This document shows positions 1-64,000 of a stretch of 64,000 nt of DNA, piece by piece. Origin of the DNA: Vulcanimicrobiota bacterium (GTDB taxonomy: Bacteria; Vulcanimicrobiota; Xenobia; Xenobiales; JADMJV01); contig JBFWNU010000001.1 in the NCBI GenBank assembly GCA_050250895.1, positions 776,008 through 840,007 of the forward strand, read 5' to 3'. Position 1 is the stretch's first letter; each line of letters starts with the position of its first letter. Under the pieces are notes generated by a model. That model was not told the origin of the DNA. It made no database searches and was given only the letters and a program-made list of their open reading frames with translations. A program made the position numbers and the translations under genes.

Positions 1-522
1 GTCGAACTGCTCAGCGACTGCGGCCTGACCTGCACCAGTTGCAGCAGCTTCGCCGAGGCCCGCGGCCATCTCGCTCGCCAGGCCTTCTCGCTGGCGCTGG
101 TCGACCTGACCCTGGCCAGCTCGCTCAGCACCAGCAATCAAGACGGCTTCGGCCTGTTGGCGGTGGCTCGCGAGGCGGGCATTCCCACCATCGTGGTGAG
201 CGGAACCAGCCCCACCGAGACCATCGAGCGGGCCTTTCGCGACGAGCAGGTGCTGGCTTTCTTCGAAAAGCGCAACTTCGATCGCAACGCCTTCTGCCAG
301 CAAGTGGCCAGCTCGCTCAAGCCGTCTGAACTCGAGAGCCTGACCGAGCGCGAGCGCGAGGTGCTCGACCTGTTGGCGGCCGGTCTGACCAACATCCAGA
401 TTGGCGAAAAGTTATTCATTTCGGCCAATACCGTCAAACGGCACCTCAAGGCGGTTTTCGAGAAGCTCGGGGTCAACAACCGGGCAGCCGCGGCCGCCCT
501 GGTAACGCGCGAAAGCCGATGA
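1..522 (+). CDS. Response regulator, REC + LuxR-type HTH (5' end outside window)
   Basis: Frame +1 is open from base 1: ...FSLALVDLTL...DGFGLL (receiver), then LTEREREVLDLLAAGLTNIQIGEKLFISANTVKRHLKAVFEKLGV (LuxR HTH). Confidence 0.9.
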   Translation, partial: VELLSDCGLTCTSCSSFAEARGHLARQAFSLALVDLTLASSLSTSNQDGFGLLAVAREAGIPTIVVSGTSPTETIERAFRDEQVLAFFEKRNFDRNAFCQQVASSLKPSELESLTEREREVLDLLAAGLTNIQIGEKLFISANTVKRHLKAVFEKLGVNNRAAAAALVTRESR

Positions 523-1001
523 AGGTTCTGGCCGGCAGCCTGGCGGTGGCCCTGGCCGCCCAGCTGATCGTGCCGCTGGGAGCCGTGCCCTTGACCCTGC
601 AGAGCCTGGCTGTGTTACTGGCCGGAGCGTGGTTGGGGCCGGGCCGGGGGGCAGCCTGTCTGGCTCTGTATCTGGTGGCGGCCGCTCTTGGTGCTCCGGT
701 GCTGGCCGGCGGCGAGGGCGGCCTGGCCCAGATGGGGGGGCCTTCGGCCGGCTATCTATGGGGCTTTCTGCCGGCGGCCGCGGCCGCCGGCTGGATGCAC
801 GAAAACGGGTGCCCTCCGCTTTTGACCATGGCCGGCGGCACGGCCGTGATCCTGTTGTGCGGTGTGCCCTGGCTGGCCTATCTGCTCGATCCTTCGACGG
901 CCGTCTGGCAGGGTTTGGTGCTGGTGCTGCCCGGGGCCACCATCAAGGTCTTGTTGGGGGCCGCGATCTTGATGGCCGGCAAGAAATTCGGGCCCGACTG
1001 A
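519..1001 (+). CDS. bioY: Biotin transporter BioY (ECF S-component)
   Basis: VPLTLQSLAVLLAG, LGAPVLAGG, GPSAGYLWGF motifs; very hydrophobic; ATGA overlap with upstream gene. Confidence 0.9.
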   Translation: MKVLAGSLAVALAAQLIVPLGAVPLTLQSLAVLLAGAWLGPGRGAACLALYLVAAALGAPVLAGGEGGLAQMGGPSAGYLWGFLPAAAAAGWMHENGCPPLLTMAGGTAVILLCGVPWLAYLLDPSTAVWQGLVLVLPGATIKVLLGAAILMAGKKFGPD

Positions 1002-1007
1002 GAACCA

Positions 1008-2444
1008 GTGCCCGTGGCACGGCTAGTGGCGATCACCCCCGACGGCAAGGAGCACCGCTTCGAGGTCGAAGAGGGCCAACATCTGGTAGGACGGGCCGGC
1101 GAGCACGATCCGCCCGGCAAACTGGCGATCAAAGGCGACCCCTCGCTATCGCGGTCGCATTTCACTTTAGAAGTGGGACCGACCTGGCGAGTGCTGCCCT
1201 GCGGGTCGGCCCGCAACCGCCTCGAGTTCGCGGGCGAACTGCAGCCAGGAGCCAGCTTTCGCGCCGGTCGCACCGTTTTTCGCCGCGAGGGCGGCCTCGA
1301 GCCGCGGCGCCTGACCATGTTACCGGGCACGCGGCGGGCCCGGCGCGAGGCTCGAGCCAGCGCCTGCCTCGAGGCCTTGACCCGCTTTCTGCCCCTACTT
1401 CGCCAGGCTAGCGACAGTCATCAACTGCTGCTAGAAACGGTCCACTTACTCAAGGACCTTTTACCCCAGGCCACCCATGTGGCGGCCCTGGGCAATCCCA
1501 GTCTGGGCGATACCGTGCGGCCCAGCCGTCAACTGTTGGCCCAGGTAACTGACAGCGGCGAGAGCTTGCTCTATCAATGGGTGGGCAACGATCAGTTCAC
1601 CCAGGTCGAGGGGTGCGGCTGGGCCCTGGCCAGCCCCGTCTGCGAAGGGCGCATCCTCTACGCCCAGGGCCGCGCCGGAGGCGAAGGTCCGGGCTTGCAA
1701 GAGCAGGTCGTGGTGGACCTGGTGGCCGAGGCCCTGACCAACCACTTGCAGGCGCGCCGGCTGGCCCAGTTGGGGCGTTTTCTTTCACCGAGCCTACGGC
1801 GACTGCCCGATCTCGAGCAACTGCTGGCGCCCCGAGTGGGCCCGGTCACGGTGCTGTTCTTCGACCTGCGCGGCTCGTCGCGAGCAGCCGAGGCCAACGA
1901 TTTGGTGGGCTACCACCAGACCCTCAACCAAGTGATGACCGAGGTGACTGGCTGCGTCTTCGCCGAAGAGGGCACCGTCATCGACTATGTCGGCGACGGA
2001 CTGATGGCTTGCTGGGGAGCTCCCTTCGCCCAGTCCGACCAGGCGCCCCGGGCCGCCCGCACCGCCCTGGCCATCCTGGCTCGAGTCCGCGAACTCGGCC
2101 ACGACTGCGGGTTGGGTCTGGCCTCGGGCCGCGCTCTGGCCGGCCAGGTGGGCGCCGCCGATCAGGTCAAATACGGGCTGGTGGGGCCGGTAGCCAATCA
2201 GGCCGCCCGCCTGGAGGCAATGACCAAACTGTTCGACGCCCCCATCCTGGTCGAGGCCAACTGCCGGGCCCAACTCGGACTGGCCTGCCGCCACCTGGCC
2301 ACGGTCGTTCCGGTGGGTATGGACGAAGCCATCGAGGTCCATGCCGTAAACGGGCCGGCCAGTCCCCAGGCTCTAGAAGCTGCCCTGGCCAGGCTGGGGG
2401 TGAACCATCCCAACCAGATCGTGAAACTGGGAAGCAAGCGCTGA
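1008..2444 (+). CDS. FHA + GAF-like + class III nucleotide cyclase
   Basis: FHA motifs VGR..., DPSLSRSHF, SARN; cyclase motifs VLFFDLRGSS, YVGDGLMACWG, NQAARLE. Confidence 0.85.
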   Translation: MPVARLVAITPDGKEHRFEVEEGQHLVGRAGEHDPPGKLAIKGDPSLSRSHFTLEVGPTWRVLPCGSARNRLEFAGELQPGASFRAGRTVFRREGGLEPRRLTMLPGTRRARREARASACLEALTRFLPLLRQASDSHQLLLETVHLLKDLLPQATHVAALGNPSLGDTVRPSRQLLAQVTDSGESLLYQWVGNDQFTQVEGCGWALASPVCEGRILYAQGRAGGEGPGLQEQVVVDLVAEALTNHLQARRLAQLGRFLSPSLRRLPDLEQLLAPRVGPVTVLFFDLRGSSRAAEANDLVGYHQTLNQVMTEVTGCVFAEEGTVIDYVGDGLMACWGAPFAQSDQAPRAARTALAILARVRELGHDCGLGLASGRALAGQVGAADQVKYGLVGPVANQAARLEAMTKLFDAPILVEANCRAQLGLACRHLATVVPVGMDEAIEVHAVNGPASPQALEAALARLGVNHPNQIVKLGSKR

Positions 2445-3037
2445 TGCTCGAGATCTGGTGGATTCGCCACGGTCAATCGACCTGGAACGAGGAAGGTCGC
2501 TGGCAAGGCCATGCCGACGTGCCCCTGACCGAACTGGGCCGCCAACAGGCAGTCAGCTTGCGGACTCGGCTGGCGGGCGTGGCCTTTGATGAGGTGTTTA
2601 GCTCGGATCTCGGCCGGGCCGCCGAGACGGCCAGCCTGGCCTTGCCGGAGCGACCGGCCCAATTGGACTCGCGCCTGCGCGAGATCAACTTTGGCATCTT
2701 CGAGGGCAAAGTCCGCGACGATCTGACCCCGGCCCTGCGCGACGAGCTGCTGCGCTGGTGGCGCGACCCTTATTCCGAGGCCATCGAGGGGGGGGAGTCG
2801 ATGGCCCAGTTGTCGGCGCGGGTGGCTCAGTGGCGAGACTCGCTCGAGGGCGGGCGAATTGCCGTCTTCACCCACGGAGGGGTCATCCGCTCGTGTTTGT
2901 GGGCGGTCACCTCGCCGCCCAGCGCCGGCGAATGGAGTGTCATTCTCGACAACACCAGCATTACCGAGATCCGCTACGAGCCGGCCCGCACGATCATCTG
3001 GCGAGTCAACGATACGGCCCATCTCGAGAGATTTTAA
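2444..3037 (+). CDS. Histidine phosphatase (phosphoglycerate mutase) family protein
   Basis: TGATG-coupled start at 2444; IRHGQSTWN, SSDLGRA, LREINFG, FTHGGVIR. Confidence 0.9.
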   Translation: MLEIWWIRHGQSTWNEEGRWQGHADVPLTELGRQQAVSLRTRLAGVAFDEVFSSDLGRAAETASLALPERPAQLDSRLREINFGIFEGKVRDDLTPALRDELLRWWRDPYSEAIEGGESMAQLSARVAQWRDSLEGGRIAVFTHGGVIRSCLWAVTSPPSAGEWSVILDNTSITEIRYEPARTIIWRVNDTAHLERF

Positions 3038-3081
3038 CGCTCAGTTCAACAATTTGGCCCAGACATGATTACCATGAAGCC

Positions 3082-3378
3082 ATGGTCATTCATAACGCAG
3101 CAGCCCAGCGACCCACCTTCCAGATCCCCGGTACTCCGCCCCGGCAAGAGAAAGAAGCCCAGCCGCAACCGCCGGCTGACTCGTTTACGCCCAGCCCCAC
3201 CCCCAAGGCACCGCTGCCCTGGAAGCGGGCCATGCTCAACGGAGCCGTAGCCTCGGTCCTGATCGGCGGGGGCATCGCGGCCGCCCTGCGCTCGCCCACG
3301 GCCGGCCTCATCGCGGCTGCTGTTGGCGGCGCCGCTGGCGTGGCCCTGGCCTTCTACGACGCCAACAAAGAGGCCTAA
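3082..3378 (+). CDS. Small membrane protein with disordered N-terminus, DSFTPS motif and two Gly/Ala-rich TM helices
   Basis: ATG 3082, 6 nt after a TACCAT -10-like element; MVIHNAAAQRP...PPADSFTPS...AVASVLIGGGIAAAL...GLIAAAVGGAAGVALAF. Confidence 0.7.
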   Translation: MVIHNAAAQRPTFQIPGTPPRQEKEAQPQPPADSFTPSPTPKAPLPWKRAMLNGAVASVLIGGGIAAALRSPTAGLIAAAVGGAAGVALAFYDANKEA

Positions 3379-6300
3379 GCCCGGCGCGAGCACTCGGCCA
3401 GTTGGCCGAGCATGCGCGCCAGCACGTCTCCACTGGCCAGATTGAGCTGGCCGTCTTCGACGATCTCGCGGACCAACTGGTCGTAGCGAGCCACCGGGCT
3501 ACCCTGCAAGGTGTCGAAGTCTTGCTCGGATAGCGACAGGCGCAGCTGAATCTGACGCAGGTCCATGATCAGGCCCACCATCGCGATGGTCTCCCATTTG
3601 TCGGTGGTCTGGATGGCCCGCAGGTTGTCGCGCAACCAACCCATCTTGAGTCGCTCGCCCACGGCGTAGAAGCGCTTGGCGGCCACCTCGAGAGGAATGT
3701 CGGCGATGCGACTGTTGTCGACCACACCGATTCCGCTGGGCACGTAATCCAGGCCCACCACCTCGGTGGCGAACTCATGGGGAAAGCCCAATTCGATGCA
3801 GCGCTGCAGCAACTCGTCGTAGCGGTCGTGCTCGGAGCCGGGCAAGAGGCTCTTGATGTTGGTGCGCAAATCGGCCAGGCGCTCGCGATAGGTCTCGATC
3901 ATCGTCGACAGACTGGCCAGATCGGTGTCGGTCAAGAGAATCCAGTTGACCACGTTTTCGAGGGCCTTCACCAGGCCGCCCAGGACATAGTAGAACGACG
4001 AGGCCGGCACCTGCTTTTCATAGCTGCGCAGCTTGGCGATGAAGGGCTTGACGTCGACCATTTCCATGGCCGCCAGCCCCGCGCGCAGCACCTGGATCGG
4101 GGTGGCCCCGGTGTCACGAATGGTGCGATGCACGAAAGTAATCCCTAGCAGATCGACCACCTGGTTGGTGAACTGGGTGGCGATAATCTCGCGATAGAGC
4201 GGATGCTTGGGAATACGGTCGGCGAACTTCTCGGTCAGCAAGTGCGGGAAGTAGTCGTAGAGATAGTGACTGAACAACGGCTCGTCCGGGAAGTTGGTCT
4301 CGAGGATGCGCCGATACAGACCCATCTTGGTGTAGGCCAGAATAATGGCCAACTCGGGACGGGTGAACCCTTCGTTGTTGCGGGCCCGCTCGGCCAGGGC
4401 CTTGCGATCGGGCAAGAACTCGACCTGCTTGTCGAGGCCGCCCCGCTCGACCAGATAGTCCATCAGCGACGTGAACAAGGCCATGTCCTCGCTGCTGCGT
4501 TGCTGAGCCAGCGAAAGACACAGGGTCTGCCAATAGTTGTCTTCGAGAACCAGTCGCGAGACATCGTCGGTCATCTCTTCGAGAATCTGGTTGCGTTGCT
4601 GGAACGAGATGTCGCCATGGGTTACCAGCGGCTGCAACAGAATCTTGATATTGACCTCGTGGTCACTCATATCCACGCCAGCCGAGTTATCGATGGCGTC
4701 GGTGTTGATGCAGCCGCCCAGGCGGGCATACTCGATGCGAGCCAACTGAGTGAAGCCCTGGTTGCCGCCCTCGCCGATGACCCGAGCGCCCAGTTCGGGC
4801 GCGCTCACGCGCACGGCGTCGTTGCTCGAGTCACCCACATCGCGGTCAGTCTCGCTCGAAGAGCGGACGTAGGTGCCGATGCCGCCGTTCCAGAGCAGGT
4901 CGACCTTCATCTTGAGGATAGCCCGAATCAGGTCCTGGCCGCTGAGTTCGCTGGCCTCGACCCCCAGCATCTGGCGCACTTCGGGGCTGAGCGCAATCGA
5001 CTTGGCCGCCCGCTTGAAGATGCCTCCGCCCGGGGAGATCAGACTGGTGTCATAGTCCTCCCAGCTGGAACGAGGCAACTCGAACATCCGCTTGCGCTCG
5101 ACGAAACTGCGAGCCGCATCAGGGTTGGGATCGAGAAAGATGTGCATGTGATTGAAGGCGGCTTGCAACCGGGTCTTGTCGCTATAGATCAAGCCGTTTC
5201 CGAACACGTCGCCCGACAGGTCCCCGATGCCGATACAGGTGAACTCTTCCTGCATGACATCGATGCCTAGCTCGAAGAAGTGACGCTTGACCCCTTCCCA
5301 GGCGCCGCGAGCGGTGATGCCTTCTTTCTTGTGGTCATAGCCCTGCGAGCCGCCCGAGGCGAAAGCATCACCCAGCCAGAAGTCGTATTCGGCCGAGACG
5401 CTGTTGGCGATGTCGCTGAACGTGGCCGTGCCCTTGTCGGCCGCCACCACCAGGTAGGGGTCGGGGCCGTCATAGATGACCAGACCTTCGGGGTGGACAA
5501 TCTCGCCCCGCTGGTTGTTGTCGGTCAGGTCAAGCAAGCCACGAATGAACGTCTTGTACTGCTCGACCACGTAGTTCATCAGAGCTTCGCGGTCCTGGGG
5601 GGCGCGCTTGACCACGAAACCGCCCTTCGAGCCTACCGGCACGATCACGGCGTTTTTGGTCATCTGGGTCTTCATCAACCCCAGCACTTCGGTGCGAAAA
5701 TCGTCGGGACGGTCGCTCCAGCGAAGGCCGCCGCGGGCGACCATACCACCGCGCAGGTGGATGCCCTCGACTCCGGGGCCGCTGACCACGATCTCGTAGA
5801 GGGGGCGCGGTTCGGGCATCTCTTTGACCTGGCGCGAAGAGACCTTGTGGCTGATGAACTCCTTGGCTTTGAAAAAGTTCGACCGCACGGTCGATTCCAT
5901 CAAATTGAAGAGATTTCGCAGAGTGCGATCGTAAGCCAGCGACGAGACGCCGTTGAGCAGGTCGAAGAAGTTCGTCCGATGCTCCTCCATGGCCGTCTGG
6001 CGGTCGGCCAGTTCGGGGTCAAAGCGAGCCGCGAAGTAACGATAGAGTTCAGCGGCACACTCAGGGTGGGCCAGCAAAGTGTCGTTGATAAAGTGACGGC
6101 TGGTGCCCACCGACACCTGCGAGAGATACATCTGATAGGTCTTGAGCAGCGAGACCTCGCGCCAGCTGAGCCCTCCGCTGGTGATCAAGCCGTTGAGACG
6201 GTCGTTCTCGGCCCGACCTTCGAGCAGCACCACCATGGCCTCGACCAGGCGCTTTTTGTCCTTGCGAACATCCAACGGCTTGCCGCTACGCTTGTCTTGA

Positions 6301-8156
6301 ACCCGAAAAACGTCGATGGTGGCCATCTGGCCCGAGCGTCGTCCGCGGGTGGAAATCTTGTGCGAACTCTGTAGCAGCACTCGCAGGCCCAGGTTCTCGA
6401 GCACGGGCAACACCTGGCTCAAGACCAGGTTATCATCGCGGTGATAGATGCGCACATGGCTGGCGGCCTCGCCATAGCGCTCTTCCATCGGGTTGACGAT
6501 ATCGACCCGGTAACGATCTTCGCTGTCGAGCAGGCTGCCGATGTTGGTGATGTCGCGCACCGCCATGCCCAGGGGCGCCGAGGCTACATAACCGTCAGGG
6601 AAAGAGTTGGCGTAATCCTCAGCCAAACGATGTCCGCGGGCTTCGCCGTGGGTCGAGACCAGCTTTTCGGTCAGCCGGTCGCTCCAGGTCTTGGTCAGGT
6701 CGACCACCTTGCGCTCGAGTTCGGGCAGGTCGATCCCCTGCATGTCGACATCCGTGGTCAAGAAGAAGTGAAAGCGAACCTGCTCTTCGTCTTCACCCAT
6801 CGACAGCTGATAGTCGACCTGGTTGGCCGCGAAGGTCTCGGCCAGCAGCTCTTGCACATCGTTGCGCACGGCCGTGTTGAAGCGATCGCGAGGCATGATC
6901 ACCATGACCAGCAAACCGCGGGCCAAAGGATCAGGGCGGATGGTCAGTCGCACCTCATGCTCTTGTTGCATGGCCATGATCGTGCGGATGTCGCGGTGAA
7001 GCTCGACGGCGTCAGACCAGAAGAGCTCTTCGCGGGGCATCGAGTTGAAGATGGTGACGATCTGTTTGTAGTCGTGCGAACCTTCGATGGCCTGGTCAAG
7101 ATCCAGAACCTGGCGCAGACGATGGCGCAGGATCGGAATGTCCTTGACCGGAGTGGTCAGCGCCCCCGAGGTGAACAAACCTAGAAAGCGCATCTCGCCG
7201 ATGATGTTGAAGTCTTTGTCGAGCTTCTTGAGACCGACATAGTCCATGCGCACGGGGCGATGCACGGTCGACTCGGCGTTGGCCTTGGTCACGATCATCA
7301 GCGGCCCGCTGGTGACCCGCTGGCGAAGATTGTCGGGAAGCTGGCTCAACTGCACGGGCTGCTGATAGTTGCTGCTCTCGAGGTTCTTGAGGATGCCCAG
7401 GGCCGTATCCTTGTTGACCTGTAGGAAGCGACCTTCGGGCTTCTCGAGAATGTCGTATTCACGAAAACCGAGGAAGACGAAATTGTGGTAGGTCAGCCAA
7501 TTTAGGAAAGCTTCACACTCTTCGAGATGACCCACCTGAGGGTCGTCTGGGCAATCGCTACGCAGTCCCGCCAGGCTCTCGCAAAGACTGGCCACTTTGG
7601 CTCGCATGGCCTGGTAATCATCGGTCGCCATTACCACATCGCGAAGCACCTGGCCGACCCGTTCTTCGAGGGAACGGAGCCCGGTCTCATCCTCGACCCG
7701 CTCGACCAGATACAACTCGTAGACCTCGCGTCCAGCCTCGGAACTACGGGTCAGATCGCGCCGCAGGCGACCCTCGTCATCACGATGAGTGTAGTAGATC
7801 GGGTGCAGCAGGTGGTAGATGTCCAGGCTCTGGCGCTTGAGTTCGTGGGTGATCGAATCCACGATGAAGGGCCGATCGCGCAGGCTGACCTCGAGCGCGG
7901 TCCAGGGGCAATCCCAGCCGTCGGCCTCGTAGCTCGGATTGAAGGCGCGCACCCAGATGTCATCGGGGCGGCGTTCTTCGAGCACCTTGAGCGCGCCCAG
8001 GGTGATCGCCATGAGACTTTCGGGATCGAACTCTCGCAAGAAGCCAGGGGAGGCCTTCTCGAAGAGCAGAGTGGAGAACTCCTTAAGGAAAGAGGTCTCT
8101 TCAGTCGGCACGCGACGCTCGATATGGTCGGCCAACTTCTCCAGGGTCGCGGTCAC
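3375..8156 (-). CDS. gdhB: NAD-specific glutamate dehydrogenase (large, ~1600 aa type)
   Basis: RGGLRWSDR, KNAVIVPVGSKGGF, DPYLVVAADKGTATFSD, GDAFASGGS, GYDHKKEGITARGAW; GTG start at 8156 with GGAGG upstream. Confidence 0.95.
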   Translation of the reverse strand: MTATLEKLADHIERRVPTEETSFLKEFSTLLFEKASPGFLREFDPESLMAITLGALKVLEERRPDDIWVRAFNPSYEADGWDCPWTALEVSLRDRPFIVDSITHELKRQSLDIYHLLHPIYYTHRDDEGRLRRDLTRSSEAGREVYELYLVERVEDETGLRSLEERVGQVLRDVVMATDDYQAMRAKVASLCESLAGLRSDCPDDPQVGHLEECEAFLNWLTYHNFVFLGFREYDILEKPEGRFLQVNKDTALGILKNLESSNYQQPVQLSQLPDNLRQRVTSGPLMIVTKANAESTVHRPVRMDYVGLKKLDKDFNIIGEMRFLGLFTSGALTTPVKDIPILRHRLRQVLDLDQAIEGSHDYKQIVTIFNSMPREELFWSDAVELHRDIRTIMAMQQEHEVRLTIRPDPLARGLLVMVIMPRDRFNTAVRNDVQELLAETFAANQVDYQLSMGEDEEQVRFHFFLTTDVDMQGIDLPELERKVVDLTKTWSDRLTEKLVSTHGEARGHRLAEDYANSFPDGYVASAPLGMAVRDITNIGSLLDSEDRYRVDIVNPMEERYGEAASHVRIYHRDDNLVLSQVLPVLENLGLRVLLQSSHKISTRGRRSGQMATIDVFRVQDKRSGKPLDVRKDKKRLVEAMVVLLEGRAENDRLNGLITSGGLSWREVSLLKTYQMYLSQVSVGTSRHFINDTLLAHPECAAELYRYFAARFDPELADRQTAMEEHRTNFFDLLNGVSSLAYDRTLRNLFNLMESTVRSNFFKAKEFISHKVSSRQVKEMPEPRPLYEIVVSGPGVEGIHLRGGMVARGGLRWSDRPDDFRTEVLGLMKTQMTKNAVIVPVGSKGGFVVKRAPQDREALMNYVVEQYKTFIRGLLDLTDNNQRGEIVHPEGLVIYDGPDPYLVVAADKGTATFSDIANSVSAEYDFWLGDAFASGGSQGYDHKKEGITARGAWEGVKRHFFELGIDVMQEEFTCIGIGDLSGDVFGNGLIYSDKTRLQAAFNHMHIFLDPNPDAARSFVERKRMFELPRSSWEDYDTSLISPGGGIFKRAAKSIALSPEVRQMLGVEASELSGQDLIRAILKMKVDLLWNGGIGTYVRSSSETDRDVGDSSNDAVRVSAPELGARVIGEGGNQGFTQLARIEYARLGGCINTDAIDNSAGVDMSDHEVNIKILLQPLVTHGDISFQQRNQILEEMTDDVSRLVLEDNYWQTLCLSLAQQRSSEDMALFTSLMDYLVERGGLDKQVEFLPDRKALAERARNNEGFTRPELAIILAYTKMGLYRRILETNFPDEPLFSHYLYDYFPHLLTEKFADRIPKHPLYREIIATQFTNQVVDLLGITFVHRTIRDTGATPIQVLRAGLAAMEMVDVKPFIAKLRSYEKQVPASSFYYVLGGLVKALENVVNWILLTDTDLASLSTMIETYRERLADLRTNIKSLLPGSEHDRYDELLQRCIELGFPHEFATEVVGLDYVPSGIGVVDNSRIADIPLEVAAKRFYAVGERLKMGWLRDNLRAIQTTDKWETIAMVGLIMDLRQIQLRLSLSEQDFDTLQGSPVARYDQLVREIVEDGQLNLASGDVLARMLGQLAECSRRA

Positions 8157-8232
8157 GGTAAGTCCTCCAAGAAAATTCGTCTCGCCTATCGTTCCCTTTT
8201 CTACCGCCCGTAAACTCTCCTGGAGGGGGAGG

Positions 8233-10653
8233 TTAATTGTCGACAGGAACGCGCAAAAATGGGCCTTCATCGAAATGGAGTTCGAGCACGTAGGCTGACC
8301 TTCCGCGACTCACGAACTCCTCGTCGCCGGCATAGATCGTCAGCTCTCGGGGCCGACCCAGATCGAGGTCACACCCGTGTTGCTGATTGAGGACCAGGCC
8401 GCCGCTCATCACCAGGGCCACCCCTTCGTCGGCGTCGGGATGGGTCGAGCTGCGCAGGCCGCGACTGGTGGCCACATCGACCCGTCGCAACCTCCGCCCC
8501 GGGGCATCGACTGTGGCTTTCAGCTTGAGGGTCCGATGGCGGCCGAAGTCGGTCCCTCCGAGCCGCGCCTGGAGACTGACGACTTCGACACTGGCCCGGG
8601 TGCCGCGAATAGCCTTGGCACGGGCTGCCCACTCGTCGGCCTCTGGCCGTTGGATGGCTCGCAGACAGCGAGCCAGATGAGCGGCCGCACGGGCGGCCTC
8701 GAGATGCTCGGCCCCGAGCACGGTGCGACTGCGAACCAGGGGCCAACCGAGCCCTCCGGTGACGAGGTCGAGGGGCCAGCCGTGTCCCACCGTCCAGCCC
8801 ACATCCAGACGGTTGGACCCGATGTGGAGTTGCCAGGCAAGGGTGGCTTCGACCAGGGCCTGTTCCGGCTCTTTGAGGGCCAGCCAGGCCAGCGCCCTGA
8901 CGGTGTGGGCTCGGGCCAACCAGAGGCCATCAAGACCGCCCAACTGCTCGAGTCGAGCCAGGGCCTGACCCGGGCTCTCGGCGGCCAGCCAGGCCTGACT
9001 CACCTCGACGGCCAGCGCTCCCGTCGGAGCCCGCTCACTAAGCTGGCTGGTCTGCCCGGCCAAAAGGCACCACAGAGACCAGGATGCCTGCGCCTCGGCA
9101 GATTCTCGGCCAAACAGTTCGCTGTCGAGCTGCCAGCCCAGGTGGGCGGCCGCGGCCGCTTCGGCTCGGCGCCCGGCGGCTTCCAGCAAGGTGGCCTCGA
9201 CATCGGCCAGCCGAGCGCGACCGACGGGATTCTCTTTCCAGGCTGAAGGGATGGCGGCCAGCTGGCGTAGGGCCATCTCGAGCTGGCCGTGGCCAACGTG
9301 CAGCTCGAGCTGGGCCTGGCTCACTTCGAAGTGGGCCAGGCCTTGCTCGGGATGAGCCTCGAGCAAACGTGAGGCCGCCCGCCGGCAGTGGTGCTCGGCT
9401 TCCCAGAGGCGGCCTTGATGGCGAGCGCACCAGGCCATGCCGATCAACACCGAACTCAGATGCCAGCGGGCCGAGCCCGGTTGATCGCGCTGGGCTCGCT
9501 CGACGGCCGTCAGACAATCCAGGGCATCGGCCGGCCGGCCCTGGCGAACCAGCAGCTGCCCGAGACGCTGTTGGTCGGGCGGCTCGATGCCAGCCAGTTG
9601 ATGACCTAGACAGCGAAGGGCGAAGTATGGGCGAGCGGCGGGACGATAGCCGGCCCGAGTCAGCCCCGCAAAGACTCTTTGAGCCTCGGCAAACTGATGG
9701 TCAGCCAACAGCTGGCGGCCCCACCCTTCGGCCGCTCCGGCCACCTCGAGTTGGCCGGGTAGTTGCAACTGGTCCAGGTTGTCGAGCAGCGCCTGGCGAG
9801 CGACCAGGAAAGCCGCCCGCATCCATCCGAGAGCAGCCTGATGACGGTCGTCTTCGAGCAAGCGTAAACGTGTCATGTCCCGCCCGAGCGATGTCCAGCC
9901 CACGGCCTCGCAGGGCCAGTAAGGATCGGGTGGCTCGACCGCATAGCTGATTCCGTCCACCACCAGCCAGCCACGGCGCTCCCCACCGCCGAGGGAGACA
10001 AAGCCGGAGCCAATCTCCGAGCGCAAAGAGACGGCCCGCCAGGCCAGCGGGGCCAGCGGAGGAGCGGGCTGGCTGAGGGTGCTCACCCAGGCATCCAACG
10101 GCTCGTGTTGGAGTGGTTGTCCATCGAGACTGACCGGAATCGGTGACCAGCCGCAACGAGCGGCCAACTCGGTTCGGTCGAGAGAGGCGACGCCCACCTC
10201 GAGGGTCCAGCCCTCTTCGAATCCGTCCTCGTCCAACAGCGTCTGACCCTGCAATTCGGCCACCAGACGGACGTTGCCCGAGCCAACCCGGACCTGGGCG
10301 GCTCCCTCGATCATAAGGGTATAGATGGCCAGGCTCAGATCGGTAAAACCCGCTCGGGGGCGATGACCGAACATCTGGGCTAGCAATCCCCCCAGCTCGT
10401 GACGTCCCAGTTGGGGCCCCTCTGCCTCGAAGCGAAAACCGCGCCCCTGGCTCAAGATGCGAGCCGCCGTGGCCCCGAAACCTACCGCCGCCGACACCAG
10501 CAAGAGGGGCGCGTCTCGCAGGCTCAGGGCCGAGAACTCTTCGAGCCGTCGGCGGGCGGCGGCGGGGTCGAGTGTAAAGACCAGGTCGGCCTGCTCGAGG
10601 GCTCCCTCCTCGTGCAGTCGACTCAGAAACTGCTGGAGGCGGTCGGCCTTCAA
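8233..10653 (-). CDS. Large hypothetical protein with degenerate GHKL/Hsp90-like N-terminus and TPR-like helical repeats
   Basis: Probable TTG start overlapping the upstream TGA; FTLDPAAARRRLEEF...LLVSAAVGFGA N-terminal pattern; Ala/Leu-rich helical repeats. Confidence 0.6.
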   Translation of the reverse strand: MKADRLQQFLSRLHEEGALEQADLVFTLDPAAARRRLEEFSALSLRDAPLLLVSAAVGFGATAARILSQGRGFRFEAEGPQLGRHELGGLLAQMFGHRPRAGFTDLSLAIYTLMIEGAAQVRVGSGNVRLVAELQGQTLLDEDGFEEGWTLEVGVASLDRTELAARCGWSPIPVSLDGQPLQHEPLDAWVSTLSQPAPPLAPLAWRAVSLRSEIGSGFVSLGGGERRGWLVVDGISYAVEPPDPYWPCEAVGWTSLGRDMTRLRLLEDDRHQAALGWMRAAFLVARQALLDNLDQLQLPGQLEVAGAAEGWGRQLLADHQFAEAQRVFAGLTRAGYRPAARPYFALRCLGHQLAGIEPPDQQRLGQLLVRQGRPADALDCLTAVERAQRDQPGSARWHLSSVLIGMAWCARHQGRLWEAEHHCRRAASRLLEAHPEQGLAHFEVSQAQLELHVGHGQLEMALRQLAAIPSAWKENPVGRARLADVEATLLEAAGRRAEAAAAAHLGWQLDSELFGRESAEAQASWSLWCLLAGQTSQLSERAPTGALAVEVSQAWLAAESPGQALARLEQLGGLDGLWLARAHTVRALAWLALKEPEQALVEATLAWQLHIGSNRLDVGWTVGHGWPLDLVTGGLGWPLVRSRTVLGAEHLEAARAAAHLARCLRAIQRPEADEWAARAKAIRGTRASVEVVSLQARLGGTDFGRHRTLKLKATVDAPGRRLRRVDVATSRGLRSSTHPDADEGVALVMSGGLVLNQQHGCDLDLGRPRELTIYAGDEEFVSRGRSAYVLELHFDEGPFLRVPVDN

Positions 10654-12356
10654 TCCAGGCTGAGCTTTCGGCTCAGTCGCCCTGCCCGATCGTGGGCGAT
10701 GGTCACTTCGACCGCTACCCCGGCCCGCCCGCGCACGACCCACTCCAGACGCACCCGGTCGGGAGTGCCGTCGGCCTGCAGCCGAACGGGACTGGTCGGC
10801 AGATGGGCCTTGCCCTGCAGTTGACCGGCCTCGGTCCGCAACTTGCCCACCGCTAGCTCGACCCCCTCCGGCAGCTTGAGTTCGACCTGAATCGGACGCG
10901 GAATCTTGCGCTGTTCGGCCTTCTTGGTCACGGTCGTCGCGAGCCAGCCGCGGTTCTCGATGACCAGCTCGAGGCGCCATGACTCGTCTCCCAGGCGGGT
11001 CACCTTTTGGCGCAGCACGGCCAGCCGAGGAGTGGTCAGCCCGTGCCAGAGGACCCACTCGGTCAGCGGTTCTAGCTCGCGCTCGAGCAAGCGAGGCGGC
11101 GGGTTACGGAAGGCATACATGAAGTCCCACCCGCCGATCTCGACCTCGCCGAGTTGGGGGTGGGTGAAGGCCCGCCAGTTCTCGAAAGCCGCGCCTTCGA
11201 GCACTTCGTCGTTCCAGCGCAGCAAAGCCAGGTCTTCTTCCACCGGATGCTGCCGCCACCAATCGATGAACCGATAGCCCCCTCGCTTGGTCTCGCGGTC
11301 GAAACCTTTGGTGATACCGGCCTGACGGTGAGGTGACCAGATTTCGACCGTCCAGGCCAAGACGCCTAGATGGTCATACACCCAGTCGTCAAAAGCGCCG
11401 GTGATGGTCTCTTCGGGATGATAGCGAAAGTCGTGATAGATCGACAGGGCTGGATACCCGGTGAGCTCGGTTCCCTTGTTGCCGAAGTACTCGTACAACC
11501 AGAGGTCCTCGGCCGGAAACTTCTCGTCGGGCTTGGTGCTATAGGGCCGCAACAGCACCCCCGAGTAGGTATGAAAGGTGAGGGCGTGACAGATGTTGGG
11601 ATGGCTCGAGATGAATTGGACCACAGCCCGGGTCTCGGGCTCGCTGCCGGGAAACGGCCCCGCTCCCGGTTGCTCGGATTCCGTGCGCCAGCCCGAGGGA
11701 AAGTTACGATTGAGATCCAGCTTCTCTTTGCGAGGCGCCGCCTCGAGAATGGCCCCGTCATAGTCGCCCAACAGTCGACCTTCTGGCATGAGTCGATAGA
11801 ATGGGCCCTCGAGATCCCCCGGTTCGCGACGCACCATCAACCGAGGCTCGTCGGGATGCACGGTCCAGGCGCCGTTCGAGTCCTCGATACGCATCATCAG
11901 GATACGACCGTCGCCATCCACATCCTCGGCCTGCAAGCCGTCGATGGGCTCTTCATCGTAAGGATAAGGTCGAACCGAAGAGCGCAGATAGACAGGATGG
12001 TCCTGCAAGGCCCACTCGGCCCCGTCAGGATTGACCCGAGGCACGACATAATAGGTACGCGTGTCGAGCACCAGGGTCACCGCCCGGTCCTTGCCGTCGC
12101 GCTCGGCGAAGGTGCGTAGCAGGTGCAAGCAGGCGGAGGAGGCCGAGAACTCGGTGGCATGGATGTTACCATCGACCCAGACCGCAGGCTTGTGATCGGG
12201 GGGACCGGTTTCGCGGCGGGTCACTTCCATACACCAGATCTCTCGCCCTTGATAGCTCTGCCCCAGGCTGGTCAGGCGAAAGATATCGGGGTGAGCGGCC
12301 GCCAGAGTCTGCAGATGGGCGGTCAACTCTTCGTAGCGATGATAGCGCTTGAACAT
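10650..12356 (-). CDS. M14 family zinc carboxypeptidase
   Basis: GNIHATE zinc motif, PRVNPDG, DLNRNFP, SEPET, TFHTYSG. Confidence 0.92.
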   Translation of the reverse strand: MFKRYHRYEELTAHLQTLAAAHPDIFRLTSLGQSYQGREIWCMEVTRRETGPPDHKPAVWVDGNIHATEFSASSACLHLLRTFAERDGKDRAVTLVLDTRTYYVVPRVNPDGAEWALQDHPVYLRSSVRPYPYDEEPIDGLQAEDVDGDGRILMMRIEDSNGAWTVHPDEPRLMVRREPGDLEGPFYRLMPEGRLLGDYDGAILEAAPRKEKLDLNRNFPSGWRTESEQPGAGPFPGSEPETRAVVQFISSHPNICHALTFHTYSGVLLRPYSTKPDEKFPAEDLWLYEYFGNKGTELTGYPALSIYHDFRYHPEETITGAFDDWVYDHLGVLAWTVEIWSPHRQAGITKGFDRETKRGGYRFIDWWRQHPVEEDLALLRWNDEVLEGAAFENWRAFTHPQLGEVEIGGWDFMYAFRNPPPRLLERELEPLTEWVLWHGLTTPRLAVLRQKVTRLGDESWRLELVIENRGWLATTVTKKAEQRKIPRPIQVELKLPEGVELAVGKLRTEAGQLQGKAHLPTSPVRLQADGTPDRVRLEWVVRGRAGVAVEVTIAHDRAGRLSRKLSLD

Positions 12357-12382
12357 TCTCTTGCGTTCGCAGCAATTCGGGA

Positions 12383-12411
12383 TTGTCCCTGGGACCGGTC
12401 GATGCTATCAT
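12383..12411 (+). promoter_or_regulatory. Sigma70-type promoter, probably leaderless
   Basis: TTGTCC-17 nt-TATCAT with extended TG, 7 nt before ATG 12419. Confidence 0.55.
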
Positions 12412-12418
12412 GGCAAAG

Positions 12419-12805
12419 ATGAATCCTAGCAAGCGAGCCAACCGTTGGGCTATACAAGGCGCCAAGATCGGGGCTATCTCGCTGGGAGTGGTGGGACTGG
12501 TTTCGGGCATGACCATCTGCATCGTCCTCAAACTGCCGGTGCCCCCCATTTTCACCACCGAGATGGGCATTCTGCTGGGCGGCAGCCTGGGCGCGCTGAT
12601 CGGCTACACCTGCTCTTTCCGCCGTGGCTTGCAGTCGCTGCAAGGCTTGACCGTGGGCTTGTCAGCAGGAGTGGCCCTCTGGTGGGTGGACTGGGCCCCC
12701 TTAATGGTTAGCCTGGCGCTGCTCGGGGCGCTAGGACTCTTCCTGGGCTACCAAATGCCGGAAGACCCCGAGTCGACCAGCGACTGGAAACTGGTCAAAC
12801 GCTAG
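12419..12805 (+). CDS. Hypothetical membrane protein (about 4 TM)
   Basis: Four hydrophobic Gly-rich segments; start chosen from promoter position (alternative ATG 12410). Confidence 0.7.
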   Translation: MNPSKRANRWAIQGAKIGAISLGVVGLVSGMTICIVLKLPVPPIFTTEMGILLGGSLGALIGYTCSFRRGLQSLQGLTVGLSAGVALWWVDWAPLMVSLALLGALGLFLGYQMPEDPESTSDWKLVKR

Positions 12806-12885
12806 CCGTCCAAGTTTTTACAATCTGTTTACAACTATCCGACGAAAACTGCGCTGCTCCAAGTGCTCGATGCAAGAATGGCAAT

Positions 12886-14421
12886 ATGAGCACGACCGTA
12901 TCCCCTCGAGCAGCAGAACACGCGGCCACCACCCGTCGCACCACCACCACTCACCGTTACGGCTCAGCCGACGCCGCCGAACGCTGGATTCGCTCCGAGC
13001 GAGAGCGTGACTCCTCTGCTTCAGAGACGACCACGCGTGGCACCACCTCGACCACCCACCGCTACGGCTCGGCTGACGCCGCCGAGCGCTGGATCGAATC
13101 CGAGCGTAACCGCGATGCTGGCGCCAGCGAAACCTCCGGCAGTTCCCAGACCCACCGCTACGGGTCGGCCGATGCCGCCGAGCACTGGATCGAAGCCGAG
13201 CGCGATCGCAACGAGGCCCAAACCCCTGCCCCCAACACCGTGCTCGCCGCCGATGACCCGGCCAACCCCTACCAGGGTGACTACAATTCCACCCAGGTCG
13301 AAGTGGTGCCGTGGGATCCCAATGATGACAATCCCAACGACCACCTCGAAGGCATCCTCACCAATCAGGGCTATTCGATCGAGGAGATCTATGCCGCCGA
13401 TGACCAGGGCCAAACCATGCTCGACCGTGTGGCCGAGGCTAACGATCTGCGCGATGCGAACTTGATCAGCCCCGGCCAGAACCTGGTTGTTCCTACAACT
13501 CAGGAGCCCACCCCCACCGAACAGCCGACCCCCGAGACCAGCCCTGAAACCCCTGAAACCCCGGCCCCCGAGGCGCCGGCCGAGCCCCCCCCCACTACGC
13601 CTCCGGCTAGCGAAGAGCCCCCCGCCCCGGCCGAGATGAACAGCCGCGAGGCCCTCGAGGTGATCGACCAGGAATTCAACTGGATCGACAACCCCGACAC
13701 CGGCCAGGGCAACGGCAAAGCCAGCGTCAACGACGACCTGCGCCGGTTCGACGCCCACGGCGACTGGAACAGGGATGGCTACGTCGACAACCTGACCAAC
13801 TCGGTCAACCCCGACACCGGCAACTTCTACACCGAAGAAGAGGCCGGCGCCCGCGCTGATCGCCTCGAACAGGCCGCCCAGACCGTTCTGGGTGACGAAG
13901 AGCTACTCAATCTGGTAGACGGCGGCAATGACGGCGACACCGGCGATGTCACCGACGGCAAGTTCAACCGCGATGATATCCAGCGCGCCAGCCAATTGCT
14001 CGAGGACGACACCCAGGCGGCTTTCGAAACGGTGGACCGGTATGGAGAGGCCTTCGCCTATGCCAACCCGCACAACAGCGGTGACGCTAATCAGGTCTAC
14101 CGCGGCGATTTCGAGCGGGTGGCCAACCTGGCCGACAACGAAGACTTCGCCGACTACGTGGCCGGCGACATCACCTTCGACGAATTTCAGCGTCGTGACG
14201 GCGACGCCGCCGAACTGGTGGGGAGTATCTACGACCACCTGCCGGAGGGCACCGACCGCCTGGACGCTCTCGACGAGATGATTGGCGCCGCTGGCGTGGT
14301 GCTAACCGAGGACCGCTTCGACATCGCCAACGTGACCGACGGCAACGCCGGCTACGAACGGGGCGACGGCGACTATATCACGCTCAACGGCGACGTGTCG
14401 GGGTTGCTCGACCTAGCCTAG
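12886..14421 (+). CDS. LysM-domain protein with N-terminal repeats, Pro/Glu linker and Asp-rich EF-hand-like C-terminus
   Basis: VAEANDLRDANLISPGQNLVVP (LysM C-terminal half); three HRYGSADAAE(R/H)WI repeats; DGKFNRDDI, GDITFDEF and DGDYITL calcium-loop-like motifs. Confidence 0.8.
   Translation: MSTTVSPRAAEHAATTRRTTTTHRYGSADAAERWIRSERERDSSASETTTRGTTSTTHRYGSADAAERWIESERNRDAGASETSGSSQTHRYGSADAAEHWIEAERDRNEAQTPAPNTVLAADDPANPYQGDYNSTQVEVVPWDPNDDNPNDHLEGILTNQGYSIEEIYAADDQGQTMLDRVAEANDLRDANLISPGQNLVVPTTQEPTPTEQPTPETSPETPETPAPEAPAEPPPTTPPASEEPPAPAEMNSREALEVIDQEFNWIDNPDTGQGNGKASVNDDLRRFDAHGDWNRDGYVDNLTNSVNPDTGNFYTEEEAGARADRLEQAAQTVLGDEELLNLVDGGNDGDTGDVTDGKFNRDDIQRASQLLEDDTQAAFETVDRYGEAFAYANPHNSGDANQVYRGDFERVANLADNEDFADYVAGDITFDEFQRRDGDAAELVGSIYDHLPEGTDRLDALDEMIGAAGVVLTEDRFDIANVTDGNAGYERGDGDYITLNGDVSGLLDLA
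12952..13209 (+). repeat. Three intragenic repeats encoding HRYGSADAAExWIxxERxR
   Basis: Copies start at 12952, 13057 and 13153 with synonymous divergence. Confidence 0.9.
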
Positions 14422-15134
14422 AAGCGGACCACGAACTGCGTCTTGACTTGCCATCCATCGGTGTCGATCTGAGGAGAACTCAACTGGTCGAGGGAAGATT
14501 GATAGCGGATGTCTAGATTCACCGATGTGTTGGTGGTCAAGCGACGGTCCAGCCCGACATAGCCCGAGGAAGCGTCGACCCCACGAATACCGTCCAGGGC
14601 CGTGACCTTGTCGACCCCGGTATAAAGGCGAAGATCGGGGTCGAACTTCCAGTCGAGCCGAATGTTCTCGAGCACCGCCGACGAGGTCTCCGGCATCGCG
14701 AAACGCCGGGCCGTCAAGCTGATCTGATCGGTAAAATCGACATCAAAAAGTTGGACATTGATAGGTCCTACATCCAGCGGGTTCAAGCGAGGAACGGTAA
14801 AGTTCGGACGCACTCCGAATTGGGACAACTCGGTTTCGAAACGGGTGACCATCTGGCGCAACGCGTCAAGTTCAGAATGGGTCACGAAGAGGCGCGCATC
14901 GCCCTGCAAGTCTTCGACCAGGCGAGCGACCTCGAGAGCGACTTCCCAGCGCGATTCACTGGAATCGCTCAACAGTCGGGGATTGACTCGCAGCAGCCCT
15001 TTTGAGGCGAAGTCACCTAGAATGTCGTGGGCCCAGTTCACATCTTCGTCGGCGGGCCGGGCGAGCGCAAAAGTGCTGGTCAAAATCACCAGCATTATCA
15101 CAATCCAGCAGCGCGATTTCGAAATTCTAAACAA
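14418..15134 (-). CDS. SLH-domain protein with short beta-rich outer-membrane C-terminus (OmpM/porin-like, short)
   Basis: Signal peptide; WAHDILGDFASKGLL...SRWEVALEVARL (SLH); LRQMVTRFETELSQFGVR coiled coil; terminal VVRF. Confidence 0.7.
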   Translation of the reverse strand: MFRISKSRCWIVIMLVILTSTFALARPADEDVNWAHDILGDFASKGLLRVNPRLLSDSSESRWEVALEVARLVEDLQGDARLFVTHSELDALRQMVTRFETELSQFGVRPNFTVPRLNPLDVGPINVQLFDVDFTDQISLTARRFAMPETSSAVLENIRLDWKFDPDLRLYTGVDKVTALDGIRGVDASSGYVGLDRRLTTNTSVNLDIRYQSSLDQLSSPQIDTDGWQVKTQFVVRF

Positions 15135-15222
15135 CCTCTGACATTATAGCACACTTCCTGCTTTTTGGGGGCAGAATCTGGCCAAAGAAGGGCCTACTTG
15201 GCTCTTTTCGAATAGAAGTCCA

Positions 15223-17763
15223 TTGACCCTGGACCGACCGATAGCGCGCAAGCTGGTCGCGGGCCTGACCCTATTGGTTGGGCTGGCTATTTCCATTGCT
15301 GCCTTCCAGTCGGTCCGCACCTGGGGCCTGAGCGACGCTAAGTTCAATTTTCAAAAAGCCACTTCAAACCGCGTCATGGCCGTGCAACGCGAACTCGACG
15401 CCGACATGGCCACCCTGCAAGCTCTGGCCGCCCTTTATCAAACCTTCTCACGAGTTAGCCGGGAAGAGTTCAACGAATTCACCAATCGCACCCTCGAAGA
15501 CCCGACCATCGCTAGCCTGTCCTGGGTTCCCCGAGTCGATGGCGCCCAGCGCAATACGTTTGTTCAGCTAGCCAGGGTAGAAGGCGACGATGACTATGAG
15601 ATCCGCGACAGCAATGGCAACCGGGTCGAGGGCAGAGACTCGTATTTTCCCATCCTTTACACCGCCGCTACCGCCACTGACGCTGACCTGGGACTGGATC
15701 TCGGCTCCGACGAACAGACGCTAGAAGCCCTGCGCCAGGCCGAGCAGAGTGGCAAGATGGTGGCGACTTCCAGAGTTCGACTGGGCCAGACCGATCGCGG
15801 CTTCGGCTTTATCGTCTACGTGCCTATCTTCGAAAAGAGTGAATTGCACAGCCGCATCCTCAGGGGCTTCGTGCGAGGCGTGTTCGACATCGAAGCCCTG
15901 GTGCGGGAGTCGCTAAAATACATCGACGAAGACGCGGCCGGCGTGCGCATCACCCTGCTCGACCTGCTGGTAAGCGACCCCAACGAGCAACTTCTCTACA
16001 CCGATTCGCTCGACGCCAGCGGCTCCGAGTTAGCCACCGAGGAGGGCTTCAAGCTCATCGAGCCGCTGATTCTGGCCGAGCGCAAGTGGCAAATCATCAG
16101 CGAATCGACCTCGGCCCACACGACCACCGCGGCCATGGCGTATACCTCCCTGGCCATCGGAGCCACCCTGACCATTCTGCTGGCTGCCTTCTTGCACTCG
16201 CTCATGGGTCGCACTTCCGAGATCGAGAAACTGGTGGAGCAGCGCACTGCCGAACTGGCTCAAAAAGCCACCGAACGCCAGGAAGCCCTCAAATTGCTGC
16301 GGCGCAGCGAGGAGCGTTACCGAGACCTGTTCGAGACAAGTCAGGCCTTGATATGGACTCACGACGAGGCGGGACTTATCCGGACCATCAACCCGGCCGC
16401 CGCTGTCTCGCTAGGATACACGCCCGCCGAGATGGTGGGCGAATCGCTACGCACCTTCATCATCCCCACCGAGCGCCACAAATTCAACACCTACCTCGAC
16501 ACGGTCAAGAGCAACGAATCCTCGCGCGGACTGCTCAAGCTCTATACCAAGAACGGAGCCACCCGGTTCTGGCTCTATCACAACTCACGCTATGAAGACG
16601 AAGAGTCGACCTATATCCGCTGCCACGCCCTCGATGTGACCGAGAGCCAGCAAGCCGAACGCGAACTAGCCCGCCTCAATCGCAAGAATCAACTGATTCT
16701 CGACTCGGCCGGCGAGGGTATCTTCGGAATCAACCTGGCCGGCGAGTGCAGCTTCGTCAACCCCGCCGCCCTCAAATACACCGGTCACTCCATGGAAGAA
16801 CTGCTTAAGGCCGATGTGCCCGTCCACGAGATGCTGCAGCCGCACCACCCCGACGGCCGCCCCTACCCATGGGAAGAGTCCCCCGCCTTCGCCACCCTGC
16901 AAGACGGCAGCGTGCGCCGCGTCGCCGACGAGCAGATGTGGCGCAAGGATGGCTCGTGGTTTCCGGTGGACTACGTGGTGACGCCCATTGTCGAAGAAGA
17001 GGACCGCATCCTCGGAGCGGTAGTGACCTTCCAGGACGTCACCGACCGCAAGGCCATCGAGCAGATGAAGAACGAATTCATCTCGATCGTCAGCCACGAA
17101 CTGCGCACGCCCCTGACCTCGATTCGCGGCTCGCTAGGATTGCTGGCCAGCGGAATGCTCAAGAAATTTCCCGACCGGGCCGACAGCATGCTCAAGATCG
17201 CCGTCGAGAACACCGACCGCCTGGTGCGCCTGATCAACGACATTCTCGACATCGAGCGGCTCGAGTCGGGCAAAGTCACCATCGATCGTTCGAAATGCAA
17301 CCTTGGCAATCTGATGACCCAGGCCGCGGACACCATGAACGCCATGGCCGGCAACGCCAAGGTCACCCTCGAGGTTACCCCGCTCGAGCGCGAAGTCTAT
17401 GCCGACTCCGATCGCATCCTGCAAGTGCTGACCAACCTGCTCAGCAACGCCATCAAATTCTCGCCCGAAGGCGCGAGCATCGAACTGCGAGCCAAAGAGT
17501 CCGACAAAGGCGTGTTGGTCCAGGTCCAAGACCACGGCCGCGGCATCCCTGAAGACAAAGTCGACAAGATCTTCGAGCGCTTCGGCCAGGTCGACGCCAG
17601 CGACTCGCGCGAGAAAGGCGGCACCGGCCTGGGCCTTCCCATCTGCAAGACCATCGTTCAACAACATGGTGGTGACCTCTGGGTGGAGAGCACCCTGGGC
17701 GAAGGCAGCATCTTCCAATTCACCATCCCCGACGTCGAACCCGAACACGACGAAGCCGCTTGA
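15223..17763 (+). CDS. Sensor histidine kinase CHASE-PAS-PAS-HisKA-HATPase
   Basis: CHASE (WVPRV, YFPILY, LGLDL); two PAS domains; SHELRTPLTSI, NLLSNAIKFS, DHGRGIP, GGTGLGL. Confidence 0.95.
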   Translation: MTLDRPIARKLVAGLTLLVGLAISIAAFQSVRTWGLSDAKFNFQKATSNRVMAVQRELDADMATLQALAALYQTFSRVSREEFNEFTNRTLEDPTIASLSWVPRVDGAQRNTFVQLARVEGDDDYEIRDSNGNRVEGRDSYFPILYTAATATDADLGLDLGSDEQTLEALRQAEQSGKMVATSRVRLGQTDRGFGFIVYVPIFEKSELHSRILRGFVRGVFDIEALVRESLKYIDEDAAGVRITLLDLLVSDPNEQLLYTDSLDASGSELATEEGFKLIEPLILAERKWQIISESTSAHTTTAAMAYTSLAIGATLTILLAAFLHSLMGRTSEIEKLVEQRTAELAQKATERQEALKLLRRSEERYRDLFETSQALIWTHDEAGLIRTINPAAAVSLGYTPAEMVGESLRTFIIPTERHKFNTYLDTVKSNESSRGLLKLYTKNGATRFWLYHNSRYEDEESTYIRCHALDVTESQQAERELARLNRKNQLILDSAGEGIFGINLAGECSFVNPAALKYTGHSMEELLKADVPVHEMLQPHHPDGRPYPWEESPAFATLQDGSVRRVADEQMWRKDGSWFPVDYVVTPIVEEEDRILGAVVTFQDVTDRKAIEQMKNEFISIVSHELRTPLTSIRGSLGLLASGMLKKFPDRADSMLKIAVENTDRLVRLINDILDIERLESGKVTIDRSKCNLGNLMTQAADTMNAMAGNAKVTLEVTPLEREVYADSDRILQVLTNLLSNAIKFSPEGASIELRAKESDKGVLVQVQDHGRGIPEDKVDKIFERFGQVDASDSREKGGTGLGLPICKTIVQQHGGDLWVESTLGEGSIFQFTIPDVEPEHDEAA

Positions 17764-17805
17764 CAAGGAGCGCTCGCGTTGCTCGTTTATAGCGGCGAAG
17801 CCAGT

Positions 17806-17876
17806 GCTCCCCTCTCCACGGCGCAGCCGTGGCTCCCCTCTCGACGACGAAGTCGTCGCTCCCCTCTCGCGAGAGC
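17806..17876. repeat. 26-bp-period tandem repeat: GCTCCCCTCTC units separated by self-complementary hairpins (REP-like)
   Basis: GCTCCCCTCTC at 17806, 17832 and 17858; spacers cacggc-gca-gccgtg and gacgac-gaa-gtcgtc; lies between convergent genes. Confidence 0.8.
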
Positions 17877-17877
17877 G

Positions 17878-20109
17878 TTAATCCTGAAGCAAGAAGCGTC
17901 CGCCTCGGATGCGGACCAGATAGGGTTGGCGCTTGTTGAGGCGGCGGGCGGGCGAGAAGCTGCCGGTAACGCCTTCGTAAGCGGGAGTGGATTGGCCGAT
18001 CGAGTCGAGATAGGCGCGCACTTTGGCTCGCTCGAAGCCAGCCGTGTCCAGGGCCTGGGCAGCCAGCAGCAGACTGTCATAGGCATTGGCCTCGCGATGC
18101 GAGGGCGTCAGACCCGAAAATTCGCGAGCGAAGTCGCGCGAGAACTTTTGAATCTCGGGCTTGGGCGCGTCGGGGTGGAAATAGGTGGAGAGCAAGAGTC
18201 CATCCACAGCCCCTCGGCCCTCGTGAAGCAACTCGTCTCCGAAGGCGGCATTCATCGAGGCTACCGGCAAAACCAGGCTTTGACTGCGCAACTGGTTGAG
18301 AAAGCCGGTCACCGGTGCAATCCGATAGTCGGCTAGAAAGACGAAGTCGGCTTTGGCTTCGGCCAACTCACCGAGAATGGGCCCAAAGTCGGTGGCGGAT
18401 TGCTGATAGCTCGAATAAAGAGCAACGTAGCCACCCTTTTCCTGAAAGTAGTCGGTGAACTCTTCGGCCATCGAACGCGAGACAATGCTGCTCTCGTCAC
18501 GCAGTATGGCTCCGCGGCTGAGGCCCTTGGCCAGGAAATAGTCGGCCAGGGCCTGCACTTTGCGAACGTCGGGCTCAGAGCAAGTAAACACATTCTCGCC
18601 CAGCGCCCAAACGCGGGGATCGCTGGCCACGGGGGCCAGCAGCGGCAAGCCGTCGCGGTTAGCCACCGGGGCCACAGCAATAGTGTTTTGCGAAGTGAAG
18701 GGCCCGATCACCAACGGATAATCTTGATTCTTGGCGACGGTCTGGATCAGGGCCAGTGCCACCGATACCTCGGACTCGTCGTCGTAGATGTCGAGCACCA
18801 GGGGCTGTCCCCGGATGCCGCCCTTCTGGTTGAGTTGGGCCTGGGCCATGGCCAGACCATACAGCAACTGGAACCCCTCGGCATCGCGACCGGTGACCGA
18901 GGTAATGACGGGAATACTGCGATGCTCGCCGCCCATCGAAGCGTAGGCATTCTGCTTGAGAATATGGGCTTCAGCGTCCTCAGGATAGCGGGTGACCAGA
19001 TCGTCGAGCAGATTGATGGCGGCCGAATAGTCACCCCTCTTGAGCAACTCGCGGGCCTCGACCTTCTTTGCACGGGTCCGTTCGAGCACCTCGAACAGCT
19101 GGCGCCCTTGAGGCACCGGAGCCGGCCGTCGCAAGCCCAGGGCGGCGCCGGTCACGAAGGTCAACGAGGCCAGTACCAGCAGGGTGGGCAGCCAACCCGG
19201 CATCCGTAGGCGCCGGCGCAAGACCACCGTCCGACGAGGCGGCAACGGCAAAATCTTCTTCTTCGGCTTTCTAGGAGGCTCGGGCTCCTTAGGCATCTCC
19301 TGCTGATATTTCTCGTCGGAAAGCAAAATCAGGATGTCTTTGATCAGCTCTGCCGCGCTCGCGTAGCGCTGGCCGGGATCGGGCTGAAGACAGCGCAGCA
19401 CCAGAGCTTCGACTCCGGTGTCGACGCCGGGACGATAGGGCCTGATCCGGTGGCTGCCATAAATGGGACTGGGAGGCTTGCCGGTGAGCACAAAATAGAG
19501 GGTAGCCCCCAGCGAGTAGATGTCGGAGCGCCCGTCGGTCTGCTGCAGGTCTTCCCATTGCTCGGGGGGGGCGTAGCCCACCGAACCCGAGGCCTGGGTG
19601 TCGCGGCGCTTTCCGGGCTCGAAGTGCCGAGCCAGGCCAAAGTCAACCAGCTTGACGTGACGGTCCTCGGTTACAATGATGTTCTCCGGCTTGAGGTCGC
19701 GAAAGATGACCGGCTTCTCCTGCCGATGCAAATAGTCGAGCACCTGAGCCAACTCGAGAGCCCACCGCAGGACCTGAGTTTCTTTGGGGGTCCCCTCGGT
19801 TTCGATGAACTTGGCCAGATTCTCGCCCTCGATGTATTCCATGACCAGAAACTGTTTGTCATGGGCGGCGAAGTAGTCGACGATCACCGGCAGCGTGCGG
19901 TGACGCAGGCCGGCCAGCATCTTGGCCTCGCGAATGAAACTGCCTTTGACGTGCTCGGCCACGGTCGGATCGTAGATGACCATCTCTTTGAGGGCCCAAT
20001 GCTTACCGGGCAGGCGCATGTCCTCACAAAGATAGACTGCCCCCATGCCCCCGCGACCGAGAAACTTCACCACCCGATATCGATCTTGAAAAACTTCGCC
20101 GATGTTCAT
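17878..20109 (-). CDS. Ser/Thr protein kinase - TM - TPR - periplasmic LivJ-type ligand-binding domain
   Basis: LGRGGMGAVY, WALKE, IFRDLKPENI, DFG, YAPPEQ, SDIYSLG; C-terminal branched-chain amino acid binding fold (YDDES, IGPFTS, AYDS, YEGVTG). Confidence 0.92.
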   Translation of the reverse strand: MNIGEVFQDRYRVVKFLGRGGMGAVYLCEDMRLPGKHWALKEMVIYDPTVAEHVKGSFIREAKMLAGLRHRTLPVIVDYFAAHDKQFLVMEYIEGENLAKFIETEGTPKETQVLRWALELAQVLDYLHRQEKPVIFRDLKPENIIVTEDRHVKLVDFGLARHFEPGKRRDTQASGSVGYAPPEQWEDLQQTDGRSDIYSLGATLYFVLTGKPPSPIYGSHRIRPYRPGVDTGVEALVLRCLQPDPGQRYASAAELIKDILILLSDEKYQQEMPKEPEPPRKPKKKILPLPPRRTVVLRRRLRMPGWLPTLLVLASLTFVTGAALGLRRPAPVPQGRQLFEVLERTRAKKVEARELLKRGDYSAAINLLDDLVTRYPEDAEAHILKQNAYASMGGEHRSIPVITSVTGRDAEGFQLLYGLAMAQAQLNQKGGIRGQPLVLDIYDDESEVSVALALIQTVAKNQDYPLVIGPFTSQNTIAVAPVANRDGLPLLAPVASDPRVWALGENVFTCSEPDVRKVQALADYFLAKGLSRGAILRDESSIVSRSMAEEFTDYFQEKGGYVALYSSYQQSATDFGPILGELAEAKADFVFLADYRIAPVTGFLNQLRSQSLVLPVASMNAAFGDELLHEGRGAVDGLLLSTYFHPDAPKPEIQKFSRDFAREFSGLTPSHREANAYDSLLLAAQALDTAGFERAKVRAYLDSIGQSTPAYEGVTGSFSPARRLNKRQPYLVRIRGGRFLLQD

Positions 20110-20172
20110 GAAACTAGCCGCGACCAGAGGCCGCGTTCAGTAGGTTATACGTCCGAGCCCGAATCTCCCTCA

Positions 20173-20754
20173 TCACCTGGGAGTTTCGGCGTGGGCGGCC
20201 ACCAGCAGCCGGATCTTGACCTCGTCTCCGACCGCTCCGTGAGCGTCTTTCCAGGTGTCGACGCCAAAATCCGAGCGAAGCACCGCAAACGTTGCTCGGC
20301 AGCCGATGGTCCTTCGGCCCTGGTCGTCGGGAGGGGTGGGACCGCTAACCGTCACCAGGGCCGTGACGGGACGGGTGACCCCGTGCAGGCTCAAGTCGCC
20401 GTTCACAGCCAGTTGGCGCTCGTCGAATCTGGTCACCGAAGTGCTGCGAAAGCTGATTTTGGGATATTGCTCGACATTGAAGAAATCTTTGCTGCGCAGG
20501 TGCGCATCCCGCTTTTCGCTGGCCGTGTCGATACTGTCGGCATCGACCTCGAACCTGACCACCAGCGACTCGGGAGCCTCGGGATCGTAGGATACGACTC
20601 CCTGAAAGTGATTGAACCGACCCTCCAGACTGGAAACCAGGTAGCGAACGCCAAAACCGAGGGTACTGTGGACCGGGTCGACCACAAAATCATCAGCCCG
20701 CAGACTCGGGCTGAACCCGGCCACGATCAGCATCACCAGCAGGAATTGGCGCAT
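20173..20754 (-). CDS. yceI: YceI family lipid/polyisoprenoid-binding protein
   Basis: Signal peptide; DPVHS, RDAHLRSKDFFNVEQYP, GDLSLHGVTRPV, RSDFGV. Confidence 0.92.
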   Translation of the reverse strand: MRQFLLVMLIVAGFSPSLRADDFVVDPVHSTLGFGVRYLVSSLEGRFNHFQGVVSYDPEAPESLVVRFEVDADSIDTASEKRDAHLRSKDFFNVEQYPKISFRSTSVTRFDERQLAVNGDLSLHGVTRPVTALVTVSGPTPPDDQGRRTIGCRATFAVLRSDFGVDTWKDAHGAVGDEVKIRLLVAAHAETPR

Positions 20755-20813
20755 CAAACTCCTCCGTCGAGAGTGTGAAGGGGACTTTCTCTCCAGAAAA
20801 AGAACCCCTCCTC

Positions 20814-21698
20814 ATGGCACAGACTTCCGCAAAACTCCCATACCGTAAGATCATGTTCTACACCCTGGCCATTTTCGGGGTGCCGGTGGTGGTCCTGAGC
20901 CTGGCTCTGTGGGCTCGGGGTGATTTGGGCCAGGAGGCCGAAACCGGACTCGAGCCAAAAACGCCCGACCACCCCCCCGGCCTGGACCCGGCCCTGGCGG
21001 CCGAGGTCAAGCTGCGGCTGGCCGCTAGCCTGGCGGCGGGCAAACCTCAGCCGGTGGCCGCCCCCCGGGAACGCCGCCGCAGCAATCGTTTTGTGGCCGA
21101 GGTGACGGTCGAGGTTCTAGGAGAGCCTGCCTTTGATGCCATCATTTGCGAATTGAGCCTCGGGGGGGCGCGCCTGGCCAGCCCGGTGGCCGTCGATCCT
21201 GACACGATCGTCACTCTGGGCCCCAAAGGCAAGCCGTCGGCCGAAGCCTTTGTAGTGTGGCAACGCCCGGCTGGCGAAGCTTACGAACTCGGACTCTTCT
21301 TCAAAGCCGGAGCCGAAGAGGCCCCTTGGCTGATCGAGAGCCTGGTCAAAGCCGGCCTCGACTGGCCCACGCTCGAGCAGAAGCGGCGCTGGGTGCGCGG
21401 GCGCTCGGACTGCAGCGCCCAGGTCAAAAGCGCCAGCGGCGAGTGCCTCGAGGTGGAACTGATCGACCTTTCCCGAGCCGGTGCGCGTCTGGCCGGCCTA
21501 TTGCCGACCAGCGACGATGGGCGCTACCGCCTGTTGCTCAGCTCGCCCGATAGCGCCGACGGACTGGCCGTCCCGGCCCGCCTGCTCTTCTCGCGCGAAG
21601 GCCAGCACCATTTCGAATTCATCGGGCTCAACCGGGAACTCCGACGCCGGCTGGCTGTTCATATCCCTGAACCCAAGCCCGAGGAGGAATCGTCGTGA
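20814..21698 (+). CDS. Membrane-anchored protein with two PilZ domains
   Basis: N-terminal TM; ERRRSNR...ELSLGGA and KRRWVR...DLSRAGA PilZ signatures. Confidence 0.8.
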
Positions 21699-22165
21699 AA
21701 AGATTTTTGTCGGTATTCCTGGTGCTGGTGGCCGCGGTCGCCAGCCAGGCCGAAGAGAAAGTCACCCGCACACCCGCAGAATGGAAGAAGCTGCTCAGCC
21801 CTGAGCAATACCACGTGCTGCGCGAAAAGGGGACGGAGCGTCCCTTCACCGGCAAGTTCCACGACAATCACAAGAGCGGGACCTATGTTTGCGCCGGCTG
21901 CGGCCAGGTTCTCTTCGAATCCGGCACCAAATTCGACTCGGGTACCGGTTGGCCCAGCTTCTACGCTCCGGCTAGCCAGCAGGCGGTCGACAACCTCAAG
22001 GATAACAGCCACGGCATGCAACGCATTGAAGTGCAGTGCAGCCGCTGCGGCGGCCACCTGGGTCACGTTTTCCAGGATGGCCCCAAGCCGACCGGCCTGC
22101 GTTACTGCATCAACTCGGCCTCGCTCGATTTCAAACCGGCCCCTGAAAAGAAGGGGCACAAATAG
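21695..22165 (+). CDS. msrB: Peptide-methionine (R)-S-oxide reductase MsrB with signal peptide
   Basis: [38 protein letters not shown]. Confidence 0.95.
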
Positions 22166-22187
22166 CCAGCGAGAAATCCGTTCGGCT

Positions 22188-22334
22188 ATGGAAAACAAGC
22201 TCTGTCCAACCTGCGGAGGCAGCAAACAGGTGCGGGTAGACTTTACGCCCACTCCGGTTTGGCGGGCCTGCCCCGCCTGTCGCAATCGCCGCCGCACCAC
22301 CCAGGCGACCCGACCCAAGGAAAAATCGGCCTAG
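22188..22334 (+). CDS. Small zinc-ribbon protein (48 aa)
   Basis: MENKLCPTCGGSKQ...ACPACR: two CxxC pairs; fills the intergenic gap. Confidence 0.55.
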   Translation: MENKLCPTCGGSKQVRVDFTPTPVWRACPACRNRRRTTQATRPKEKSA

Positions 22335-22816
22335 TGCGAGACCTCGGCCAGCAGTTCGAGGCCGGCGGGATGAAAGTGCACACCGGCCACCCCTAGCCGT
22401 AGCCGGGGGTGCCGGCCGGCCAGCCAGCGGTTGAGGCTGCTCAGACAGACGACCACTTCTCCGACATCGCCATCGCGCTCGCGGCGGCGGTCGAGGCGGA
22501 CCGTGTTGGCGGGCAGGCCCTGACGCAGCAAAACCGGACGCACGGCCCGCTCGATCCGCTGCGAGATCGTTCCCCATAAGGCCGAGGTCAGCTTGCTCAA
22601 GAGGAAGCGTCCGGTCAAGTCGCCACGAATCTGTGAAAAAGGGATCGAGAAAACCAGCTCCGAGTCGCGGCAGGCAGGCACAATCACAGCCGTGGCCGCG
22701 CCCACCGGCAGCTTGAAATGGCCCACCAAACAGCCTTGCTCGTAGCGAAGTTGGTGATCGGGAATCCGGGCCAGCAGACCGTTGACCAGCCCGCTATCGA
22801 CTGACAGCCGAATCAC
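22331..22816 (-). CDS. Hypothetical protein
   Basis: 161-aa ORF with GTGA overlap to the upstream zinc-ribbon gene. Confidence 0.65.
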   Translation of the reverse strand: MIRLSVDSGLVNGLLARIPDHQLRYEQGCLVGHFKLPVGAATAVIVPACRDSELVFSIPFSQIRGDLTGRFLLSKLTSALWGTISQRIERAVRPVLLRQGLPANTVRLDRRRERDGDVGEVVVCLSSLNRWLAGRHPRLRLGVAGVHFHPAGLELLAEVSH

Positions 22817-23196
22817 TCGCCGCCAAAGAGTCCGATGGTGAGGTCCAACTCCACCGACTCGGTCTCGAGCCGGCAGTCGTCGACTTCCAGCGTAACCGAG
22901 CCCTGACCCACCACGTCCAGCTCCAGACGGGTGCTCTTGAGGGGCAGGTGGGTGACCCGAACCTTGACCGTTCCCTGATCGACGAGCAGCCGACCGTCCT
23001 GGTAGGACAACGTCATGCCGTCGCGATTGGCGAACTCACTCAACAGGATGTTTACGGTGTCTTTGTCGAGCGAGATCTTGCCGCGACCGGTGGTGGGGCC
23101 CGCCTGACTGGGGACACCCACCAGGGAGCCTCCGCAACTTCCGCAAAATTGCTTGCCGGCGCGAGCCTGGGTGCCGCATTGTGGACAGGTGACCAT
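22813..23196 (-). CDS. Zinc-ribbon domain protein
   Basis: CPQCG...KQFCGSCG at the N-terminus. Confidence 0.8.
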   Translation of the reverse strand: MVTCPQCGTQARAGKQFCGSCGGSLVGVPSQAGPTTGRGKISLDKDTVNILLSEFANRDGMTLSYQDGRLLVDQGTVKVRVTHLPLKSTRLELDVVGQGSVTLEVDDCRLETESVELDLTIGLFGGE

Positions 23197-23307
23197 GAAT
23201 ACCCCCTGATTGGAATGGTACGCCTTTCTAGCCCCTGTCCGGGCCTCCTTTTCAAGCCAACGAGCCGGCGCGAAGGCGATTTCGTCCCGACGCCAGAAGC
23301 TAGGCCC

Positions 23308-23850
23308 ATGGTTACCGGAAACAGGCCCTGGAAAAGGTTGCTTCTGCTAGTGTTGGCCTTGTCGACAGCGGCGGCGGCCCAGGATTTCTTCAAGCTGGTC
23401 GAAACCGGCACGCCGGCCCAGATTCAAGCCGCCTTCGAAGCCGACACCAGCCTGCTCGACACCACCGACGGCGGACGCACGGCTCTGCACGTGGCTGCCG
23501 CCCGGGGCGACACAGAGATCCTCCAGTTGCTGCTCGACCAAAGACTGTCGGTCACCGGCGGGGGGAGCTGGACGCCCCTCCACGAGGCAGCTCTCAACGG
23601 CCACTATGAAGCGGCCCGCTTGTTGCTCCGGGCGGGGGCTCCCGTCAATGCCCGCGAGAACTCGAACGGGGGTACCCCGCTCCATGTGGCCGCCTTCAAC
23701 GGCCACCTGAAGGTGGTCCAGCTGTTGCTGGCCTCGGGGGCCAAGGTCAACGCCCGTGACCGCGACGGCTGGACAGCCCTCTCGCAAGCCCGCGACCAGG
23801 GCTTTCCCGAGGTGGAAGCCGCACTCAAGAAAAACGGAGGCACACGCTAA
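23308..23850 (+). CDS. Secreted ankyrin-repeat protein
   Basis: Signal peptide LLLLVLALSTAAAAQ; GRTALHVAA, WTPLHEAA and GTPLHVAA ankyrin repeats. Confidence 0.9.
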   Translation: MVTGNRPWKRLLLLVLALSTAAAAQDFFKLVETGTPAQIQAAFEADTSLLDTTDGGRTALHVAAARGDTEILQLLLDQRLSVTGGGSWTPLHEAALNGHYEAARLLLRAGAPVNARENSNGGTPLHVAAFNGHLKVVQLLLASGAKVNARDRDGWTALSQARDQGFPEVEAALKKNGGTR

Positions 23851-25010
23851 TTCTTTCGCTGCTAGCTACCTGTTCGTTCGGGCTCGAGGCCGTGCTGGCC
23901 CGAGAACTTGCCGACCTCGGCGTGTCAGAGGTCAGTCCCGACAACGGGCAAGTCGCCTTCTCGGGCGGCCCCGAGGAGTTGGCCCGGGCCAATCTGTGGT
24001 TGCGCACCGCCGATCGGGTCTGGATCAAGATGGGCGACTTCTCGGCCTCTACCTTCGACGAGCTCTTCGAGGGTACCCGCGCCCTCGATTGGCCAGCCTA
24101 TCTGCCCAGGAATGCCGAGTTTCCGGTGACCGGATTTTCGGTGAAGTCCCAACTGTCGAGCGTACCCGCCTGCCAGAAAATCGTGAAGAAAGCCGCCGTC
24201 GAGAAACTTCGGGCCAAGTACCGGATGGAATGGTTCCCCGAAGACGGCGCCCCGTTTCCTATCCGCTTCAACCTGATCAAGGACCACTGCACCGTCCTGC
24301 TCGACACCAGCGGAACGGGCCTGCACCGGCGGGGTTATCGAACCTACAACGCCGAGGCGCCGTTGCGAGAAACGCTGGCGGCCGGGCTGGTCTTGCTCAG
24401 TTACTACAACAAAGATCGCCTGCTCTACGATCCCATGTGCGGTTCCGGCACGATTTTGCTCGAGGCAGCCATGATCGCTCTCTCGCGGGCGCCGGGACTG
24501 CGCCGCACTTTCGCCTCGGAACGGTGGCCGTTTCTGGGGGAAGCCCCCTGGAAGGCCGCTCGCGACCAGGCCGCCGAACTCTTCGATCGCACCTCGCAAC
24601 TGCAGCTGTTTGGTTCGGATGCCGACGGACGCGTGTTGGACCTGGCCCGCACCCATCTCACCCAGGCCGGCCTCGACGAGCGTGGCATCCATTTTCAAAA
24701 GCGCGAGGTCGAAGACTTCAGCAGCAAAAAGCAGTATGCCGTCGTCATCACCAATCCGCCCTACGGCTACCGCCAGGGAGAACTCGAAGAGGTCGAGGAA
24801 CTTTATCGCCAACTGGGCCGGCTCTTCACCAACGAAACCTGGTCGCTCTACTTCTTGACCTCGCATCCCGACTTTGCCCGTCTCTTTGGTCACGGCCAGC
24901 CGCGCAAACGCAAGCTTTATAACGGCAAGCTGGCCTGCACTTACTACCAGTATCCAGGCCCCCGTCCCCCCGGACCCAAGAGGCCAAAAGCCGCGGCTCA
25001 CGAAGGATAG
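23850..25010 (+). CDS. rlmL: THUMP-domain 23S rRNA m2G methyltransferase (RlmL/YpsC type), probable ATT start
   Basis: ATCSFGLEAVLAREL, NLWLRTADRV, GLHRRGYR, APLRETLAA, DPMCGSGT, NPPYG; first canonical start (GTG 23892) lies inside the conserved N-terminal motif. Confidence 0.9.
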   Translation: MLSLLATCSFGLEAVLARELADLGVSEVSPDNGQVAFSGGPEELARANLWLRTADRVWIKMGDFSASTFDELFEGTRALDWPAYLPRNAEFPVTGFSVKSQLSSVPACQKIVKKAAVEKLRAKYRMEWFPEDGAPFPIRFNLIKDHCTVLLDTSGTGLHRRGYRTYNAEAPLRETLAAGLVLLSYYNKDRLLYDPMCGSGTILLEAAMIALSRAPGLRRTFASERWPFLGEAPWKAARDQAAELFDRTSQLQLFGSDADGRVLDLARTHLTQAGLDERGIHFQKREVEDFSSKKQYAVVITNPPYGYRQGELEEVEELYRQLGRLFTNETWSLYFLTSHPDFARLFGHGQPRKRKLYNGKLACTYYQYPGPRPPGPKRPKAAAHEG

Positions 25011-25017
25011 GGCCTTC

Positions 25018-25893
25018 ATGCTCATTCGCTTCTTCCGAGAGCTGGACTATGCGCCGGTCAGCCAACTACTGAACGCGGTCTATCGCAACCCGACCCGCAT
25101 GGCCCACCTCACCCCCGAACGGCTGCGGACCGAGTATCGCAATCGAGGCACCAACCCCCACGAAAACTGTGTGGTGTTGGAGTCCCCCGAGGGCGAGCTG
25201 GTCGGTTTTTGCGGCTACGAGCCCCTCCCTGACGGCCGGGCCCTGCTCGACGGACCGGTGTTGCACACCGAGTTTCGCGGTCAGGGTTGGGGCCAACGGC
25301 TGTGGCAAGAGGTCGCGACCCTGCTCAGGGCTCGAGGCATTCGGACCGTTTCCGTCGTTCTGGGCGAGGCCAACGGCGAAGGCCTGGACTTTGCCAAACG
25401 GGTGGGATTCGCCCCCGAGAAAACCGATGTCATCGTGATCTGCGAAAATTCAGCCCGCCACGAGATCAACCCCCCCGACGGGATCAGCGTAAGCCTGGCC
25501 GACAACGACCTCGACCTGGCCGAATACGAAGACCTTCACGCCAGCCTGTTCAGCCGCCGCAGCCTGGCCTACCTCGGCGTGTTGGCCCGGGCCGACAATT
25601 ATCGTATCTTTGTGGCCCGCGATGGAGCCGACCTGGTGGGACACCTCGAGCTTGAGTTTCTCGACGAGGTGGCCACCATCGAGGCTTACGGCGTGGCCAC
25701 CACCCACCGCCGACGCGGCATCGGCCGGTGCCTGCTGGCGGCCGCCCTCAACGAGGCATGGAGCCAACCCGGGATTCGACTGGTGCGCCAGATCTGGAAG
25801 ACCAGTGAGCCTGGCTTCATCAAGGCCTATCTCGACATGGGCTTCGTCCAGAAGGCGGCCATTCACGGGCTGGTGCGCCAACTCGAGGGCTGA
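25018..25893 (+). CDS. Tandem GNAT acetyltransferase
   Basis: Two acetyl-CoA motifs: FRGQGWG and HRRRGIGRCLL. Confidence 0.85.
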   Translation: MLIRFFRELDYAPVSQLLNAVYRNPTRMAHLTPERLRTEYRNRGTNPHENCVVLESPEGELVGFCGYEPLPDGRALLDGPVLHTEFRGQGWGQRLWQEVATLLRARGIRTVSVVLGEANGEGLDFAKRVGFAPEKTDVIVICENSARHEINPPDGISVSLADNDLDLAEYEDLHASLFSRRSLAYLGVLARADNYRIFVARDGADLVGHLELEFLDEVATIEAYGVATTHRRRGIGRCLLAAALNEAWSQPGIRLVRQIWKTSEPGFIKAYLDMGFVQKAAIHGLVRQLEG

Positions 25894-26954
25894 TGCTGCG
25901 ACGCATCCTCCACGTCGACATGGATGCGTTCTATGCCTCGGTCGAGCAGCGCGACTTTCCTCATCTCAAAGGTAAGCCCGTGATCGTGGCCGGCAGCGAT
26001 CGCCATCGCGGCGTGGTGGCGGCCGCATCCTACGAAGCTCGACGCTACGGCATCCACTCGGCCATGCCCACGGCCGTGGCCCACCGGTTGTGTCCCGAGG
26101 TAGTTCGCCAACCCGTTCGCATGGAGGTCTACAGAGAGGTCTCGCTGCAGATTCGCGAGCTGTTCTGGGCCATCACCGATCTGGTCGAACCCCTCTCCCT
26201 GGACGAAGCCTTCCTGGATGTCTCGAAAACCTGCCACGAAAACCAGGTCACGGCCACCCGAGTCGCCTATCAACTCAAGCAAGACATCAAGAAAACGACG
26301 GGCCTGACGGCCTCGGCCGGAGTCGGTCCCAACAAGTTCGTGGCCAAGGTGGCCTCGGACTATCGCAAGCCCGACGGCTTGACGGTCGTGCCCCCCGAGC
26401 AGGTGGTCGATTTTCTGCACCCCCTATCGATCAAGCGCGTCTGGGGCATCGGACCGGTCACGGCCACTCGCCTCAACGAGCTGGGTATTCACACCATCGC
26501 CGATCTTCACGCCCAATCGCTAGAACGGCTGGTCGAACTCTTCGGAAAAGCCGGCTTATCTTATCATCAACTGGCCCGAGGCCAGGACAATCGCGCCGTC
26601 ACGCCTCATCGCGAGCCCAAGTCCGTCTCGCAAGAGACCACCTTCTCCAACGATGTCAGCGACCCCACCGAACTCCACGCCGCCATTCAAGACCAGGCCG
26701 AAAGAGTGGCCCGGCGATTGGCTCGAGCCAATCTGCAGGGTACCACCATCACCCTCAAACTGCGCTATGACGACTTCACCACCATCACCCGCAGCCACAC
26801 CGCAAGCCTCACCGATCAGGCGGAAGAAATCGCAGCGCAAGCCTTATCGCTACTGGAAAAGACTGAGTTTCCGCAACGTCGCGCTCGACTGGTGGGGGTG
26901 GGTGTCTCCGGACTGCTGCATAACGATCGCCCGCTACAATTAAGACTTTTTTAA
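25893..26954 (+). CDS. dinB: DNA polymerase IV
   Basis: HVDMDAFYASVE, SYEARRYGIHSAMP, SLDEAFLD, NKFVAKVASD. Confidence 0.97.
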   Translation: MLRRILHVDMDAFYASVEQRDFPHLKGKPVIVAGSDRHRGVVAAASYEARRYGIHSAMPTAVAHRLCPEVVRQPVRMEVYREVSLQIRELFWAITDLVEPLSLDEAFLDVSKTCHENQVTATRVAYQLKQDIKKTTGLTASAGVGPNKFVAKVASDYRKPDGLTVVPPEQVVDFLHPLSIKRVWGIGPVTATRLNELGIHTIADLHAQSLERLVELFGKAGLSYHQLARGQDNRAVTPHREPKSVSQETTFSNDVSDPTELHAAIQDQAERVARRLARANLQGTTITLKLRYDDFTTITRSHTASLTDQAEEIAAQALSLLEKTEFPQRRARLVGVGVSGLLHNDRPLQLRLF

Positions 26955-26982
26955 CGGCAGGTTGACGCTGGGGTTTTATCCT
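26940..26982 (+). promoter_or_regulatory. Variant 11-bp-period direct-repeat promoter
   Basis: TTAAG-N6-TTAAC-N6-TTGAC-N10-TATCCT; same spacing as the TCAAG boxes at 41.4-48.4 kb. Confidence 0.45.
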
Positions 26983-27055
26983 CACTTCAACAGCCGGGGG
27001 CGCACCAACGAGCGCCGACAGAGCTGATTCTTTCCACGACTAAGGAATGGTACCG

Positions 27056-27556
27056 ATGGATATCTTGAGCGGAATCGACTCACCCTTCGAACTGCAAGGC
27101 AAACGCCAAAGCCTGCGCTTCTCGGGTGATGACGTGGGGGGTCAATTTCAGGTGGAGTTGTCCGCCAACGGTTGCCGAACCCAGGTTCACGGCTCCTGGG
27201 ACCGGTCAGACAACAGTGGCTACAACCAGGCCGGCTTCTACTTCGACCTCTCGGTGGTCGACCACGACCCCGACAAGAACCTGGCCATGCGCCTGACCCG
27301 CGATGACCGGGGCCAGGGCAAATTGCACATCATCAACCCCGGTCTCGACGAATGTGTTCAGATCAGCGCGCCTATCGGAGACATCTCGCAAGCCAGCAGC
27401 AACTGCTTCGAGCCCGACTTCTTCGCCTATCGGTCAGTCACTGACGTGACCATCGAGACCGACGAAGAGGGAATCGCGCTGTCCATCTATCGCGAGTGCG
27501 AGCCGGCACCGACCCGCTTCGTCTTCCGTGACGGCTCGGTTTTGTCCGAAAGTTAA
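27056..27556 (+). CDS. Hypothetical acidic beta-rich protein
   Basis: ORF with AAGGA 9 nt before ATG 27056 (alternative ATG 27047); no family recognised. Confidence 0.7.
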   Translation: MDILSGIDSPFELQGKRQSLRFSGDDVGGQFQVELSANGCRTQVHGSWDRSDNSGYNQAGFYFDLSVVDHDPDKNLAMRLTRDDRGQGKLHIINPGLDECVQISAPIGDISQASSNCFEPDFFAYRSVTDVTIETDEEGIALSIYRECEPAPTRFVFRDGSVLSES

Positions 27557-27637
27557 TGCCCGGGTAGTACTTCTCCGTTTAGTGCGGCATACGCTCCTTT
27601 GGAGTCCACGCCTCATCAAACATAAAGGAGAGTCACC

Positions 27638-28135
27638 ATGGTCATCACCAGCGCAGCTAACCGCTATCTTCCCAACAATCGGCCGGCGGCCGCCCAACAG
27701 GCCCCCACCCGCTCGGCCAGCTTCGACAGTTTTCAACCCCGCCCTATGGTCGAGCCCCCGCCGCCCGGCTACAACCCGAATGATCCGGCTTCGGCCAAGA
27801 TCCAGGGCGTAGTCGGTCTCGGCCTGCTCGGCGGTCTGGCCGGCATCGTCGCCGGTGCTGCCGGCGGAACGGCTGGTGCCATTGCTGGGGCGGTGGCCCT
27901 GGGCGCCGCCGGCGCCACGGCCGGTGCCTTCGGCGGCCTGGCTTTCGACATCGGCAACCTGGGCAGCAGCAACATTACTCCCTATGCCACTGCGGGTGGT
28001 GCCGCCCTCGGCATCATCGGCGGAGCCTTGCTGGGCGCCAACACGGCCGGCCCCTTAGCCGCCGCGGGTCTGGGCCTGCTGGGTGCAGCCGGGGCCGGAC
28101 TGGGCGCCAACATGCTCCTCGATCCCCAGTGGTAA
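27638..28135 (+). CDS. Glycine-zipper membrane protein with disordered N-terminus and DSFQP motif
   Basis: AAGGAG RBS; GxxxGxxxG repeats over about 100 aa; N-terminal MVITSAANR...SFDSFQP. Confidence 0.8.
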   Translation: MVITSAANRYLPNNRPAAAQQAPTRSASFDSFQPRPMVEPPPPGYNPNDPASAKIQGVVGLGLLGGLAGIVAGAAGGTAGAIAGAVALGAAGATAGAFGGLAFDIGNLGSSNITPYATAGGAALGIIGGALLGANTAGPLAAAGLGLLGAAGAGLGANMLLDPQW

Positions 28136-28166
28136 GACCGAAGCCACGAGTTATTTCCTAGAGGCC

Positions 28167-29390
28167 CTAGTGGGCCCGATAGAACCCGGCCGCGGCGACG
28201 GTGACCGTCGACGTGTTGCCGGGTTCATTGCATTGCTGATAGCCATGCAGGTGTCCGGGTGTCCGCAGGCCCTCTAACAGAGTGTAGATAGCCGAAGTGC
28301 CACAGTAGCCACGTTGCCCTTTGTCGGCCTGCAAGGTAGAGAAAAAGCCCAGCGCGTCGCAACCCGCCGCCCGTGTCATGGTCTCGAGATCACGCCGTTC
28401 GAGGTCGGCCAACTGCTCGTCACTGAGAGGATCTCCGCCGAAGGTCACCCCCATATGGGCGAGATCGGCCCCGGCGATCAGGAAAGCGTCGTCGCGCTCG
28501 CGCAAGATGGCCTTCAATCCTTGGAAAAAGCTCGCCACGCCGGGGATGGTCTCGGGAGAACCGCCGTCAAGCAGTGGGCGGTGGAAGGAGCCGCACAAGA
28601 CCGGTAACAGCCGCAGCTGTCCCGCCCTGGGGTACAGATGCTTGAGAAATACCGCCTGAAATTCGACCGAGTGCTCTCCGAAATGGTTGAATTCGTCGCG
28701 GAAGGGGTCGAAATCACAAGCTGCCGCCAACTGCTCGACCAGAGCGACGTCGGTCGGGACGGGCCCCAGCGGGGTATCGAAATCCTTGCGGGTGAGCACG
28801 AACGGGCTGCGGGCTGGGGCATGCGAGATGCCCAACACGATGGCCGTCATGGTCTCGGGCAACCGCTGACGCAGCTCCCCATAAGACCAGGCATAGGAGC
28901 GGTCGCCTCGACGCAGGTCGATATGGGGGCAGATCATCCCCACCAATCGTTGCTCCATCCGCACCTGAGGAGCGTCTTCCAGGGCCAGAATTCCGTCGAG
29001 AAAGGAGCGAAGCGCGTCCGGATCGTCAGGGTAAGCCGTGCCAGCATGAGCAGCCGGGCGGCGAGCGAAGCCGTCCAGCACCCCCCGCGAGCGGGGATTG
29101 TCCAGCACACAATGGGCGTCGAGCTGGCCCAACAGCGAATCCAGGGCTTCGGCCGGCAAGCTCACGCCGGTGTCTTTACGAAAGTCGTCGAGAATCTCGG
29201 AGCGGGTGCGACTGCCGTCCAGAAAACGCATCAAAAAATAGGCTACCGGCTGCAGCACCACTACCCCCTCCGCCAGACGGGCCGTATCGCGCAAGGCCAC
29301 TAGAGTCTGGCCCTCATGTTCGAAGGGAATGGGCTCCAGCAAACGTACCAACGGTTTGTCCATACGGTCCAGTTCCAAGCATGAAGCCAA
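28167..29390 (-). CDS. amrB: AmmeMemoRadiSam system protein B (MEMO1 family) with N-terminal PqqD-like extension
   Basis: PAAHAGTAYP, CPHID, GISH, FDTPLG, EHSVEFQ, ADLAHMG; start uncertain (29390, 29378 or 29363). Confidence 0.88.
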   Translation of the reverse strand: MASCLELDRMDKPLVRLLEPIPFEHEGQTLVALRDTARLAEGVVVLQPVAYFLMRFLDGSRTRSEILDDFRKDTGVSLPAEALDSLLGQLDAHCVLDNPRSRGVLDGFARRPAAHAGTAYPDDPDALRSFLDGILALEDAPQVRMEQRLVGMICPHIDLRRGDRSYAWSYGELRQRLPETMTAIVLGISHAPARSPFVLTRKDFDTPLGPVPTDVALVEQLAAACDFDPFRDEFNHFGEHSVEFQAVFLKHLYPRAGQLRLLPVLCGSFHRPLLDGGSPETIPGVASFFQGLKAILRERDDAFLIAGADLAHMGVTFGGDPLSDEQLADLERRDLETMTRAAGCDALGFFSTLQADKGQRGYCGTSAIYTLLEGLRTPGHLHGYQQCNEPGNTSTVTVAAAGFYRAH

Positions 29391-29510
29391 CCTCCTCCGC
29401 CCTGGAAAGAGGGCTTTCGGGTTTGAAGGAACTCATGGCAGGGAATCGAATAGCCTCGGCAAAATGCTACGTTGGATAGTATTCAATTTCCAATAAAGGA
29501 GGTGAATCGG

Positions 29511-29927
29511 ATGAAGAAGCTGGTGAATCTAGTGCTAGCAGCTGTTATGGTAGCGAGTCTCTTCGGTGTGGCAACCGCAGACGAACACAACGACGTGCCT
29601 AACTATCAGCAGTTCAAAGGCTCTTGGTATTACCCGTGGATCGGCCCCGGTAACGATGAATATGGTAACCCTAGTATGGGAACCGGTTTCGCTCAGAAGG
29701 CTTCGGGCGAGGTTATCTACCTCGACTCGACCCGCATGCTGATCGAAGCAGATGGTAGCGGAGACATGATGACTTTCTACCTGTACCCCGGCATCACAAT
29801 GTACACTCCCTCGCTCGAGGGCGTACGTGTCGGATCGAAGGTGAAAGTGAAATCTGACGACGTTAGCCGCGCTCGTACCGTGCATGTAGTTCCTTTCTAC
29901 ATGTGGCTCGCCGAGCAGACCAACTAG
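29511..29927 (+). CDS. Secreted hypothetical protein (OB-fold-like C-terminus)
   Basis: AAGGAGGTGA RBS; Sec signal MKKLVNLVLAAVMVASLFGVATA; own terminator. Confidence 0.8.
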   Translation: MKKLVNLVLAAVMVASLFGVATADEHNDVPNYQQFKGSWYYPWIGPGNDEYGNPSMGTGFAQKASGEVIYLDSTRMLIEADGSGDMMTFYLYPGITMYTPSLEGVRVGSKVKVKSDDVSRARTVHVVPFYMWLAEQTN

Positions 29928-29946
29928 GGTCCGCTTCACGGTCTGA

Positions 29947-29978
29947 CAGGCTCCGGTTTCGGAGCCTGTTTTCTTTTT
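29947..29978 (+). terminator. Intrinsic terminator
   Basis: acaggctccg-gttt-cggagcctgt followed by tttcttttt. Confidence 0.85.
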
Positions 29979-29983
29979 GGCGA

Positions 29984-31906
29984 CTACTGCAGAGGAATCA
30001 CTCGCTCGCTTACATCGTCGGTGCGCGGCGGGGCCGGTGGCCTGGCGACGCGGGCGGCGTACCAGGTCGAGAGCACGGCCAGACCCCAAAGTTCAGGTCC
30101 ATAGGCCCGCTCTCCGGCCAGTGTGTCATTGAGAGCGGCCTGAATCTTGTCCAGGTCGAGTACGCCCACTTTATTCAGTTCGCTCGGCGAGAGGGCGTCG
30201 CGGATCGGCTCGGCCTCAGGCGAGAGCAGCCAGGCGTGCACCGGAAAACCCAATCCTAAGCGGGCACCCGAGGCCACCGATTTGCCGAAGATAGCCTGGG
30301 CTCTAGAGCGCAGCAGCGTCTTACCCCGGCCCCCCCAATGAGCTTTGTAACTGTCGGGCAAGGCCAGCGCCCAGCTGGCCAGCTCGTGATAGAGAAAGGG
30401 ATTGCGCGTCTCGACCCCGGCCGCCATACCGAGGTGGTCCGAGCGGGCTAGCACATCGTTCGGCAGATAATCCTCCAGGTCGGCCTTCTGCAGGTCGAGC
30501 AGGGTCAGACGATTAGGGTCGAGTTCGAGGGTCTTGACCACCAGCGCCTCGCCCACCGGTTGGCGGGCGCCGCCGGCCACCATGGTAGCCGCCTGAGCGG
30601 GCAACCAGCTGCCCCGCCAAGTATAGTGGGCCAGACCGCTCTCGAGGGGGGCAGCCCTGAGAAAGCGGGCCAGCCGAAACAGCCAGGTCACCCGGCCCGA
30701 CTTGAGCCGATGGCGGCCTGCCCAATCCGCTGCCTGGCGCCGCAGGCGGACTGGCAGGCGGCAAACCAGCCGCTTGTGAAGCAGGGTGGCCCAATAACGT
30801 GGACTGCCCGCAAACAGCTCGTCGGCCCCGTCGCCACTGAGGACGACCTTGTGAGTGTCGGCGGCCAGTTTGGAGAGCATGAAGAAGGCCAGGGCTGAAG
30901 GGTCGGCCAGCGGCTCATCAGCGAATTCGACCAGGGCCGGAAAATATTCCAGCATTTTGGGCGTCATGGTCAGGGTCTCGAGCTTAAGACCCAGGTGGCG
31001 ACAAACTTCCTTGACCGCCCGCTTGCGGCTGAACCCCGGCTCTTCAAAGTCGAGAAAAAAAGCTTGATTGAGACGGCCCTGCCGGGCTCCCGATTCGGCC
31101 ACCAGCGCCGAATCCACCCCGCCGGAGAGCAAAATTCCCAACGGAACATCGCACTGCAAGGCGCCGCTGACGCCCCGGTCGAGCAGCGTGCCCAGTTGTT
31201 CGAGAGTCGCCTGGGGCTCGGCTTGAGTGCAAGCTTCTTGGGGCGGCTGGTAATAGGTGCCTTGCTCGACCGTGGCCCCAACCTTGAGCCACTGTCCGGG
31301 CCCTAAGCGTTCGATCCCTTCCAGCAACGTGCGGGTGCCCGGCACGTAGTTGAGGGTAAGAAAGCCTCCCAGACCCTCCAGATCAAGCTGCCGAGGCAGC
31401 TCGGGGAGGGCGGCCAGCGGTCGCAACTCCGACGCGAACGCCAAATAGTCGGGTCCTTTCCAGAAGAGCAAGGGCTTCTGACCGAAGCGGTCGCGCACCA
31501 GCAGCAACTCCTGACTCTGACGGTCAATTAGCGCGAAGGCGAACATCCCCTCCAGCCGGCGGGCCAGCCCCTCGCCCCAGGCCAGATAGCCGTGCAACAG
31601 CACCTCGGCGTCTGAATCGGTGTGAAAGCGAAAGCCATCGCGCTCGAGTTCTCGCTTGAGTTCGATGTGGTTATAGATAGCTCCGTCGCAAACCAACACC
31701 AGCCGGCCATCGGCGGTAGCCATCGGTTGCTGACCCCGCGGACCACCGACCGTGATTAGTCGGCGATGACCTAGAAAACAGCCGCCGTCGGACCACCAGG
31801 CCCCTTCGTCAGGACCGCGGTGGCGCAGGTGATTGACCAGGGCAGGCCAGAGTTGGCGGTGAGGTGCCTGGCCCTTACTCGAATACAAACCCACAATCCC
31901 AGACAT
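29984..31906 (-). CDS. asnB: AsnB-family amidotransferase/amide synthase with Cys2 replaced by Ser
   Basis: HRGPD, LGHRRL, IYNHIEL, RDRFGQKPL, LSGGVDS, SGDGADELFAG; N-terminus MSGIVG. Confidence 0.88.
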   Translation of the reverse strand: MSGIVGLYSSKGQAPHRQLWPALVNHLRHRGPDEGAWWSDGGCFLGHRRLITVGGPRGQQPMATADGRLVLVCDGAIYNHIELKRELERDGFRFHTDSDAEVLLHGYLAWGEGLARRLEGMFAFALIDRQSQELLLVRDRFGQKPLLFWKGPDYLAFASELRPLAALPELPRQLDLEGLGGFLTLNYVPGTRTLLEGIERLGPGQWLKVGATVEQGTYYQPPQEACTQAEPQATLEQLGTLLDRGVSGALQCDVPLGILLSGGVDSALVAESGARQGRLNQAFFLDFEEPGFSRKRAVKEVCRHLGLKLETLTMTPKMLEYFPALVEFADEPLADPSALAFFMLSKLAADTHKVVLSGDGADELFAGSPRYWATLLHKRLVCRLPVRLRRQAADWAGRHRLKSGRVTWLFRLARFLRAAPLESGLAHYTWRGSWLPAQAATMVAGGARQPVGEALVVKTLELDPNRLTLLDLQKADLEDYLPNDVLARSDHLGMAAGVETRNPFLYHELASWALALPDSYKAHWGGRGKTLLRSRAQAIFGKSVASGARLGLGFPVHAWLLSPEAEPIRDALSPSELNKVGVLDLDKIQAALNDTLAGERAYGPELWGLAVLSTWYAARVARPPAPPRTDDVSERVIPLQ

Positions 31907-31924
31907 CCCGTGGGCTTCGACATT

Positions 31925-33037
31925 CTACCAGCTACCACCCGCGCCCCCACCCGAGGAACTACCTCCGCCGAAGCTCGACGAACTGCTGGAGCTAAACCCG
32001 GAACTCGAGGAAGTGGTGCTTTGGGTTTTCTGGGGAATGGTGTAGGTTTCGGAGCGTCGACGGCCACAATGGCGGCAGTAATAATCTCTTCGACCGTGGC
32101 CGGAAGAGTAGTAGGTGGCATGCGACAGGACTACGTCCCCGGTACATTCCTCGCACCGATAAGAGCACGAAGAACACCGCCGAAAACCGGAGAACCATGC
32201 CGAGTAGGCCACCACCTTCTGCCGGTCGCAGGCTCGACAGATCCACACGTCATAGTCGACGCTGCCGAGCCCCTCTTCGTCGATCTGCCCGGCCGCCAGA
32301 AACTCGTCGTCTTCGGACTCGCCCAGACGCATCATCTCGAGGTGACAACCCGGACAACGGCGAGGCCTGTTGCGCAGATACCGCCGAAAAATCAGGATCA
32401 AGATCAACACCAGCACGGCCGCGCCCACATATAGGGCATACGGCGGGTCCGGCGGCGGACTGTAGGGCCGGCTGGCCGGGCGGACCGGTCGGGGCGCGCT
32501 CAGGGGCTGGGCCGCGGCCACCGGTTCTGGGGGTGCAGCCGCGTAATCCACCGGCTCCAGCTGGTCGGCGCAGGCGACCACCGCCGCCACCACGCCGTCG
32601 CCCGGTTTGCCCTGCTTGAAGTAGGGGATCACGTTGGCCTGCAAAATCTGGCTGCAGTCGGCATCGGTCAGATAACGATTGGCCCCGGTGCCGACTTCGA
32701 TCTCGATGCGGCGCTGGCCCATGACGACCAGAATCAGCACGCCGCTATTGTCCTCCGAGTCGCCCACTCCCCAGCGATTGAAGAGCTGGGTAGCATAGGC
32801 TTTGGGCTTCAAAGGGGTGGTATCGGCCACGGTGACCACCGCGATCTCGCTGCCGTTGGTGGCCTGCAACCGGTCGATGCGTTCGTTGATGGCCCTCGTT
32901 TGAGTCGGGGACAGGACGCTGGCCGTGTCCGAGACCCAGCTACCGTCGCGTTCGCGCGGGTTCGGCACTTCGCTGACGGGGATCGCCCAAACCACGAGAG
33001 AGCACAAGAGGAAAATCGCCCCAAGACATTTTTTCAC
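31925..33037 (-). CDS. TPM domain membrane protein with Cys-rich and Gly/Ser-rich C-terminus
   Basis: EIAVVTV, LFNRWGVG, GVLILV, RRIEIEVG; CxxC pairs; FGGGSSSGGGAGGSW. Confidence 0.9.
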   Translation of the reverse strand: MKKCLGAIFLLCSLVVWAIPVSEVPNPRERDGSWVSDTASVLSPTQTRAINERIDRLQATNGSEIAVVTVADTTPLKPKAYATQLFNRWGVGDSEDNSGVLILVVMGQRRIEIEVGTGANRYLTDADCSQILQANVIPYFKQGKPGDGVVAAVVACADQLEPVDYAAAPPEPVAAAQPLSAPRPVRPASRPYSPPPDPPYALYVGAAVLVLILILIFRRYLRNRPRRCPGCHLEMMRLGESEDDEFLAAGQIDEEGLGSVDYDVWICRACDRQKVVAYSAWFSGFRRCSSCSYRCEECTGDVVLSHATYYSSGHGRRDYYCRHCGRRRSETYTIPQKTQSTTSSSSGFSSSSSSSFGGGSSSGGGAGGSW

Positions 33038-33048
33038 ATAGACACTTT

Positions 33049-33297
33049 CTAGCTCGAAACGAGATCCCCTACGGGCGTCCACTCGGTGTCCACCTCAAAG
33101 ACCGGGCTAGGCGAGAGCAGGGCCACGATGGTGGGATGATCTTCCGTCACCAACTGGCGGCGCTGCGGCTCTTCTTCGACCCAGAGTTCGCCCTCGTCGG
33201 GATCTTCGAACGAATAGACCTCGCATAAAGGCTGGCCATTGAAGTCGCGGGCGGTAGTCGAGAAAAGATTTTCCAATCCGTAAACCACGGCCGGCAA
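33049..33297 (-). CDS. Small acidic hypothetical protein
   Basis: 82-aa ORF, TTG start with AAGGGA upstream. Confidence 0.5.
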   Translation of the reverse strand: MPAVVYGLENLFSTTARDFNGQPLCEVYSFEDPDEGELWVEEEPQRRQLVTEDHPTIVALLSPSPVFEVDTEWTPVGDLVSS

Positions 33298-33324
33298 GTT
33301 CCCTTCGGTCGGAACAACCCCTGC

Positions 33325-33399
33325 AAAAGAAAAAAGCCACCAGGTTTAGGTTAGCACGCGGAGAGAGGTTGGACCTGGTGACTTGGGTTATTTTGTTGT
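33325..33399 (-). ncRNA. Candidate small RNA or leader with CU-rich loop and intrinsic terminator
   Basis: TATTAT -10 at 33411-33406; stem gtcaccagg/cctggtggc, loop containing CCAACCUCUCUCCGC, then UUUUUUCUUUU. Confidence 0.45.
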
Positions 33400-33499
33400 G
33401 CTCAGATAATAACCATTCGAGCCGTCTCGAGGGCCTCCCTGAGGTTGCCAGATCGTATCCGTTGTTAACAATTCATGAAGTTGTGTTACACTGGACTGC

Positions 33500-33931
33500 G
33501 TGAAAAGCTGCGTCTTCTGCAAAATCCTCAACCAGGAATTGGCCGCCGACGTTGTCTATCGCGATGATTCGGCTCTCGTCTTTCTTGACCACCGCCCTCT
33601 CTTTCCAGGCCATCTGCTGGTCGTTCCCAGGCGTCATATCGAGACCCTGCCCGAACTGCCGGCCGCGGAGTTGCCTCGACTCTTTGCGGTGGTCCAGAAG
33701 ATGGCCGAAGCCGTTCCCATCGCCTGTCAGGCCCAGGGCACCTTCGTGGCCATGAACAATAAGGTCAGCCAGAGCGTACCCCACCTTCACGTGCATGTCG
33801 TGCCCCGCTCCAAGAAAGACGGATTGCGAGGTTTCTTCTGGCCGCGCAACCCCTACCGCGACGAACAACACCGGCTCGAGACGGCTCAGGCGATTCGCCA
33901 GACGCTCTCAAGCCTCGGCGTGCAGTCCTAG
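33500..33931 (+). CDS. HIT family nucleotide hydrolase
   Basis: CVFCKI, PGHLLVVPRRH, SQSVPHLHVHVVPR. Confidence 0.95.
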   Translation: MKSCVFCKILNQELAADVVYRDDSALVFLDHRPLFPGHLLVVPRRHIETLPELPAAELPRLFAVVQKMAEAVPIACQAQGTFVAMNNKVSQSVPHLHVHVVPRSKKDGLRGFFWPRNPYRDEQHRLETAQAIRQTLSSLGVQS

Positions 33932-34360
33932 CTTCTGGCACAGCTCGGACAGCTGCGCCCGTTCTTGCTCGCTGAGCACCGAAAAGCAATCCACCACGTG
34001 TTTGACGTGGCGAGGAAAGACCTCCTCGACCAGTTCTTTGCCCACCTCGGTAAGGTAGACCACGGTCAGGCGCCGTTCGCCCGGTGAGCGCTCCCGGCGG
34101 ATGAGCGCCTTGCGCTCGAGCCGGTTGAACAGCTCGTCCACCTCGAGTCCCAGGGCGAAAAGCTTGGGCCGCAGCTCATTTTCGATCATCGAGCCCAGGT
34201 GATAGAGGCTCTCGAGCACACCCAGTTGCGAGAGAGTCAAACCATAGCTCTCGAGATGGCGGCCCAGGTTCCAGCGCACCGCTCGAGTCGAGCGCATCAA
34301 CTTGATGTAGGTGTTGAGCGCGAGCTGTTCCTCGGGAGTTCCCTTATAGCGACTGCTCAT
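33908..34360 (-). CDS. MarR family transcriptional regulator
   Basis: LTLSQLGVLESLYHLG...RLERKALIRRERSPGERRLTVVYLTEVG; ATG 34360 overlaps the upstream stop. Confidence 0.9.
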   Translation of the reverse strand: MSSRYKGTPEEQLALNTYIKLMRSTRAVRWNLGRHLESYGLTLSQLGVLESLYHLGSMIENELRPKLFALGLEVDELFNRLERKALIRRERSPGERRLTVVYLTEVGKELVEEVFPRHVKHVVDCFSVLSEQERAQLSELCQKLGLHAEA

Positions 34361-35241
34361 GTCCTGGCCAACCTCTGGAACTGGCGGCTCGGCAGGTTCT
34401 TGCCCAGCACCCGGGCAATAAAGCGAGAGGCCTCGACTACCCGGTCGAGGTCGACCCCGTGCTCGAGCCGTGAGCGGGTGAGAAAATAGAGCAAATCTTC
34501 GGTAGCCAGATTCCCCGCCGCGCCAGGCGCATAAGGGCAACCACCCAGCCCACCGGCTGAGCTATCAAAACAGCGGATGCCCAGCCGCAAGCCGGCGTCG
34601 ACGTTAGCCAGGGCGGTCCCGTAGGTGTCGTGCAGATGAAGGGCCAGCTGGCCAGCCGGAATGGTTTCGAGCAGATGCCCCACCGTGTTCTCGATATCGC
34701 GCGGCACAGCCGCTCCGATGGTGTCGCCGATCGAGACCTCGTCGACGCCCAGATCCAACAGAGCCTGGCTCACTTCCCGCACCCGCTCGGCCCCGATCTC
34801 GCCTTCGTAGGGGCAGACGAAAGCGGTCGAGACATAACCTCGCACCGACAGACCTGCAGCCAGAGCCTGGCTCGTCACCTGCTCGAGTTCGACCAGGCTT
34901 TCGGCGATGGAACGGTTGGTATTCTGCTGCGAAAACGTCTCGCTGGCGGCAGTGAAAACAGCGATTCGTCTGGCCCCCACCTCGAGCGCTCGCTCAAGCC
35001 CTTTGCGATTAGGAACCAGACAGCTGTAAACCAGGTTCGGGCGCGGCTCGAGCAAGCCGAAGAGCTGGCCCGAGTCGGCCAATTGGGGCACCCATTTGGG
35101 ATGCACGAACGAAGTGACCTCGATGTCGGGCAAACCCGAGGCGGCCAGCAGGCCGATGAACTTGAGCTTATCGTTGGTCGAGATGGGAGTTGGCTCGTTC
35201 TGCAGACCGTCGCGAGGTCCGACCTCGACAATCTTAATCAT
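34357..35241 (-). CDS. liuE: Hydroxymethylglutaryl-CoA lyase
   Basis: EVGPRDGLQNE, GDTIG, LHLHDTYG, GGLGGCPYAPGAAGNLATED. Confidence 0.95.
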   Translation of the reverse strand: MIKIVEVGPRDGLQNEPTPISTNDKLKFIGLLAASGLPDIEVTSFVHPKWVPQLADSGQLFGLLEPRPNLVYSCLVPNRKGLERALEVGARRIAVFTAASETFSQQNTNRSIAESLVELEQVTSQALAAGLSVRGYVSTAFVCPYEGEIGAERVREVSQALLDLGVDEVSIGDTIGAAVPRDIENTVGHLLETIPAGQLALHLHDTYGTALANVDAGLRLGIRCFDSSAGGLGGCPYAPGAAGNLATEDLLYFLTRSRLEHGVDLDRVVEASRFIARVLGKNLPSRQFQRLART

Positions 35242-35725
35242 CCTCAGCCTCCAAACGCACCAACTCGTCGCCCAAAGCGACCATGACCCCGGCTTCACAG
35301 TTGACCCTGGCGACTGTCCCGGCGCGAGGCGAGGCGATGGTCAACTCCATCTTCATGGACTCCATCACCACCACCACCTGGCCGGCCTCGACTTCCTGGC
35401 CTGGCGTGACTCTAACCTCGAGGATCTTGCCCGGCATCGAGGCCTTCACCAGGTCGCCCCCGCCGGCTCCCAGGGCGCCCTGACTACGCCGAGCCGTGGT
35501 GGTCACCGGTTCGAAGGTATGAACCCGACCGGCCAGCCAGACCCAGACCTGCCGACCGTCGTGATAGACTCGATAGGGCAGGTTGCGACCTTTGAGCACA
35601 GCCACTCCGTCGAGCATGGAAAAGTCGAGAGTGCGTCCCTCGAGGGTGGCCCGGTAACCCTCTTTGGTGGCCTCGAGCACCACCTCTTGCTCGACCTCGT
35701 CGTGGGAATAGCGAAAGCGTTTCAA
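35234..35725 (-). CDS. Biotin carboxyl carrier subunit (BT + BCCP) of acyl-CoA carboxylase
   Basis: ASMPGKI...MESMKME biotinylation motif; TTG start overlapping upstream TGA with GGAGGA RBS. Confidence 0.88.
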   Translation of the reverse strand: MKRFRYSHDEVEQEVVLEATKEGYRATLEGRTLDFSMLDGVAVLKGRNLPYRVYHDGRQVWVWLAGRVHTFEPVTTTARRSQGALGAGGGDLVKASMPGKILEVRVTPGQEVEAGQVVVVMESMKMELTIASPRAGTVARVNCEAGVMVALGDELVRLEAEDD

Positions 35726-37158
35726 ACGTTCCTCCAGGGACCCATTTCGACCCAGGGGCCGGCGGCTCGTGCGACGGTGGCCGCGTCGGGGCGAGCCTGG
35801 CTCAGTCCGGCCAAGGCGGCAGCCAACAGAGGGGCCGGGCCGGAGGCCGGCATCTGATGCTCGGTCAAGAAGTGAGTGTGGGTGTTGCCGGCCTCGAACT
35901 CGGGATGAGCCAGCACCTCGGCCAGAAACTCGAGATTGGTGGTCACTCCCAACACCACAAAGTGGCGCAGAGCCCAGAGCATCTTTTGCAGAGCCGCCGA
36001 GCGGGTCTCGCCCCACACGATCAACTTGGCCAGCATGGGATCGAAATGGACGGTGACCTGCGAGCCTTGTTCGACACCGCTATCGAGCCGGATACCGGCT
36101 GCCTGGGGTGGCTCGAAGACCCCCAGGGTGCCGATGGACGGCATGAAGTTATTGGCGGGATCCTCGGCGTAGAGGCGACACTCGATGGCCCAGCCGCGCG
36201 GACTCAAGTCTGCTTGGGTAAAGCCCAGGGGCTGGCCGTTGGCCACTTCGAGCTGGAGCCGGACCAGGTCCTTGGCGTAGACCAGCTCGGTGACCGGATG
36301 CTCGACTTGAAGCCGCGTATTTACCTCGAGAAAATAGAAAGAGCCGTCTTCGCCCAGAATGAACTCGACGGTCCCGGCGTTGGTGTAGCCGATGGCCTGG
36401 GCGGCCGCCACCGCCGCCTCGCCCATGCGCTGGCGCAACTCGGGGGTCATGACCGGGCTGGGCGACTCTTCGATGATCTTCTGGTAGCGCCGTTGAATCG
36501 AGCACTCTCGCTCGCCCAGGTGCACCACCTGACCGTGTTCGTCGCCAAAAATCTGAAACTCGACATGGCGCGGTTTTTCGATGTAACGCTCGAGAAAGAC
36601 CCGGTCGTCGCCAAAGGCCTTCAGCGCTTCACCCTGGGCCCGCGAGACCGAGTCGGCCAGCTGCTCGGGGCGGTCGACCCGTCGCATACCCTTGCCGCCC
36701 CCGCCGGCGGCTGCCTTCACCAGCAGAGGAAAGCCCACGCTCTCGGCGCCGGCGGCAACCTCTTCGAGGGGCCCCGACCAGCTCGGCACCACCGGCACGC
36801 CGGCGGCACGCATGGTCTCTTTGGCCACCAGTTTGTCGCCCATGGACTCGATGGCGGACACGGGGGGGCCCACGAATTTGACCCCGGCCTCGGCACAGGC
36901 CCGGGCGAAGTCGGCGTTCTCGGAAAGAAAACCATAGCCGGGATGCAAGGCGTCGATGGAGTGCTCTTTGGTCAGAGCCAGAATCGCCTTCCAGTCGAGA
37001 TAACTATCGATGGGGTAAGCCTCGTCAGCCAGGCGACGATGGAGACTATGAGCGTCGGGAGGAGTGTAGACCGCGCAGGCCGTCAAACCCATCTCTTGCA
37101 AGGTGCGCGTCACGCGCACGGCGATCTCGCCTCGGTTGGCAATCAGCACTCGCTTCAT
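35722..37158 (-). CDS. liuD: Biotin carboxylase subunit, probably of methylcrotonyl-CoA carboxylase
   Basis: LIANRGEIA, HPGYGFLSEN, GGGGKGMR, RECSIQRR, FLEVNTRLQVEHPVTE. Confidence 0.92.
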   Translation of the reverse strand: MKRVLIANRGEIAVRVTRTLQEMGLTACAVYTPPDAHSLHRRLADEAYPIDSYLDWKAILALTKEHSIDALHPGYGFLSENADFARACAEAGVKFVGPPVSAIESMGDKLVAKETMRAAGVPVVPSWSGPLEEVAAGAESVGFPLLVKAAAGGGGKGMRRVDRPEQLADSVSRAQGEALKAFGDDRVFLERYIEKPRHVEFQIFGDEHGQVVHLGERECSIQRRYQKIIEESPSPVMTPELRQRMGEAAVAAAQAIGYTNAGTVEFILGEDGSFYFLEVNTRLQVEHPVTELVYAKDLVRLQLEVANGQPLGFTQADLSPRGWAIECRLYAEDPANNFMPSIGTLGVFEPPQAAGIRLDSGVEQGSQVTVHFDPMLAKLIVWGETRSAALQKMLWALRHFVVLGVTTNLEFLAEVLAHPEFEAGNTHTHFLTEHQMPASGPAPLLAAALAGLSQARPDAATVARAAGPWVEMGPWRNV

Positions 37159-37160
37159 GG

Positions 37161-38771
37161 CTACATCCTGAACACGCCGTGCTGGCGCTGCGGGAAGGGT
37201 GCGTTGAGACTGGCCGCGATGCCCAGGGCCAGCACCCTTCGGGTGTCGACGGGATCGATCACGCCGTCGTCCCAGAGGCGGGCGGTGCTGTAGTAGCAAC
37301 TGCCCTCCCGCTCGTACTTGTCCAGAATGGGCTGTTTGAACTCGGCGCTCTGAGCCTCGTCGAGCAAAGGCTTGCCGGTGGCCTCGAGCTGGTCCTGGCG
37401 CACCGTCAACAGCACGTTGGCTGCCTGCTCGCCGCCCATGACGGAAATGCGAGCGTTGGGCCACATCCACAATTGGCGAGGACTATAGGCCCGTCCGCAC
37501 ATCCCATAGTTGCCGGCTCCGTACGAACCACCCAGGATGACGGTGAACTTGGGCACGGCCGCGTTGGCCACCGCCTGCACCATCTTGGCTCCGTCCTTGG
37601 CAATGCCGCCGGCCTCAAAAGCCTTGCCCACCATAAATCCCGTGATGTTCTGAAGAAAGACGAGCGGCACGCCCCGGGCGCTGCACAGCTCGATGAAGTG
37701 GGTAGCCTTGAGGGCCGATTCGGAGAAGAGCACTCCGTTGTTGGCCAGAATGCCCACCGGGTAGCCCCAAATACGCGCAAATCCGGTGACCAGGGTGGTG
37801 CCGTAGAGGGCCTTGAACTCGTGGAACTCGCTAGCGTCGACGAGGCGAGCAATCACCTCGCGCACATCGTAGGCCACCCGGTCATCGGCCGGGATGATGC
37901 CGTAGATCTCCTCGGGATCATAAGCCGGTTCGCGCGCAGACTGAGCATCGATGGGCGTCTGGTGGCTGCGATTGAGGGCAGCCACCACGTTGCGGCAGAT
38001 GGCCAGCGCGTCCTCGTCGTCGTGGGCGTAGTGGTCGGCCACCCCCGATTCTCGACAATGCACGTCGGCCCCGCCCAACTCTTCGGCGGTGACCACCTCG
38101 CCGGTGGCCGCCTTGACCAGCGGCGGCCCCCCCAGAAAGATCGTGCCCTGATGGCGCACGATAATGGTCTCGTCGCTCATGGCCGGAACGTAAGCCCCTC
38201 CGGCCGTACACGAGCCCAGCACGGCGGCGATCTGGGGAATCCCAGCGGCCGACATACGGGCCTGGTTATAGAAGATTCGACCGAAATGCTCCCGGTCGGG
38301 AAAAACCTCGTCCTGGAGCGGTAAGAAAGCCCCCCCCGAGTCGACCAGATAGATGCAGGGCAGGTGATTCTCGGCGGCCACCTCTTGGGCGCGCAGGTGC
38401 TTCTTGACGGTGATGGGGTAATAGGTGCCCCCCTTCACGGTGGCGTCGTTGGCCACGATCACGCACTGGCGGCCCGACACCTGGCCGATCCCGGTCACTA
38501 CCCCCGCGCTGGGGGCCTCGCCATCATACATATCCCAGGCGGCGAGCGCCCCCAACTCCAGGAAGGGAGTGTCGGGGTCGAGCAACTTCTCGATCCGATC
38601 CCTGACGAAAAGCTTGCCGCGTTTGCGGTGACGCTCGACATATTTGGGGCCGCCCCCCTGGCGAACTTGCTCCAACCGGTTCTGCAACGAGGCGGTCCGA
38701 GCCAGCATGGCTTCGCGGTTTTGCGCGAACGCGGCCTCGCCGGGGTGGATGCGGGTGGGTATCTGTTCCAC
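37161..38771 (-). CDS. liuB: Methylcrotonyl-CoA carboxylase carboxyltransferase (beta) subunit
   Basis: [45 protein letters not shown]; GTG 38771 with GGAGG. Confidence 0.95.
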
Positions 38772-38875
38772 GGGGTCCTCCTGGGAGCCGTCGCATTCTT
38801 TGGTCAAGCTTGAATCCCTCTTGAAGGTTCCTTAGCCAGGCTTACAGAAGTTCACACGACAGGGAGGATTGCGCC

Positions 38876-40144
38876 GTGCAACTTAAGCATCGACTAGCCG
38901 CGACCCTATTTTTCGCGGTAGCCGTAATGGCCAGCCTGACGCACCAGCAGCTGGTCGACAAACAATCTCACTATATCCCCATCGATTATCGTCCCTTGCT
39001 GACGCAAGAGCAGCATTGCCGCACCCAGGAGAGTACCTACCTGGCCGTGCTGGACCACATTCAGAATCATTCGGTCAAAAGAATTTCTAACCGCGCCCTG
39101 GAAGCCTCGGTTCGGGCCGAGCTGGCCGAGCTGACCCGTCAGGCCGGGCTATCTCCGGTTCGCTTGACGGGCGAACTCAATCAGTTGCCGACCGAACTGC
39201 TCGAGGCCTACGGCGACCTTCCCGAGAACGCCGTCTTCTATGCCGGCGCCCAGGGTCTGGTGCGGGCTGTGGATCATCCCGAGGCCGAGCTGGTTGGCAT
39301 GCAGAACGACACCTACTATGGCAACCTCGGCCAGAGCGGAATTGGCGCCATCATCGGTCCCACCCGCGGGGCCCGCGGCATCCTGCTACAGACGGTTCTT
39401 CCCGGTGGTGCGGCCGACCAGGCCGGCTTGACCGGTGGCGACCTGCTGCTCGAGATCGACGACCGGGATTGCTCGGACATGTCGATGCCGATGGCCGTCG
39501 CCCTGTTGCGCGGCGAGGCCGGCCAACCGGTGAGCCTGCTGGTTCGCCGCGGCGACGGACTGCGGACCCAAGAGTGGACCGTACGCCTGGTCCGCCAGCC
39601 CCTCGACATCGACACCACCGTGGTCAGCCAAATTGACGGTGAAATGGCCAAGGTCCGCCTGCTGTGGCTTGACTCGCGCACGGCCATCCAGCTTGGGGAC
39701 ACCCTCGACGGTCTGGCCGCCCTGGGCGTGAAACAGGTCGAGCTCGACCTGACCCAAACCGCCTCCGGTAGCCTCAGCGACGTGGCCGCCATCGGCAGCC
39801 TCTTCCTTCCCGAGGGCACCAACGTGGGCGGCACCCGCACGGTCGATATGACCGCCAACTACTCGACTTATCCCAGCACGCGTCACTACGACTTCGACCT
39901 GACCGTGCTGGTCGGCCCCAATACCCGTGGCTCGGCTGAAGCCCTGGCCCAGGTATTGACCAGCCGCGGCCCGGCCCGCCTGACCGGGCAGCCCACCGCT
40001 GGCGACGGCCTGATTCCGACCTACTACTGCGAAGGCGTTAAACTGCCTGGTCGTAGCATCATCCTCAGCGACGGGACCGAGCTGGAAGGCCACGGCCTCA
40101 ACCCGCCCGTGCGCAACCTGAGCGACGCTTTCGGTCGACTGTAA
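38876..40144 (+). CDS. PDZ + S41 (CtpA-like) protein, catalytic motifs degenerate
   Basis: GIGAII...PGGAADQAGLTGGDLLLEID (PDZ); S41-like TRGSAEALA and GQPTAGDG. Confidence 0.8.
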   Translation: MQLKHRLAATLFFAVAVMASLTHQQLVDKQSHYIPIDYRPLLTQEQHCRTQESTYLAVLDHIQNHSVKRISNRALEASVRAELAELTRQAGLSPVRLTGELNQLPTELLEAYGDLPENAVFYAGAQGLVRAVDHPEAELVGMQNDTYYGNLGQSGIGAIIGPTRGARGILLQTVLPGGAADQAGLTGGDLLLEIDDRDCSDMSMPMAVALLRGEAGQPVSLLVRRGDGLRTQEWTVRLVRQPLDIDTTVVSQIDGEMAKVRLLWLDSRTAIQLGDTLDGLAALGVKQVELDLTQTASGSLSDVAAIGSLFLPEGTNVGGTRTVDMTANYSTYPSTRHYDFDLTVLVGPNTRGSAEALAQVLTSRGPARLTGQPTAGDGLIPTYYCEGVKLPGRSIILSDGTELEGHGLNPPVRNLSDAFGRL

Positions 40145-40163
40145 GACGTCACCACTCGTCGCG

Positions 40164-40195
40164 AAAAGAGCGCCGGTTCGCCGGCGCTCTTTTTC
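40164..40195. terminator. Bidirectional intrinsic terminator
   Basis: aaaagagcgccgg-ttcg-ccggcgctcttttt between convergent genes. Confidence 0.85.
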
Positions 40196-40276
40196 ATGGG
40201 CGGTAGGTAGCCGCGCAATGGATCAACGCAAAGAGGCCTCGCGCCTTCGCGCCTGCGGCTTCCTCAAATCCGGCGC

Positions 40277-41401
40277 TTACCGCAGATTGACCGGGCCGAT
40301 GTGCTTGTAGTGGTCTTTGCCGCGGAAGCTGAAGGCTCGCAGCGGCTGGTTGGAGAGGCTCCTAGCCAGGTTGTCGGCGGTGGTCTCGCCCGCCTCTTTG
40401 GCCGAGTGTTTGTCGGCCGGCACGGGTTGGCCGCCGCTGCGGGCCAGCGCCGCGTCGCCGATCACGAAGACCTCGGGATGATCGGGCAGAGTCAGATGGT
40501 CGGTCACCTCCACCCGTCCGCCACGGGTGGTGGGACCGAGGCGTTGGAGGACCTCGGGTGACTCCGTGCCTACGGCCAGCATAATGGCGGAAGCTGAAAG
40601 CACCTCACCTGAGGTCAGTGTTACCTGACCTTCGGCCACGTCGGCAAGGCGCTCACCAAGACGCAGAGTCACTCCTTTCTCGAGCAAGGCCGCGGTAGCC
40701 CGGCGGCTCACATCGTCGGGCATCCCTTGGCACAGTCGGGGTTGGCTGTGGATTAGGGTAAGATTGAGATCTTTGGACAGACTGGGATCGACCTGCTCGA
40801 CCAGGTCGGCCACGATGCCGGCCAGTTCGACGCCGGTGGCTCCCCCACCGACCACCACGAACTGCAGTTGCTGGGCGCGGCGGCCAGGGTCGGTCTCGGC
40901 CAGAGCGGCCATCGCCTGGGTGCGAACCGTTTCGCGAATCTTCTGAGTGTCTTCAGGCTGGTCGAGGGTCAGCACGTGCTCGGCCCACTCGGGATGGCCC
41001 AACAGAGCCGGTCGCGAGCCCAGGGCTACCACCAGGTAGTCGTAAGAAATGCGCTGGCCGCGGTCAAGGACTACCTGGCGAGTGGCCACATCGATGTCGG
41101 TGACCTCGCCCAATCGCAGCTGGCCGCCGGCCTTTCCCACGACTTTGGCTAGCGACTGCTGGGCTTCAGAAGTCTCTTTCCCGCCCACCGTCACCTTCCA
41201 GAGCTTGGTCTTGTAGGTCTGAGCGGGCTTGCGGTCGACCAGGGTCAGGTGGACGGGCGCCTTGAGCGACTCGACGAACTCGACGCCGGCGTAGCCGCCT
41301 CCCAGCACCACCACCTTGGGACTGTCCTGACCGGGGGCTGGCCGCCGCTTGTGGTGGCCGGCCCGAAGGGTGGGGCTGAAGTTAGAAAGACGAGTGAGCA
41401 T
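40277..41401 (-). CDS. NDH-2/FSP1-like NAD(P)/FAD oxidoreductase with N-terminal extension
   Basis: VVLGGGYAG, YDYLVVALGS, VVGGGATGVELAG, VFVIGD; ATG 41401 with AGGAGG RBS. Confidence 0.88.
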   Translation of the reverse strand: MLTRLSNFSPTLRAGHHKRRPAPGQDSPKVVVLGGGYAGVEFVESLKAPVHLTLVDRKPAQTYKTKLWKVTVGGKETSEAQQSLAKVVGKAGGQLRLGEVTDIDVATRQVVLDRGQRISYDYLVVALGSRPALLGHPEWAEHVLTLDQPEDTQKIRETVRTQAMAALAETDPGRRAQQLQFVVVGGGATGVELAGIVADLVEQVDPSLSKDLNLTLIHSQPRLCQGMPDDVSRRATAALLEKGVTLRLGERLADVAEGQVTLTSGEVLSASAIMLAVGTESPEVLQRLGPTTRGGRVEVTDHLTLPDHPEVFVIGDAALARSGGQPVPADKHSAKEAGETTADNLARSLSNQPLRAFSFRGKDHYKHIGPVNLR

Positions 41402-41435
41402 CGGTTGTTCCTCCTGCTGGTTTGCTGGTAACAAC

Positions 41436-41467
41436 ACGATAGCAGGGTCGCCTTGACCAGACCTTGA
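41436..41467 (-). promoter_or_regulatory. SARP-type direct-repeat promoter (box 1)
   Basis: TCAAG gtctgg TCAAG gcgaccctgc TATCGT, upstream of the NDH-2-like gene. Confidence 0.75.
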
Positions 41468-41475
41468 CCGACCGA

Positions 41476-43692
41476 TCAGGAGCCGACGATGCTTTTGTAA
41501 AGACGGGTGGTCTCGGCGCTGGGAGCCATGAACAGCTCTTCTTGCAAAGCTTCCTGGCAGCTCCAGTAGAGGCGCGCCACCCGCTCGGGTTGATCCGACC
41601 AGGCCCGCATCAAGACCTGGTAGGCTCCCTGATGGCAGCGGTCGAGCGAGAGCAGTTGTTCGCCCAGCGAGAGGCAACGTTCCCGCTGACCCAAGCGCTC
41701 ATGATGGTCCATCAAAAGCTCGAGGGCCCGGGTGGCCTGATCGCGAAACTGGCTGCGGTAGGGCAACACCCAGCTGTCCTCGACCGTTTCTAGCAGGTCT
41801 CCCTGATAGAGCGACACGGCCCGCTCGAGGGCCTCGACAGCCGCCTCCGTCTTGCCGTTCTGCCAGGCCTCGAAGCCACTGGTGACGGTCTGACCAAAGT
41901 CGAGGAAATCGGCTTTACAGGTGAAGTCCTGATTCCAGCGGCAGCAACCGCGCTGGTGCAGCACCGGGTCCGGCCCTTTACCGTCTGGAGACTTCAAGGC
42001 GCGGCGAATGTAGGTCAGGGCCGAATACAGGTTACCCTGGGCTCGGTCGCCCTCGAGCTCTTCCCAGAACAGGTCCGTGAGGCGTTCGTCAGGCACCTCG
42101 TTGCCGTTATGCAAGACCAGGATCAAAAAGAGCGAGCGACTCTTGTTGGTCTTCCAGTCCTTGTTGGTCAACTCGCGACCGTGGGCTCGCATGGTCAAGG
42201 GCCCGAAGGCCTCGAGTTCGAGGGTGGCGCCGGCTGCCCCCTCGGACCGGGGCGCGAAGCGAGCCGTCCAGGAACGGTCGCTCTCGGCCAGAGCATAGAC
42301 GGCCTGACTCAACCAGCGCTCGCGCGTGAGCACCCAGTGCAAGCCGGTCGCCTCCACCTCTTGCTCGAGTCGAGCCACCGCCTCTTGCAGCTGGCGCGGC
42401 GGGGGTCGCAAGCTTTCACCCCAGGCCTTGAGCAACAAAGCCCGCACCCGCCCGCGATTGGAGCCACTGCCGGCATAGATGGTCAGCGCTTCCTCCAATT
42501 GTTGGGCGGCCTGAGGGCGGCCCAGAGCCACTCCCAGAGCGGCTGACGTGGCCAGGGCGTCGGCTCGCTGCAGACTGCCGCGCGCCCGCTCGAGGGCCTG
42601 ACCGGCCAACTCATACCCGACCTCGGGCTGCTCGCAGGCGGCCTCAGCCAGGGCCAGCCCCAACAAAGCTTCGCACCCGGCCTGACCCTCCAGGCGCCGC
42701 AGCGCCTCGCGAGCGAGATCGGGCCGTCCGCCGTGCAGATAACCCAGGCCAAGCCCGAGCAGACGGCGACCGCCGGCCGGTTGCGAGGGCAACTCCTCGC
42801 GATTGCCGCTAAGCGTTCTCTCGAGTTCGTCGAGCACCTCGGCCGGGCCACTCCAATTGGAACGAAGCACCTCCAGGCACTCCTGGCGAGAAAGGCCAAC
42901 GGCGGCATCGCCGGGATGAGCCAGGGCATCGTAGCGCGAGACCACCGCCAGGATGGCCGATTCAGGACTCGAGACCGAGGCGCGGGCGCAGTTGATGCCG
43001 CCGCCCATCCACTCGATTACCGAGCTGTCCTGCCAGGCCTGACGCAAAGTGGGCTCTTGTTCGGCCAGCTTGCGACACAAACTGGCTCCAGAATCGAGCT
43101 CGTCGGGATGGCCGACGCTTTGCAAGATGGCTCCCAGCCCGACTCGCTCGGAGACATCGCCGGGCAGGTCCAGGGCGCGGGCCAACTGTCCCGCCAGGCT
43201 TCGCTGACGCAAAGCCCGGTCGCGGACCTGGGGGGTGGTGGCGCAGACCTCGGTCAACAGCCACTGGCTCAGTTGGCGAGCATCCTCAAAGCCTCGCTGC
43301 ATGCAACGATGCCACCAGACCTGCCGGTCCAACCATTCGAAAGCTCGCCGGATCGAGCGCAAGAAAGTGAGGTCGTCAAAAGGCTTGGTCAGAAAATCGT
43401 CGACCTGCAACCGAAAGGCTTCGACCGGGGCTTCAAAATCGGCAAAGCCGGTGATGACCACGGCCCGCGTCTCGGGAGAACTCTGGCGCAGGTGTCCCAG
43501 CATGGTCATGCCGCTCATGCCGGGCATCTTGACGTCGGTGACCACCAGGTCGAAGTGACGTTCCGCCGTCTTCTCGAGGGCCTCTTCGGCCGAGGTGGCG
43601 GTGGCCACCTCATAGCTCTCTTCTTCGAGCAGACAGGCCAGGCTGTCGAGCAGCAAGGTGTCGTCCTCAACCAACAAAATCGTTCTGGTCAC
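41476..43692 (-). CDS. Response regulator: REC + degenerate HD-GYP-like + TPR + winged helix/BTAD (SARP family)
   Basis: LLVEDD...VVTDVKMPG...LTKPF; FGPLTM...WKTNKSRSLFLIL...LFWEE...NLYSALTYIRRAL; ALERAVSLYQGDLL; LQEELFMAPSAET. Confidence 0.88.
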   Translation of the reverse strand: MTRTILLVEDDTLLLDSLACLLEEESYEVATATSAEEALEKTAERHFDLVVTDVKMPGMSGMTMLGHLRQSSPETRAVVITGFADFEAPVEAFRLQVDDFLTKPFDDLTFLRSIRRAFEWLDRQVWWHRCMQRGFEDARQLSQWLLTEVCATTPQVRDRALRQRSLAGQLARALDLPGDVSERVGLGAILQSVGHPDELDSGASLCRKLAEQEPTLRQAWQDSSVIEWMGGGINCARASVSSPESAILAVVSRYDALAHPGDAAVGLSRQECLEVLRSNWSGPAEVLDELERTLSGNREELPSQPAGGRRLLGLGLGYLHGGRPDLAREALRRLEGQAGCEALLGLALAEAACEQPEVGYELAGQALERARGSLQRADALATSAALGVALGRPQAAQQLEEALTIYAGSGSNRGRVRALLLKAWGESLRPPPRQLQEAVARLEQEVEATGLHWVLTRERWLSQAVYALAESDRSWTARFAPRSEGAAGATLELEAFGPLTMRAHGRELTNKDWKTNKSRSLFLILVLHNGNEVPDERLTDLFWEELEGDRAQGNLYSALTYIRRALKSPDGKGPDPVLHQRGCCRWNQDFTCKADFLDFGQTVTSGFEAWQNGKTEAAVEALERAVSLYQGDLLETVEDSWVLPYRSQFRDQATRALELLMDHHERLGQRERCLSLGEQLLSLDRCHQGAYQVLMRAWSDQPERVARLYWSCQEALQEELFMAPSAETTRLYKSIVGS

Positions 43693-43705
43693 GGGCGGCG
43701 GTTCC

Positions 43706-45682
43706 TCATTTTCTTACCGGGTCCTCCACCAACTGGTGTCGCCCGTTTCGGATCTCGAGCAGATAGACGGGTAGCTCGGCCGGCATCTTGCCAGGGCTGA
43801 GATAGCCCGAGGCGCCGATGTAAGCCGGTTGCGTCGAGCCCAGGGCTCGAAGATTATGGCGGATCTGGTCGCGTGAGTGGCCCAGCCACGGCTCGAGCAG
43901 AGTGACTCCGTCATAGCCTTGAGCGGCGGCGCGAGTTGGCTCGACCCCAGGAAACTGGCCTTGAAACTCCTCTACGAAAGCCTTCACCGGAGCAGCCTGG
44001 GACTCGGGAAAGAAAGTCTCGGCCAGGCGCAAACCGTCGAGGGCGTCGCCCCCCGCCTCGAGCAGCCCGGCGCTGTATCCCACCACGTTGGAATAGAGTT
44101 CGGCCTGGGAACCCGAACGACGCAGCTGACGGGCGAACTCGCCCAAATAGCTGCCCGGAGCGGCTACAAAAAAGATAGCCTGCGCCCCTTTGAGTTCGTC
44201 CACCAGGGCCGAAAAGTCGCGGGTCGAGGTTGGGTAGGTGCGCTCGACCACGGTGGTCTCGCCGAGATTGCCTTTGACCACGAAGGCCAGATCGCGAGCC
44301 ATGGCCTGCTGATCATCGTAGAGTAGCCACACTTCCGAAAAATGGCGTTGGGCCAACTGGCGGGCCAGCGGCACCACCCTGGCCGGAAAGGGTGCACCCA
44401 GGGTGAAAAGGCTATCGCTTTGCCAGGCTTTGGGATGGGTCGCGCCCAAGGAAACCACCGGCAACTGTCGCCGGGCGGCCAAGAGCTCTACCGCCAGGGT
44501 GCGTTCCGAGTTGGTGGGGCCCAGCAAACAGCGAATCTTGGGGTCGGCTCCCAGGCGGTCCACCCAGCCCATGCTCTGGGCAATGGTGCTCTGGTCGTCG
44601 CATACCTGCAACCGCAGCGGCCGCCCCTGCTGCTGAACGCGTCGCTGAGCCAGAGCGGCGCCCTGAAGAAAGTTGCGAGCCTGGCGCCACTCTGGTCCGG
44701 TCAAGGGCACCACGATGGGTAGCACGGGTGATTCTGGCTGACCCAGGTTCTGGGCGGTGATGAGGGCCAAACCGTCGTCGGGCTCGGCCTGCTGCCAGCT
44801 TTGAGCCAGTTGTCGGGCCAAAGTCTCGTCGCCCTGCAGCAAGGCCTGGTCGATTCGAGCCAGAAACGGCGATACGCCGGGCTCGGTCGGACCCACCGGC
44901 AGCAGGCCCAGCACCAGGCAAACCAGGGAGCAAAGGCACAACAGCGTGGCCGTCCACAACGACCGGGCCGGAATCAGCGCCGCCGGCCGTCCCAGTTGAG
45001 CCAACCACTCGAGCAGCTCGGCACCGCTCTGGGGACGCTGGTCCGGATCGTGATGGGTCCACTTGTGCAGTAGCTCGGCGAAGGGCGAGCGGGCCGGTCC
45101 GATCATCGCCTCGAACAGCTTGCCAAGCGAGTAGATGTCGCTGCGGGCATCACACCGATGGTCGCTCTCCGGGGCCAGATAGCGCGCCACCCCGCCCGCG
45201 GCCGGACCGGGCGACTGGAGGGCCAGCCCGAGATCGACCACCCGCACGCTCCCACCGTCGTCGAGCAGCAGATTCGCCGGATTGAGGTCGACCAGATAGA
45301 CCGAGTGCTGATGGAGATAGTCGAGCAGCCGAGCCACCTCATAGACCACCGTCAAGGCCCGGGCCACAGGCAACGGCGCCTTTTCCAGCCGAGCCGCCAG
45401 GGTCTGGCCGCTGATAGCGTCCATGACTAGAGCGGGGCGACCTTCGTGTTCGAGGCGGTCCACCAGGGTCGGAAGAGCTCGATGCTGCAGTCGGGCCAGC
45501 AGTTGGGCCTCGGTGGCAAACAGCTGCTCGAGACGCACGCCAGGCACTCTGGGTTCGGCCAGTTTCACGGCCCAGCGCGTGCCCGGCAGGCGCAGGTCTT
45601 CGCACAACAGAACCTGGCTGGTGCCCCCCTGGGCCAACACCGCCGCCACTTTGTAGCGACCGCTGAGGACCTGCCCTATCAC
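43706..45682 (-). CDS. Degenerate Ser/Thr kinase - TM - periplasmic ligand-binding domain
   Basis: LAQGGTSQV, WAVK, LVDLNPANL, VDLG, YLAPE, SDIYSLG; LivJ-like C-terminus; paralogue of 17878..20109. Confidence 0.85.
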   Translation of the reverse strand: MIGQVLSGRYKVAAVLAQGGTSQVLLCEDLRLPGTRWAVKLAEPRVPGVRLEQLFATEAQLLARLQHRALPTLVDRLEHEGRPALVMDAISGQTLAARLEKAPLPVARALTVVYEVARLLDYLHQHSVYLVDLNPANLLLDDGGSVRVVDLGLALQSPGPAAGGVARYLAPESDHRCDARSDIYSLGKLFEAMIGPARSPFAELLHKWTHHDPDQRPQSGAELLEWLAQLGRPAALIPARSLWTATLLCLCSLVCLVLGLLPVGPTEPGVSPFLARIDQALLQGDETLARQLAQSWQQAEPDDGLALITAQNLGQPESPVLPIVVPLTGPEWRQARNFLQGAALAQRRVQQQGRPLRLQVCDDQSTIAQSMGWVDRLGADPKIRCLLGPTNSERTLAVELLAARRQLPVVSLGATHPKAWQSDSLFTLGAPFPARVVPLARQLAQRHFSEVWLLYDDQQAMARDLAFVVKGNLGETTVVERTYPTSTRDFSALVDELKGAQAIFFVAAPGSYLGEFARQLRRSGSQAELYSNVVGYSAGLLEAGGDALDGLRLAETFFPESQAAPVKAFVEEFQGQFPGVEPTRAAAQGYDGVTLLEPWLGHSRDQIRHNLRALGSTQPAYIGASGYLSPGKMPAELPVYLLEIRNGRHQLVEDPVRK

Positions 45683-46695
45683 GGGGCGAACCGGGCCGGC
45701 AAGATCAGATCGGCCCCTTCAGAATGACAACTGAGTCGCCCGCCAGCGGTGGCCACCGCATCCTGCAGCTGCTCAGAAATGTCGCCACCACCCTGCAGTC
45801 TGACCCAGACCTCGTCGGCCTTTTCCTGGGTGGTCACCGACACCTTGCCCATCATCAACTGACCCAACAGATGCCCCAGTCCGGCCGGATCGGCGATAAT
45901 GGTGTGGGTGAGTTGGCCGGGCCTCCAATCGATGCTCAGCCCCGAAGCCTGGACGGCCGCCTCGACCAGTTGATTGATATCGACCGGGACCCGTACCAAC
46001 TGGCTGAAGGTCACGTCCCGCTCGACCATATCGTAAGGTCGGCGGGCAAAGAGCATGAGTTTCTCGATGACCGTCTGGCAACGCTCGACCGAACGCTTGA
46101 TCAGATCGACCCGACGGGCCACGGCAGGGTCTTCACCCCGACCCAGGCGCGTAGCATTGGTCAGGATGGTGGCCAGCGGCGTGTTGAGTTCATGGGCCAC
46201 TCCCGCAGCCATCTTGCCCAGGGCCACAAATCCACGCCGGTCCTCGTCACCAAGGCCCGAAGCCCGATGGCGCAAGCTCTCGAATAACGGCAACACGGGC
46301 CGGCAATCGGCCGCCAGGGCGGCCGCCGAGCCAGCCTCACCCGTCCAGACCAGGGCCAGCCCAGGACTCAGCCGGAGGCCCTGACTCGAGCCCTCGTCAA
46401 AAAGCTGCGCGGCCGCGGCGCGGCAGTTCTCGAGCTGCCCGGACACCGGCTCCCAACTGCACAACAGGGTGGGTTCGGGACCCGAGAAAAGAAAGAGAGA
46501 CTCTAACCGGTGGTGCCGCCCCAGGATAGCCAGCACCTGGCTGCCGGCCTCGGTCACCTGGGTGGTCGAAGTGGCCGCCTGGGCCAGCTCCTCCCACAGC
46601 CGCGAGCGGCGGCTGGCCCGCACGAGCAGGGCCAGACTCAAGCAAGAAGAGATGGTTGCACCAAGGGCGGCCACGGCCAGCAGAGTGGTATTCAC
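45679..46695 (-). CDS. Membrane-anchored HisKA protein with eroded ATPase domain
   Basis: LGKMAAGVAHELNTPL H-box intact; N, G1, F and G2 boxes not recognisable. Confidence 0.8.
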   Translation of the reverse strand: MNTTLLAVAALGATISSCLSLALLVRASRRSRLWEELAQAATSTTQVTEAGSQVLAILGRHHRLESLFLFSGPEPTLLCSWEPVSGQLENCRAAAAQLFDEGSSQGLRLSPGLALVWTGEAGSAAALAADCRPVLPLFESLRHRASGLGDEDRRGFVALGKMAAGVAHELNTPLATILTNATRLGRGEDPAVARRVDLIKRSVERCQTVIEKLMLFARRPYDMVERDVTFSQLVRVPVDINQLVEAAVQASGLSIDWRPGQLTHTIIADPAGLGHLLGQLMMGKVSVTTQEKADEVWVRLQGGGDISEQLQDAVATAGGRLSCHSEGADLILPARFAP

Positions 46696-47819
46696 TGCGT
46701 CGGCGGATGAAACCCCAGGTGAAGGGCGCTGCGCACCAGCTTCGTGCCGAGTTCGGTCCGGGCCTCGAAGTCAAGACTAAGAGGCAACTCGAATAGCAGG
46801 GATACGCCAGCGCCGCCTTTGCCGGCTTCTTGCACCAGGGTCCCATCGTAGCGATAGGGCACCAGGCGAAAGTCATGCTCGCGCAGGACCGGCTCGAAGG
46901 CCTTCAGAAAGGCAAGGCTCTGCGGGGTGGGGTGGAAAATGCACAGACGGCCGGCCCGCCCCTGGTCCCATTCGGCCAGCCCCTCGTGCAAGTCGATCGC
47001 CAGGCCTGCCTGCTGAGCGGCACTACAGATCTCGGCCGCCCGTTGCTGCTCGGGAGTACCGTTAGGGTCGCCCGGAAAGATGCGGTTCATATCGACCGAT
47101 TGCCCGTCCTCACCGAGGTTGCGACGGCTAATCATCATGCCGGCCCAGGGATTGCCGTTGGAGAAAGTGCGCACCCGAGACTCGGGATGCTCGTCGTGGA
47201 TGGTCCCTGCCACGGCCATGCCGGAGAGTTCGTTGCCATGGACGCCTCCCACCACGACCGCCTTGCGCACCCGCTCTACCCCGTCGCTCGGGCGCATGTC
47301 TAGCCAGTCGCAGACCTGGTCGACGTTGGCGAAAACCATGTGCTGGGCCAGCAGTTGTGGATGCTCGTGCTTGAGCTGGCCAAAAACCTCGCGGGTGGCG
47401 GCGGGGTCGTCGGCCAGCCGAGCGCGCAGGGCCTCGACTTCACGAGGCAAGGTGCCGGCGTTGCGACGGTGAACCTCGAGCCGGTGCAGCAACCCGTCGC
47501 GAACCCGGTCGCTCATTCCATGGCCGGCCGTTCCCTTGAGCACCGCGTGACAGTCCTCGAAGAGCAGGATAGGCCGCCGACTCACTTTTGGCGGCTCCTG
47601 CCAATCCAGGGTTTTCGGAGCCGCCGCGAGCTGGCAAGTGGGGCCTTTGGGCACCGCCGGCGGCGGGGGCTCGGTGGGTGACGGTTTGGCGGCCGGGGCT
47701 GCCCCTAGCTCGCATTGGTCGAGGGGAAGGGGGGCCTCGTCGGTGGCGGGAGCCACAGTGAAGGCTCGATGGGGCGGAACAAACGCTTCCCGACGACCGA
47801 CGATCCCCTGCAACTCCAT
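46692..47819 (-). CDS. Succinylglutamate desuccinylase/aspartoacylase (M14-like) protein with Pro-rich N-terminal extension
   Basis: GGVHGNE, NPWA, DMNRIFPG, IDLHE. Confidence 0.8.
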   Translation of the reverse strand: MELQGIVGRREAFVPPHRAFTVAPATDEAPLPLDQCELGAAPAAKPSPTEPPPPAVPKGPTCQLAAAPKTLDWQEPPKVSRRPILLFEDCHAVLKGTAGHGMSDRVRDGLLHRLEVHRRNAGTLPREVEALRARLADDPAATREVFGQLKHEHPQLLAQHMVFANVDQVCDWLDMRPSDGVERVRKAVVVGGVHGNELSGMAVAGTIHDEHPESRVRTFSNGNPWAGMMISRRNLGEDGQSVDMNRIFPGDPNGTPEQQRAAEICSAAQQAGLAIDLHEGLAEWDQGRAGRLCIFHPTPQSLAFLKAFEPVLREHDFRLVPYRYDGTLVQEAGKGGAGVSLLFELPLSLDFEARTELGTKLVRSALHLGFHPPTQ

Positions 47820-47825
47820 AGCATG

Positions 47826-47854
47826 GTTATGCCACCCCTATAAGGTCGTGTCAA
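47826..47854 (-). promoter_or_regulatory. Sigma70-type promoter of the signalling operon (leaderless)
   Basis: TTGACA-17 nt-CATAAC with extended TG, 6 nt before ATG 47819. Confidence 0.55.
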
Positions 47855-47860
47855 GCTCAC

Positions 47861-47917
47861 AAAAAAAAGGGTTCCGCATAGCGGAACCAACTAGGAGCTA
47901 TCTATTCTCACTCAACC
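47861..47917 (-). ncRNA. Candidate ~57-nt small RNA
   Basis: Lies between direct-repeat promoter box 2 and terminator ggttccgc-tat-gcggaacc-c-T8; no meaningful ORF. Confidence 0.6.
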
Positions 47918-47922
47918 AGATA

Positions 47923-47954
47923 AGCTTAAGCCCACCATCTTGAAAAATCCTTGA
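47923..47954 (-). promoter_or_regulatory. SARP-type direct-repeat promoter (box 2)
   Basis: TCAAG gatttt TCAAG atggtgggct TAAGCT. Confidence 0.75.
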
Positions 47955-47962
47955 CGGGGGTT

Positions 47963-47996
47963 AGAAAGAAAAAAGGGCCCCGTGTTACCGGGGCCC
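47963..47996 (-). terminator. Intrinsic terminator of 48021..48314
   Basis: gggccccg-gtaaca-cggggccc followed by ttttttctttct on the minus strand. Confidence 0.85.
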
Positions 47997-48020
47997 GATA
48001 GCGCGTTCAACTAAGAACTC

Positions 48021-48314
48021 TTACTTGTGCAGGGCTTCGCTGACGCCGATCCCCGCGCACATAAAGCCGGCCATGACCGAGCTAAATCCTGTATAAGGGA
48101 AACCTACCAGGGCCAAACCGACTCCGCCGGCCATCAACACGCCGCCTGCGGCGAACCAACGACCGGGCTGCGGCTGGCTGGCCGTGGTCGAAGGGGTGAA
48201 GGTCTCGGTGGGCTCCGAATTCGATGCCGCGCGGCTCGACTGGGCTGGAACGGACGTGGCTTGTCGAGTATAAACTCTAGCAATGGATGGGCTGTTGAAG
48301 TGCGAACGAATCAT
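48021..48314 (-). CDS. Small membrane protein with disordered N-terminus, ETFTPS motif and two TM helices
   Basis: GAGGAGG RBS before ATG 48314; MIRSHFNSPS...SEPTETFTPS...WFAAGGVLMAGGVGLALVG. Confidence 0.78.
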   Translation of the reverse strand: MIRSHFNSPSIARVYTRQATSVPAQSSRAASNSEPTETFTPSTTASQPQPGRWFAAGGVLMAGGVGLALVGFPYTGFSSVMAGFMCAGIGVSEALHK

Positions 48315-48357
48315 CTTATCCTCCTCAGGCTGGCTCTGGGTCCTGCCTCCTGACATC

Positions 48358-48389
48358 AGACTAGCCGGCCCACCTTGACTTTTCCTTGA
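48358..48389 (-). promoter_or_regulatory. SARP-type direct-repeat promoter (box 3)
   Basis: TCAAG gaaaag TCAAG gtgggccggc TAGTCT. Confidence 0.75.
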
Positions 48390-48398
48390 GCTGAAAAG

Positions 48399-48430
48399 TC
48401 AAGGTCAAGTCAAGGCTGAGCACCTATAGT
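48399..48430 (+). promoter_or_regulatory. SARP-type direct-repeat promoter (box 4, leaderless)
   Basis: TCAAG gtcaag TCAAG gctgagcacc TATAGT, 6 nt before ATG 48437. Confidence 0.75.
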
Positions 48431-48436
48431 AGGGTC

Positions 48437-48697
48437 ATGATCATTTCGACGCATTCACCCAAACATCGCTCTTCCTTGGCTCGCCCGGCTGTGGCCCGGC
48501 CCGAGCCCGAACCGCAAGACACTTACACGCCTGGCTCTCGCCCGGTGGTCATGGCCACGCCGGTCTTGACCATGTTCGGAGCGGCCGGCCTGGGCATCTA
48601 TCATGGTTCCTGGGCGCTGGGCCTGGTCGGGGCAGCCGGTGGGGCTTGCCTGGGGGTGGCCCTCGACTACGGCTTCAACAAATGGATGGCCTCATGA
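48437..48697 (+). CDS. Small membrane protein with disordered N-terminus, DTYTP motif and two Gly-rich TM helices
   Basis: MIISTHSPK...EPEPQDTYTPGS...VLTMFGAAGLG...LGLVGAAGGACLGVAL. Confidence 0.75.
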   Translation: MIISTHSPKHRSSLARPAVARPEPEPQDTYTPGSRPVVMATPVLTMFGAAGLGIYHGSWALGLVGAAGGACLGVALDYGFNKWMAS

Positions 48698-48715
48698 AGA
48701 GGCTTGACACCGTGT

Positions 48716-49903
48716 CTAGCCTACTCGACGAGGCTTTTCGTGGATCGTGCCCGGCCTGCTAGCGGGAGGCTCAGGGGCCACGACTTTGGCGTAGACCGAG
48801 ACCAGCGCAAAACGCATCCGCTCTTTCCAGCAGCGGGTCAGCGGCTCGTCGCGGGTGACGTGAAAATAGGTATGGACAATCTTCTTGAGCACGCTCGACT
48901 CCATCATGTTTCCCCGCACGCGGCCGGTCTCGCGGTTGGCAGCCTCGACCGAGAAACGGTAGCGGTGCCCGGCAAACTCTTTGTTGGCGCGCACTGCCCG
49001 GTCATAGACCTGATCGATCAGATTCTTGGGCTTACCGCACTCGATGCGGGTTCCCAGACAGATCTCGGTCTCTTCCATGACGGCCCCGATGGGCACATAG
49101 TCGCCCACGCAGTTGAGTACTTCCAAAGCGGGCAGGCGGCTCTGATCGCGGTTGGTCAACGCCATGAAGTCGCGCAGCCCCTGATCGATGGGTAAGAGGT
49201 TAAGCTGAGCCGTCGGGTCGAGGTCCATGCGCACGGCATTGACCCCGGCCTTGTTGAGCTTGCGATAGCTCTCGAGAAACATATACAGCCCGAACGTACT
49301 GCCCTCGTAAGCGCCGGTCTTGGAATGGCCCACGCAGATGCTGGGGCGGATGATGCTCAGGGCGATATGGCTGCCGGCGGCCTCTTGAGCCAGCGACAGC
49401 TCGGTCATGCTCTTGGACATCTGATAGCCGTTGAGGAAATGGTCAGGCACTACCAGGTTCTCGGGCACCGGTCCCCGGTGCAAACCAGCCGAATAGGCTG
49501 TGGAAACGTAGTGAAACCGTCGACAATTGGGAGCATGGCGCTTGAGCACCCGCAGCAAGCCTACCGACCCGGCCACGTTGGTGATCATGCTATTGAAACT
49601 ACGCTTGCGTGAATACGACATCTCGGCTGCGCAGTGCCACACCATATCGACCTGATCAAGTCCCTTGGGCGGCAGCTGTCCCGGTTCAGCGCCCAATTCC
49701 CAGTGAGCGGCCTCAAGACGCGAACGCTCTTCGGGGGTCAAAGCCCAGCCCACGGCCACCGAGGCCTGCTCCACCGCCCGACGGATCTTGTCCGGGCCAC
49801 TTCGACCCAGACAAAGCACGCGATGGCCCTCCCTGAGCAGATTAGCCGCCAGAGCACTTCCTAAAAAGCCCGTGGCACCGGTCAATAAGATCGTCGAAGC
49901 CAT
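48716..49903 (-). CDS. Extended SDR / fatty acyl reductase-like (NAD_binding_4) protein
   Basis: LLTGATGFLG, WHCAA, YVSTAY, YQMSK, IRPSICVG; ATG 49903 with AAGGGA. Confidence 0.88.
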   Translation of the reverse strand: MASTILLTGATGFLGSALAANLLREGHRVLCLGRSGPDKIRRAVEQASVAVGWALTPEERSRLEAAHWELGAEPGQLPPKGLDQVDMVWHCAAEMSYSRKRSFNSMITNVAGSVGLLRVLKRHAPNCRRFHYVSTAYSAGLHRGPVPENLVVPDHFLNGYQMSKSMTELSLAQEAAGSHIALSIIRPSICVGHSKTGAYEGSTFGLYMFLESYRKLNKAGVNAVRMDLDPTAQLNLLPIDQGLRDFMALTNRDQSRLPALEVLNCVGDYVPIGAVMEETEICLGTRIECGKPKNLIDQVYDRAVRANKEFAGHRYRFSVEAANRETGRVRGNMMESSVLKKIVHTYFHVTRDEPLTRCWKERMRFALVSVYAKVVAPEPPASRPGTIHEKPRRVG

Positions 49904-50010
49904 TTCAGTCCCCTTCCAAGTTCCGCCGCAGATACCACGAAGGGGGTGACAATTCCTCCGTCTGGAGACGGTCAACAGGAACCAATCCTGACAAGCAGAA
50001 GGGGTGTTCG

Positions 50011-51372
50011 GTGTTCCGCCACAGCTCGCACCAGTTACTCGACAACCCACCCGCCCTCCACTATGGCGCTGCAGCCGTGGATATCGACGGTGATGGCCTT
50101 TTCGAAGTGGTAGTCGCCGGCTTTCTCGGACCCAATCGGGTGCTCAAATGGAACGGGAAGGGTTTTGTCGATGTCGCCGAGTCGATGCTGGCAGACGTCA
50201 AACGCAAGACCATCGGGGTAGCCGGCTGCGATCTCGACGGCGATGGTCGTGAGGAGATCTATTTCCTCAACACCGACACCTTCGCCGGTCCCAAGCGTCA
50301 CTCGGATACCCTGCTAAAACACACTCCCGACGGTTGGATCGACCTGTTTCACCTCGACCAGAACGTCGAATTCGCCAATCTTACGGCCGGACGTTCAGTG
50401 GCCGTGCTCGACCGGCAGGGCAACGGTCGCTATGGATTCGTGGTGGCCAACTACGCCGGCCCTTTGGCTCTATTCGAGGCCGACACCGAGGGCCGAGTGC
50501 GGGATGTGGCTCCTCAGGCCCGGATCGACCGGGTCACGGGTGGGCGCGGCCTGGTCTGCGCCCCGCTTTTCGAGAGCCCCCTGCCCGACCTTTTCTGCAA
50601 CAACGAGAACGGCCCCAACTTTCTCTTCCGCAATTTGGGGGACGGCCGCTTCGACGAGGTGGCCGCGCTCTGCGGCGTGGCCGATGCCGGCCTGAACGGG
50701 CGCGGCGTGGCCGTGCTCGATGCCCGCCGAGATCGAAGACTGGACCTGGTTTGCGCCAACTGGGAAGGACCGGCCCGGCTCTATCGCCAGCGCGAGCGCG
50801 GACGCTACGAGGAGGCCACTCCGCCGGCCCTGGACCGCCCCGGGCCGACCCGAACCGTAGTGGTGGCGGACTTCGACCATGATGGCCACGAAGAGATCTT
50901 CTTCAACAACCTCAGCGCGCCTAACCGGCTCTTTGGCTGGCGTCAGGGGGGCTGGGTGGAACTCGATGTGGGCGAAGCGGCCGAGGCCGGTGCCTGGGGA
51001 ACGGGAGCGGTGGTCGGAGACTTCGACCAGGATGGTCGACTCGAGCTGTTGATCTGTCACGGCGAAGAGAAGATGGAGAGCCTGAGCCTGTTTCGCCCCG
51101 AGTCGGTGGGGCACCACCTGCGCGTCATGCCGCTGACCACGGCCGGCGCTCCGGCCCGCGGGGCCCGGGTGATCATCCGGGCCGGCGACCGCGAGCAGGT
51201 GCGAATCATCGATGGGGGAAGCGGGTATCTCTGTCAGATGGAACCCGTTGCCCATTTCGGGCTAGGCCCGCTGACCGAAGTCGAAGAGGTCGAGATTCGC
51301 TGGCCAGACGGCGCCGAAGTGAAGCTGGGCCGCCAATCGGCCGAGCAGACACTGAAAGTGAGACATCCGTGA
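50011..51372 (+). CDS. CRTAC1 family protein (FG-GAP repeats + ASPIC/UnbV)
   Basis: DIDGDG, DLDGDGREEI, DFDHDGHEEI, DFDQDGRLEL repeats; GSGYLCQMEPVAHFGLG; IRWPDG. Confidence 0.92.
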   Translation: MFRHSSHQLLDNPPALHYGAAAVDIDGDGLFEVVVAGFLGPNRVLKWNGKGFVDVAESMLADVKRKTIGVAGCDLDGDGREEIYFLNTDTFAGPKRHSDTLLKHTPDGWIDLFHLDQNVEFANLTAGRSVAVLDRQGNGRYGFVVANYAGPLALFEADTEGRVRDVAPQARIDRVTGGRGLVCAPLFESPLPDLFCNNENGPNFLFRNLGDGRFDEVAALCGVADAGLNGRGVAVLDARRDRRLDLVCANWEGPARLYRQRERGRYEEATPPALDRPGPTRTVVVADFDHDGHEEIFFNNLSAPNRLFGWRQGGWVELDVGEAAEAGAWGTGAVVGDFDQDGRLELLICHGEEKMESLSLFRPESVGHHLRVMPLTTAGAPARGARVIIRAGDREQVRIIDGGSGYLCQMEPVAHFGLGPLTEVEEVEIRWPDGAEVKLGRQSAEQTLKVRHP

Positions 51373-51842
51373 CCTATCTAGTACTGGCCCTGTTGATCGC
51401 CATCACGTTGGGTCCCTCGTTCTTGATCGCCCGGGTCCAGGCCAGGGCCATCAAAGAGTGGTATCCCAGCCTGAAGAAACCGCGCTGGAATCCGCCCAAC
51501 TGGATTTTTGGACCGGTCTGGACGGTGCTCTACCTGGCGATGGCGGTGGCTATGTGGCTGGTCTGGCAGGCTGAACCCGCCAACCGACTGGCCTGGCAGC
51601 TGTTCTTAGGACAGCTGCTGCTTAACCACAGCTGGTCGCCAATCTTCTTCGTGTGGCGGCGGCTGGGAGCGGCCCTCATCGTGCTTTTCGGCCTATGGCT
51701 GGCGGTGCTGGCCACCACCGTCTGCTTTTTCACCCTCTCGGTCCAAGCCGGGCAGCTGATGTTGCCCTACCTGGCCTGGGTTTCTTTTGCCGGCTTGCTC
51801 AACTATCGCATCTGGCGCGACAACCCTCAGGAAAGATCATGA
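51369..51842 (+). CDS. tspO: TspO/MBR family protein
   Basis: WYPSLKKPRWNPPNWIFGPVWTVLY, PYLAWVSFA. Confidence 0.95.
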   Translation: MTYLVLALLIAITLGPSFLIARVQARAIKEWYPSLKKPRWNPPNWIFGPVWTVLYLAMAVAMWLVWQAEPANRLAWQLFLGQLLLNHSWSPIFFVWRRLGAALIVLFGLWLAVLATTVCFFTLSVQAGQLMLPYLAWVSFAGLLNYRIWRDNPQERS

Positions 51843-53086
51843 AAGCTGAAATTCTAGTGGTGGGCAGTGAACTGCTTTCGCCCCTCAAGCTCGACACCAA
51901 CTCGCTGTGGCTGACCGAGCAACTCAACGAACTCGGCATCGAAGTCACCTGCAAGATCGTGGTCGGCGATGACCTGGGCGACCTTACGGCCGCCTTTCGT
52001 CTAGCTCTGGACCGCTCAGAGCTGGTCCTCTCCACCGGTGGACTGGGGCCGACCCTCGACGATCTGACTCGCGATGCCGTCGCGGCCGCCACCGGTCGCG
52101 AGCTGGTCTGCGACGAGTCGATCGTGGAGTACATCCGCGGCCGTTTTGCCGCCAGGGGGCTACAGATGGCCGACAACAATCGTCGCCAGGCCCTGGTCCC
52201 GGCGGGGGCCGAGGTCATGCCCAACCCCAACGGCACCGCCCCGGGCTTGCGCTTACTCCACAACGGTGTCAAGCTCGCCATCATGCCCGGCCCCCCACGC
52301 GAGATGAAGGCTATGTTCAGCCAGCACGTGCGGCCGTGGCTGGAAGAATCTGCCGGTGCCCTGCGGGTGATGCGCAAAGTGCTCTATGTGACTGGAATAG
52401 GCGAATCGGACATGGACGCGCTCATCGGCCCCATCTACAGCCAGACCGACAATCCCAGCACGACCATCAACTTCACTGCCACCGACCTCGAGATCCATCT
52501 GACCGGACGCGGCTCCAGCCTCGAGGAGGCGGCGGCCCGCATCGAAGAACTGGTGGCCCAATTCTTGCCTAAGCTGGGCTCCAAGTGCTACAGCACCGAC
52601 GGTCGCAACCTCGAGCAGGTGGTCGGCGCCGAACTGGCCGGCCGGGGCTTGACGGTGGCCACCGCCGAGAGCCTCACCGGAGGCCTCATCGGCGAGCGGA
52701 TCACCCGGGTGGCCGGCTCGAGCGCCTATTTCGTGGGCGGCTTCACCACCTACACCGACCAGATGAAGCGCCAGCTCCTGGGCATCCCCGCTGATCTTCT
52801 CGACACCCACGGGGCGGTCAGCGCCCCTGTGGCCGAGGCGATGGCTATTCAGGCCCGGGAGCTGACCCGGGCCGATCTGGCCGTTTCCGCCACCGGCTTT
52901 GCCGGTCCCGACGGAGGCACCGCCGACGATCCGGTGGGTACGGTCTACCTCGGGGTGGCCGACGCCCAGGGAGCCACGGTGCGCCGCCTATCGCTGCCCG
53001 GAGACCGCGAACTGGTGCGAATGCGAGCAGCCCAGGCTGCTCTATTTCTGCTGCGCAAGACCCTGCTAGCTCATGTCCCGGCTTGA
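51839..53086 (+). CDS. cinA: Competence/damage-inducible protein CinA (molybdopterin-binding + PncC)
   Basis: VGSELL, DTNS, GGLGPTLDDLTR, NPNGTAPG, AESLTGG, HGAVS. Confidence 0.95.
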   Translation: MKAEILVVGSELLSPLKLDTNSLWLTEQLNELGIEVTCKIVVGDDLGDLTAAFRLALDRSELVLSTGGLGPTLDDLTRDAVAAATGRELVCDESIVEYIRGRFAARGLQMADNNRRQALVPAGAEVMPNPNGTAPGLRLLHNGVKLAIMPGPPREMKAMFSQHVRPWLEESAGALRVMRKVLYVTGIGESDMDALIGPIYSQTDNPSTTINFTATDLEIHLTGRGSSLEEAAARIEELVAQFLPKLGSKCYSTDGRNLEQVVGAELAGRGLTVATAESLTGGLIGERITRVAGSSAYFVGGFTTYTDQMKRQLLGIPADLLDTHGAVSAPVAEAMAIQARELTRADLAVSATGFAGPDGGTADDPVGTVYLGVADAQGATVRRLSLPGDRELVRMRAAQAALFLLRKTLLAHVPA

Positions 53087-53531
53087 GCGAGCCCAGTTCT
53101 TTCCAGTGCCCGTCGAACGGGCCTGGCAGTTCTTCACCGATGTCGACATGCTGGATCGGTTCACCCCCGACTTTTTTCGTCTCGAGGTGCTCACCCCCGA
53201 CCGGCCGGCCCTCTTTCCCGGCCAGTTCATCGATTATCGCTTACGCCTGTACGGCATCCCCTTCGCCTGGATCACCCAGATCGAGTCGGTCGACTATCCC
53301 CACAGCTTCATCGACCGCCAGGCCCGCGGCCCGTATGCCTCGTTTCGCCATCAGCACCTGTTCTATTCGATCGAGGGTGGCTGCCTCAAGGTGGACAAAT
53401 TGGATTACCAGGTGGGCTGGGGCCCACTGGGCCCCCTCCTCGACGCCCTGTTGGTGCGCCCCGCCCTGGAGGCGATCTTCGAAACTCGCAGCCAGCGCGC
53501 AGCCGAGCTGTTAGCTGGGCGTGCTGATTAA
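53073..53531 (+). CDS. SRPBCC family protein
   Basis: IDYRLRLYGIPFAWITQI, FIDRQARGPYASFRHQHLF. Confidence 0.9.
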   Translation: MSRLERAQFFPVPVERAWQFFTDVDMLDRFTPDFFRLEVLTPDRPALFPGQFIDYRLRLYGIPFAWITQIESVDYPHSFIDRQARGPYASFRHQHLFYSIEGGCLKVDKLDYQVGWGPLGPLLDALLVRPALEAIFETRSQRAAELLAGRAD

Positions 53532-53553
53532 CCGCGAGATTGCGTCGGGACGG

Positions 53554-53616
53554 TCAGTCCATCACGACTTCGATGCCGACCTGCCGCGCGGCGCGACGCC
53601 AAAGGACCAGACTCAA
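53554..53616 (-). pseudogene. Internally deleted PIN/VapC toxin remnant
   Basis: TTG overlapping the antitoxin stop; 20 codons MSLVL-WRRAARQVGIEVVMD resembling the VapC first strand joined to its terminal helix. Confidence 0.6.
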
Positions 53617-53855
53617 AAGCGCCTTCCCTCGCTGATGAGTTCTCTGACGACGAGGCCTGACAGAAAGCGACCCTTTCTGCTGAGTTTCATCTGCTCGACC
53701 GCCTCCGCCGGCGACAATCGCGCGGTCGGGCCGGCCGGTGCCAGAATGGCCACCGCCAACCCGCGGCGAGTAATGGTGATCGTCTCTCCGGCTGCTACCA
53801 GCTCAAGCAGTGTCGCCAGGTGAGTCCTGGCTTCGTTGGCTCCGACAGTCTTCAC
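53613..53855 (-). CDS. Phd/YefM family antitoxin
   Basis: MKTVGANEARTHLATLLELVAAGETITITRRGLAVA...ELISEGRRF. Confidence 0.92.
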   Translation of the reverse strand: MKTVGANEARTHLATLLELVAAGETITITRRGLAVAILAPAGPTARLSPAEAVEQMKLSRKGRFLSGLVVRELISEGRRF

Positions 53856-53859
53856 ACCT

Positions 53860-55755
53860 TCAGGCTAGTTGGCTTTTCTTCACGGCCTCGCGGAAATAAG
53901 TCCAGGCCCGATTCTTCATCGATTCAGGCCGGTAGCGGGCGCACTCGGGCACCTGCTCCTCAACCAAATCCCACGACTGTGCCCAGGACGCGGCCGCGTC
54001 GAAAGCCTTTTTATGCCCAAGCAGCCGTAATTGGGCATCACACAGCATGGCTAATTCGGCGAAATGGAGCTTCGTTCTCTGCAGCACCGGGGTCAACAGT
54101 GCCTCGGCTTCCTCGAGTCGACCCTGGCGTACCCGAAACACGGCCAACCCGAGGCTGGCCCGAAGGTAGGAAGGGTTAAGGCGATGGTTCCGCTCCAAGA
54201 GCTCCAGCGCGCGCTCCTGCTGCCCCTTTAACTCGGCCACCACGGTAAGGTTGTTGAGCAAATCGGGTGCCTCGGGGACCAATTCGAGAGCCGCGCAGAA
54301 ATGTGCTTCCGCCTCCTCGAGGCGACCTTGTTGGAGGGCCTTCAGGCCGGCGTCCCCCACTTCGGCGACCGGATGAGGGTGAGGCTTGCCATGGCTTTCC
54401 CAGGTTAGCTCGAAACCCATGAGTTGCACAGTAGTCCAGGCGCCAGAACGCCAGAACTTCATTTCGCCCGCCGGAAGCATGCCGGCTTCACGGCAGATCC
54501 TGGCCGCCTTGAGTCTAGCCTGCTCGGAGCCAGTCTGGCCGGTAGCAAACTCGGCCAATCTACGACCTATGTTCGCATCCATCGAGGGCGCGACCAATTC
54601 CAAGAACAGATCGACTGTATCCGGACAACCCCGATCGAGGACGACGGGCAAGAGGCTTCTGAGGGCAGGCACCAGGTCAACGGGTCGTTTGGAACCACTC
54701 AAACCCTCTTTAACTTTCTTCATCTCCGTTTCCGTCAACCAGTTGCTCAAAGAAAACGGCCAGGCCGGCGCGCGCAGGTGGTCGGGCTCTCGGCTGTTGT
54801 CGAGGTTACGCTGGGCGATGGTAAAGCTCGGTTCCAGTTCCAGGCAGTCTCGCCACAAACCGCAAGCCATCTGCCCGTCGCCGAGGCGGGACGAGGCCAC
54901 CGCTGCAAGGTGGAGCAACATAGCGGTGTATTGGCTATGGTCGACCTGCCCAAACAGGTCCAAAATCCCAGTATCATCGCCGAGAAATGCCAGAGCCTCG
55001 GCCGCCTTTGTCCAGGGCAGACAGCCTGACTTTTCTGCCTTCTTTAGCGCCTGAGCCCAATCTAGGGCCTGATCCTTTCGCCCAAGATGGAGTGAGAAGT
55101 GAACCAGGTTGGCCAGGGCATGGATGTTGGTAGGATCCTTGCCGAGCACTGAGAGAGCGGTTCTTTCGGCTTTTTCGACCAGTCCTAGGTGAAACTCGGC
55201 CAGGCTACGGTTGTTCAGGCTCGGAAGATCGTCGGGAAAAGTGCGTAGGGTTGCCTTCGCCAACTGCTCGGCCTGGCGATAGCGCCGCCCATTCAAGAGA
55301 AGCTGCATCTCTTCGTGGGCAGCGGCTCGCTCGACCTCTGCGGCCGTACGAAGGCCTAGTCGCGAGACCGTCTCCGCTAAAGTCTCTGCCCAGACACGAG
55401 CGTCGGGGGCACCGGGCCCATCGGGTTCGATTCTCAGAAATTGCTGGACTTTTTGGTAAGCCCGCGCGTAGCATCGGTGTTGCAGATACCCGGCCGCCAA
55501 CATGAGGTGAACGTCCGGAATCCCGACTTTCAAGCTCTCTATCTGCTGAGCTACCTCGAGTAGGCGGGGGTCCCCAGCTGCTTGCAGTTCTTCGCCAAGT
55601 TCCCACAGCACCCCGCAGAGGTCCCCAGCGTCCTCGTCTTCCCGGCAGTGGTGGGGAAATTCCCGGCGCAGGTAGCCCAGCACCGCGCTGGTCGAGGGAG
55701 CAGCGTTGGTTCGGCGGGACTTCTTGACTCGGCGTCTAGCAATTCTCTTGGACAT
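53860..55755 (-). CDS. TPR-repeat protein
   Basis: Multiple TPR-like units (SLNNRSLA, ALANLVH, PDLLNNL); less GC-biased codon usage than its neighbours. Confidence 0.8.
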   Translation of the reverse strand: MSKRIARRRVKKSRRTNAAPSTSAVLGYLRREFPHHCREDEDAGDLCGVLWELGEELQAAGDPRLLEVAQQIESLKVGIPDVHLMLAAGYLQHRCYARAYQKVQQFLRIEPDGPGAPDARVWAETLAETVSRLGLRTAAEVERAAAHEEMQLLLNGRRYRQAEQLAKATLRTFPDDLPSLNNRSLAEFHLGLVEKAERTALSVLGKDPTNIHALANLVHFSLHLGRKDQALDWAQALKKAEKSGCLPWTKAAEALAFLGDDTGILDLFGQVDHSQYTAMLLHLAAVASSRLGDGQMACGLWRDCLELEPSFTIAQRNLDNSREPDHLRAPAWPFSLSNWLTETEMKKVKEGLSGSKRPVDLVPALRSLLPVVLDRGCPDTVDLFLELVAPSMDANIGRRLAEFATGQTGSEQARLKAARICREAGMLPAGEMKFWRSGAWTTVQLMGFELTWESHGKPHPHPVAEVGDAGLKALQQGRLEEAEAHFCAALELVPEAPDLLNNLTVVAELKGQQERALELLERNHRLNPSYLRASLGLAVFRVRQGRLEEAEALLTPVLQRTKLHFAELAMLCDAQLRLLGHKKAFDAAASWAQSWDLVEEQVPECARYRPESMKNRAWTYFREAVKKSQLA

Positions 55756-55837
55756 AAGCACCTTCCGGTAGTTGAATTATCCTCAAGATTCCACTGTCCT
55801 CCGAAACAAAGTTTCGCCTCTCGCTCGTTAGCTCCGA

Positions 55838-56989
55838 TTAGAGTTCAGGAAGAGGCCCGGCGTAGCGCGCCCGGGGGCGGATCAAGCGGCCGGTGGCGTA
55901 TTGCTCGAGAGCGTGAGCAATCCAGCCGACGGTTCGCCCCAGGGCGAACAGGGCCAGGGGTGCTCCCGGCGGCAGGTCCAGATGACGGGCCAGGGCGACC
56001 AGGCCAAAGTCGATGGTGGGATGATCGCCCAGCACCGCCTGGGCGGCCTCGATCAGTCCTCGGGTCAACTCTGAGTGGGGCTGGCAGAACTCCAGCAGGC
56101 AACGGCCGCGCGGGTCGCCTTCAGGATAAAGGCGATGGCCAAACCCTGGCACTTCTTCGCCCCGGCGCAGGCGTGACTCGATCGCCAGGCGCGGAGAAGA
56201 GCGGCCGGCTTCTTCATAGAGAGCCTCGACGCGATGGGTGTGTCCGCCATGGCGAAAGCCACTCAGAGCGCACATCCCGGCGCTGACCACGTGATAGGGA
56301 GTTGCCCCCGAAGAAGCCACGCAGCGCGCCGTAAAAGCCGAGACGTTGAACTCGTGGTCGGCACACAGAATGAGGGCGGCCTCAAGAGGACGCCGCTGGC
56401 CGGGGGCCCAGGCCCGCGCCAGAGCCTCGGTCAGTTCGCTGTCGACGCCTCTGCCACAGGCCACTCCCACCAGCGCCGACAGGATGCGGGCCCCGGTTCG
56501 GCGGACCCCCTCCGGGCGCAGGTCGAACGAGGCCAGGTCGCTCTGGCTCAGCCAGGGCAAGACCAGGCGGAAGGCCTCGAAGGGAATGGCACCCTCAAGC
56601 CGCTCCAGCAACCACGGATCGAATTCGACCACCTGAGGGCGATAGTCTCCCCAGAGCAATTCCACCACCTCCTCGAGACTGGCCTGGCGAGCCAGACGCT
56701 GGGCGTCACGACCGCGATAAAAGAGGCGTCCGTTGTCGATCAGGGTCAGTTCCGAGTCGCACACCGGCCCACCCCAATAGAGCGCCTCGGCCAGGGCTTG
56801 CTCGGGTTGGCGCCGTTCTTGTTTGCGGGCCAACAGAGCCTCGACATCAGCTCGGCGGTAGCGACGACGCCGCTTTACGGGGTCGGGCTCAGAACTGAGC
56901 ATGCCGCGACTGACATAGGCGTAGAGCGTCGATACCGAGATACCCAGCCGCGAGGCAGCCTGGGAAGCGGTCAGATACTCACTTGACAT
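55838..56989 (-). CDS. Excisionase/MerR-type HTH fused to a citrate synthase domain (putative regulator)
   Basis: YLTASQAASRLGISVSTLYAYVSRGML; ADHEFNVSAFTAR, GFRHGG, PGFGHRLY, RPRARY. Confidence 0.9.
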   Translation of the reverse strand: MSSEYLTASQAASRLGISVSTLYAYVSRGMLSSEPDPVKRRRRYRRADVEALLARKQERRQPEQALAEALYWGGPVCDSELTLIDNGRLFYRGRDAQRLARQASLEEVVELLWGDYRPQVVEFDPWLLERLEGAIPFEAFRLVLPWLSQSDLASFDLRPEGVRRTGARILSALVGVACGRGVDSELTEALARAWAPGQRRPLEAALILCADHEFNVSAFTARCVASSGATPYHVVSAGMCALSGFRHGGHTHRVEALYEEAGRSSPRLAIESRLRRGEEVPGFGHRLYPEGDPRGRCLLEFCQPHSELTRGLIEAAQAVLGDHPTIDFGLVALARHLDLPPGAPLALFALGRTVGWIAHALEQYATGRLIRPRARYAGPLPEL

Positions 56990-57038
56990 ATTGATTTATT
57001 GATCAAGATTGACCACATAACCTGCTTACCTCTAGGAT
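56983..57038. promoter_or_regulatory. Divergent promoter with four TTGA(C/T) repeats
   Basis: TTGAC 56983, TTGAT 56991, TTGAT 56999, TTGAC 57009; TTGACC-18 nt-TAGGAT then ATG 57045. Confidence 0.55.
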
Positions 57039-57044
57039 GGGAGC

Positions 57045-58049
57045 ATGGGATCAGGACTTGAAGGCGTGGTGGTGGCCGACACCACCTTGAGCCGCGTAGA
57101 CGGCGCCGCCGGCAAATTGGTCATCGCCGGCCATCATCTAGAAGAACTTGCCCCGCGTGGATTCGAGACGGCAGCCGAGGTGTTGCTGGGCTTGTCAGGA
57201 CTGGGTGAAGCGAGAGTGCGAGTGTGGCAGAAGCTGCAATCGGTATTGCCCCTTCTGCCCGGGCGCACGCCTCTCGAGGGCTTGAGAATGGGCCTGGCGG
57301 CCCTGGCCGGACCGCTCGGCGAGGCCGAGGTGGTAGCCGCCTTTCCCGTCATTCTGGCCGGCGTTCGCCACGGGGCGGCCCTGCCCCGCCCCGATGCGAA
57401 CCTGGGTCAGGTAGAGGACTTTCTGCGCCTCTACGGCCACAGCAGTCCCGACCGGGTGAGCGGGCTATCCACCTATCTCGCCACCGTCAGCGAGCATGGC
57501 ATGAACGCCTCGACCTTCACCGCCAGAGTGGTGGCCTCGACGGGAGCGGAACTGCTCGATGCCGTGCTGGCGGCCCTGGGTGCCCTGAGCGGGCCCCTGC
57601 ACGGAGGGGCGCCCGGCCCCGTACTCGACCTGCTCGATGAGCTTGAGGGTGAGTCCGACCTGGAGGCAGCCCTGCAAGCCCGCCTGGAGGCGGGTCAGCG
57701 CCTGATGGGATTTGGGCACAGGATTTATCGTACCCGCGACCCCCGCGCCTCGGTGCTAAAGCAGGCGGTGGCCCAGCTCGCCGATAGCCCCCGGCTGCGC
57801 TGGGCAGAGAAGGTCGAAAAGGCGGCCCTGGCCGTGTTGGCGCGTCACAAACCCGACCGACGCCTGGAGACGAACGTCGAGTTCTACACGGCCGTCTTGC
57901 TCGAGGCGGTGGGGTTTGACCGCAACATGTTCACGCCTCTGTTCGCCACCGGGCGAGTGCTGGGTTGGACCGCCCATTATCACGAGCAGCGACGGGGCGG
58001 TCGCCTGATCCGCCCTGACTCGCGCTACGTGGGACCTGAGCCCGAATAG
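57045..58049 (+). CDS. Citrate synthase / methylcitrate synthase family protein
   Basis: GLEGVV, EHGMNASTFTARV, GPLHGGA, MGFGHRIY, NVEFY, LIRP. Confidence 0.93.
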   Translation: MGSGLEGVVVADTTLSRVDGAAGKLVIAGHHLEELAPRGFETAAEVLLGLSGLGEARVRVWQKLQSVLPLLPGRTPLEGLRMGLAALAGPLGEAEVVAAFPVILAGVRHGAALPRPDANLGQVEDFLRLYGHSSPDRVSGLSTYLATVSEHGMNASTFTARVVASTGAELLDAVLAALGALSGPLHGGAPGPVLDLLDELEGESDLEAALQARLEAGQRLMGFGHRIYRTRDPRASVLKQAVAQLADSPRLRWAEKVEKAALAVLARHKPDRRLETNVEFYTAVLLEAVGFDRNMFTPLFATGRVLGWTAHYHEQRRGGRLIRPDSRYVGPEPE

Positions 58050-58315
58050 TTCTTGTTGAGATACTCGAGGATCTTCTTGCGCTCGGCGGGGCTTGGCTTG
58101 GCCCCGTATTTTTCCATCTTCGAGACTTCTTTCTCCCAGCCCGCCTGGTCAAGAAAAGGCGAATTCATCGGAATGTAGTCGAGGCTGTGGCAGATGGAGC
58201 AATGGATGAAGACCTGACGTTGCCCCTCGCCCTGCTTGAGCTTGATAGACCCCTCGCCGGCCCCCACGGGATAAGTCAGGAGGGCCAACATCAGGCTGGC
58301 CATGACATATCTCAT
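58025..58315 (-). CDS. sorB: Small monoheme cytochrome c (SorB-like)
   Basis: Signal peptide; CSICHSLDYI; WEKEVSKM; directly downstream of sorA. Confidence 0.85.
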   Translation of the reverse strand: MRYVMASLMLALLTYPVGAGEGSIKLKQGEGQRQVFIHCSICHSLDYIPMNSPFLDQAGWEKEVSKMEKYGAKPSPAERKKILEYLNKNYSGSGPT

Positions 58316-59487
58316 TGGATGCGCACCTCCACTTCGTGCACGACGTTATGGTGATAACCGGCCGCGTTCCAAAGGGCTTTGGTCACCTGAGTCTGGCCGA
58401 TCTTGTTGGTGGCGCGAGCCATCAAATGCAGCTTGCCGGCATGGGTAGACAGCCTCAGGTTGAACGGTTGAAACGAGTAAGGGCCCTGGTTCTTCTCGAG
58501 CGTGGCGCGTTTCCAGGACCGTCCCAGATCATCCGAGATCTCGACGGTTTCGATGCCGTAGCCGCCATCCCAGGCCAATCCTCGCACCACCAGCTTTCCG
58601 CTGCGAAGATTGGCCCCGCTCTCGGGAGCGGTGATGAGCGAGTTGACCATGATCTCGGTAATGGGGGTCTTGCCGTCTTTTTCCTGGGTGGGAAAGTCCT
58701 GGTTGACCGGAAACAGACCGGCCGGTATGCGATAGGCCGGATCCATCCAGAAGTTGGCCAGGGGGGCGGTCAAGAACTCTATCGAGTCAAGCTGCTTGAT
58801 CCAATAGGTGGCCGTCCAACCGGGCACCACCAACCTGGCCGGAAAGCCGTTCCAATGCGGCAGCGCCTCGCCATTCATCTCGAAAGCGACCAGCACGTTC
58901 TCGTCTAAGGCCCGGCTCAAGGGCAGGCTCTTGGCAAAGTCGGGTGTGGCTTTGTGGACCGGCCGGTCGGCGCCGGCGAAGGCTACCTCGACGACCCCGT
59001 CTTTGACCTGGGCCTTCTGGAGCAGGTCGGCCAGGCGCACGCCCTTCCACCGGGCGTTGCCCATCGCTCCATAACCCCACTGCACGCCGGGAACGTGCGG
59101 AGCCGACAGTCCACGCCGGTTGCCCGAGCACTGACAGACTGCCGTCACCTCGTAGAGGTTGAAGTCCTGGCGCAATTGCTCGAGGGTGAACTCTTGCGGC
59201 TTGGCGCAGGCGCCACCGATCTTCAGCTTCCACTTCTCCGCCTTGACGCGAGGAATGCCGGAAAGATGCCAGCGCACGAAAAAAGCATCGTTGGGAGTGA
59301 TCTCTTGCTGAAAGTAGTTGAGCGGAGTCTCGTAGTTCGGGGGCCGAAAGCTTCGCTTGATCAACGGCTTCTTGCCGGCCAGCGTCTCCATCGAGGCGGT
59401 CTCGAGCGCTCCGCTGGGCATCCCCTCGGCCCAGACCGGCGCGGACGCCAGGGCCAGGCCGGCTAGCAAAAATCTCCGTCGGTCCAC
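58312..59487 (-). CDS. sorA: Sulfite oxidase family molybdoenzyme (SorA-like) with Tat signal
   Basis: RRRFLL Tat motif; FFVRWH, CQCSGNRR, NGFPARLVVPGW, WNAAGY. Confidence 0.9.
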   Translation of the reverse strand: MDRRRFLLAGLALASAPVWAEGMPSGALETASMETLAGKKPLIKRSFRPPNYETPLNYFQQEITPNDAFFVRWHLSGIPRVKAEKWKLKIGGACAKPQEFTLEQLRQDFNLYEVTAVCQCSGNRRGLSAPHVPGVQWGYGAMGNARWKGVRLADLLQKAQVKDGVVEVAFAGADRPVHKATPDFAKSLPLSRALDENVLVAFEMNGEALPHWNGFPARLVVPGWTATYWIKQLDSIEFLTAPLANFWMDPAYRIPAGLFPVNQDFPTQEKDGKTPITEIMVNSLITAPESGANLRSGKLVVRGLAWDGGYGIETVEISDDLGRSWKRATLEKNQGPYSFQPFNLRLSTHAGKLHLMARATNKIGQTQVTKALWNAAGYHHNVVHEVEVRIQ

Positions 59488-59544
59488 CCCTCCCCTTTCG
59501 CTAAGCCTGGTTACCGTCCTAGGCTCCTCGTGAAATTCGTCCGG

Positions 59545-60120
59545 CTAGCTCAACTTCGTGAGCAACTGGGTCAACCCTCGACCCAGGTCTTGAATCGAGA
59601 CCTGGCGGCCGCCGTCCAACAACTGACCATCTTCCCCAAAGGCCGAACCGGCCCCGGAGACGGCCACCTGTTTCGGGGTGACATGAACTCCTAGATTCGA
59701 CAGCAGCAGCCGGAAAATGGGCAACCCGCGCAACCCCCCCAGGCCACCCGGCGAGGCGCTCATGATGGTGGCGTATTTGCCAGAAAAGGCGAACAGAGAT
59801 GGCTTTCCCTCGACCGGGCGCGAGATCCAATCGATGGCGTTCTTGAGCACTCCCGGCATCATGCTGTTGTACTCGGGGCACGAAATCAAGAAACCGTCTT
59901 GCTTCTCGAACAGGGCCTGCAGAAGCAGGGCGTTTTCGGGCAAGCCGCTGGAGGCCTCGATGTCACCGTCATAGAGCGGCAGGGGATAGTCGCGCAAGTT
60001 GACCCGGGTGACTTCGGCACCGGCCTCTTCAGCGGCTGCGGCCGCGATCAAGACGAGTTTGGAGTTGAAAGATTCTTTTCTCAGGCTACCCGAGAAGGCG
60101 AGGATTCTTGGCTTTGACAT
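59545..60120 (-). CDS. NADPH-dependent FMN reductase
   Basis: GSLRKESFN, PEYNSMMPGVLKNAIDWISR, SPGGLGG. Confidence 0.93.
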   Translation of the reverse strand: MSKPRILAFSGSLRKESFNSKLVLIAAAAAEEAGAEVTRVNLRDYPLPLYDGDIEASSGLPENALLLQALFEKQDGFLISCPEYNSMMPGVLKNAIDWISRPVEGKPSLFAFSGKYATIMSASPGGLGGLRGLPIFRLLLSNLGVHVTPKQVAVSGAGSAFGEDGQLLDGGRQVSIQDLGRGLTQLLTKLS

Positions 60121-60422
60121 CCGCGCCCAATTTTGCGCGTCTCACGAGTGTCCCTCCAGCCCGACAGGATTGCCTGAGCCAGAGGTTGCCCGGCTAGCGA
60201 AGAGACCACCACCACATAGCGGCCATCGCGTGAAAGAGGTTGTTCCCAGACGGCCCGGCCCCAGACCGAGACGCGCTCGCAACCCTGGCTCATCTCCAGT
60301 TCGAGCAATTCGTCGCCGAGCGGCTGGCTGCACAGAAGATTGATGCCGTGAACCGTCCAGCCGAGAAATTCCGGATGATAACCCTGGCCGACTACCCTCA
60401 CCTGAATTCCACTGCACTCCAT
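60081..60422 (-). CDS. Degenerate PilZ-like domain protein
   Basis: AGGAGG RBS; ERVSVWGRAVWEQ beta pattern; RxxxR motif absent. Confidence 0.55.
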   Translation of the reverse strand: MECSGIQVRVVGQGYHPEFLGWTVHGINLLCSQPLGDELLELEMSQGCERVSVWGRAVWEQPLSRDGRYVVVVSSLAGQPLAQAILSGWRDTRETRKIGRGCQSQESSPSRVA

Positions 60423-60578
60423 GGCGCCTCCTGTTACGCATTAACTCTAGCACGCTGGCCCCGGGACGAAATGTGATCCCGTTCACAAAGACGGGGAAAA
60501 GTCTCTTGCCGCCGAAGTCTTCCCGCACGTGAAACTTCTCGGGGAAGTCTCTGCTCGGGTCGGAGTGGAAGGGCCGCG

Positions 60579-61508
60579 ATGAGCGATATCATCACTGGCT
60601 CGGAAAGCTGGCTTGGCACCTGGTTCAAAGATCCGACCGTAACCAAGCTCATCGTGCTCGCTGTGGGCCTACTCCTGATCCAGTTCGTGGTGAAACTGTC
60701 CCATCGAGCGGTCAACCGTCAACTCGAGAGCGCCGAAGCAGCCCGGACCACCAAGCGACTGCTCAGCCTTCTGGGCTACCTGGTTGCCCTGCTGCTGGTC
60801 ACCTCGGTCTTTCGCGATAAACTGGGCGGAATCACGGTGGCTTTTGGAGTGGCGGGAGCCGGCATCGCCCTCGCGCTGCAAGAGGTTATCGCCAGCGTGG
60901 CCGGCTGGCTCGCCATCAGCCTGGGCGGATTCTACAAAGTGGGCGACCGAGTGCTGCTGGGTGGTATCCGTGGCGACGTGATCAACATCGGTGTCGTACG
61001 GACCACCATGATGGAACTGGGCGACTGGGTCAAAGGCGATCTCTACAACGGCCGGATCGTGCGAGTGGCGAACAGCTTCGTGTTCAAAGAGCCTGTCTAC
61101 AACTACTCGGGAGACTTCCCTTTTTTGTGGGACGAGCTGACCCTGCCCATCAAATACGGATGCGACTGGAAGCTCTTCGAGAAGGTCCTGGGCGAGGTTG
61201 CCCTCGAGGTGGTCGGCGACTACGTCGACGAGGCCGAGAAGAGCTGGCGACAGATGGTCAAGAACTACGCCATCGAAAACGCCGTGGTCGAGCCGATGGT
61301 CTCGATGGTCGCCAATGACAACTGGATCGAGTTCACCCTGCGCTACGTGGTCGACTTCAAACGCCGCCGAGGCACCAAAACGCTGCTTTTTCGTCGCATC
61401 CTGGAAGAAATCGAAAAGCGTCCCGAACAGCTGGCTATCGCCTCGGCCACCTTCCACCTGGTCGAGACCCCGACCCTCCACGTCAGCCTGACCCCGGTCG
61501 AAACCTAA
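60579..61508 (+). CDS. mscS: Small-conductance mechanosensitive channel family protein
   Basis: GVAGAGIALALQE, YKVGDRV, GDVINIG, VYNYS. Confidence 0.93.
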   Translation: MSDIITGSESWLGTWFKDPTVTKLIVLAVGLLLIQFVVKLSHRAVNRQLESAEAARTTKRLLSLLGYLVALLLVTSVFRDKLGGITVAFGVAGAGIALALQEVIASVAGWLAISLGGFYKVGDRVLLGGIRGDVINIGVVRTTMMELGDWVKGDLYNGRIVRVANSFVFKEPVYNYSGDFPFLWDELTLPIKYGCDWKLFEKVLGEVALEVVGDYVDEAEKSWRQMVKNYAIENAVVEPMVSMVANDNWIEFTLRYVVDFKRRRGTKTLLFRRILEEIEKRPEQLAIASATFHLVETPTLHVSLTPVET

Positions 61509-62218
61509 CGCAACAACACGGCCAGGTAGCTGTCGATCAGGCCGGCCGTCTGTTCGGAGATACTCTCGAACTCGACCCCGTGCTGAAAGAGCTTGCCCGA
61601 TTTGCGAACCAACACGACCCGCGCCCGCACGGTGAAGCAGGGCAGGTCCTCGAGGGGGCCAATCTCCACATCCACCACGGTTCCGCGCCCAAAATTGCGT
61701 TGACCCTCGATGAGTGCCCCACCCGGCCCCAGGTCGTAGATGCGCCCCTCATAGGAATGGCCATTGTCGCTGCGCACCTGGGTGGGGAGAAAGCAAGCCG
61801 CTCTCACCAGTTTGCGCTTCTGGTTGGCTCGCTGGCCGCGATAGCCCAGTTGGCGCAGTCGCGTGCCCACCCAGGTTTTCTCGAGCTCGGCCTCTTCGGC
61901 TTCAAACCCCAGGCCAACCAGCGTAGAGGAGTCACCATCGAGCTTGCGGGTCCAGAGCACCCGGACCGCGGCCGGCTCGGACTTGGAGGTGTGCTCGAGT
62001 TCAAGCATCTGGCCGGGCTTGGGCGGAATGAAACAGCTGAGCTTGAGCCCCTTGGGACCCAGGTCGAGCACGGTCGCGCTCAGACGCTCACCATCGTGTC
62101 GAAAGTGAACCTCGAAGTCGCAGACAAAGCGAACCTCTTGACGCCGCTCACGAAAATCCCATTCGGCCGGGGCGGCGCCCACCAGAGTCCGGATCCCATC
62201 AAGAAACCCCCGTAGCAT
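61505..62218 (-). CDS. Tandem PilZ domain protein
   Basis: ERRQEVR...DLGPKG and KRKLVR...DLGPGG. Confidence 0.85.
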   Translation of the reverse strand: MLRGFLDGIRTLVGAAPAEWDFRERRQEVRFVCDFEVHFRHDGERLSATVLDLGPKGLKLSCFIPPKPGQMLELEHTSKSEPAAVRVLWTRKLDGDSSTLVGLGFEAEEAELEKTWVGTRLRQLGYRGQRANQKRKLVRAACFLPTQVRSDNGHSYEGRIYDLGPGGALIEGQRNFGRGTVVDVEIGPLEDLPCFTVRARVVLVRKSGKLFQHGVEFESISEQTAGLIDSYLAVLLR

Positions 62219-62242
62219 CCTAAAAAATTCCGGGAGTCTCCC

Positions 62243-62557
62243 TCACGCTCCTTCGACTACCGGGCCAAAAATCGCCCAGACGGTCAGATCCTGGCTAAAA
62301 TCCTCGAACTGATGTGGAGCGCCCGCCTCGACATAGAGCATGTCACCGGGCTCGAACAGACAGACCTCGTCGCGGACCCGCAACTTACCCGAGCCCTTGA
62401 TCACCACATAGACCTCGTCCTCGCGATGGGGCTGCTGGGGGTCGTAGCCTTTGGGGGCATAGAGCACGGCCCGCAGATTCTGATGCCGAAAGGCCTCGAC
62501 GAAACGTTCGCCTTGCTCGGGCAACTTCTGTGCCAGGTCATCGACCCGATACCTCAT
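62243..62557 (-). CDS. Cupin domain protein
   Basis: QQPHREDEVYVVIKGSG, GDMLYVEAGAPHQF; GGAGG RBS. Confidence 0.9.
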   Translation of the reverse strand: MRYRVDDLAQKLPEQGERFVEAFRHQNLRAVLYAPKGYDPQQPHREDEVYVVIKGSGKLRVRDEVCLFEPGDMLYVEAGAPHQFEDFSQDLTVWAIFGPVVEGA

Positions 62558-62571
62558 GGTGACCTCCAAAG

Positions 62572-62603
62572 AAAAAAGCCCCGGCCGAAGCCGGGGCTCT
62601 TTC
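62572..62603 (-). terminator. Intrinsic terminator of groEL
   Basis: gccccggc-ttcg-gccggggc followed by a T run on the minus strand. Confidence 0.85.
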
Positions 62604-62613
62604 TAGCCGTTGA

Positions 62614-63999
<1,386 letters not shown>

Positions 64000-64000
64000 C

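Follow-up and report, generated by a model that had tools for sequence, protein, structure and literature searches.

A two-box N-terminal tag on dispersed proteins of a Vulcanimicrobiota bacterium, a possible non-Sec export or targeting signal

Our analysis has revealed that 109 proteins encoded in the 9.5-Mb genome of a Vulcanimicrobiota bacterium (GCA_050250895.1) carry a common N-terminal tag consisting of two short boxes. Sequence statistics show this tag to be genuine and to work at the level of the protein, and we surmise, with a probability of about 50%, that it may serve as a non-Sec export or targeting signal. Box 1 comprises the retained Met, a bulky residue (Q/R/K/V/L) and then Ile or Val; it is followed by an Ala/Pro-rich spacer, variable in both length and sequence, and by Box 2, which reads P-x-D-x-[V/F/Y]-x-[L/P]-[S/G/A] with its Asp at residue 31 (10th-90th percentile, 26-43). 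The tagged genes, as counted in a stringent genome-wide scan, lie dispersed, with 53 in a promoter-defined regulon and 56 outside it. We found no earlier description of this tag in the literature. The gene set (8497 proteins) came from a crude home-made caller, the start sites being home-made too. The host lineage is a little-known soil/marine one, in a phylum almost without cultured members.

The window, by which we mean the whole 64,000-nt stretch that was analyzed (contig JBFWNU010000001.1, positions 776,008-840,007, forward strand), encodes four small tagged proteins:

3082..3378, + strand: tagged small protein 1, 98 aa, MVIH start, DSFTP at residue 33
27638..28135, + strand: tagged small protein 2, 165 aa, MVIT start, DSFQP at residue 30
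48021..48314, - strand: tagged small protein 3, 97 aa, MIRS start, ETFTP at residue 37
48437..48697, + strand: tagged small protein 4, 86 aa, MIIS start, DTYTP at residue 28

A sequence-only reading of the window had singled out these four ORFs for a shared [DE][ST][FY]xP motif; all four were recovered with the same coordinates and strands, and the pattern proved to be larger than claimed, with [DE][ST][FY]xP being one flavour of the wider Box 2. In protein 1, Box 1 is MVI, the spacer is rich in Ala, Pro and Gln, and Box 2 is PADSFTPS (residues 31-38, nt 3172-3195, 14.9 bits); a single-sequence AlphaFold2 model renders residues 1-45 as coil (pLDDT 54-63), followed by a Gly/Ala-rich hairpin with helices at 46-70 and 72-97 (pLDDT 71-82). 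Protein 2 has an AAGGAG ribosome-binding site before MVIT and a long Gly/Ala-rich hydrophobic region, its Box 2 scoring 22.6 bits with the matrix from the DSFxP set and below 10 bits with the generalised EM matrix. Protein 3 starts at MIRS behind GAGGAGG, with PTETFTPS as Box 2 (13.7 bits) and a hydrophobic hairpin; an in-frame ATG further upstream at 48356 is a less likely start codon. Protein 4 has PQDTYTPG as Box 2 (14.3 bits) and two hydrophobic stretches.

The stretch preceding the motif had been called disordered, in keeping with its composition in the four proteins (63-79% P/S/T/A/Q/R/N) and with the modelled coil of protein 1. The part behind the motif is 34-48% Gly+Ala and contains at least two hydrophobic stretches, the first starting at residue 36-52. 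These hairpins had been described as unrelated to one another: their Gly/Ala-rich hydrophobic character was borne out, but they are not wholly unrelated, as pairwise BLASTP without composition correction gave 27-32% identity (E 3e-8 to 2e-4), and hence the four could be distant paralogues or just share a similar composition. For none of them was a Pfam or NCBIfam family significant; Pfam yielded no match at E of 1 or better, ESPR and YSIRK models included, and NCBIfam gave a weak YiaD glycine-zipper match for protein 1 (E 0.81). No twin-arginine (RR-x-F-L-K-like) motif is visible in the four N-termini. A strict pattern that required an M-[VI]-x start, the motif, a short protein and a hydrophobic tail had 5 matches in a six-frame search of the genome, 4 of them being the window ORFs. 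As part of our best explanation taken whole, which we regard as an even bet, these four would be the smallest members of the class, comprising the tag and a membrane hairpin only.

That the motif is positioned near the N-terminus held up across the proteome. Among 163 occurrences of [DE][ST][FY]xP in the 8497 proteins, 41 (25%) lie at index 15-55, vs. 8-12.5% for five permuted control motifs, and the density in residue bins 20-49 (36 matches, 14.2 per 100,000 positions) compares with 4.6 per 100,000 past residue 300. The generalised D.[VFY].[LP][SGA] was found at residues 15-62 in 32 of 222 regulon proteins, vs. 4 in internal windows and 2-6 for three permuted motifs; for non-regulon proteins the count is 150 of 5899, vs. 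71 internally and 62-70 for controls. Expectation maximization (EM) on residues 11-80 of 275 promoter-defined proteins, which is an independent route to the Box 2 motif, returned P-x-D-[RTSGQ]-[VF]-[EST]-[LP]-[SAG]. In a split-half EM the motif was not cleanly reproduced (consensus strings AAAAPVDR and AAQPAAEQ); 18-19% of held-out N-termini scored, vs. 4% of internal windows. Of the regulon proteins, 59% have Ile or Val as residue 3, vs. 14% of the rest; a clear Box 2 is present in only 14-32% of regulon proteins, with many others having Box 1 alone. At conserved Box 2 positions the codons are synonymously mixed (GAC 13 and GAT 12, four Pro codons, both Ser codon families).

A promoter of the form TTTCAG-N5-TTTCAG-N9-CTAGnCT, with ~270-290 sites genome-wide, lies in front of about half of the tagged genes. 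Its hexamers have an 11-bp period and end 9-10 bp 5' of the CTAGnCT -10 element, which lies 6 nt ahead of the start codon; in a logo of 55 sites, the distal TTTCAG, which had not been selected for, emerged at -39..-34 (T.73/.91, C.75, A.95, G.76), with the proximal repeat at -28..-23 and CTAGnCT at -13..-7. This promoter is real, a position weight matrix (PWM) giving 294 matches at 18 bits or more vs. 4 on the reversed genome and the exact pattern occurring 52 times vs. 0 for the reversed control. Because the start codon sits 5-8 nt 3' of the -10 element at 185 of 373 sites, these mRNAs are probably leaderless. Like activator-dependent promoters, it has tandem repeats with a period of one helical turn, about 10 bp before the -10 element and with no -35; the architecture thus predicts an activator-dependent regulon of mostly leaderless mRNAs, in which a putative activator would bind the TTTCAG repeats. 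The co-regulation suggested by the sequence-only reading stands insofar as many tagged genes share a promoter, but the common box is the TTTCAG tandem and not TCAAG as proposed: TTTCAG was found upstream of 13 of 49 motif genes vs. 3.8% of all genes (p=3e-8), and TCAAG upstream of 9 of 49 vs. 13.1% (p=0.19).

At 10 bits or more, the main regulon promoter is absent from all four window genes. The TCAAG tandem site is a rare local variant of it, with the same architecture and another hexamer, and occurs at 5 sites genome-wide, 4 of them in the window, vs. 0 for the reversed pattern. The sites and their neighbours in the window are as follows:

48399..48430, + strand: promoter-like site of gene 4, TCAAG-N6-TCAAG-N10-TATAGT, direct repeat AAGTCAAGG with an 11-nt period
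48358..48389, - strand: promoter-like site of gene 3, TCAAG-N6-TCAAG-N10-TAGTCT, 43 nt before the start codon
48372..48405, no strand assigned: perfect 13-bp inverted repeat ACCTTGACTTTTC / GAAAAGTCAAGGT with an 8-nt spacer, in the divergent intergenic region
47923..47957, - strand: regulon-type promoter match (PWM 14.9 bits), also a TCAAG tandem site, 103 nt 5' of the AstE/AspA-like gene
46692..47819, - strand: AstE/AspA-like protein (succinylglutamate desuccinylase/aspartoacylase domain), 375 aa
41436..41467, - strand: fourth TCAAG tandem site of the window, 34 nt 5' of a pyridine-nucleotide-disulphide oxidoreductase gene

TCAAG promoters had been noted for two of the four genes; the divergent pair 48021/48437 indeed has tandem TCAAG-N6-TCAAG-N10-TAnnnT sites on both strands, and the inverted repeat between these genes is a likely regulator-binding site common to genes 3 and 4. 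Given that the gene 4 start codon is 6 nt 3' of the TATAGT -10-like hexamer, its mRNA is probably leaderless. The AstE/AspA-like protein has a weak Box 2-like PLDQCELG (7.9 bits) in its N-terminal extension, and the N-terminal extension of the oxidoreductase behind the fourth site begins MLTRLSNF.

The cargo of the tag comprises nucleases, proteases, amylases, P450s, a pyruvate-kinase barrel and many orphans. Among tagged families are endonuclease I, subtilases (with propeptide-like N-termini), LysM and InhA-MAM/discoidin proteases, which normally work outside the cytoplasm. The presence of such outside-working families, with no Sec-like core before the tag, argues for a possible role in export. 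What counts against export is the ordinary cytoplasmic metabolism represented in much of the cargo, including the pyruvate-kinase barrel, ADP-PFK/GK, P450, GlpD and a PrmA-like methyltransferase; GlpD normally works at the cytoplasmic membrane face, and a tag with a two-helix hairpin would keep it at that face of the producer's own membrane. One-step delivery, either outside or into another cell, would accommodate both cargo groups.

Comparison with relatives shows the tag to be under selection. In 15 orthologues of the endonuclease-I-family protein (38-88% identity), the Box 2 Asp is the sole invariant column before residue 55, with a spacer that varies in length and sequence and no hydrophobic core behind the tag; in a GlpD-like clade, Box 1, Box 2 and a Gly-zipper hairpin are kept as an N-terminal addition. 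Promoter and tag recur in related large-genome Eremiobacterota, and the tag is also found 3' of the promoter in other genera and families.

A Sec-type N-terminal core had been reported missing from the four proteins, and this extends to the class: a Sec-like hydrophobic core in the first 30 residues is seen in 3 of 109 tagged proteins vs. 24.3% of the other 7899. The four window proteins show neither hallmark of Sec or Tat signal peptides, having no h-region within the first ~30 residues and no visible twin-arginine motif. Candidate machinery for a non-Sec route, which the sequence-only reading had called for, is encoded in the genome as two complete flagellar-type type III export gates (FHIPEP/FlhB/FliPQR). 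Cluster 1 is a complete flagellar locus; cluster 2 has FlgB/C, FliF, G, I, K, M, N, O, P, Q, R, FlhB and FlhA, with rod, hook-like, C-ring and ATPase genes among them, and a scan of this locus did not find filament, motor or ring genes. The genome also encodes two secretins; TssC, VirB4 and phage-sheath homologues were not found in it. As with type III substrates, the tagged proteins have an unstructured N-terminus free of a Sec-type core in a genome that encodes an export apparatus. Genetic or regulatory linkage to that apparatus was not seen: no regulon promoter of at least 14 bits is located in the flagellar clusters (for cluster 1, none within 60 kb), cluster 2 has only two weak, unrelated matches, and the sole exception in or beside the clusters or the FlhA-C paralogues is a tagged-looking gene adjoining C1:2013805. 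The flagellar proteins inspected have no Box 2, and no secretion chaperone genes were recognised in an unsystematic inspection. The F-x-x-x-hydrophobic gate motif is not matched by the EM/PSSM consensus, Phe+4 being P/T/S/G/H in window and related members. Of 151 genomes of the phylum, 146 have FHIPEP genes, which also occur in family f2, where the promoter pattern was found in only 2 of 19 genomes; a shared distribution thus does not point to type III secretion in particular.

On our preferred reading, the tag would function as an address label read in the cytoplasm, directing finished or nascent proteins to a non-Sec route by which they are exported or injected in one step. Two signals would be recognized separately, namely the hydrophobic N-terminus and the beta-strand-like motif further on, for which early flagellar type III substrates may provide a model, and the hairpin proteins of the window would insert into membranes as cargo, in the manner of type III hairpin effectors. 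We infer that the tag may mean export, possibly via a type III route; no link to the export gates was found. A bolder version, which we advance tentatively and would not ourselves expect to hold, is that large-genome Eremiobacterota possess an undescribed delivery system, with a two-box address (spacer of at least 24 residues), 100-300 effectors under the tandem-repeat promoter with leaderless mRNAs, and the filament-less second apparatus repurposed for the purpose, the window genes being minimal membrane-inserting effectors; if true, the repurposing of cluster 2 would parallel the origin of the injectisome. As a whole, the interpretation in the sequence-only reading is partly supported.

Alternatively, the tag could be a cytoplasmic docking, localization or turnover label, with the boxes binding a hub (scaffold, membrane domain, shell or unfoldase/protease) and nothing being exported; it would gather or time a stress- or development-induced set of enzymes, a program that the single activator-type promoter would suit. 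We deem this unlikely, albeit with a substantial chance of being right. In favor of such a label, the cytoplasm-type enzymes listed above need cytoplasmic substrates and cofactors; GlpD and two amylases would be kept on the cytoplasmic side of the membrane by tag and hairpin; the search for a link to secretion genes, whether in regulation or in position, found none; and the genome has three BMC shell genes. It is at odds with the extracytoplasmic families (endonuclease I, subtilases, LysM, MAM/discoidin proteases), the more so as a non-specific nuclease held in the cytoplasm would be hazardous. In addition, the tag, which is Pro-rich and by its sequence no amphipathic helix, does not look like the amphipathic-helix peptides that serve encapsulation in microcompartments; a search of the genome for a Linocin_M18 encapsulin found none; and a cargo of at least 100 proteins is far above what compartments are known to load.

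Less probable still is an N-terminal extension for Sec/SRP/YidC that routes, delays or orients the insertion or export of a following hydrophobic segment, akin to the extended signal peptides of autotransporters and YSIRK-type signals. It would agree with the hairpin membrane nature of all four window proteins, with the two YidD-domain proteins in the regulon, and with a strongly hydrophobic 19-mer within 70 residues past Box 2 in 26 of 109 tagged proteins vs. 11.6% of the remaining proteins at similar positions; in several, the segment is followed by lipobox-like or Ala-x-Ala-like ends (lipobox-like site in 5 of 109), and some tags precede apparently ordinary Sec/lipoprotein signal sequences. 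The same count leaves 83 of 109 with no such segment, which also undoes the tie to Gly-rich hairpin proteins proposed earlier; furthermore, soluble endonuclease orthologues keep the tag with no hydrophobic core behind it, and the four window proteins match neither ESPR nor YSIRK in Pfam. That the tag is functionless, a by-product of Pro/Ala-rich composition in a GC-rich genome, of leaderless-start constraints or of start-site choice, is already disfavored and highly improbable: Box 1 overlaps the first transcribed bases of leaderless genes (an RT dinucleotide at +7/+8 could be a DNA-level constraint), the split-half EM drifted to the Ala/Pro-rich spacer and gene starts are home-made, but Box 1 also occurs where genes have leaders of 20-50 nt and a ribosome-binding site, enrichment is not seen for permuted or reversed motifs, all 15 orthologues keep the Box 2 Asp amid a hypervariable region, the Box 2 codons are synonymously mixed, and the tag follows the promoter in other genera and families.

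One-step secretion signals, those of type III above all, are notoriously without consensus, and effectors are consequently hard to predict. If the tag is an export signal, it would provide a ready-made cargo list in a phylum almost without cultured members and a tractable system for how an export gate reads two signals; if it is an internal localization or turnover label, it would nonetheless represent a sorting code of proteome scale that has yet to be described. The promoter class, a large regulon of probably leaderless genes, merits study by itself.

Among the closest known systems are early flagellar type III substrates. Bryant et al. (2022, eLife; PMC8983047) describe an N-terminal hydrophobic signal followed at least 24-30 residues on by a gate-recognition motif, which in all rod and hook subunits is at least 30 residues from the N-terminus, with Salmonella FlgD being exported from a signal separation of 19 residues and optimally from ~24. 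The tag likewise has an unstructured spacer and a short second motif ~30 residues in, and its gap from residue 3 to the Box 2 Asp is at least 24 in 85 of 109 proteins, 19-23 in 20 and fewer in 4, i.e. at least 19 in 105; the host genome has two FlhB/FlhA gates. It differs from the flagellar substrates, as portrayed there, in that Box 2 is D-x-hydrophobic-x-hydrophobic-S/G rather than F-x-x-x-hydrophobic; the cargo, in addition, is >100 non-flagellar enzymes and orphans, with no regulatory or positional link to flagellar genes. The window proteins are similar to chlamydial Inc and EPEC EspZ/SepZ proteins in their small size (~90-165 aa), unstructured Sec-less N-terminus and two-helix hairpin, but have no sequence relationship to them and no Pfam match, and the Atlas SepZ cluster, at 0.76, is at chance level. 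We know of no consensus motif among known type III effectors. Gly-zipper_YMGG, Gly-zipper_Omp and Rick_17kDa_Anti share the Gly/Ala richness of the window hairpins; Gly-zipper clusters are among the Atlas structural neighbours of protein 1 (TM ~0.5), and the N-terminal region of one tagged amylase matches Rick_17kDa_Anti and Gly-zipper_YMGG. Those Pfam families usually follow a Sec or lipoprotein signal, whereas the window hairpins follow the tag and do not match the Gly-zipper models (PF13441, PF13488, PF05433) at E of 1 or better. Plasmodium PEXEL and oomycete RxLR are short motifs tens of residues into hundreds of unrelated proteins, as the tag motif is at a fixed N-terminal distance on many; they are eukaryotic and come after a signal peptide, whereas the tag is bacterial, has no signal peptide and has a second box at the N-terminus. 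Finally, PhoB/OmpR-type promoters (pho box) have two direct repeats with an 11-bp period in place of the -35, just as the TTTCAG repeats replace the -35 and end ~10 bp 5' of the -10; the regulon promoter is set apart by the TTTCAG repeat itself, by mostly leaderless transcripts and by a number of sites far above the Pho regulon.

The four open reading frames that the sequence-only reading had proposed were recovered with the boundaries it gave:

3082-3378, + strand: gene 1, motif version DSFTP
27638-28135, + strand: gene 2, motif version DSFQP
48021-48314, - strand: gene 3, motif version ETFTP
48437-48697, + strand: gene 4, motif version DTYTP

The encoded proteins (86-165 aa) begin with Met-Val/Ile-Ile/Arg, continue through 27-36 residues rich in Pro, Ser, Thr, Ala, Gln and Arg to a version of the motif [DE][ST][FY]xP, and end in a Gly/Ala-rich, hydrophobic remainder; in a single-sequence AlphaFold2 model of protein 1, a coil N-terminus is followed by helices at residues 46-70 and 72-97. 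Pfam and NCBIfam searches with the four proteins gave no usable family match, and the look-alikes that the ESM Atlas gave for protein 1, none of which reached a score of 0.9, serve as leads only. The earlier description of the hairpins as unrelated was too strong, because the four proteins are weakly alike pairwise (27-32% identity). The following open reading frames adjoin genes 1 and 2:

3375-8270, - strand: 1631-aa frame, convergent with gene 1 and overlapping its end by 4 nt, which we take to resemble a large NAD-specific glutamate dehydrogenase
27056-27556, + strand: 166-aa orphan without a Pfam family, ahead of gene 2 by 81 nt and in the same orientation; the two may be co-transcribed
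28167-29390, - strand: Memo-like protein (PF01875), directly downstream of gene 2 on the opposite strand

The genome comprises 9.5 Mb in 17 contigs, for which a crude gene call gave 8497 genes (91% coding); the source names attached to homologues are in line with an assignment to Eremiobacterota/Vulcanimicrobiota. Across this proteome the motif occurs 163 times, with 25% of the matches at index 15-55 vs. 8-12.5% for five permuted control motifs, confirming an enrichment near the N-terminus. The same layout is also found on proteins unlike the window hairpins, including subtilase-like (708-779 aa) and lipase-like proteins and others of 1269 and 1406 aa. Alignment of 27 such proteins yielded an extended Box 2, P-x-[DE]-[ST]-[FY]-x-P-[SG], together with a Box 1, Met-x-Ile/Val, at the start; we refer to both boxes and the intervening Ala/Pro-rich spacer as the tag. 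Since the codons at the conserved positions are synonymously mixed, what is conserved is the protein sequence rather than a DNA repeat.

TCAAG, the box that the sequence-only reading had placed before two of the genes, showed no enrichment upstream of motif-bearing genes and was discarded as a general box; upstream k-mer counts for 49 of these genes favored TTTCAG and TAGACT instead. The pattern TTTCAG-N10-TAnnnT occurs 143 times genome-wide, in most cases with ATG or GTG about 6 nt further on, and a logo of 55 sites (21 with GTG as start codon) disclosed a second TTTCAG, for which no selection had been made, 11 bp upstream of the first. The full element is TTTCAG-N5-TTTCAG-N9-CTAGnCT-N6-start codon. 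With thresholds of 18 and 14 bits, its weight matrix recognizes 294 and 374 sites, respectively, vs. 4 and 58 on the reversed genome; a plausible open reading frame lies behind 350 of the 373 distinct sites at the lower threshold. We put the regulon, i.e. the genes behind this promoter, at about 270-290 promoters. The location of the start codon 5-8 nt past the -10 element in 185 of the 373 sites predicts leaderless mRNAs; for about half of the regulon, with ATG or GTG 6-7 nt past this element, the mRNAs are probably of this kind. In activator-dependent promoters such as the pho boxes, direct repeats one helical turn apart replace the -35 element about 10 bp from the -10, and the tandem TTTCAG repeats resemble these in spacing, position and distance from the -10 element.

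The tandem pattern TCAAG-N6-TCAAG-N10-TAnnnT has five sites genome-wide (none for the reversed pattern), four of which are in the window, each preceding one of these genes:

gene 4, with its ATG 6 nt away
gene 3
the AstE/AspA-like gene at 46692-47819
the oxidoreductase gene at 40277-41401

These sites display the architecture of the TTTCAG promoter with a different hexamer, and a perfect 13-bp inverted repeat overlaps the element between genes 3 and 4. We read the TCAAG element as a local variant of the TTTCAG promoter, on which a paralogous regulator may act.

When 275 proteins were selected by promoter alone and their residues 11-80 subjected to expectation-maximisation, the result was P-x-D-[RTSGQ]-[VF]-[EST]-[LP]-[SAG], which is the original motif in generalised form; DQVSLG, DRVELS and DSFTPS are among its versions. 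At 10 bits this Box 2 matrix, scored on the set on which it had been trained, matched 70 of 222 regulon N-termini vs. 1.8% of windows taken from the interior of these proteins; for 5899 other proteins the figures were 1.9% of N-termini and 0.7% of internal windows. Split-half runs were less clean, with the consensus drifting to AAAAPVDR and AAQPAAEQ, and at 9 bits they matched 18-19% of held-out N-termini vs. 4% internally. A plain regular expression with permuted controls gave the same picture, with hits in 32/222 regulon N-termini (2-6 for controls) and in 150/5899 N-termini outside the regulon (62-71 for controls). A clear Box 2 is present in some 110 proteins, and about half of them, including the four window genes, have no strong promoter. 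Under a stringent definition (Box 2 of at least 10 bits within residues 11-70 plus Ile, Val or Leu at residue 3), the tagged set comprises 109 proteins with a median length of 372 aa. In this set the Asp of Box 2 lies at residue 31 (10th-90th percentile 26-43), residue 2 is in most cases Gln, Arg, Lys, Val or Leu, and the spacer contains 17% Ala and 15% Pro.

Beyond this genome, we counted an exact form of the promoter in 151 genomes of the phylum; the reversed pattern occurred 0-1 times in every one of them.

Table. Matches to TTCAG-N6-TTCAG-N10-TAnnnT.
This genome: 52 matches
Own family: 15/15 genomes, 3-46 per genome
Sister family of large genomes: 5/5 genomes, 25-56 per genome
A family of the same class: 3/3 genomes, 4-9 per genome
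Small-genome family of the same order: 2/19 genomes, 1-2 per genome
Most remaining genomes: 0-2 per genome, up to 7 in one further family (f13)

An open frame was present behind 37 of 40 promoter sites sampled from four other genomes, many of these frames having a Met-x-Ile/Val start and Box 2 variants (DSVVLG, DGFSPS, DRFTPT, DAFDPS), with a strict Box 2 expression matching 6/37 vs. 0-3 for controls. Among 15 endonuclease-I-family proteins (38-88% identity), with Eremiobacterota, Vulcanimicrobiota, Xenobia and Armatimonadetes MAGs among their named sources, a single column before residue 55, that of the Box 2 Asp, is invariant, Box 1 is retained and the spacer is free in length and sequence; these orthologues offer the strongest evidence for a function of the tag. 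The endonuclease is present in 15/15 genomes of the own family, 5/5 of the sister family and 4/19 of the small-genome family, where the larger genera are the ones that keep a tagged copy, and because the copies in this last family have a Met-Asn/Ser-Ile start and a D-x-V/L element, the tag extends beyond the range of the promoter. Some orthologues (P0008, P0026 and relatives) bear long basic C-terminal tails rich in Arg, Gln and Asn, which the copy in this genome does not have. In a GlpD-like clade, an enzyme of about 535 aa, ordinary in other respects, is extended at its N-terminus by about 100-190 residues that retain both boxes and a Gly-zipper hairpin; this is the architecture of the window proteins joined to an enzyme. 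With window proteins 1 and 4 as queries, close orthologues were not found, the same genus included; weak matches of the tag-plus-hairpin type occurred in 14/40 and 8/40 genomes, respectively, with none in the small-genome family, and those in the own and sister families are other tag-plus-hairpin proteins. A profile built from 20 tags (alignment A1) gave 19 matches in its own genome, mostly its own training rows, and 0-1 in five other genomes, one of the same genus among them, though tagged proteins exist there; it is too insensitive for distribution. In our judgment, it is highly probable that the tag is real and conserved. Literature searches, judged from their results only, returned no prior description of either the tag or the promoter.

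Among the best 60 regulon proteins, 33 lack a Pfam family at E <=1e-4 and 27 have one. The matched cargo comprises two alpha-amylases, two GDPD proteins, two P450s, peptidases of the M48, M61, C26, C92 and S8 families, endonuclease I, two InhA-MAM proteins (one with a discoidin domain), LysM, two PQQ-type propellers, GlpD, a pyruvate-kinase barrel, ADP-PFK/GK, a lipid desaturase, a PrmA-like methyltransferase, a dynein-type AAA protein, YidD, GT2, PD40 and DUF4405. The YidD-domain proteins behind the promoter (locus L068 at C1:327652-328608 and another on contig C4 near 731065) measure 279-318 aa, far exceeding the ordinary YidD length. The cargo is mixed, with some families normally extracytoplasmic, though without a Sec-like core before the tag, and others needing cytoplasmic substrates.

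We surmise, with a probability of about 0.5, that the tag is an export or targeting signal, which is our best reading; delivery in one step, out of the cell or into another one, is compatible with both groups of cargo. If the tag were an internal label, the proteins with cytoplasmic substrates would be accounted for, but families normally acting outside the cytoplasm would not fit. A Sec helper would suit only the membrane-bearing minority. A strongly hydrophobic segment follows the tag in only 26/109 tagged proteins, and a Sec-like core occurs within the first 30 residues in only 3/109. The observation behind the sequence-only reading holds and has been extended greatly, and its interpretation (co-regulated, non-Sec-exported membrane-targeting proteins) is partly supported. 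In PMC9259500, large-genome marine Eremiobacterota are suggested on other grounds to be predatory; we make no such claim for this genome.

As to a route for an exported tag, a candidate system is present, with two full flagellar-type export gates encoded in the genome:

C1, about 555-592 kb: complete flagellar locus with flagellin, hook-associated proteins, motor, rings, FliA, FliS and FlgM
C1:1458932-1476156, outside the window: second cluster with FlgB, FlgC, FliE-like, FliF, FliG, FliI, FliK, FliM, FliN, FliOPQR, FlhB, FlhA and a short 271-aa hook-like protein

The second locus provides MS-ring, C-ring, proximal rod, ATPase and export gate; no gene for a filament, motor, distal rod or L/P-ring turned up in a Pfam scan of it. 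Other genomes of the phylum also commonly encode two full FHIPEP genes. Eight further proteins carry the C-terminal cytoplasmic domain of FlhA (FHIPEP) behind unrelated N-termini, one with an HTH-like region and one being a 984-aa membrane protein:

C6:529281-530666
C1:2013805-2014935
C1:2473655-2476609
C7:121829-122929
C1:1126937-1128199
C7:117220-118743
C1:2008491-2009819
C8:31611-33212

None of the eight paralogues carries the tag. FHIPEP matches number 5-9 or more per genome in the large-genome families vs. 2-3 in the small-genome family, with no more than 7 candidates scored in any genome. The genome also has two secretins, and T6SS TssC, VirB4-type T4SS, contractile phage sheath and family-1 encapsulin were sought in it and not found. 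Three BMC-domain shell genes lie in separate places (C1:2264946, C1:3276317 and C8:184500).

We tentatively regard a flagellar-type apparatus as a plausible route, with the odds against it. Three observations count against type III secretion: the regulon promoter was not found in the flagellar clusters, FHIPEP genes occur in 146/151 genomes of the phylum, promoter-less ones included, and Box 2, unlike the flagellar gate-recognition motif, is not F-x-x-x-hydrophobic. For Salmonella FlgD, in which the hydrophobic signal spans residues 2-5 and the gate-recognition motif residues 36-40, Bryant et al. (PMC8983047) showed that export starts at a separation of 19 residues and is optimal from about 24. 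In the tagged set, the distance from residue 3 to the Box 2 Asp is at least 24 residues in 85/109 tags and below 19 in only 4, a geometry that matches the two-signal spacing of FlgD as given there.
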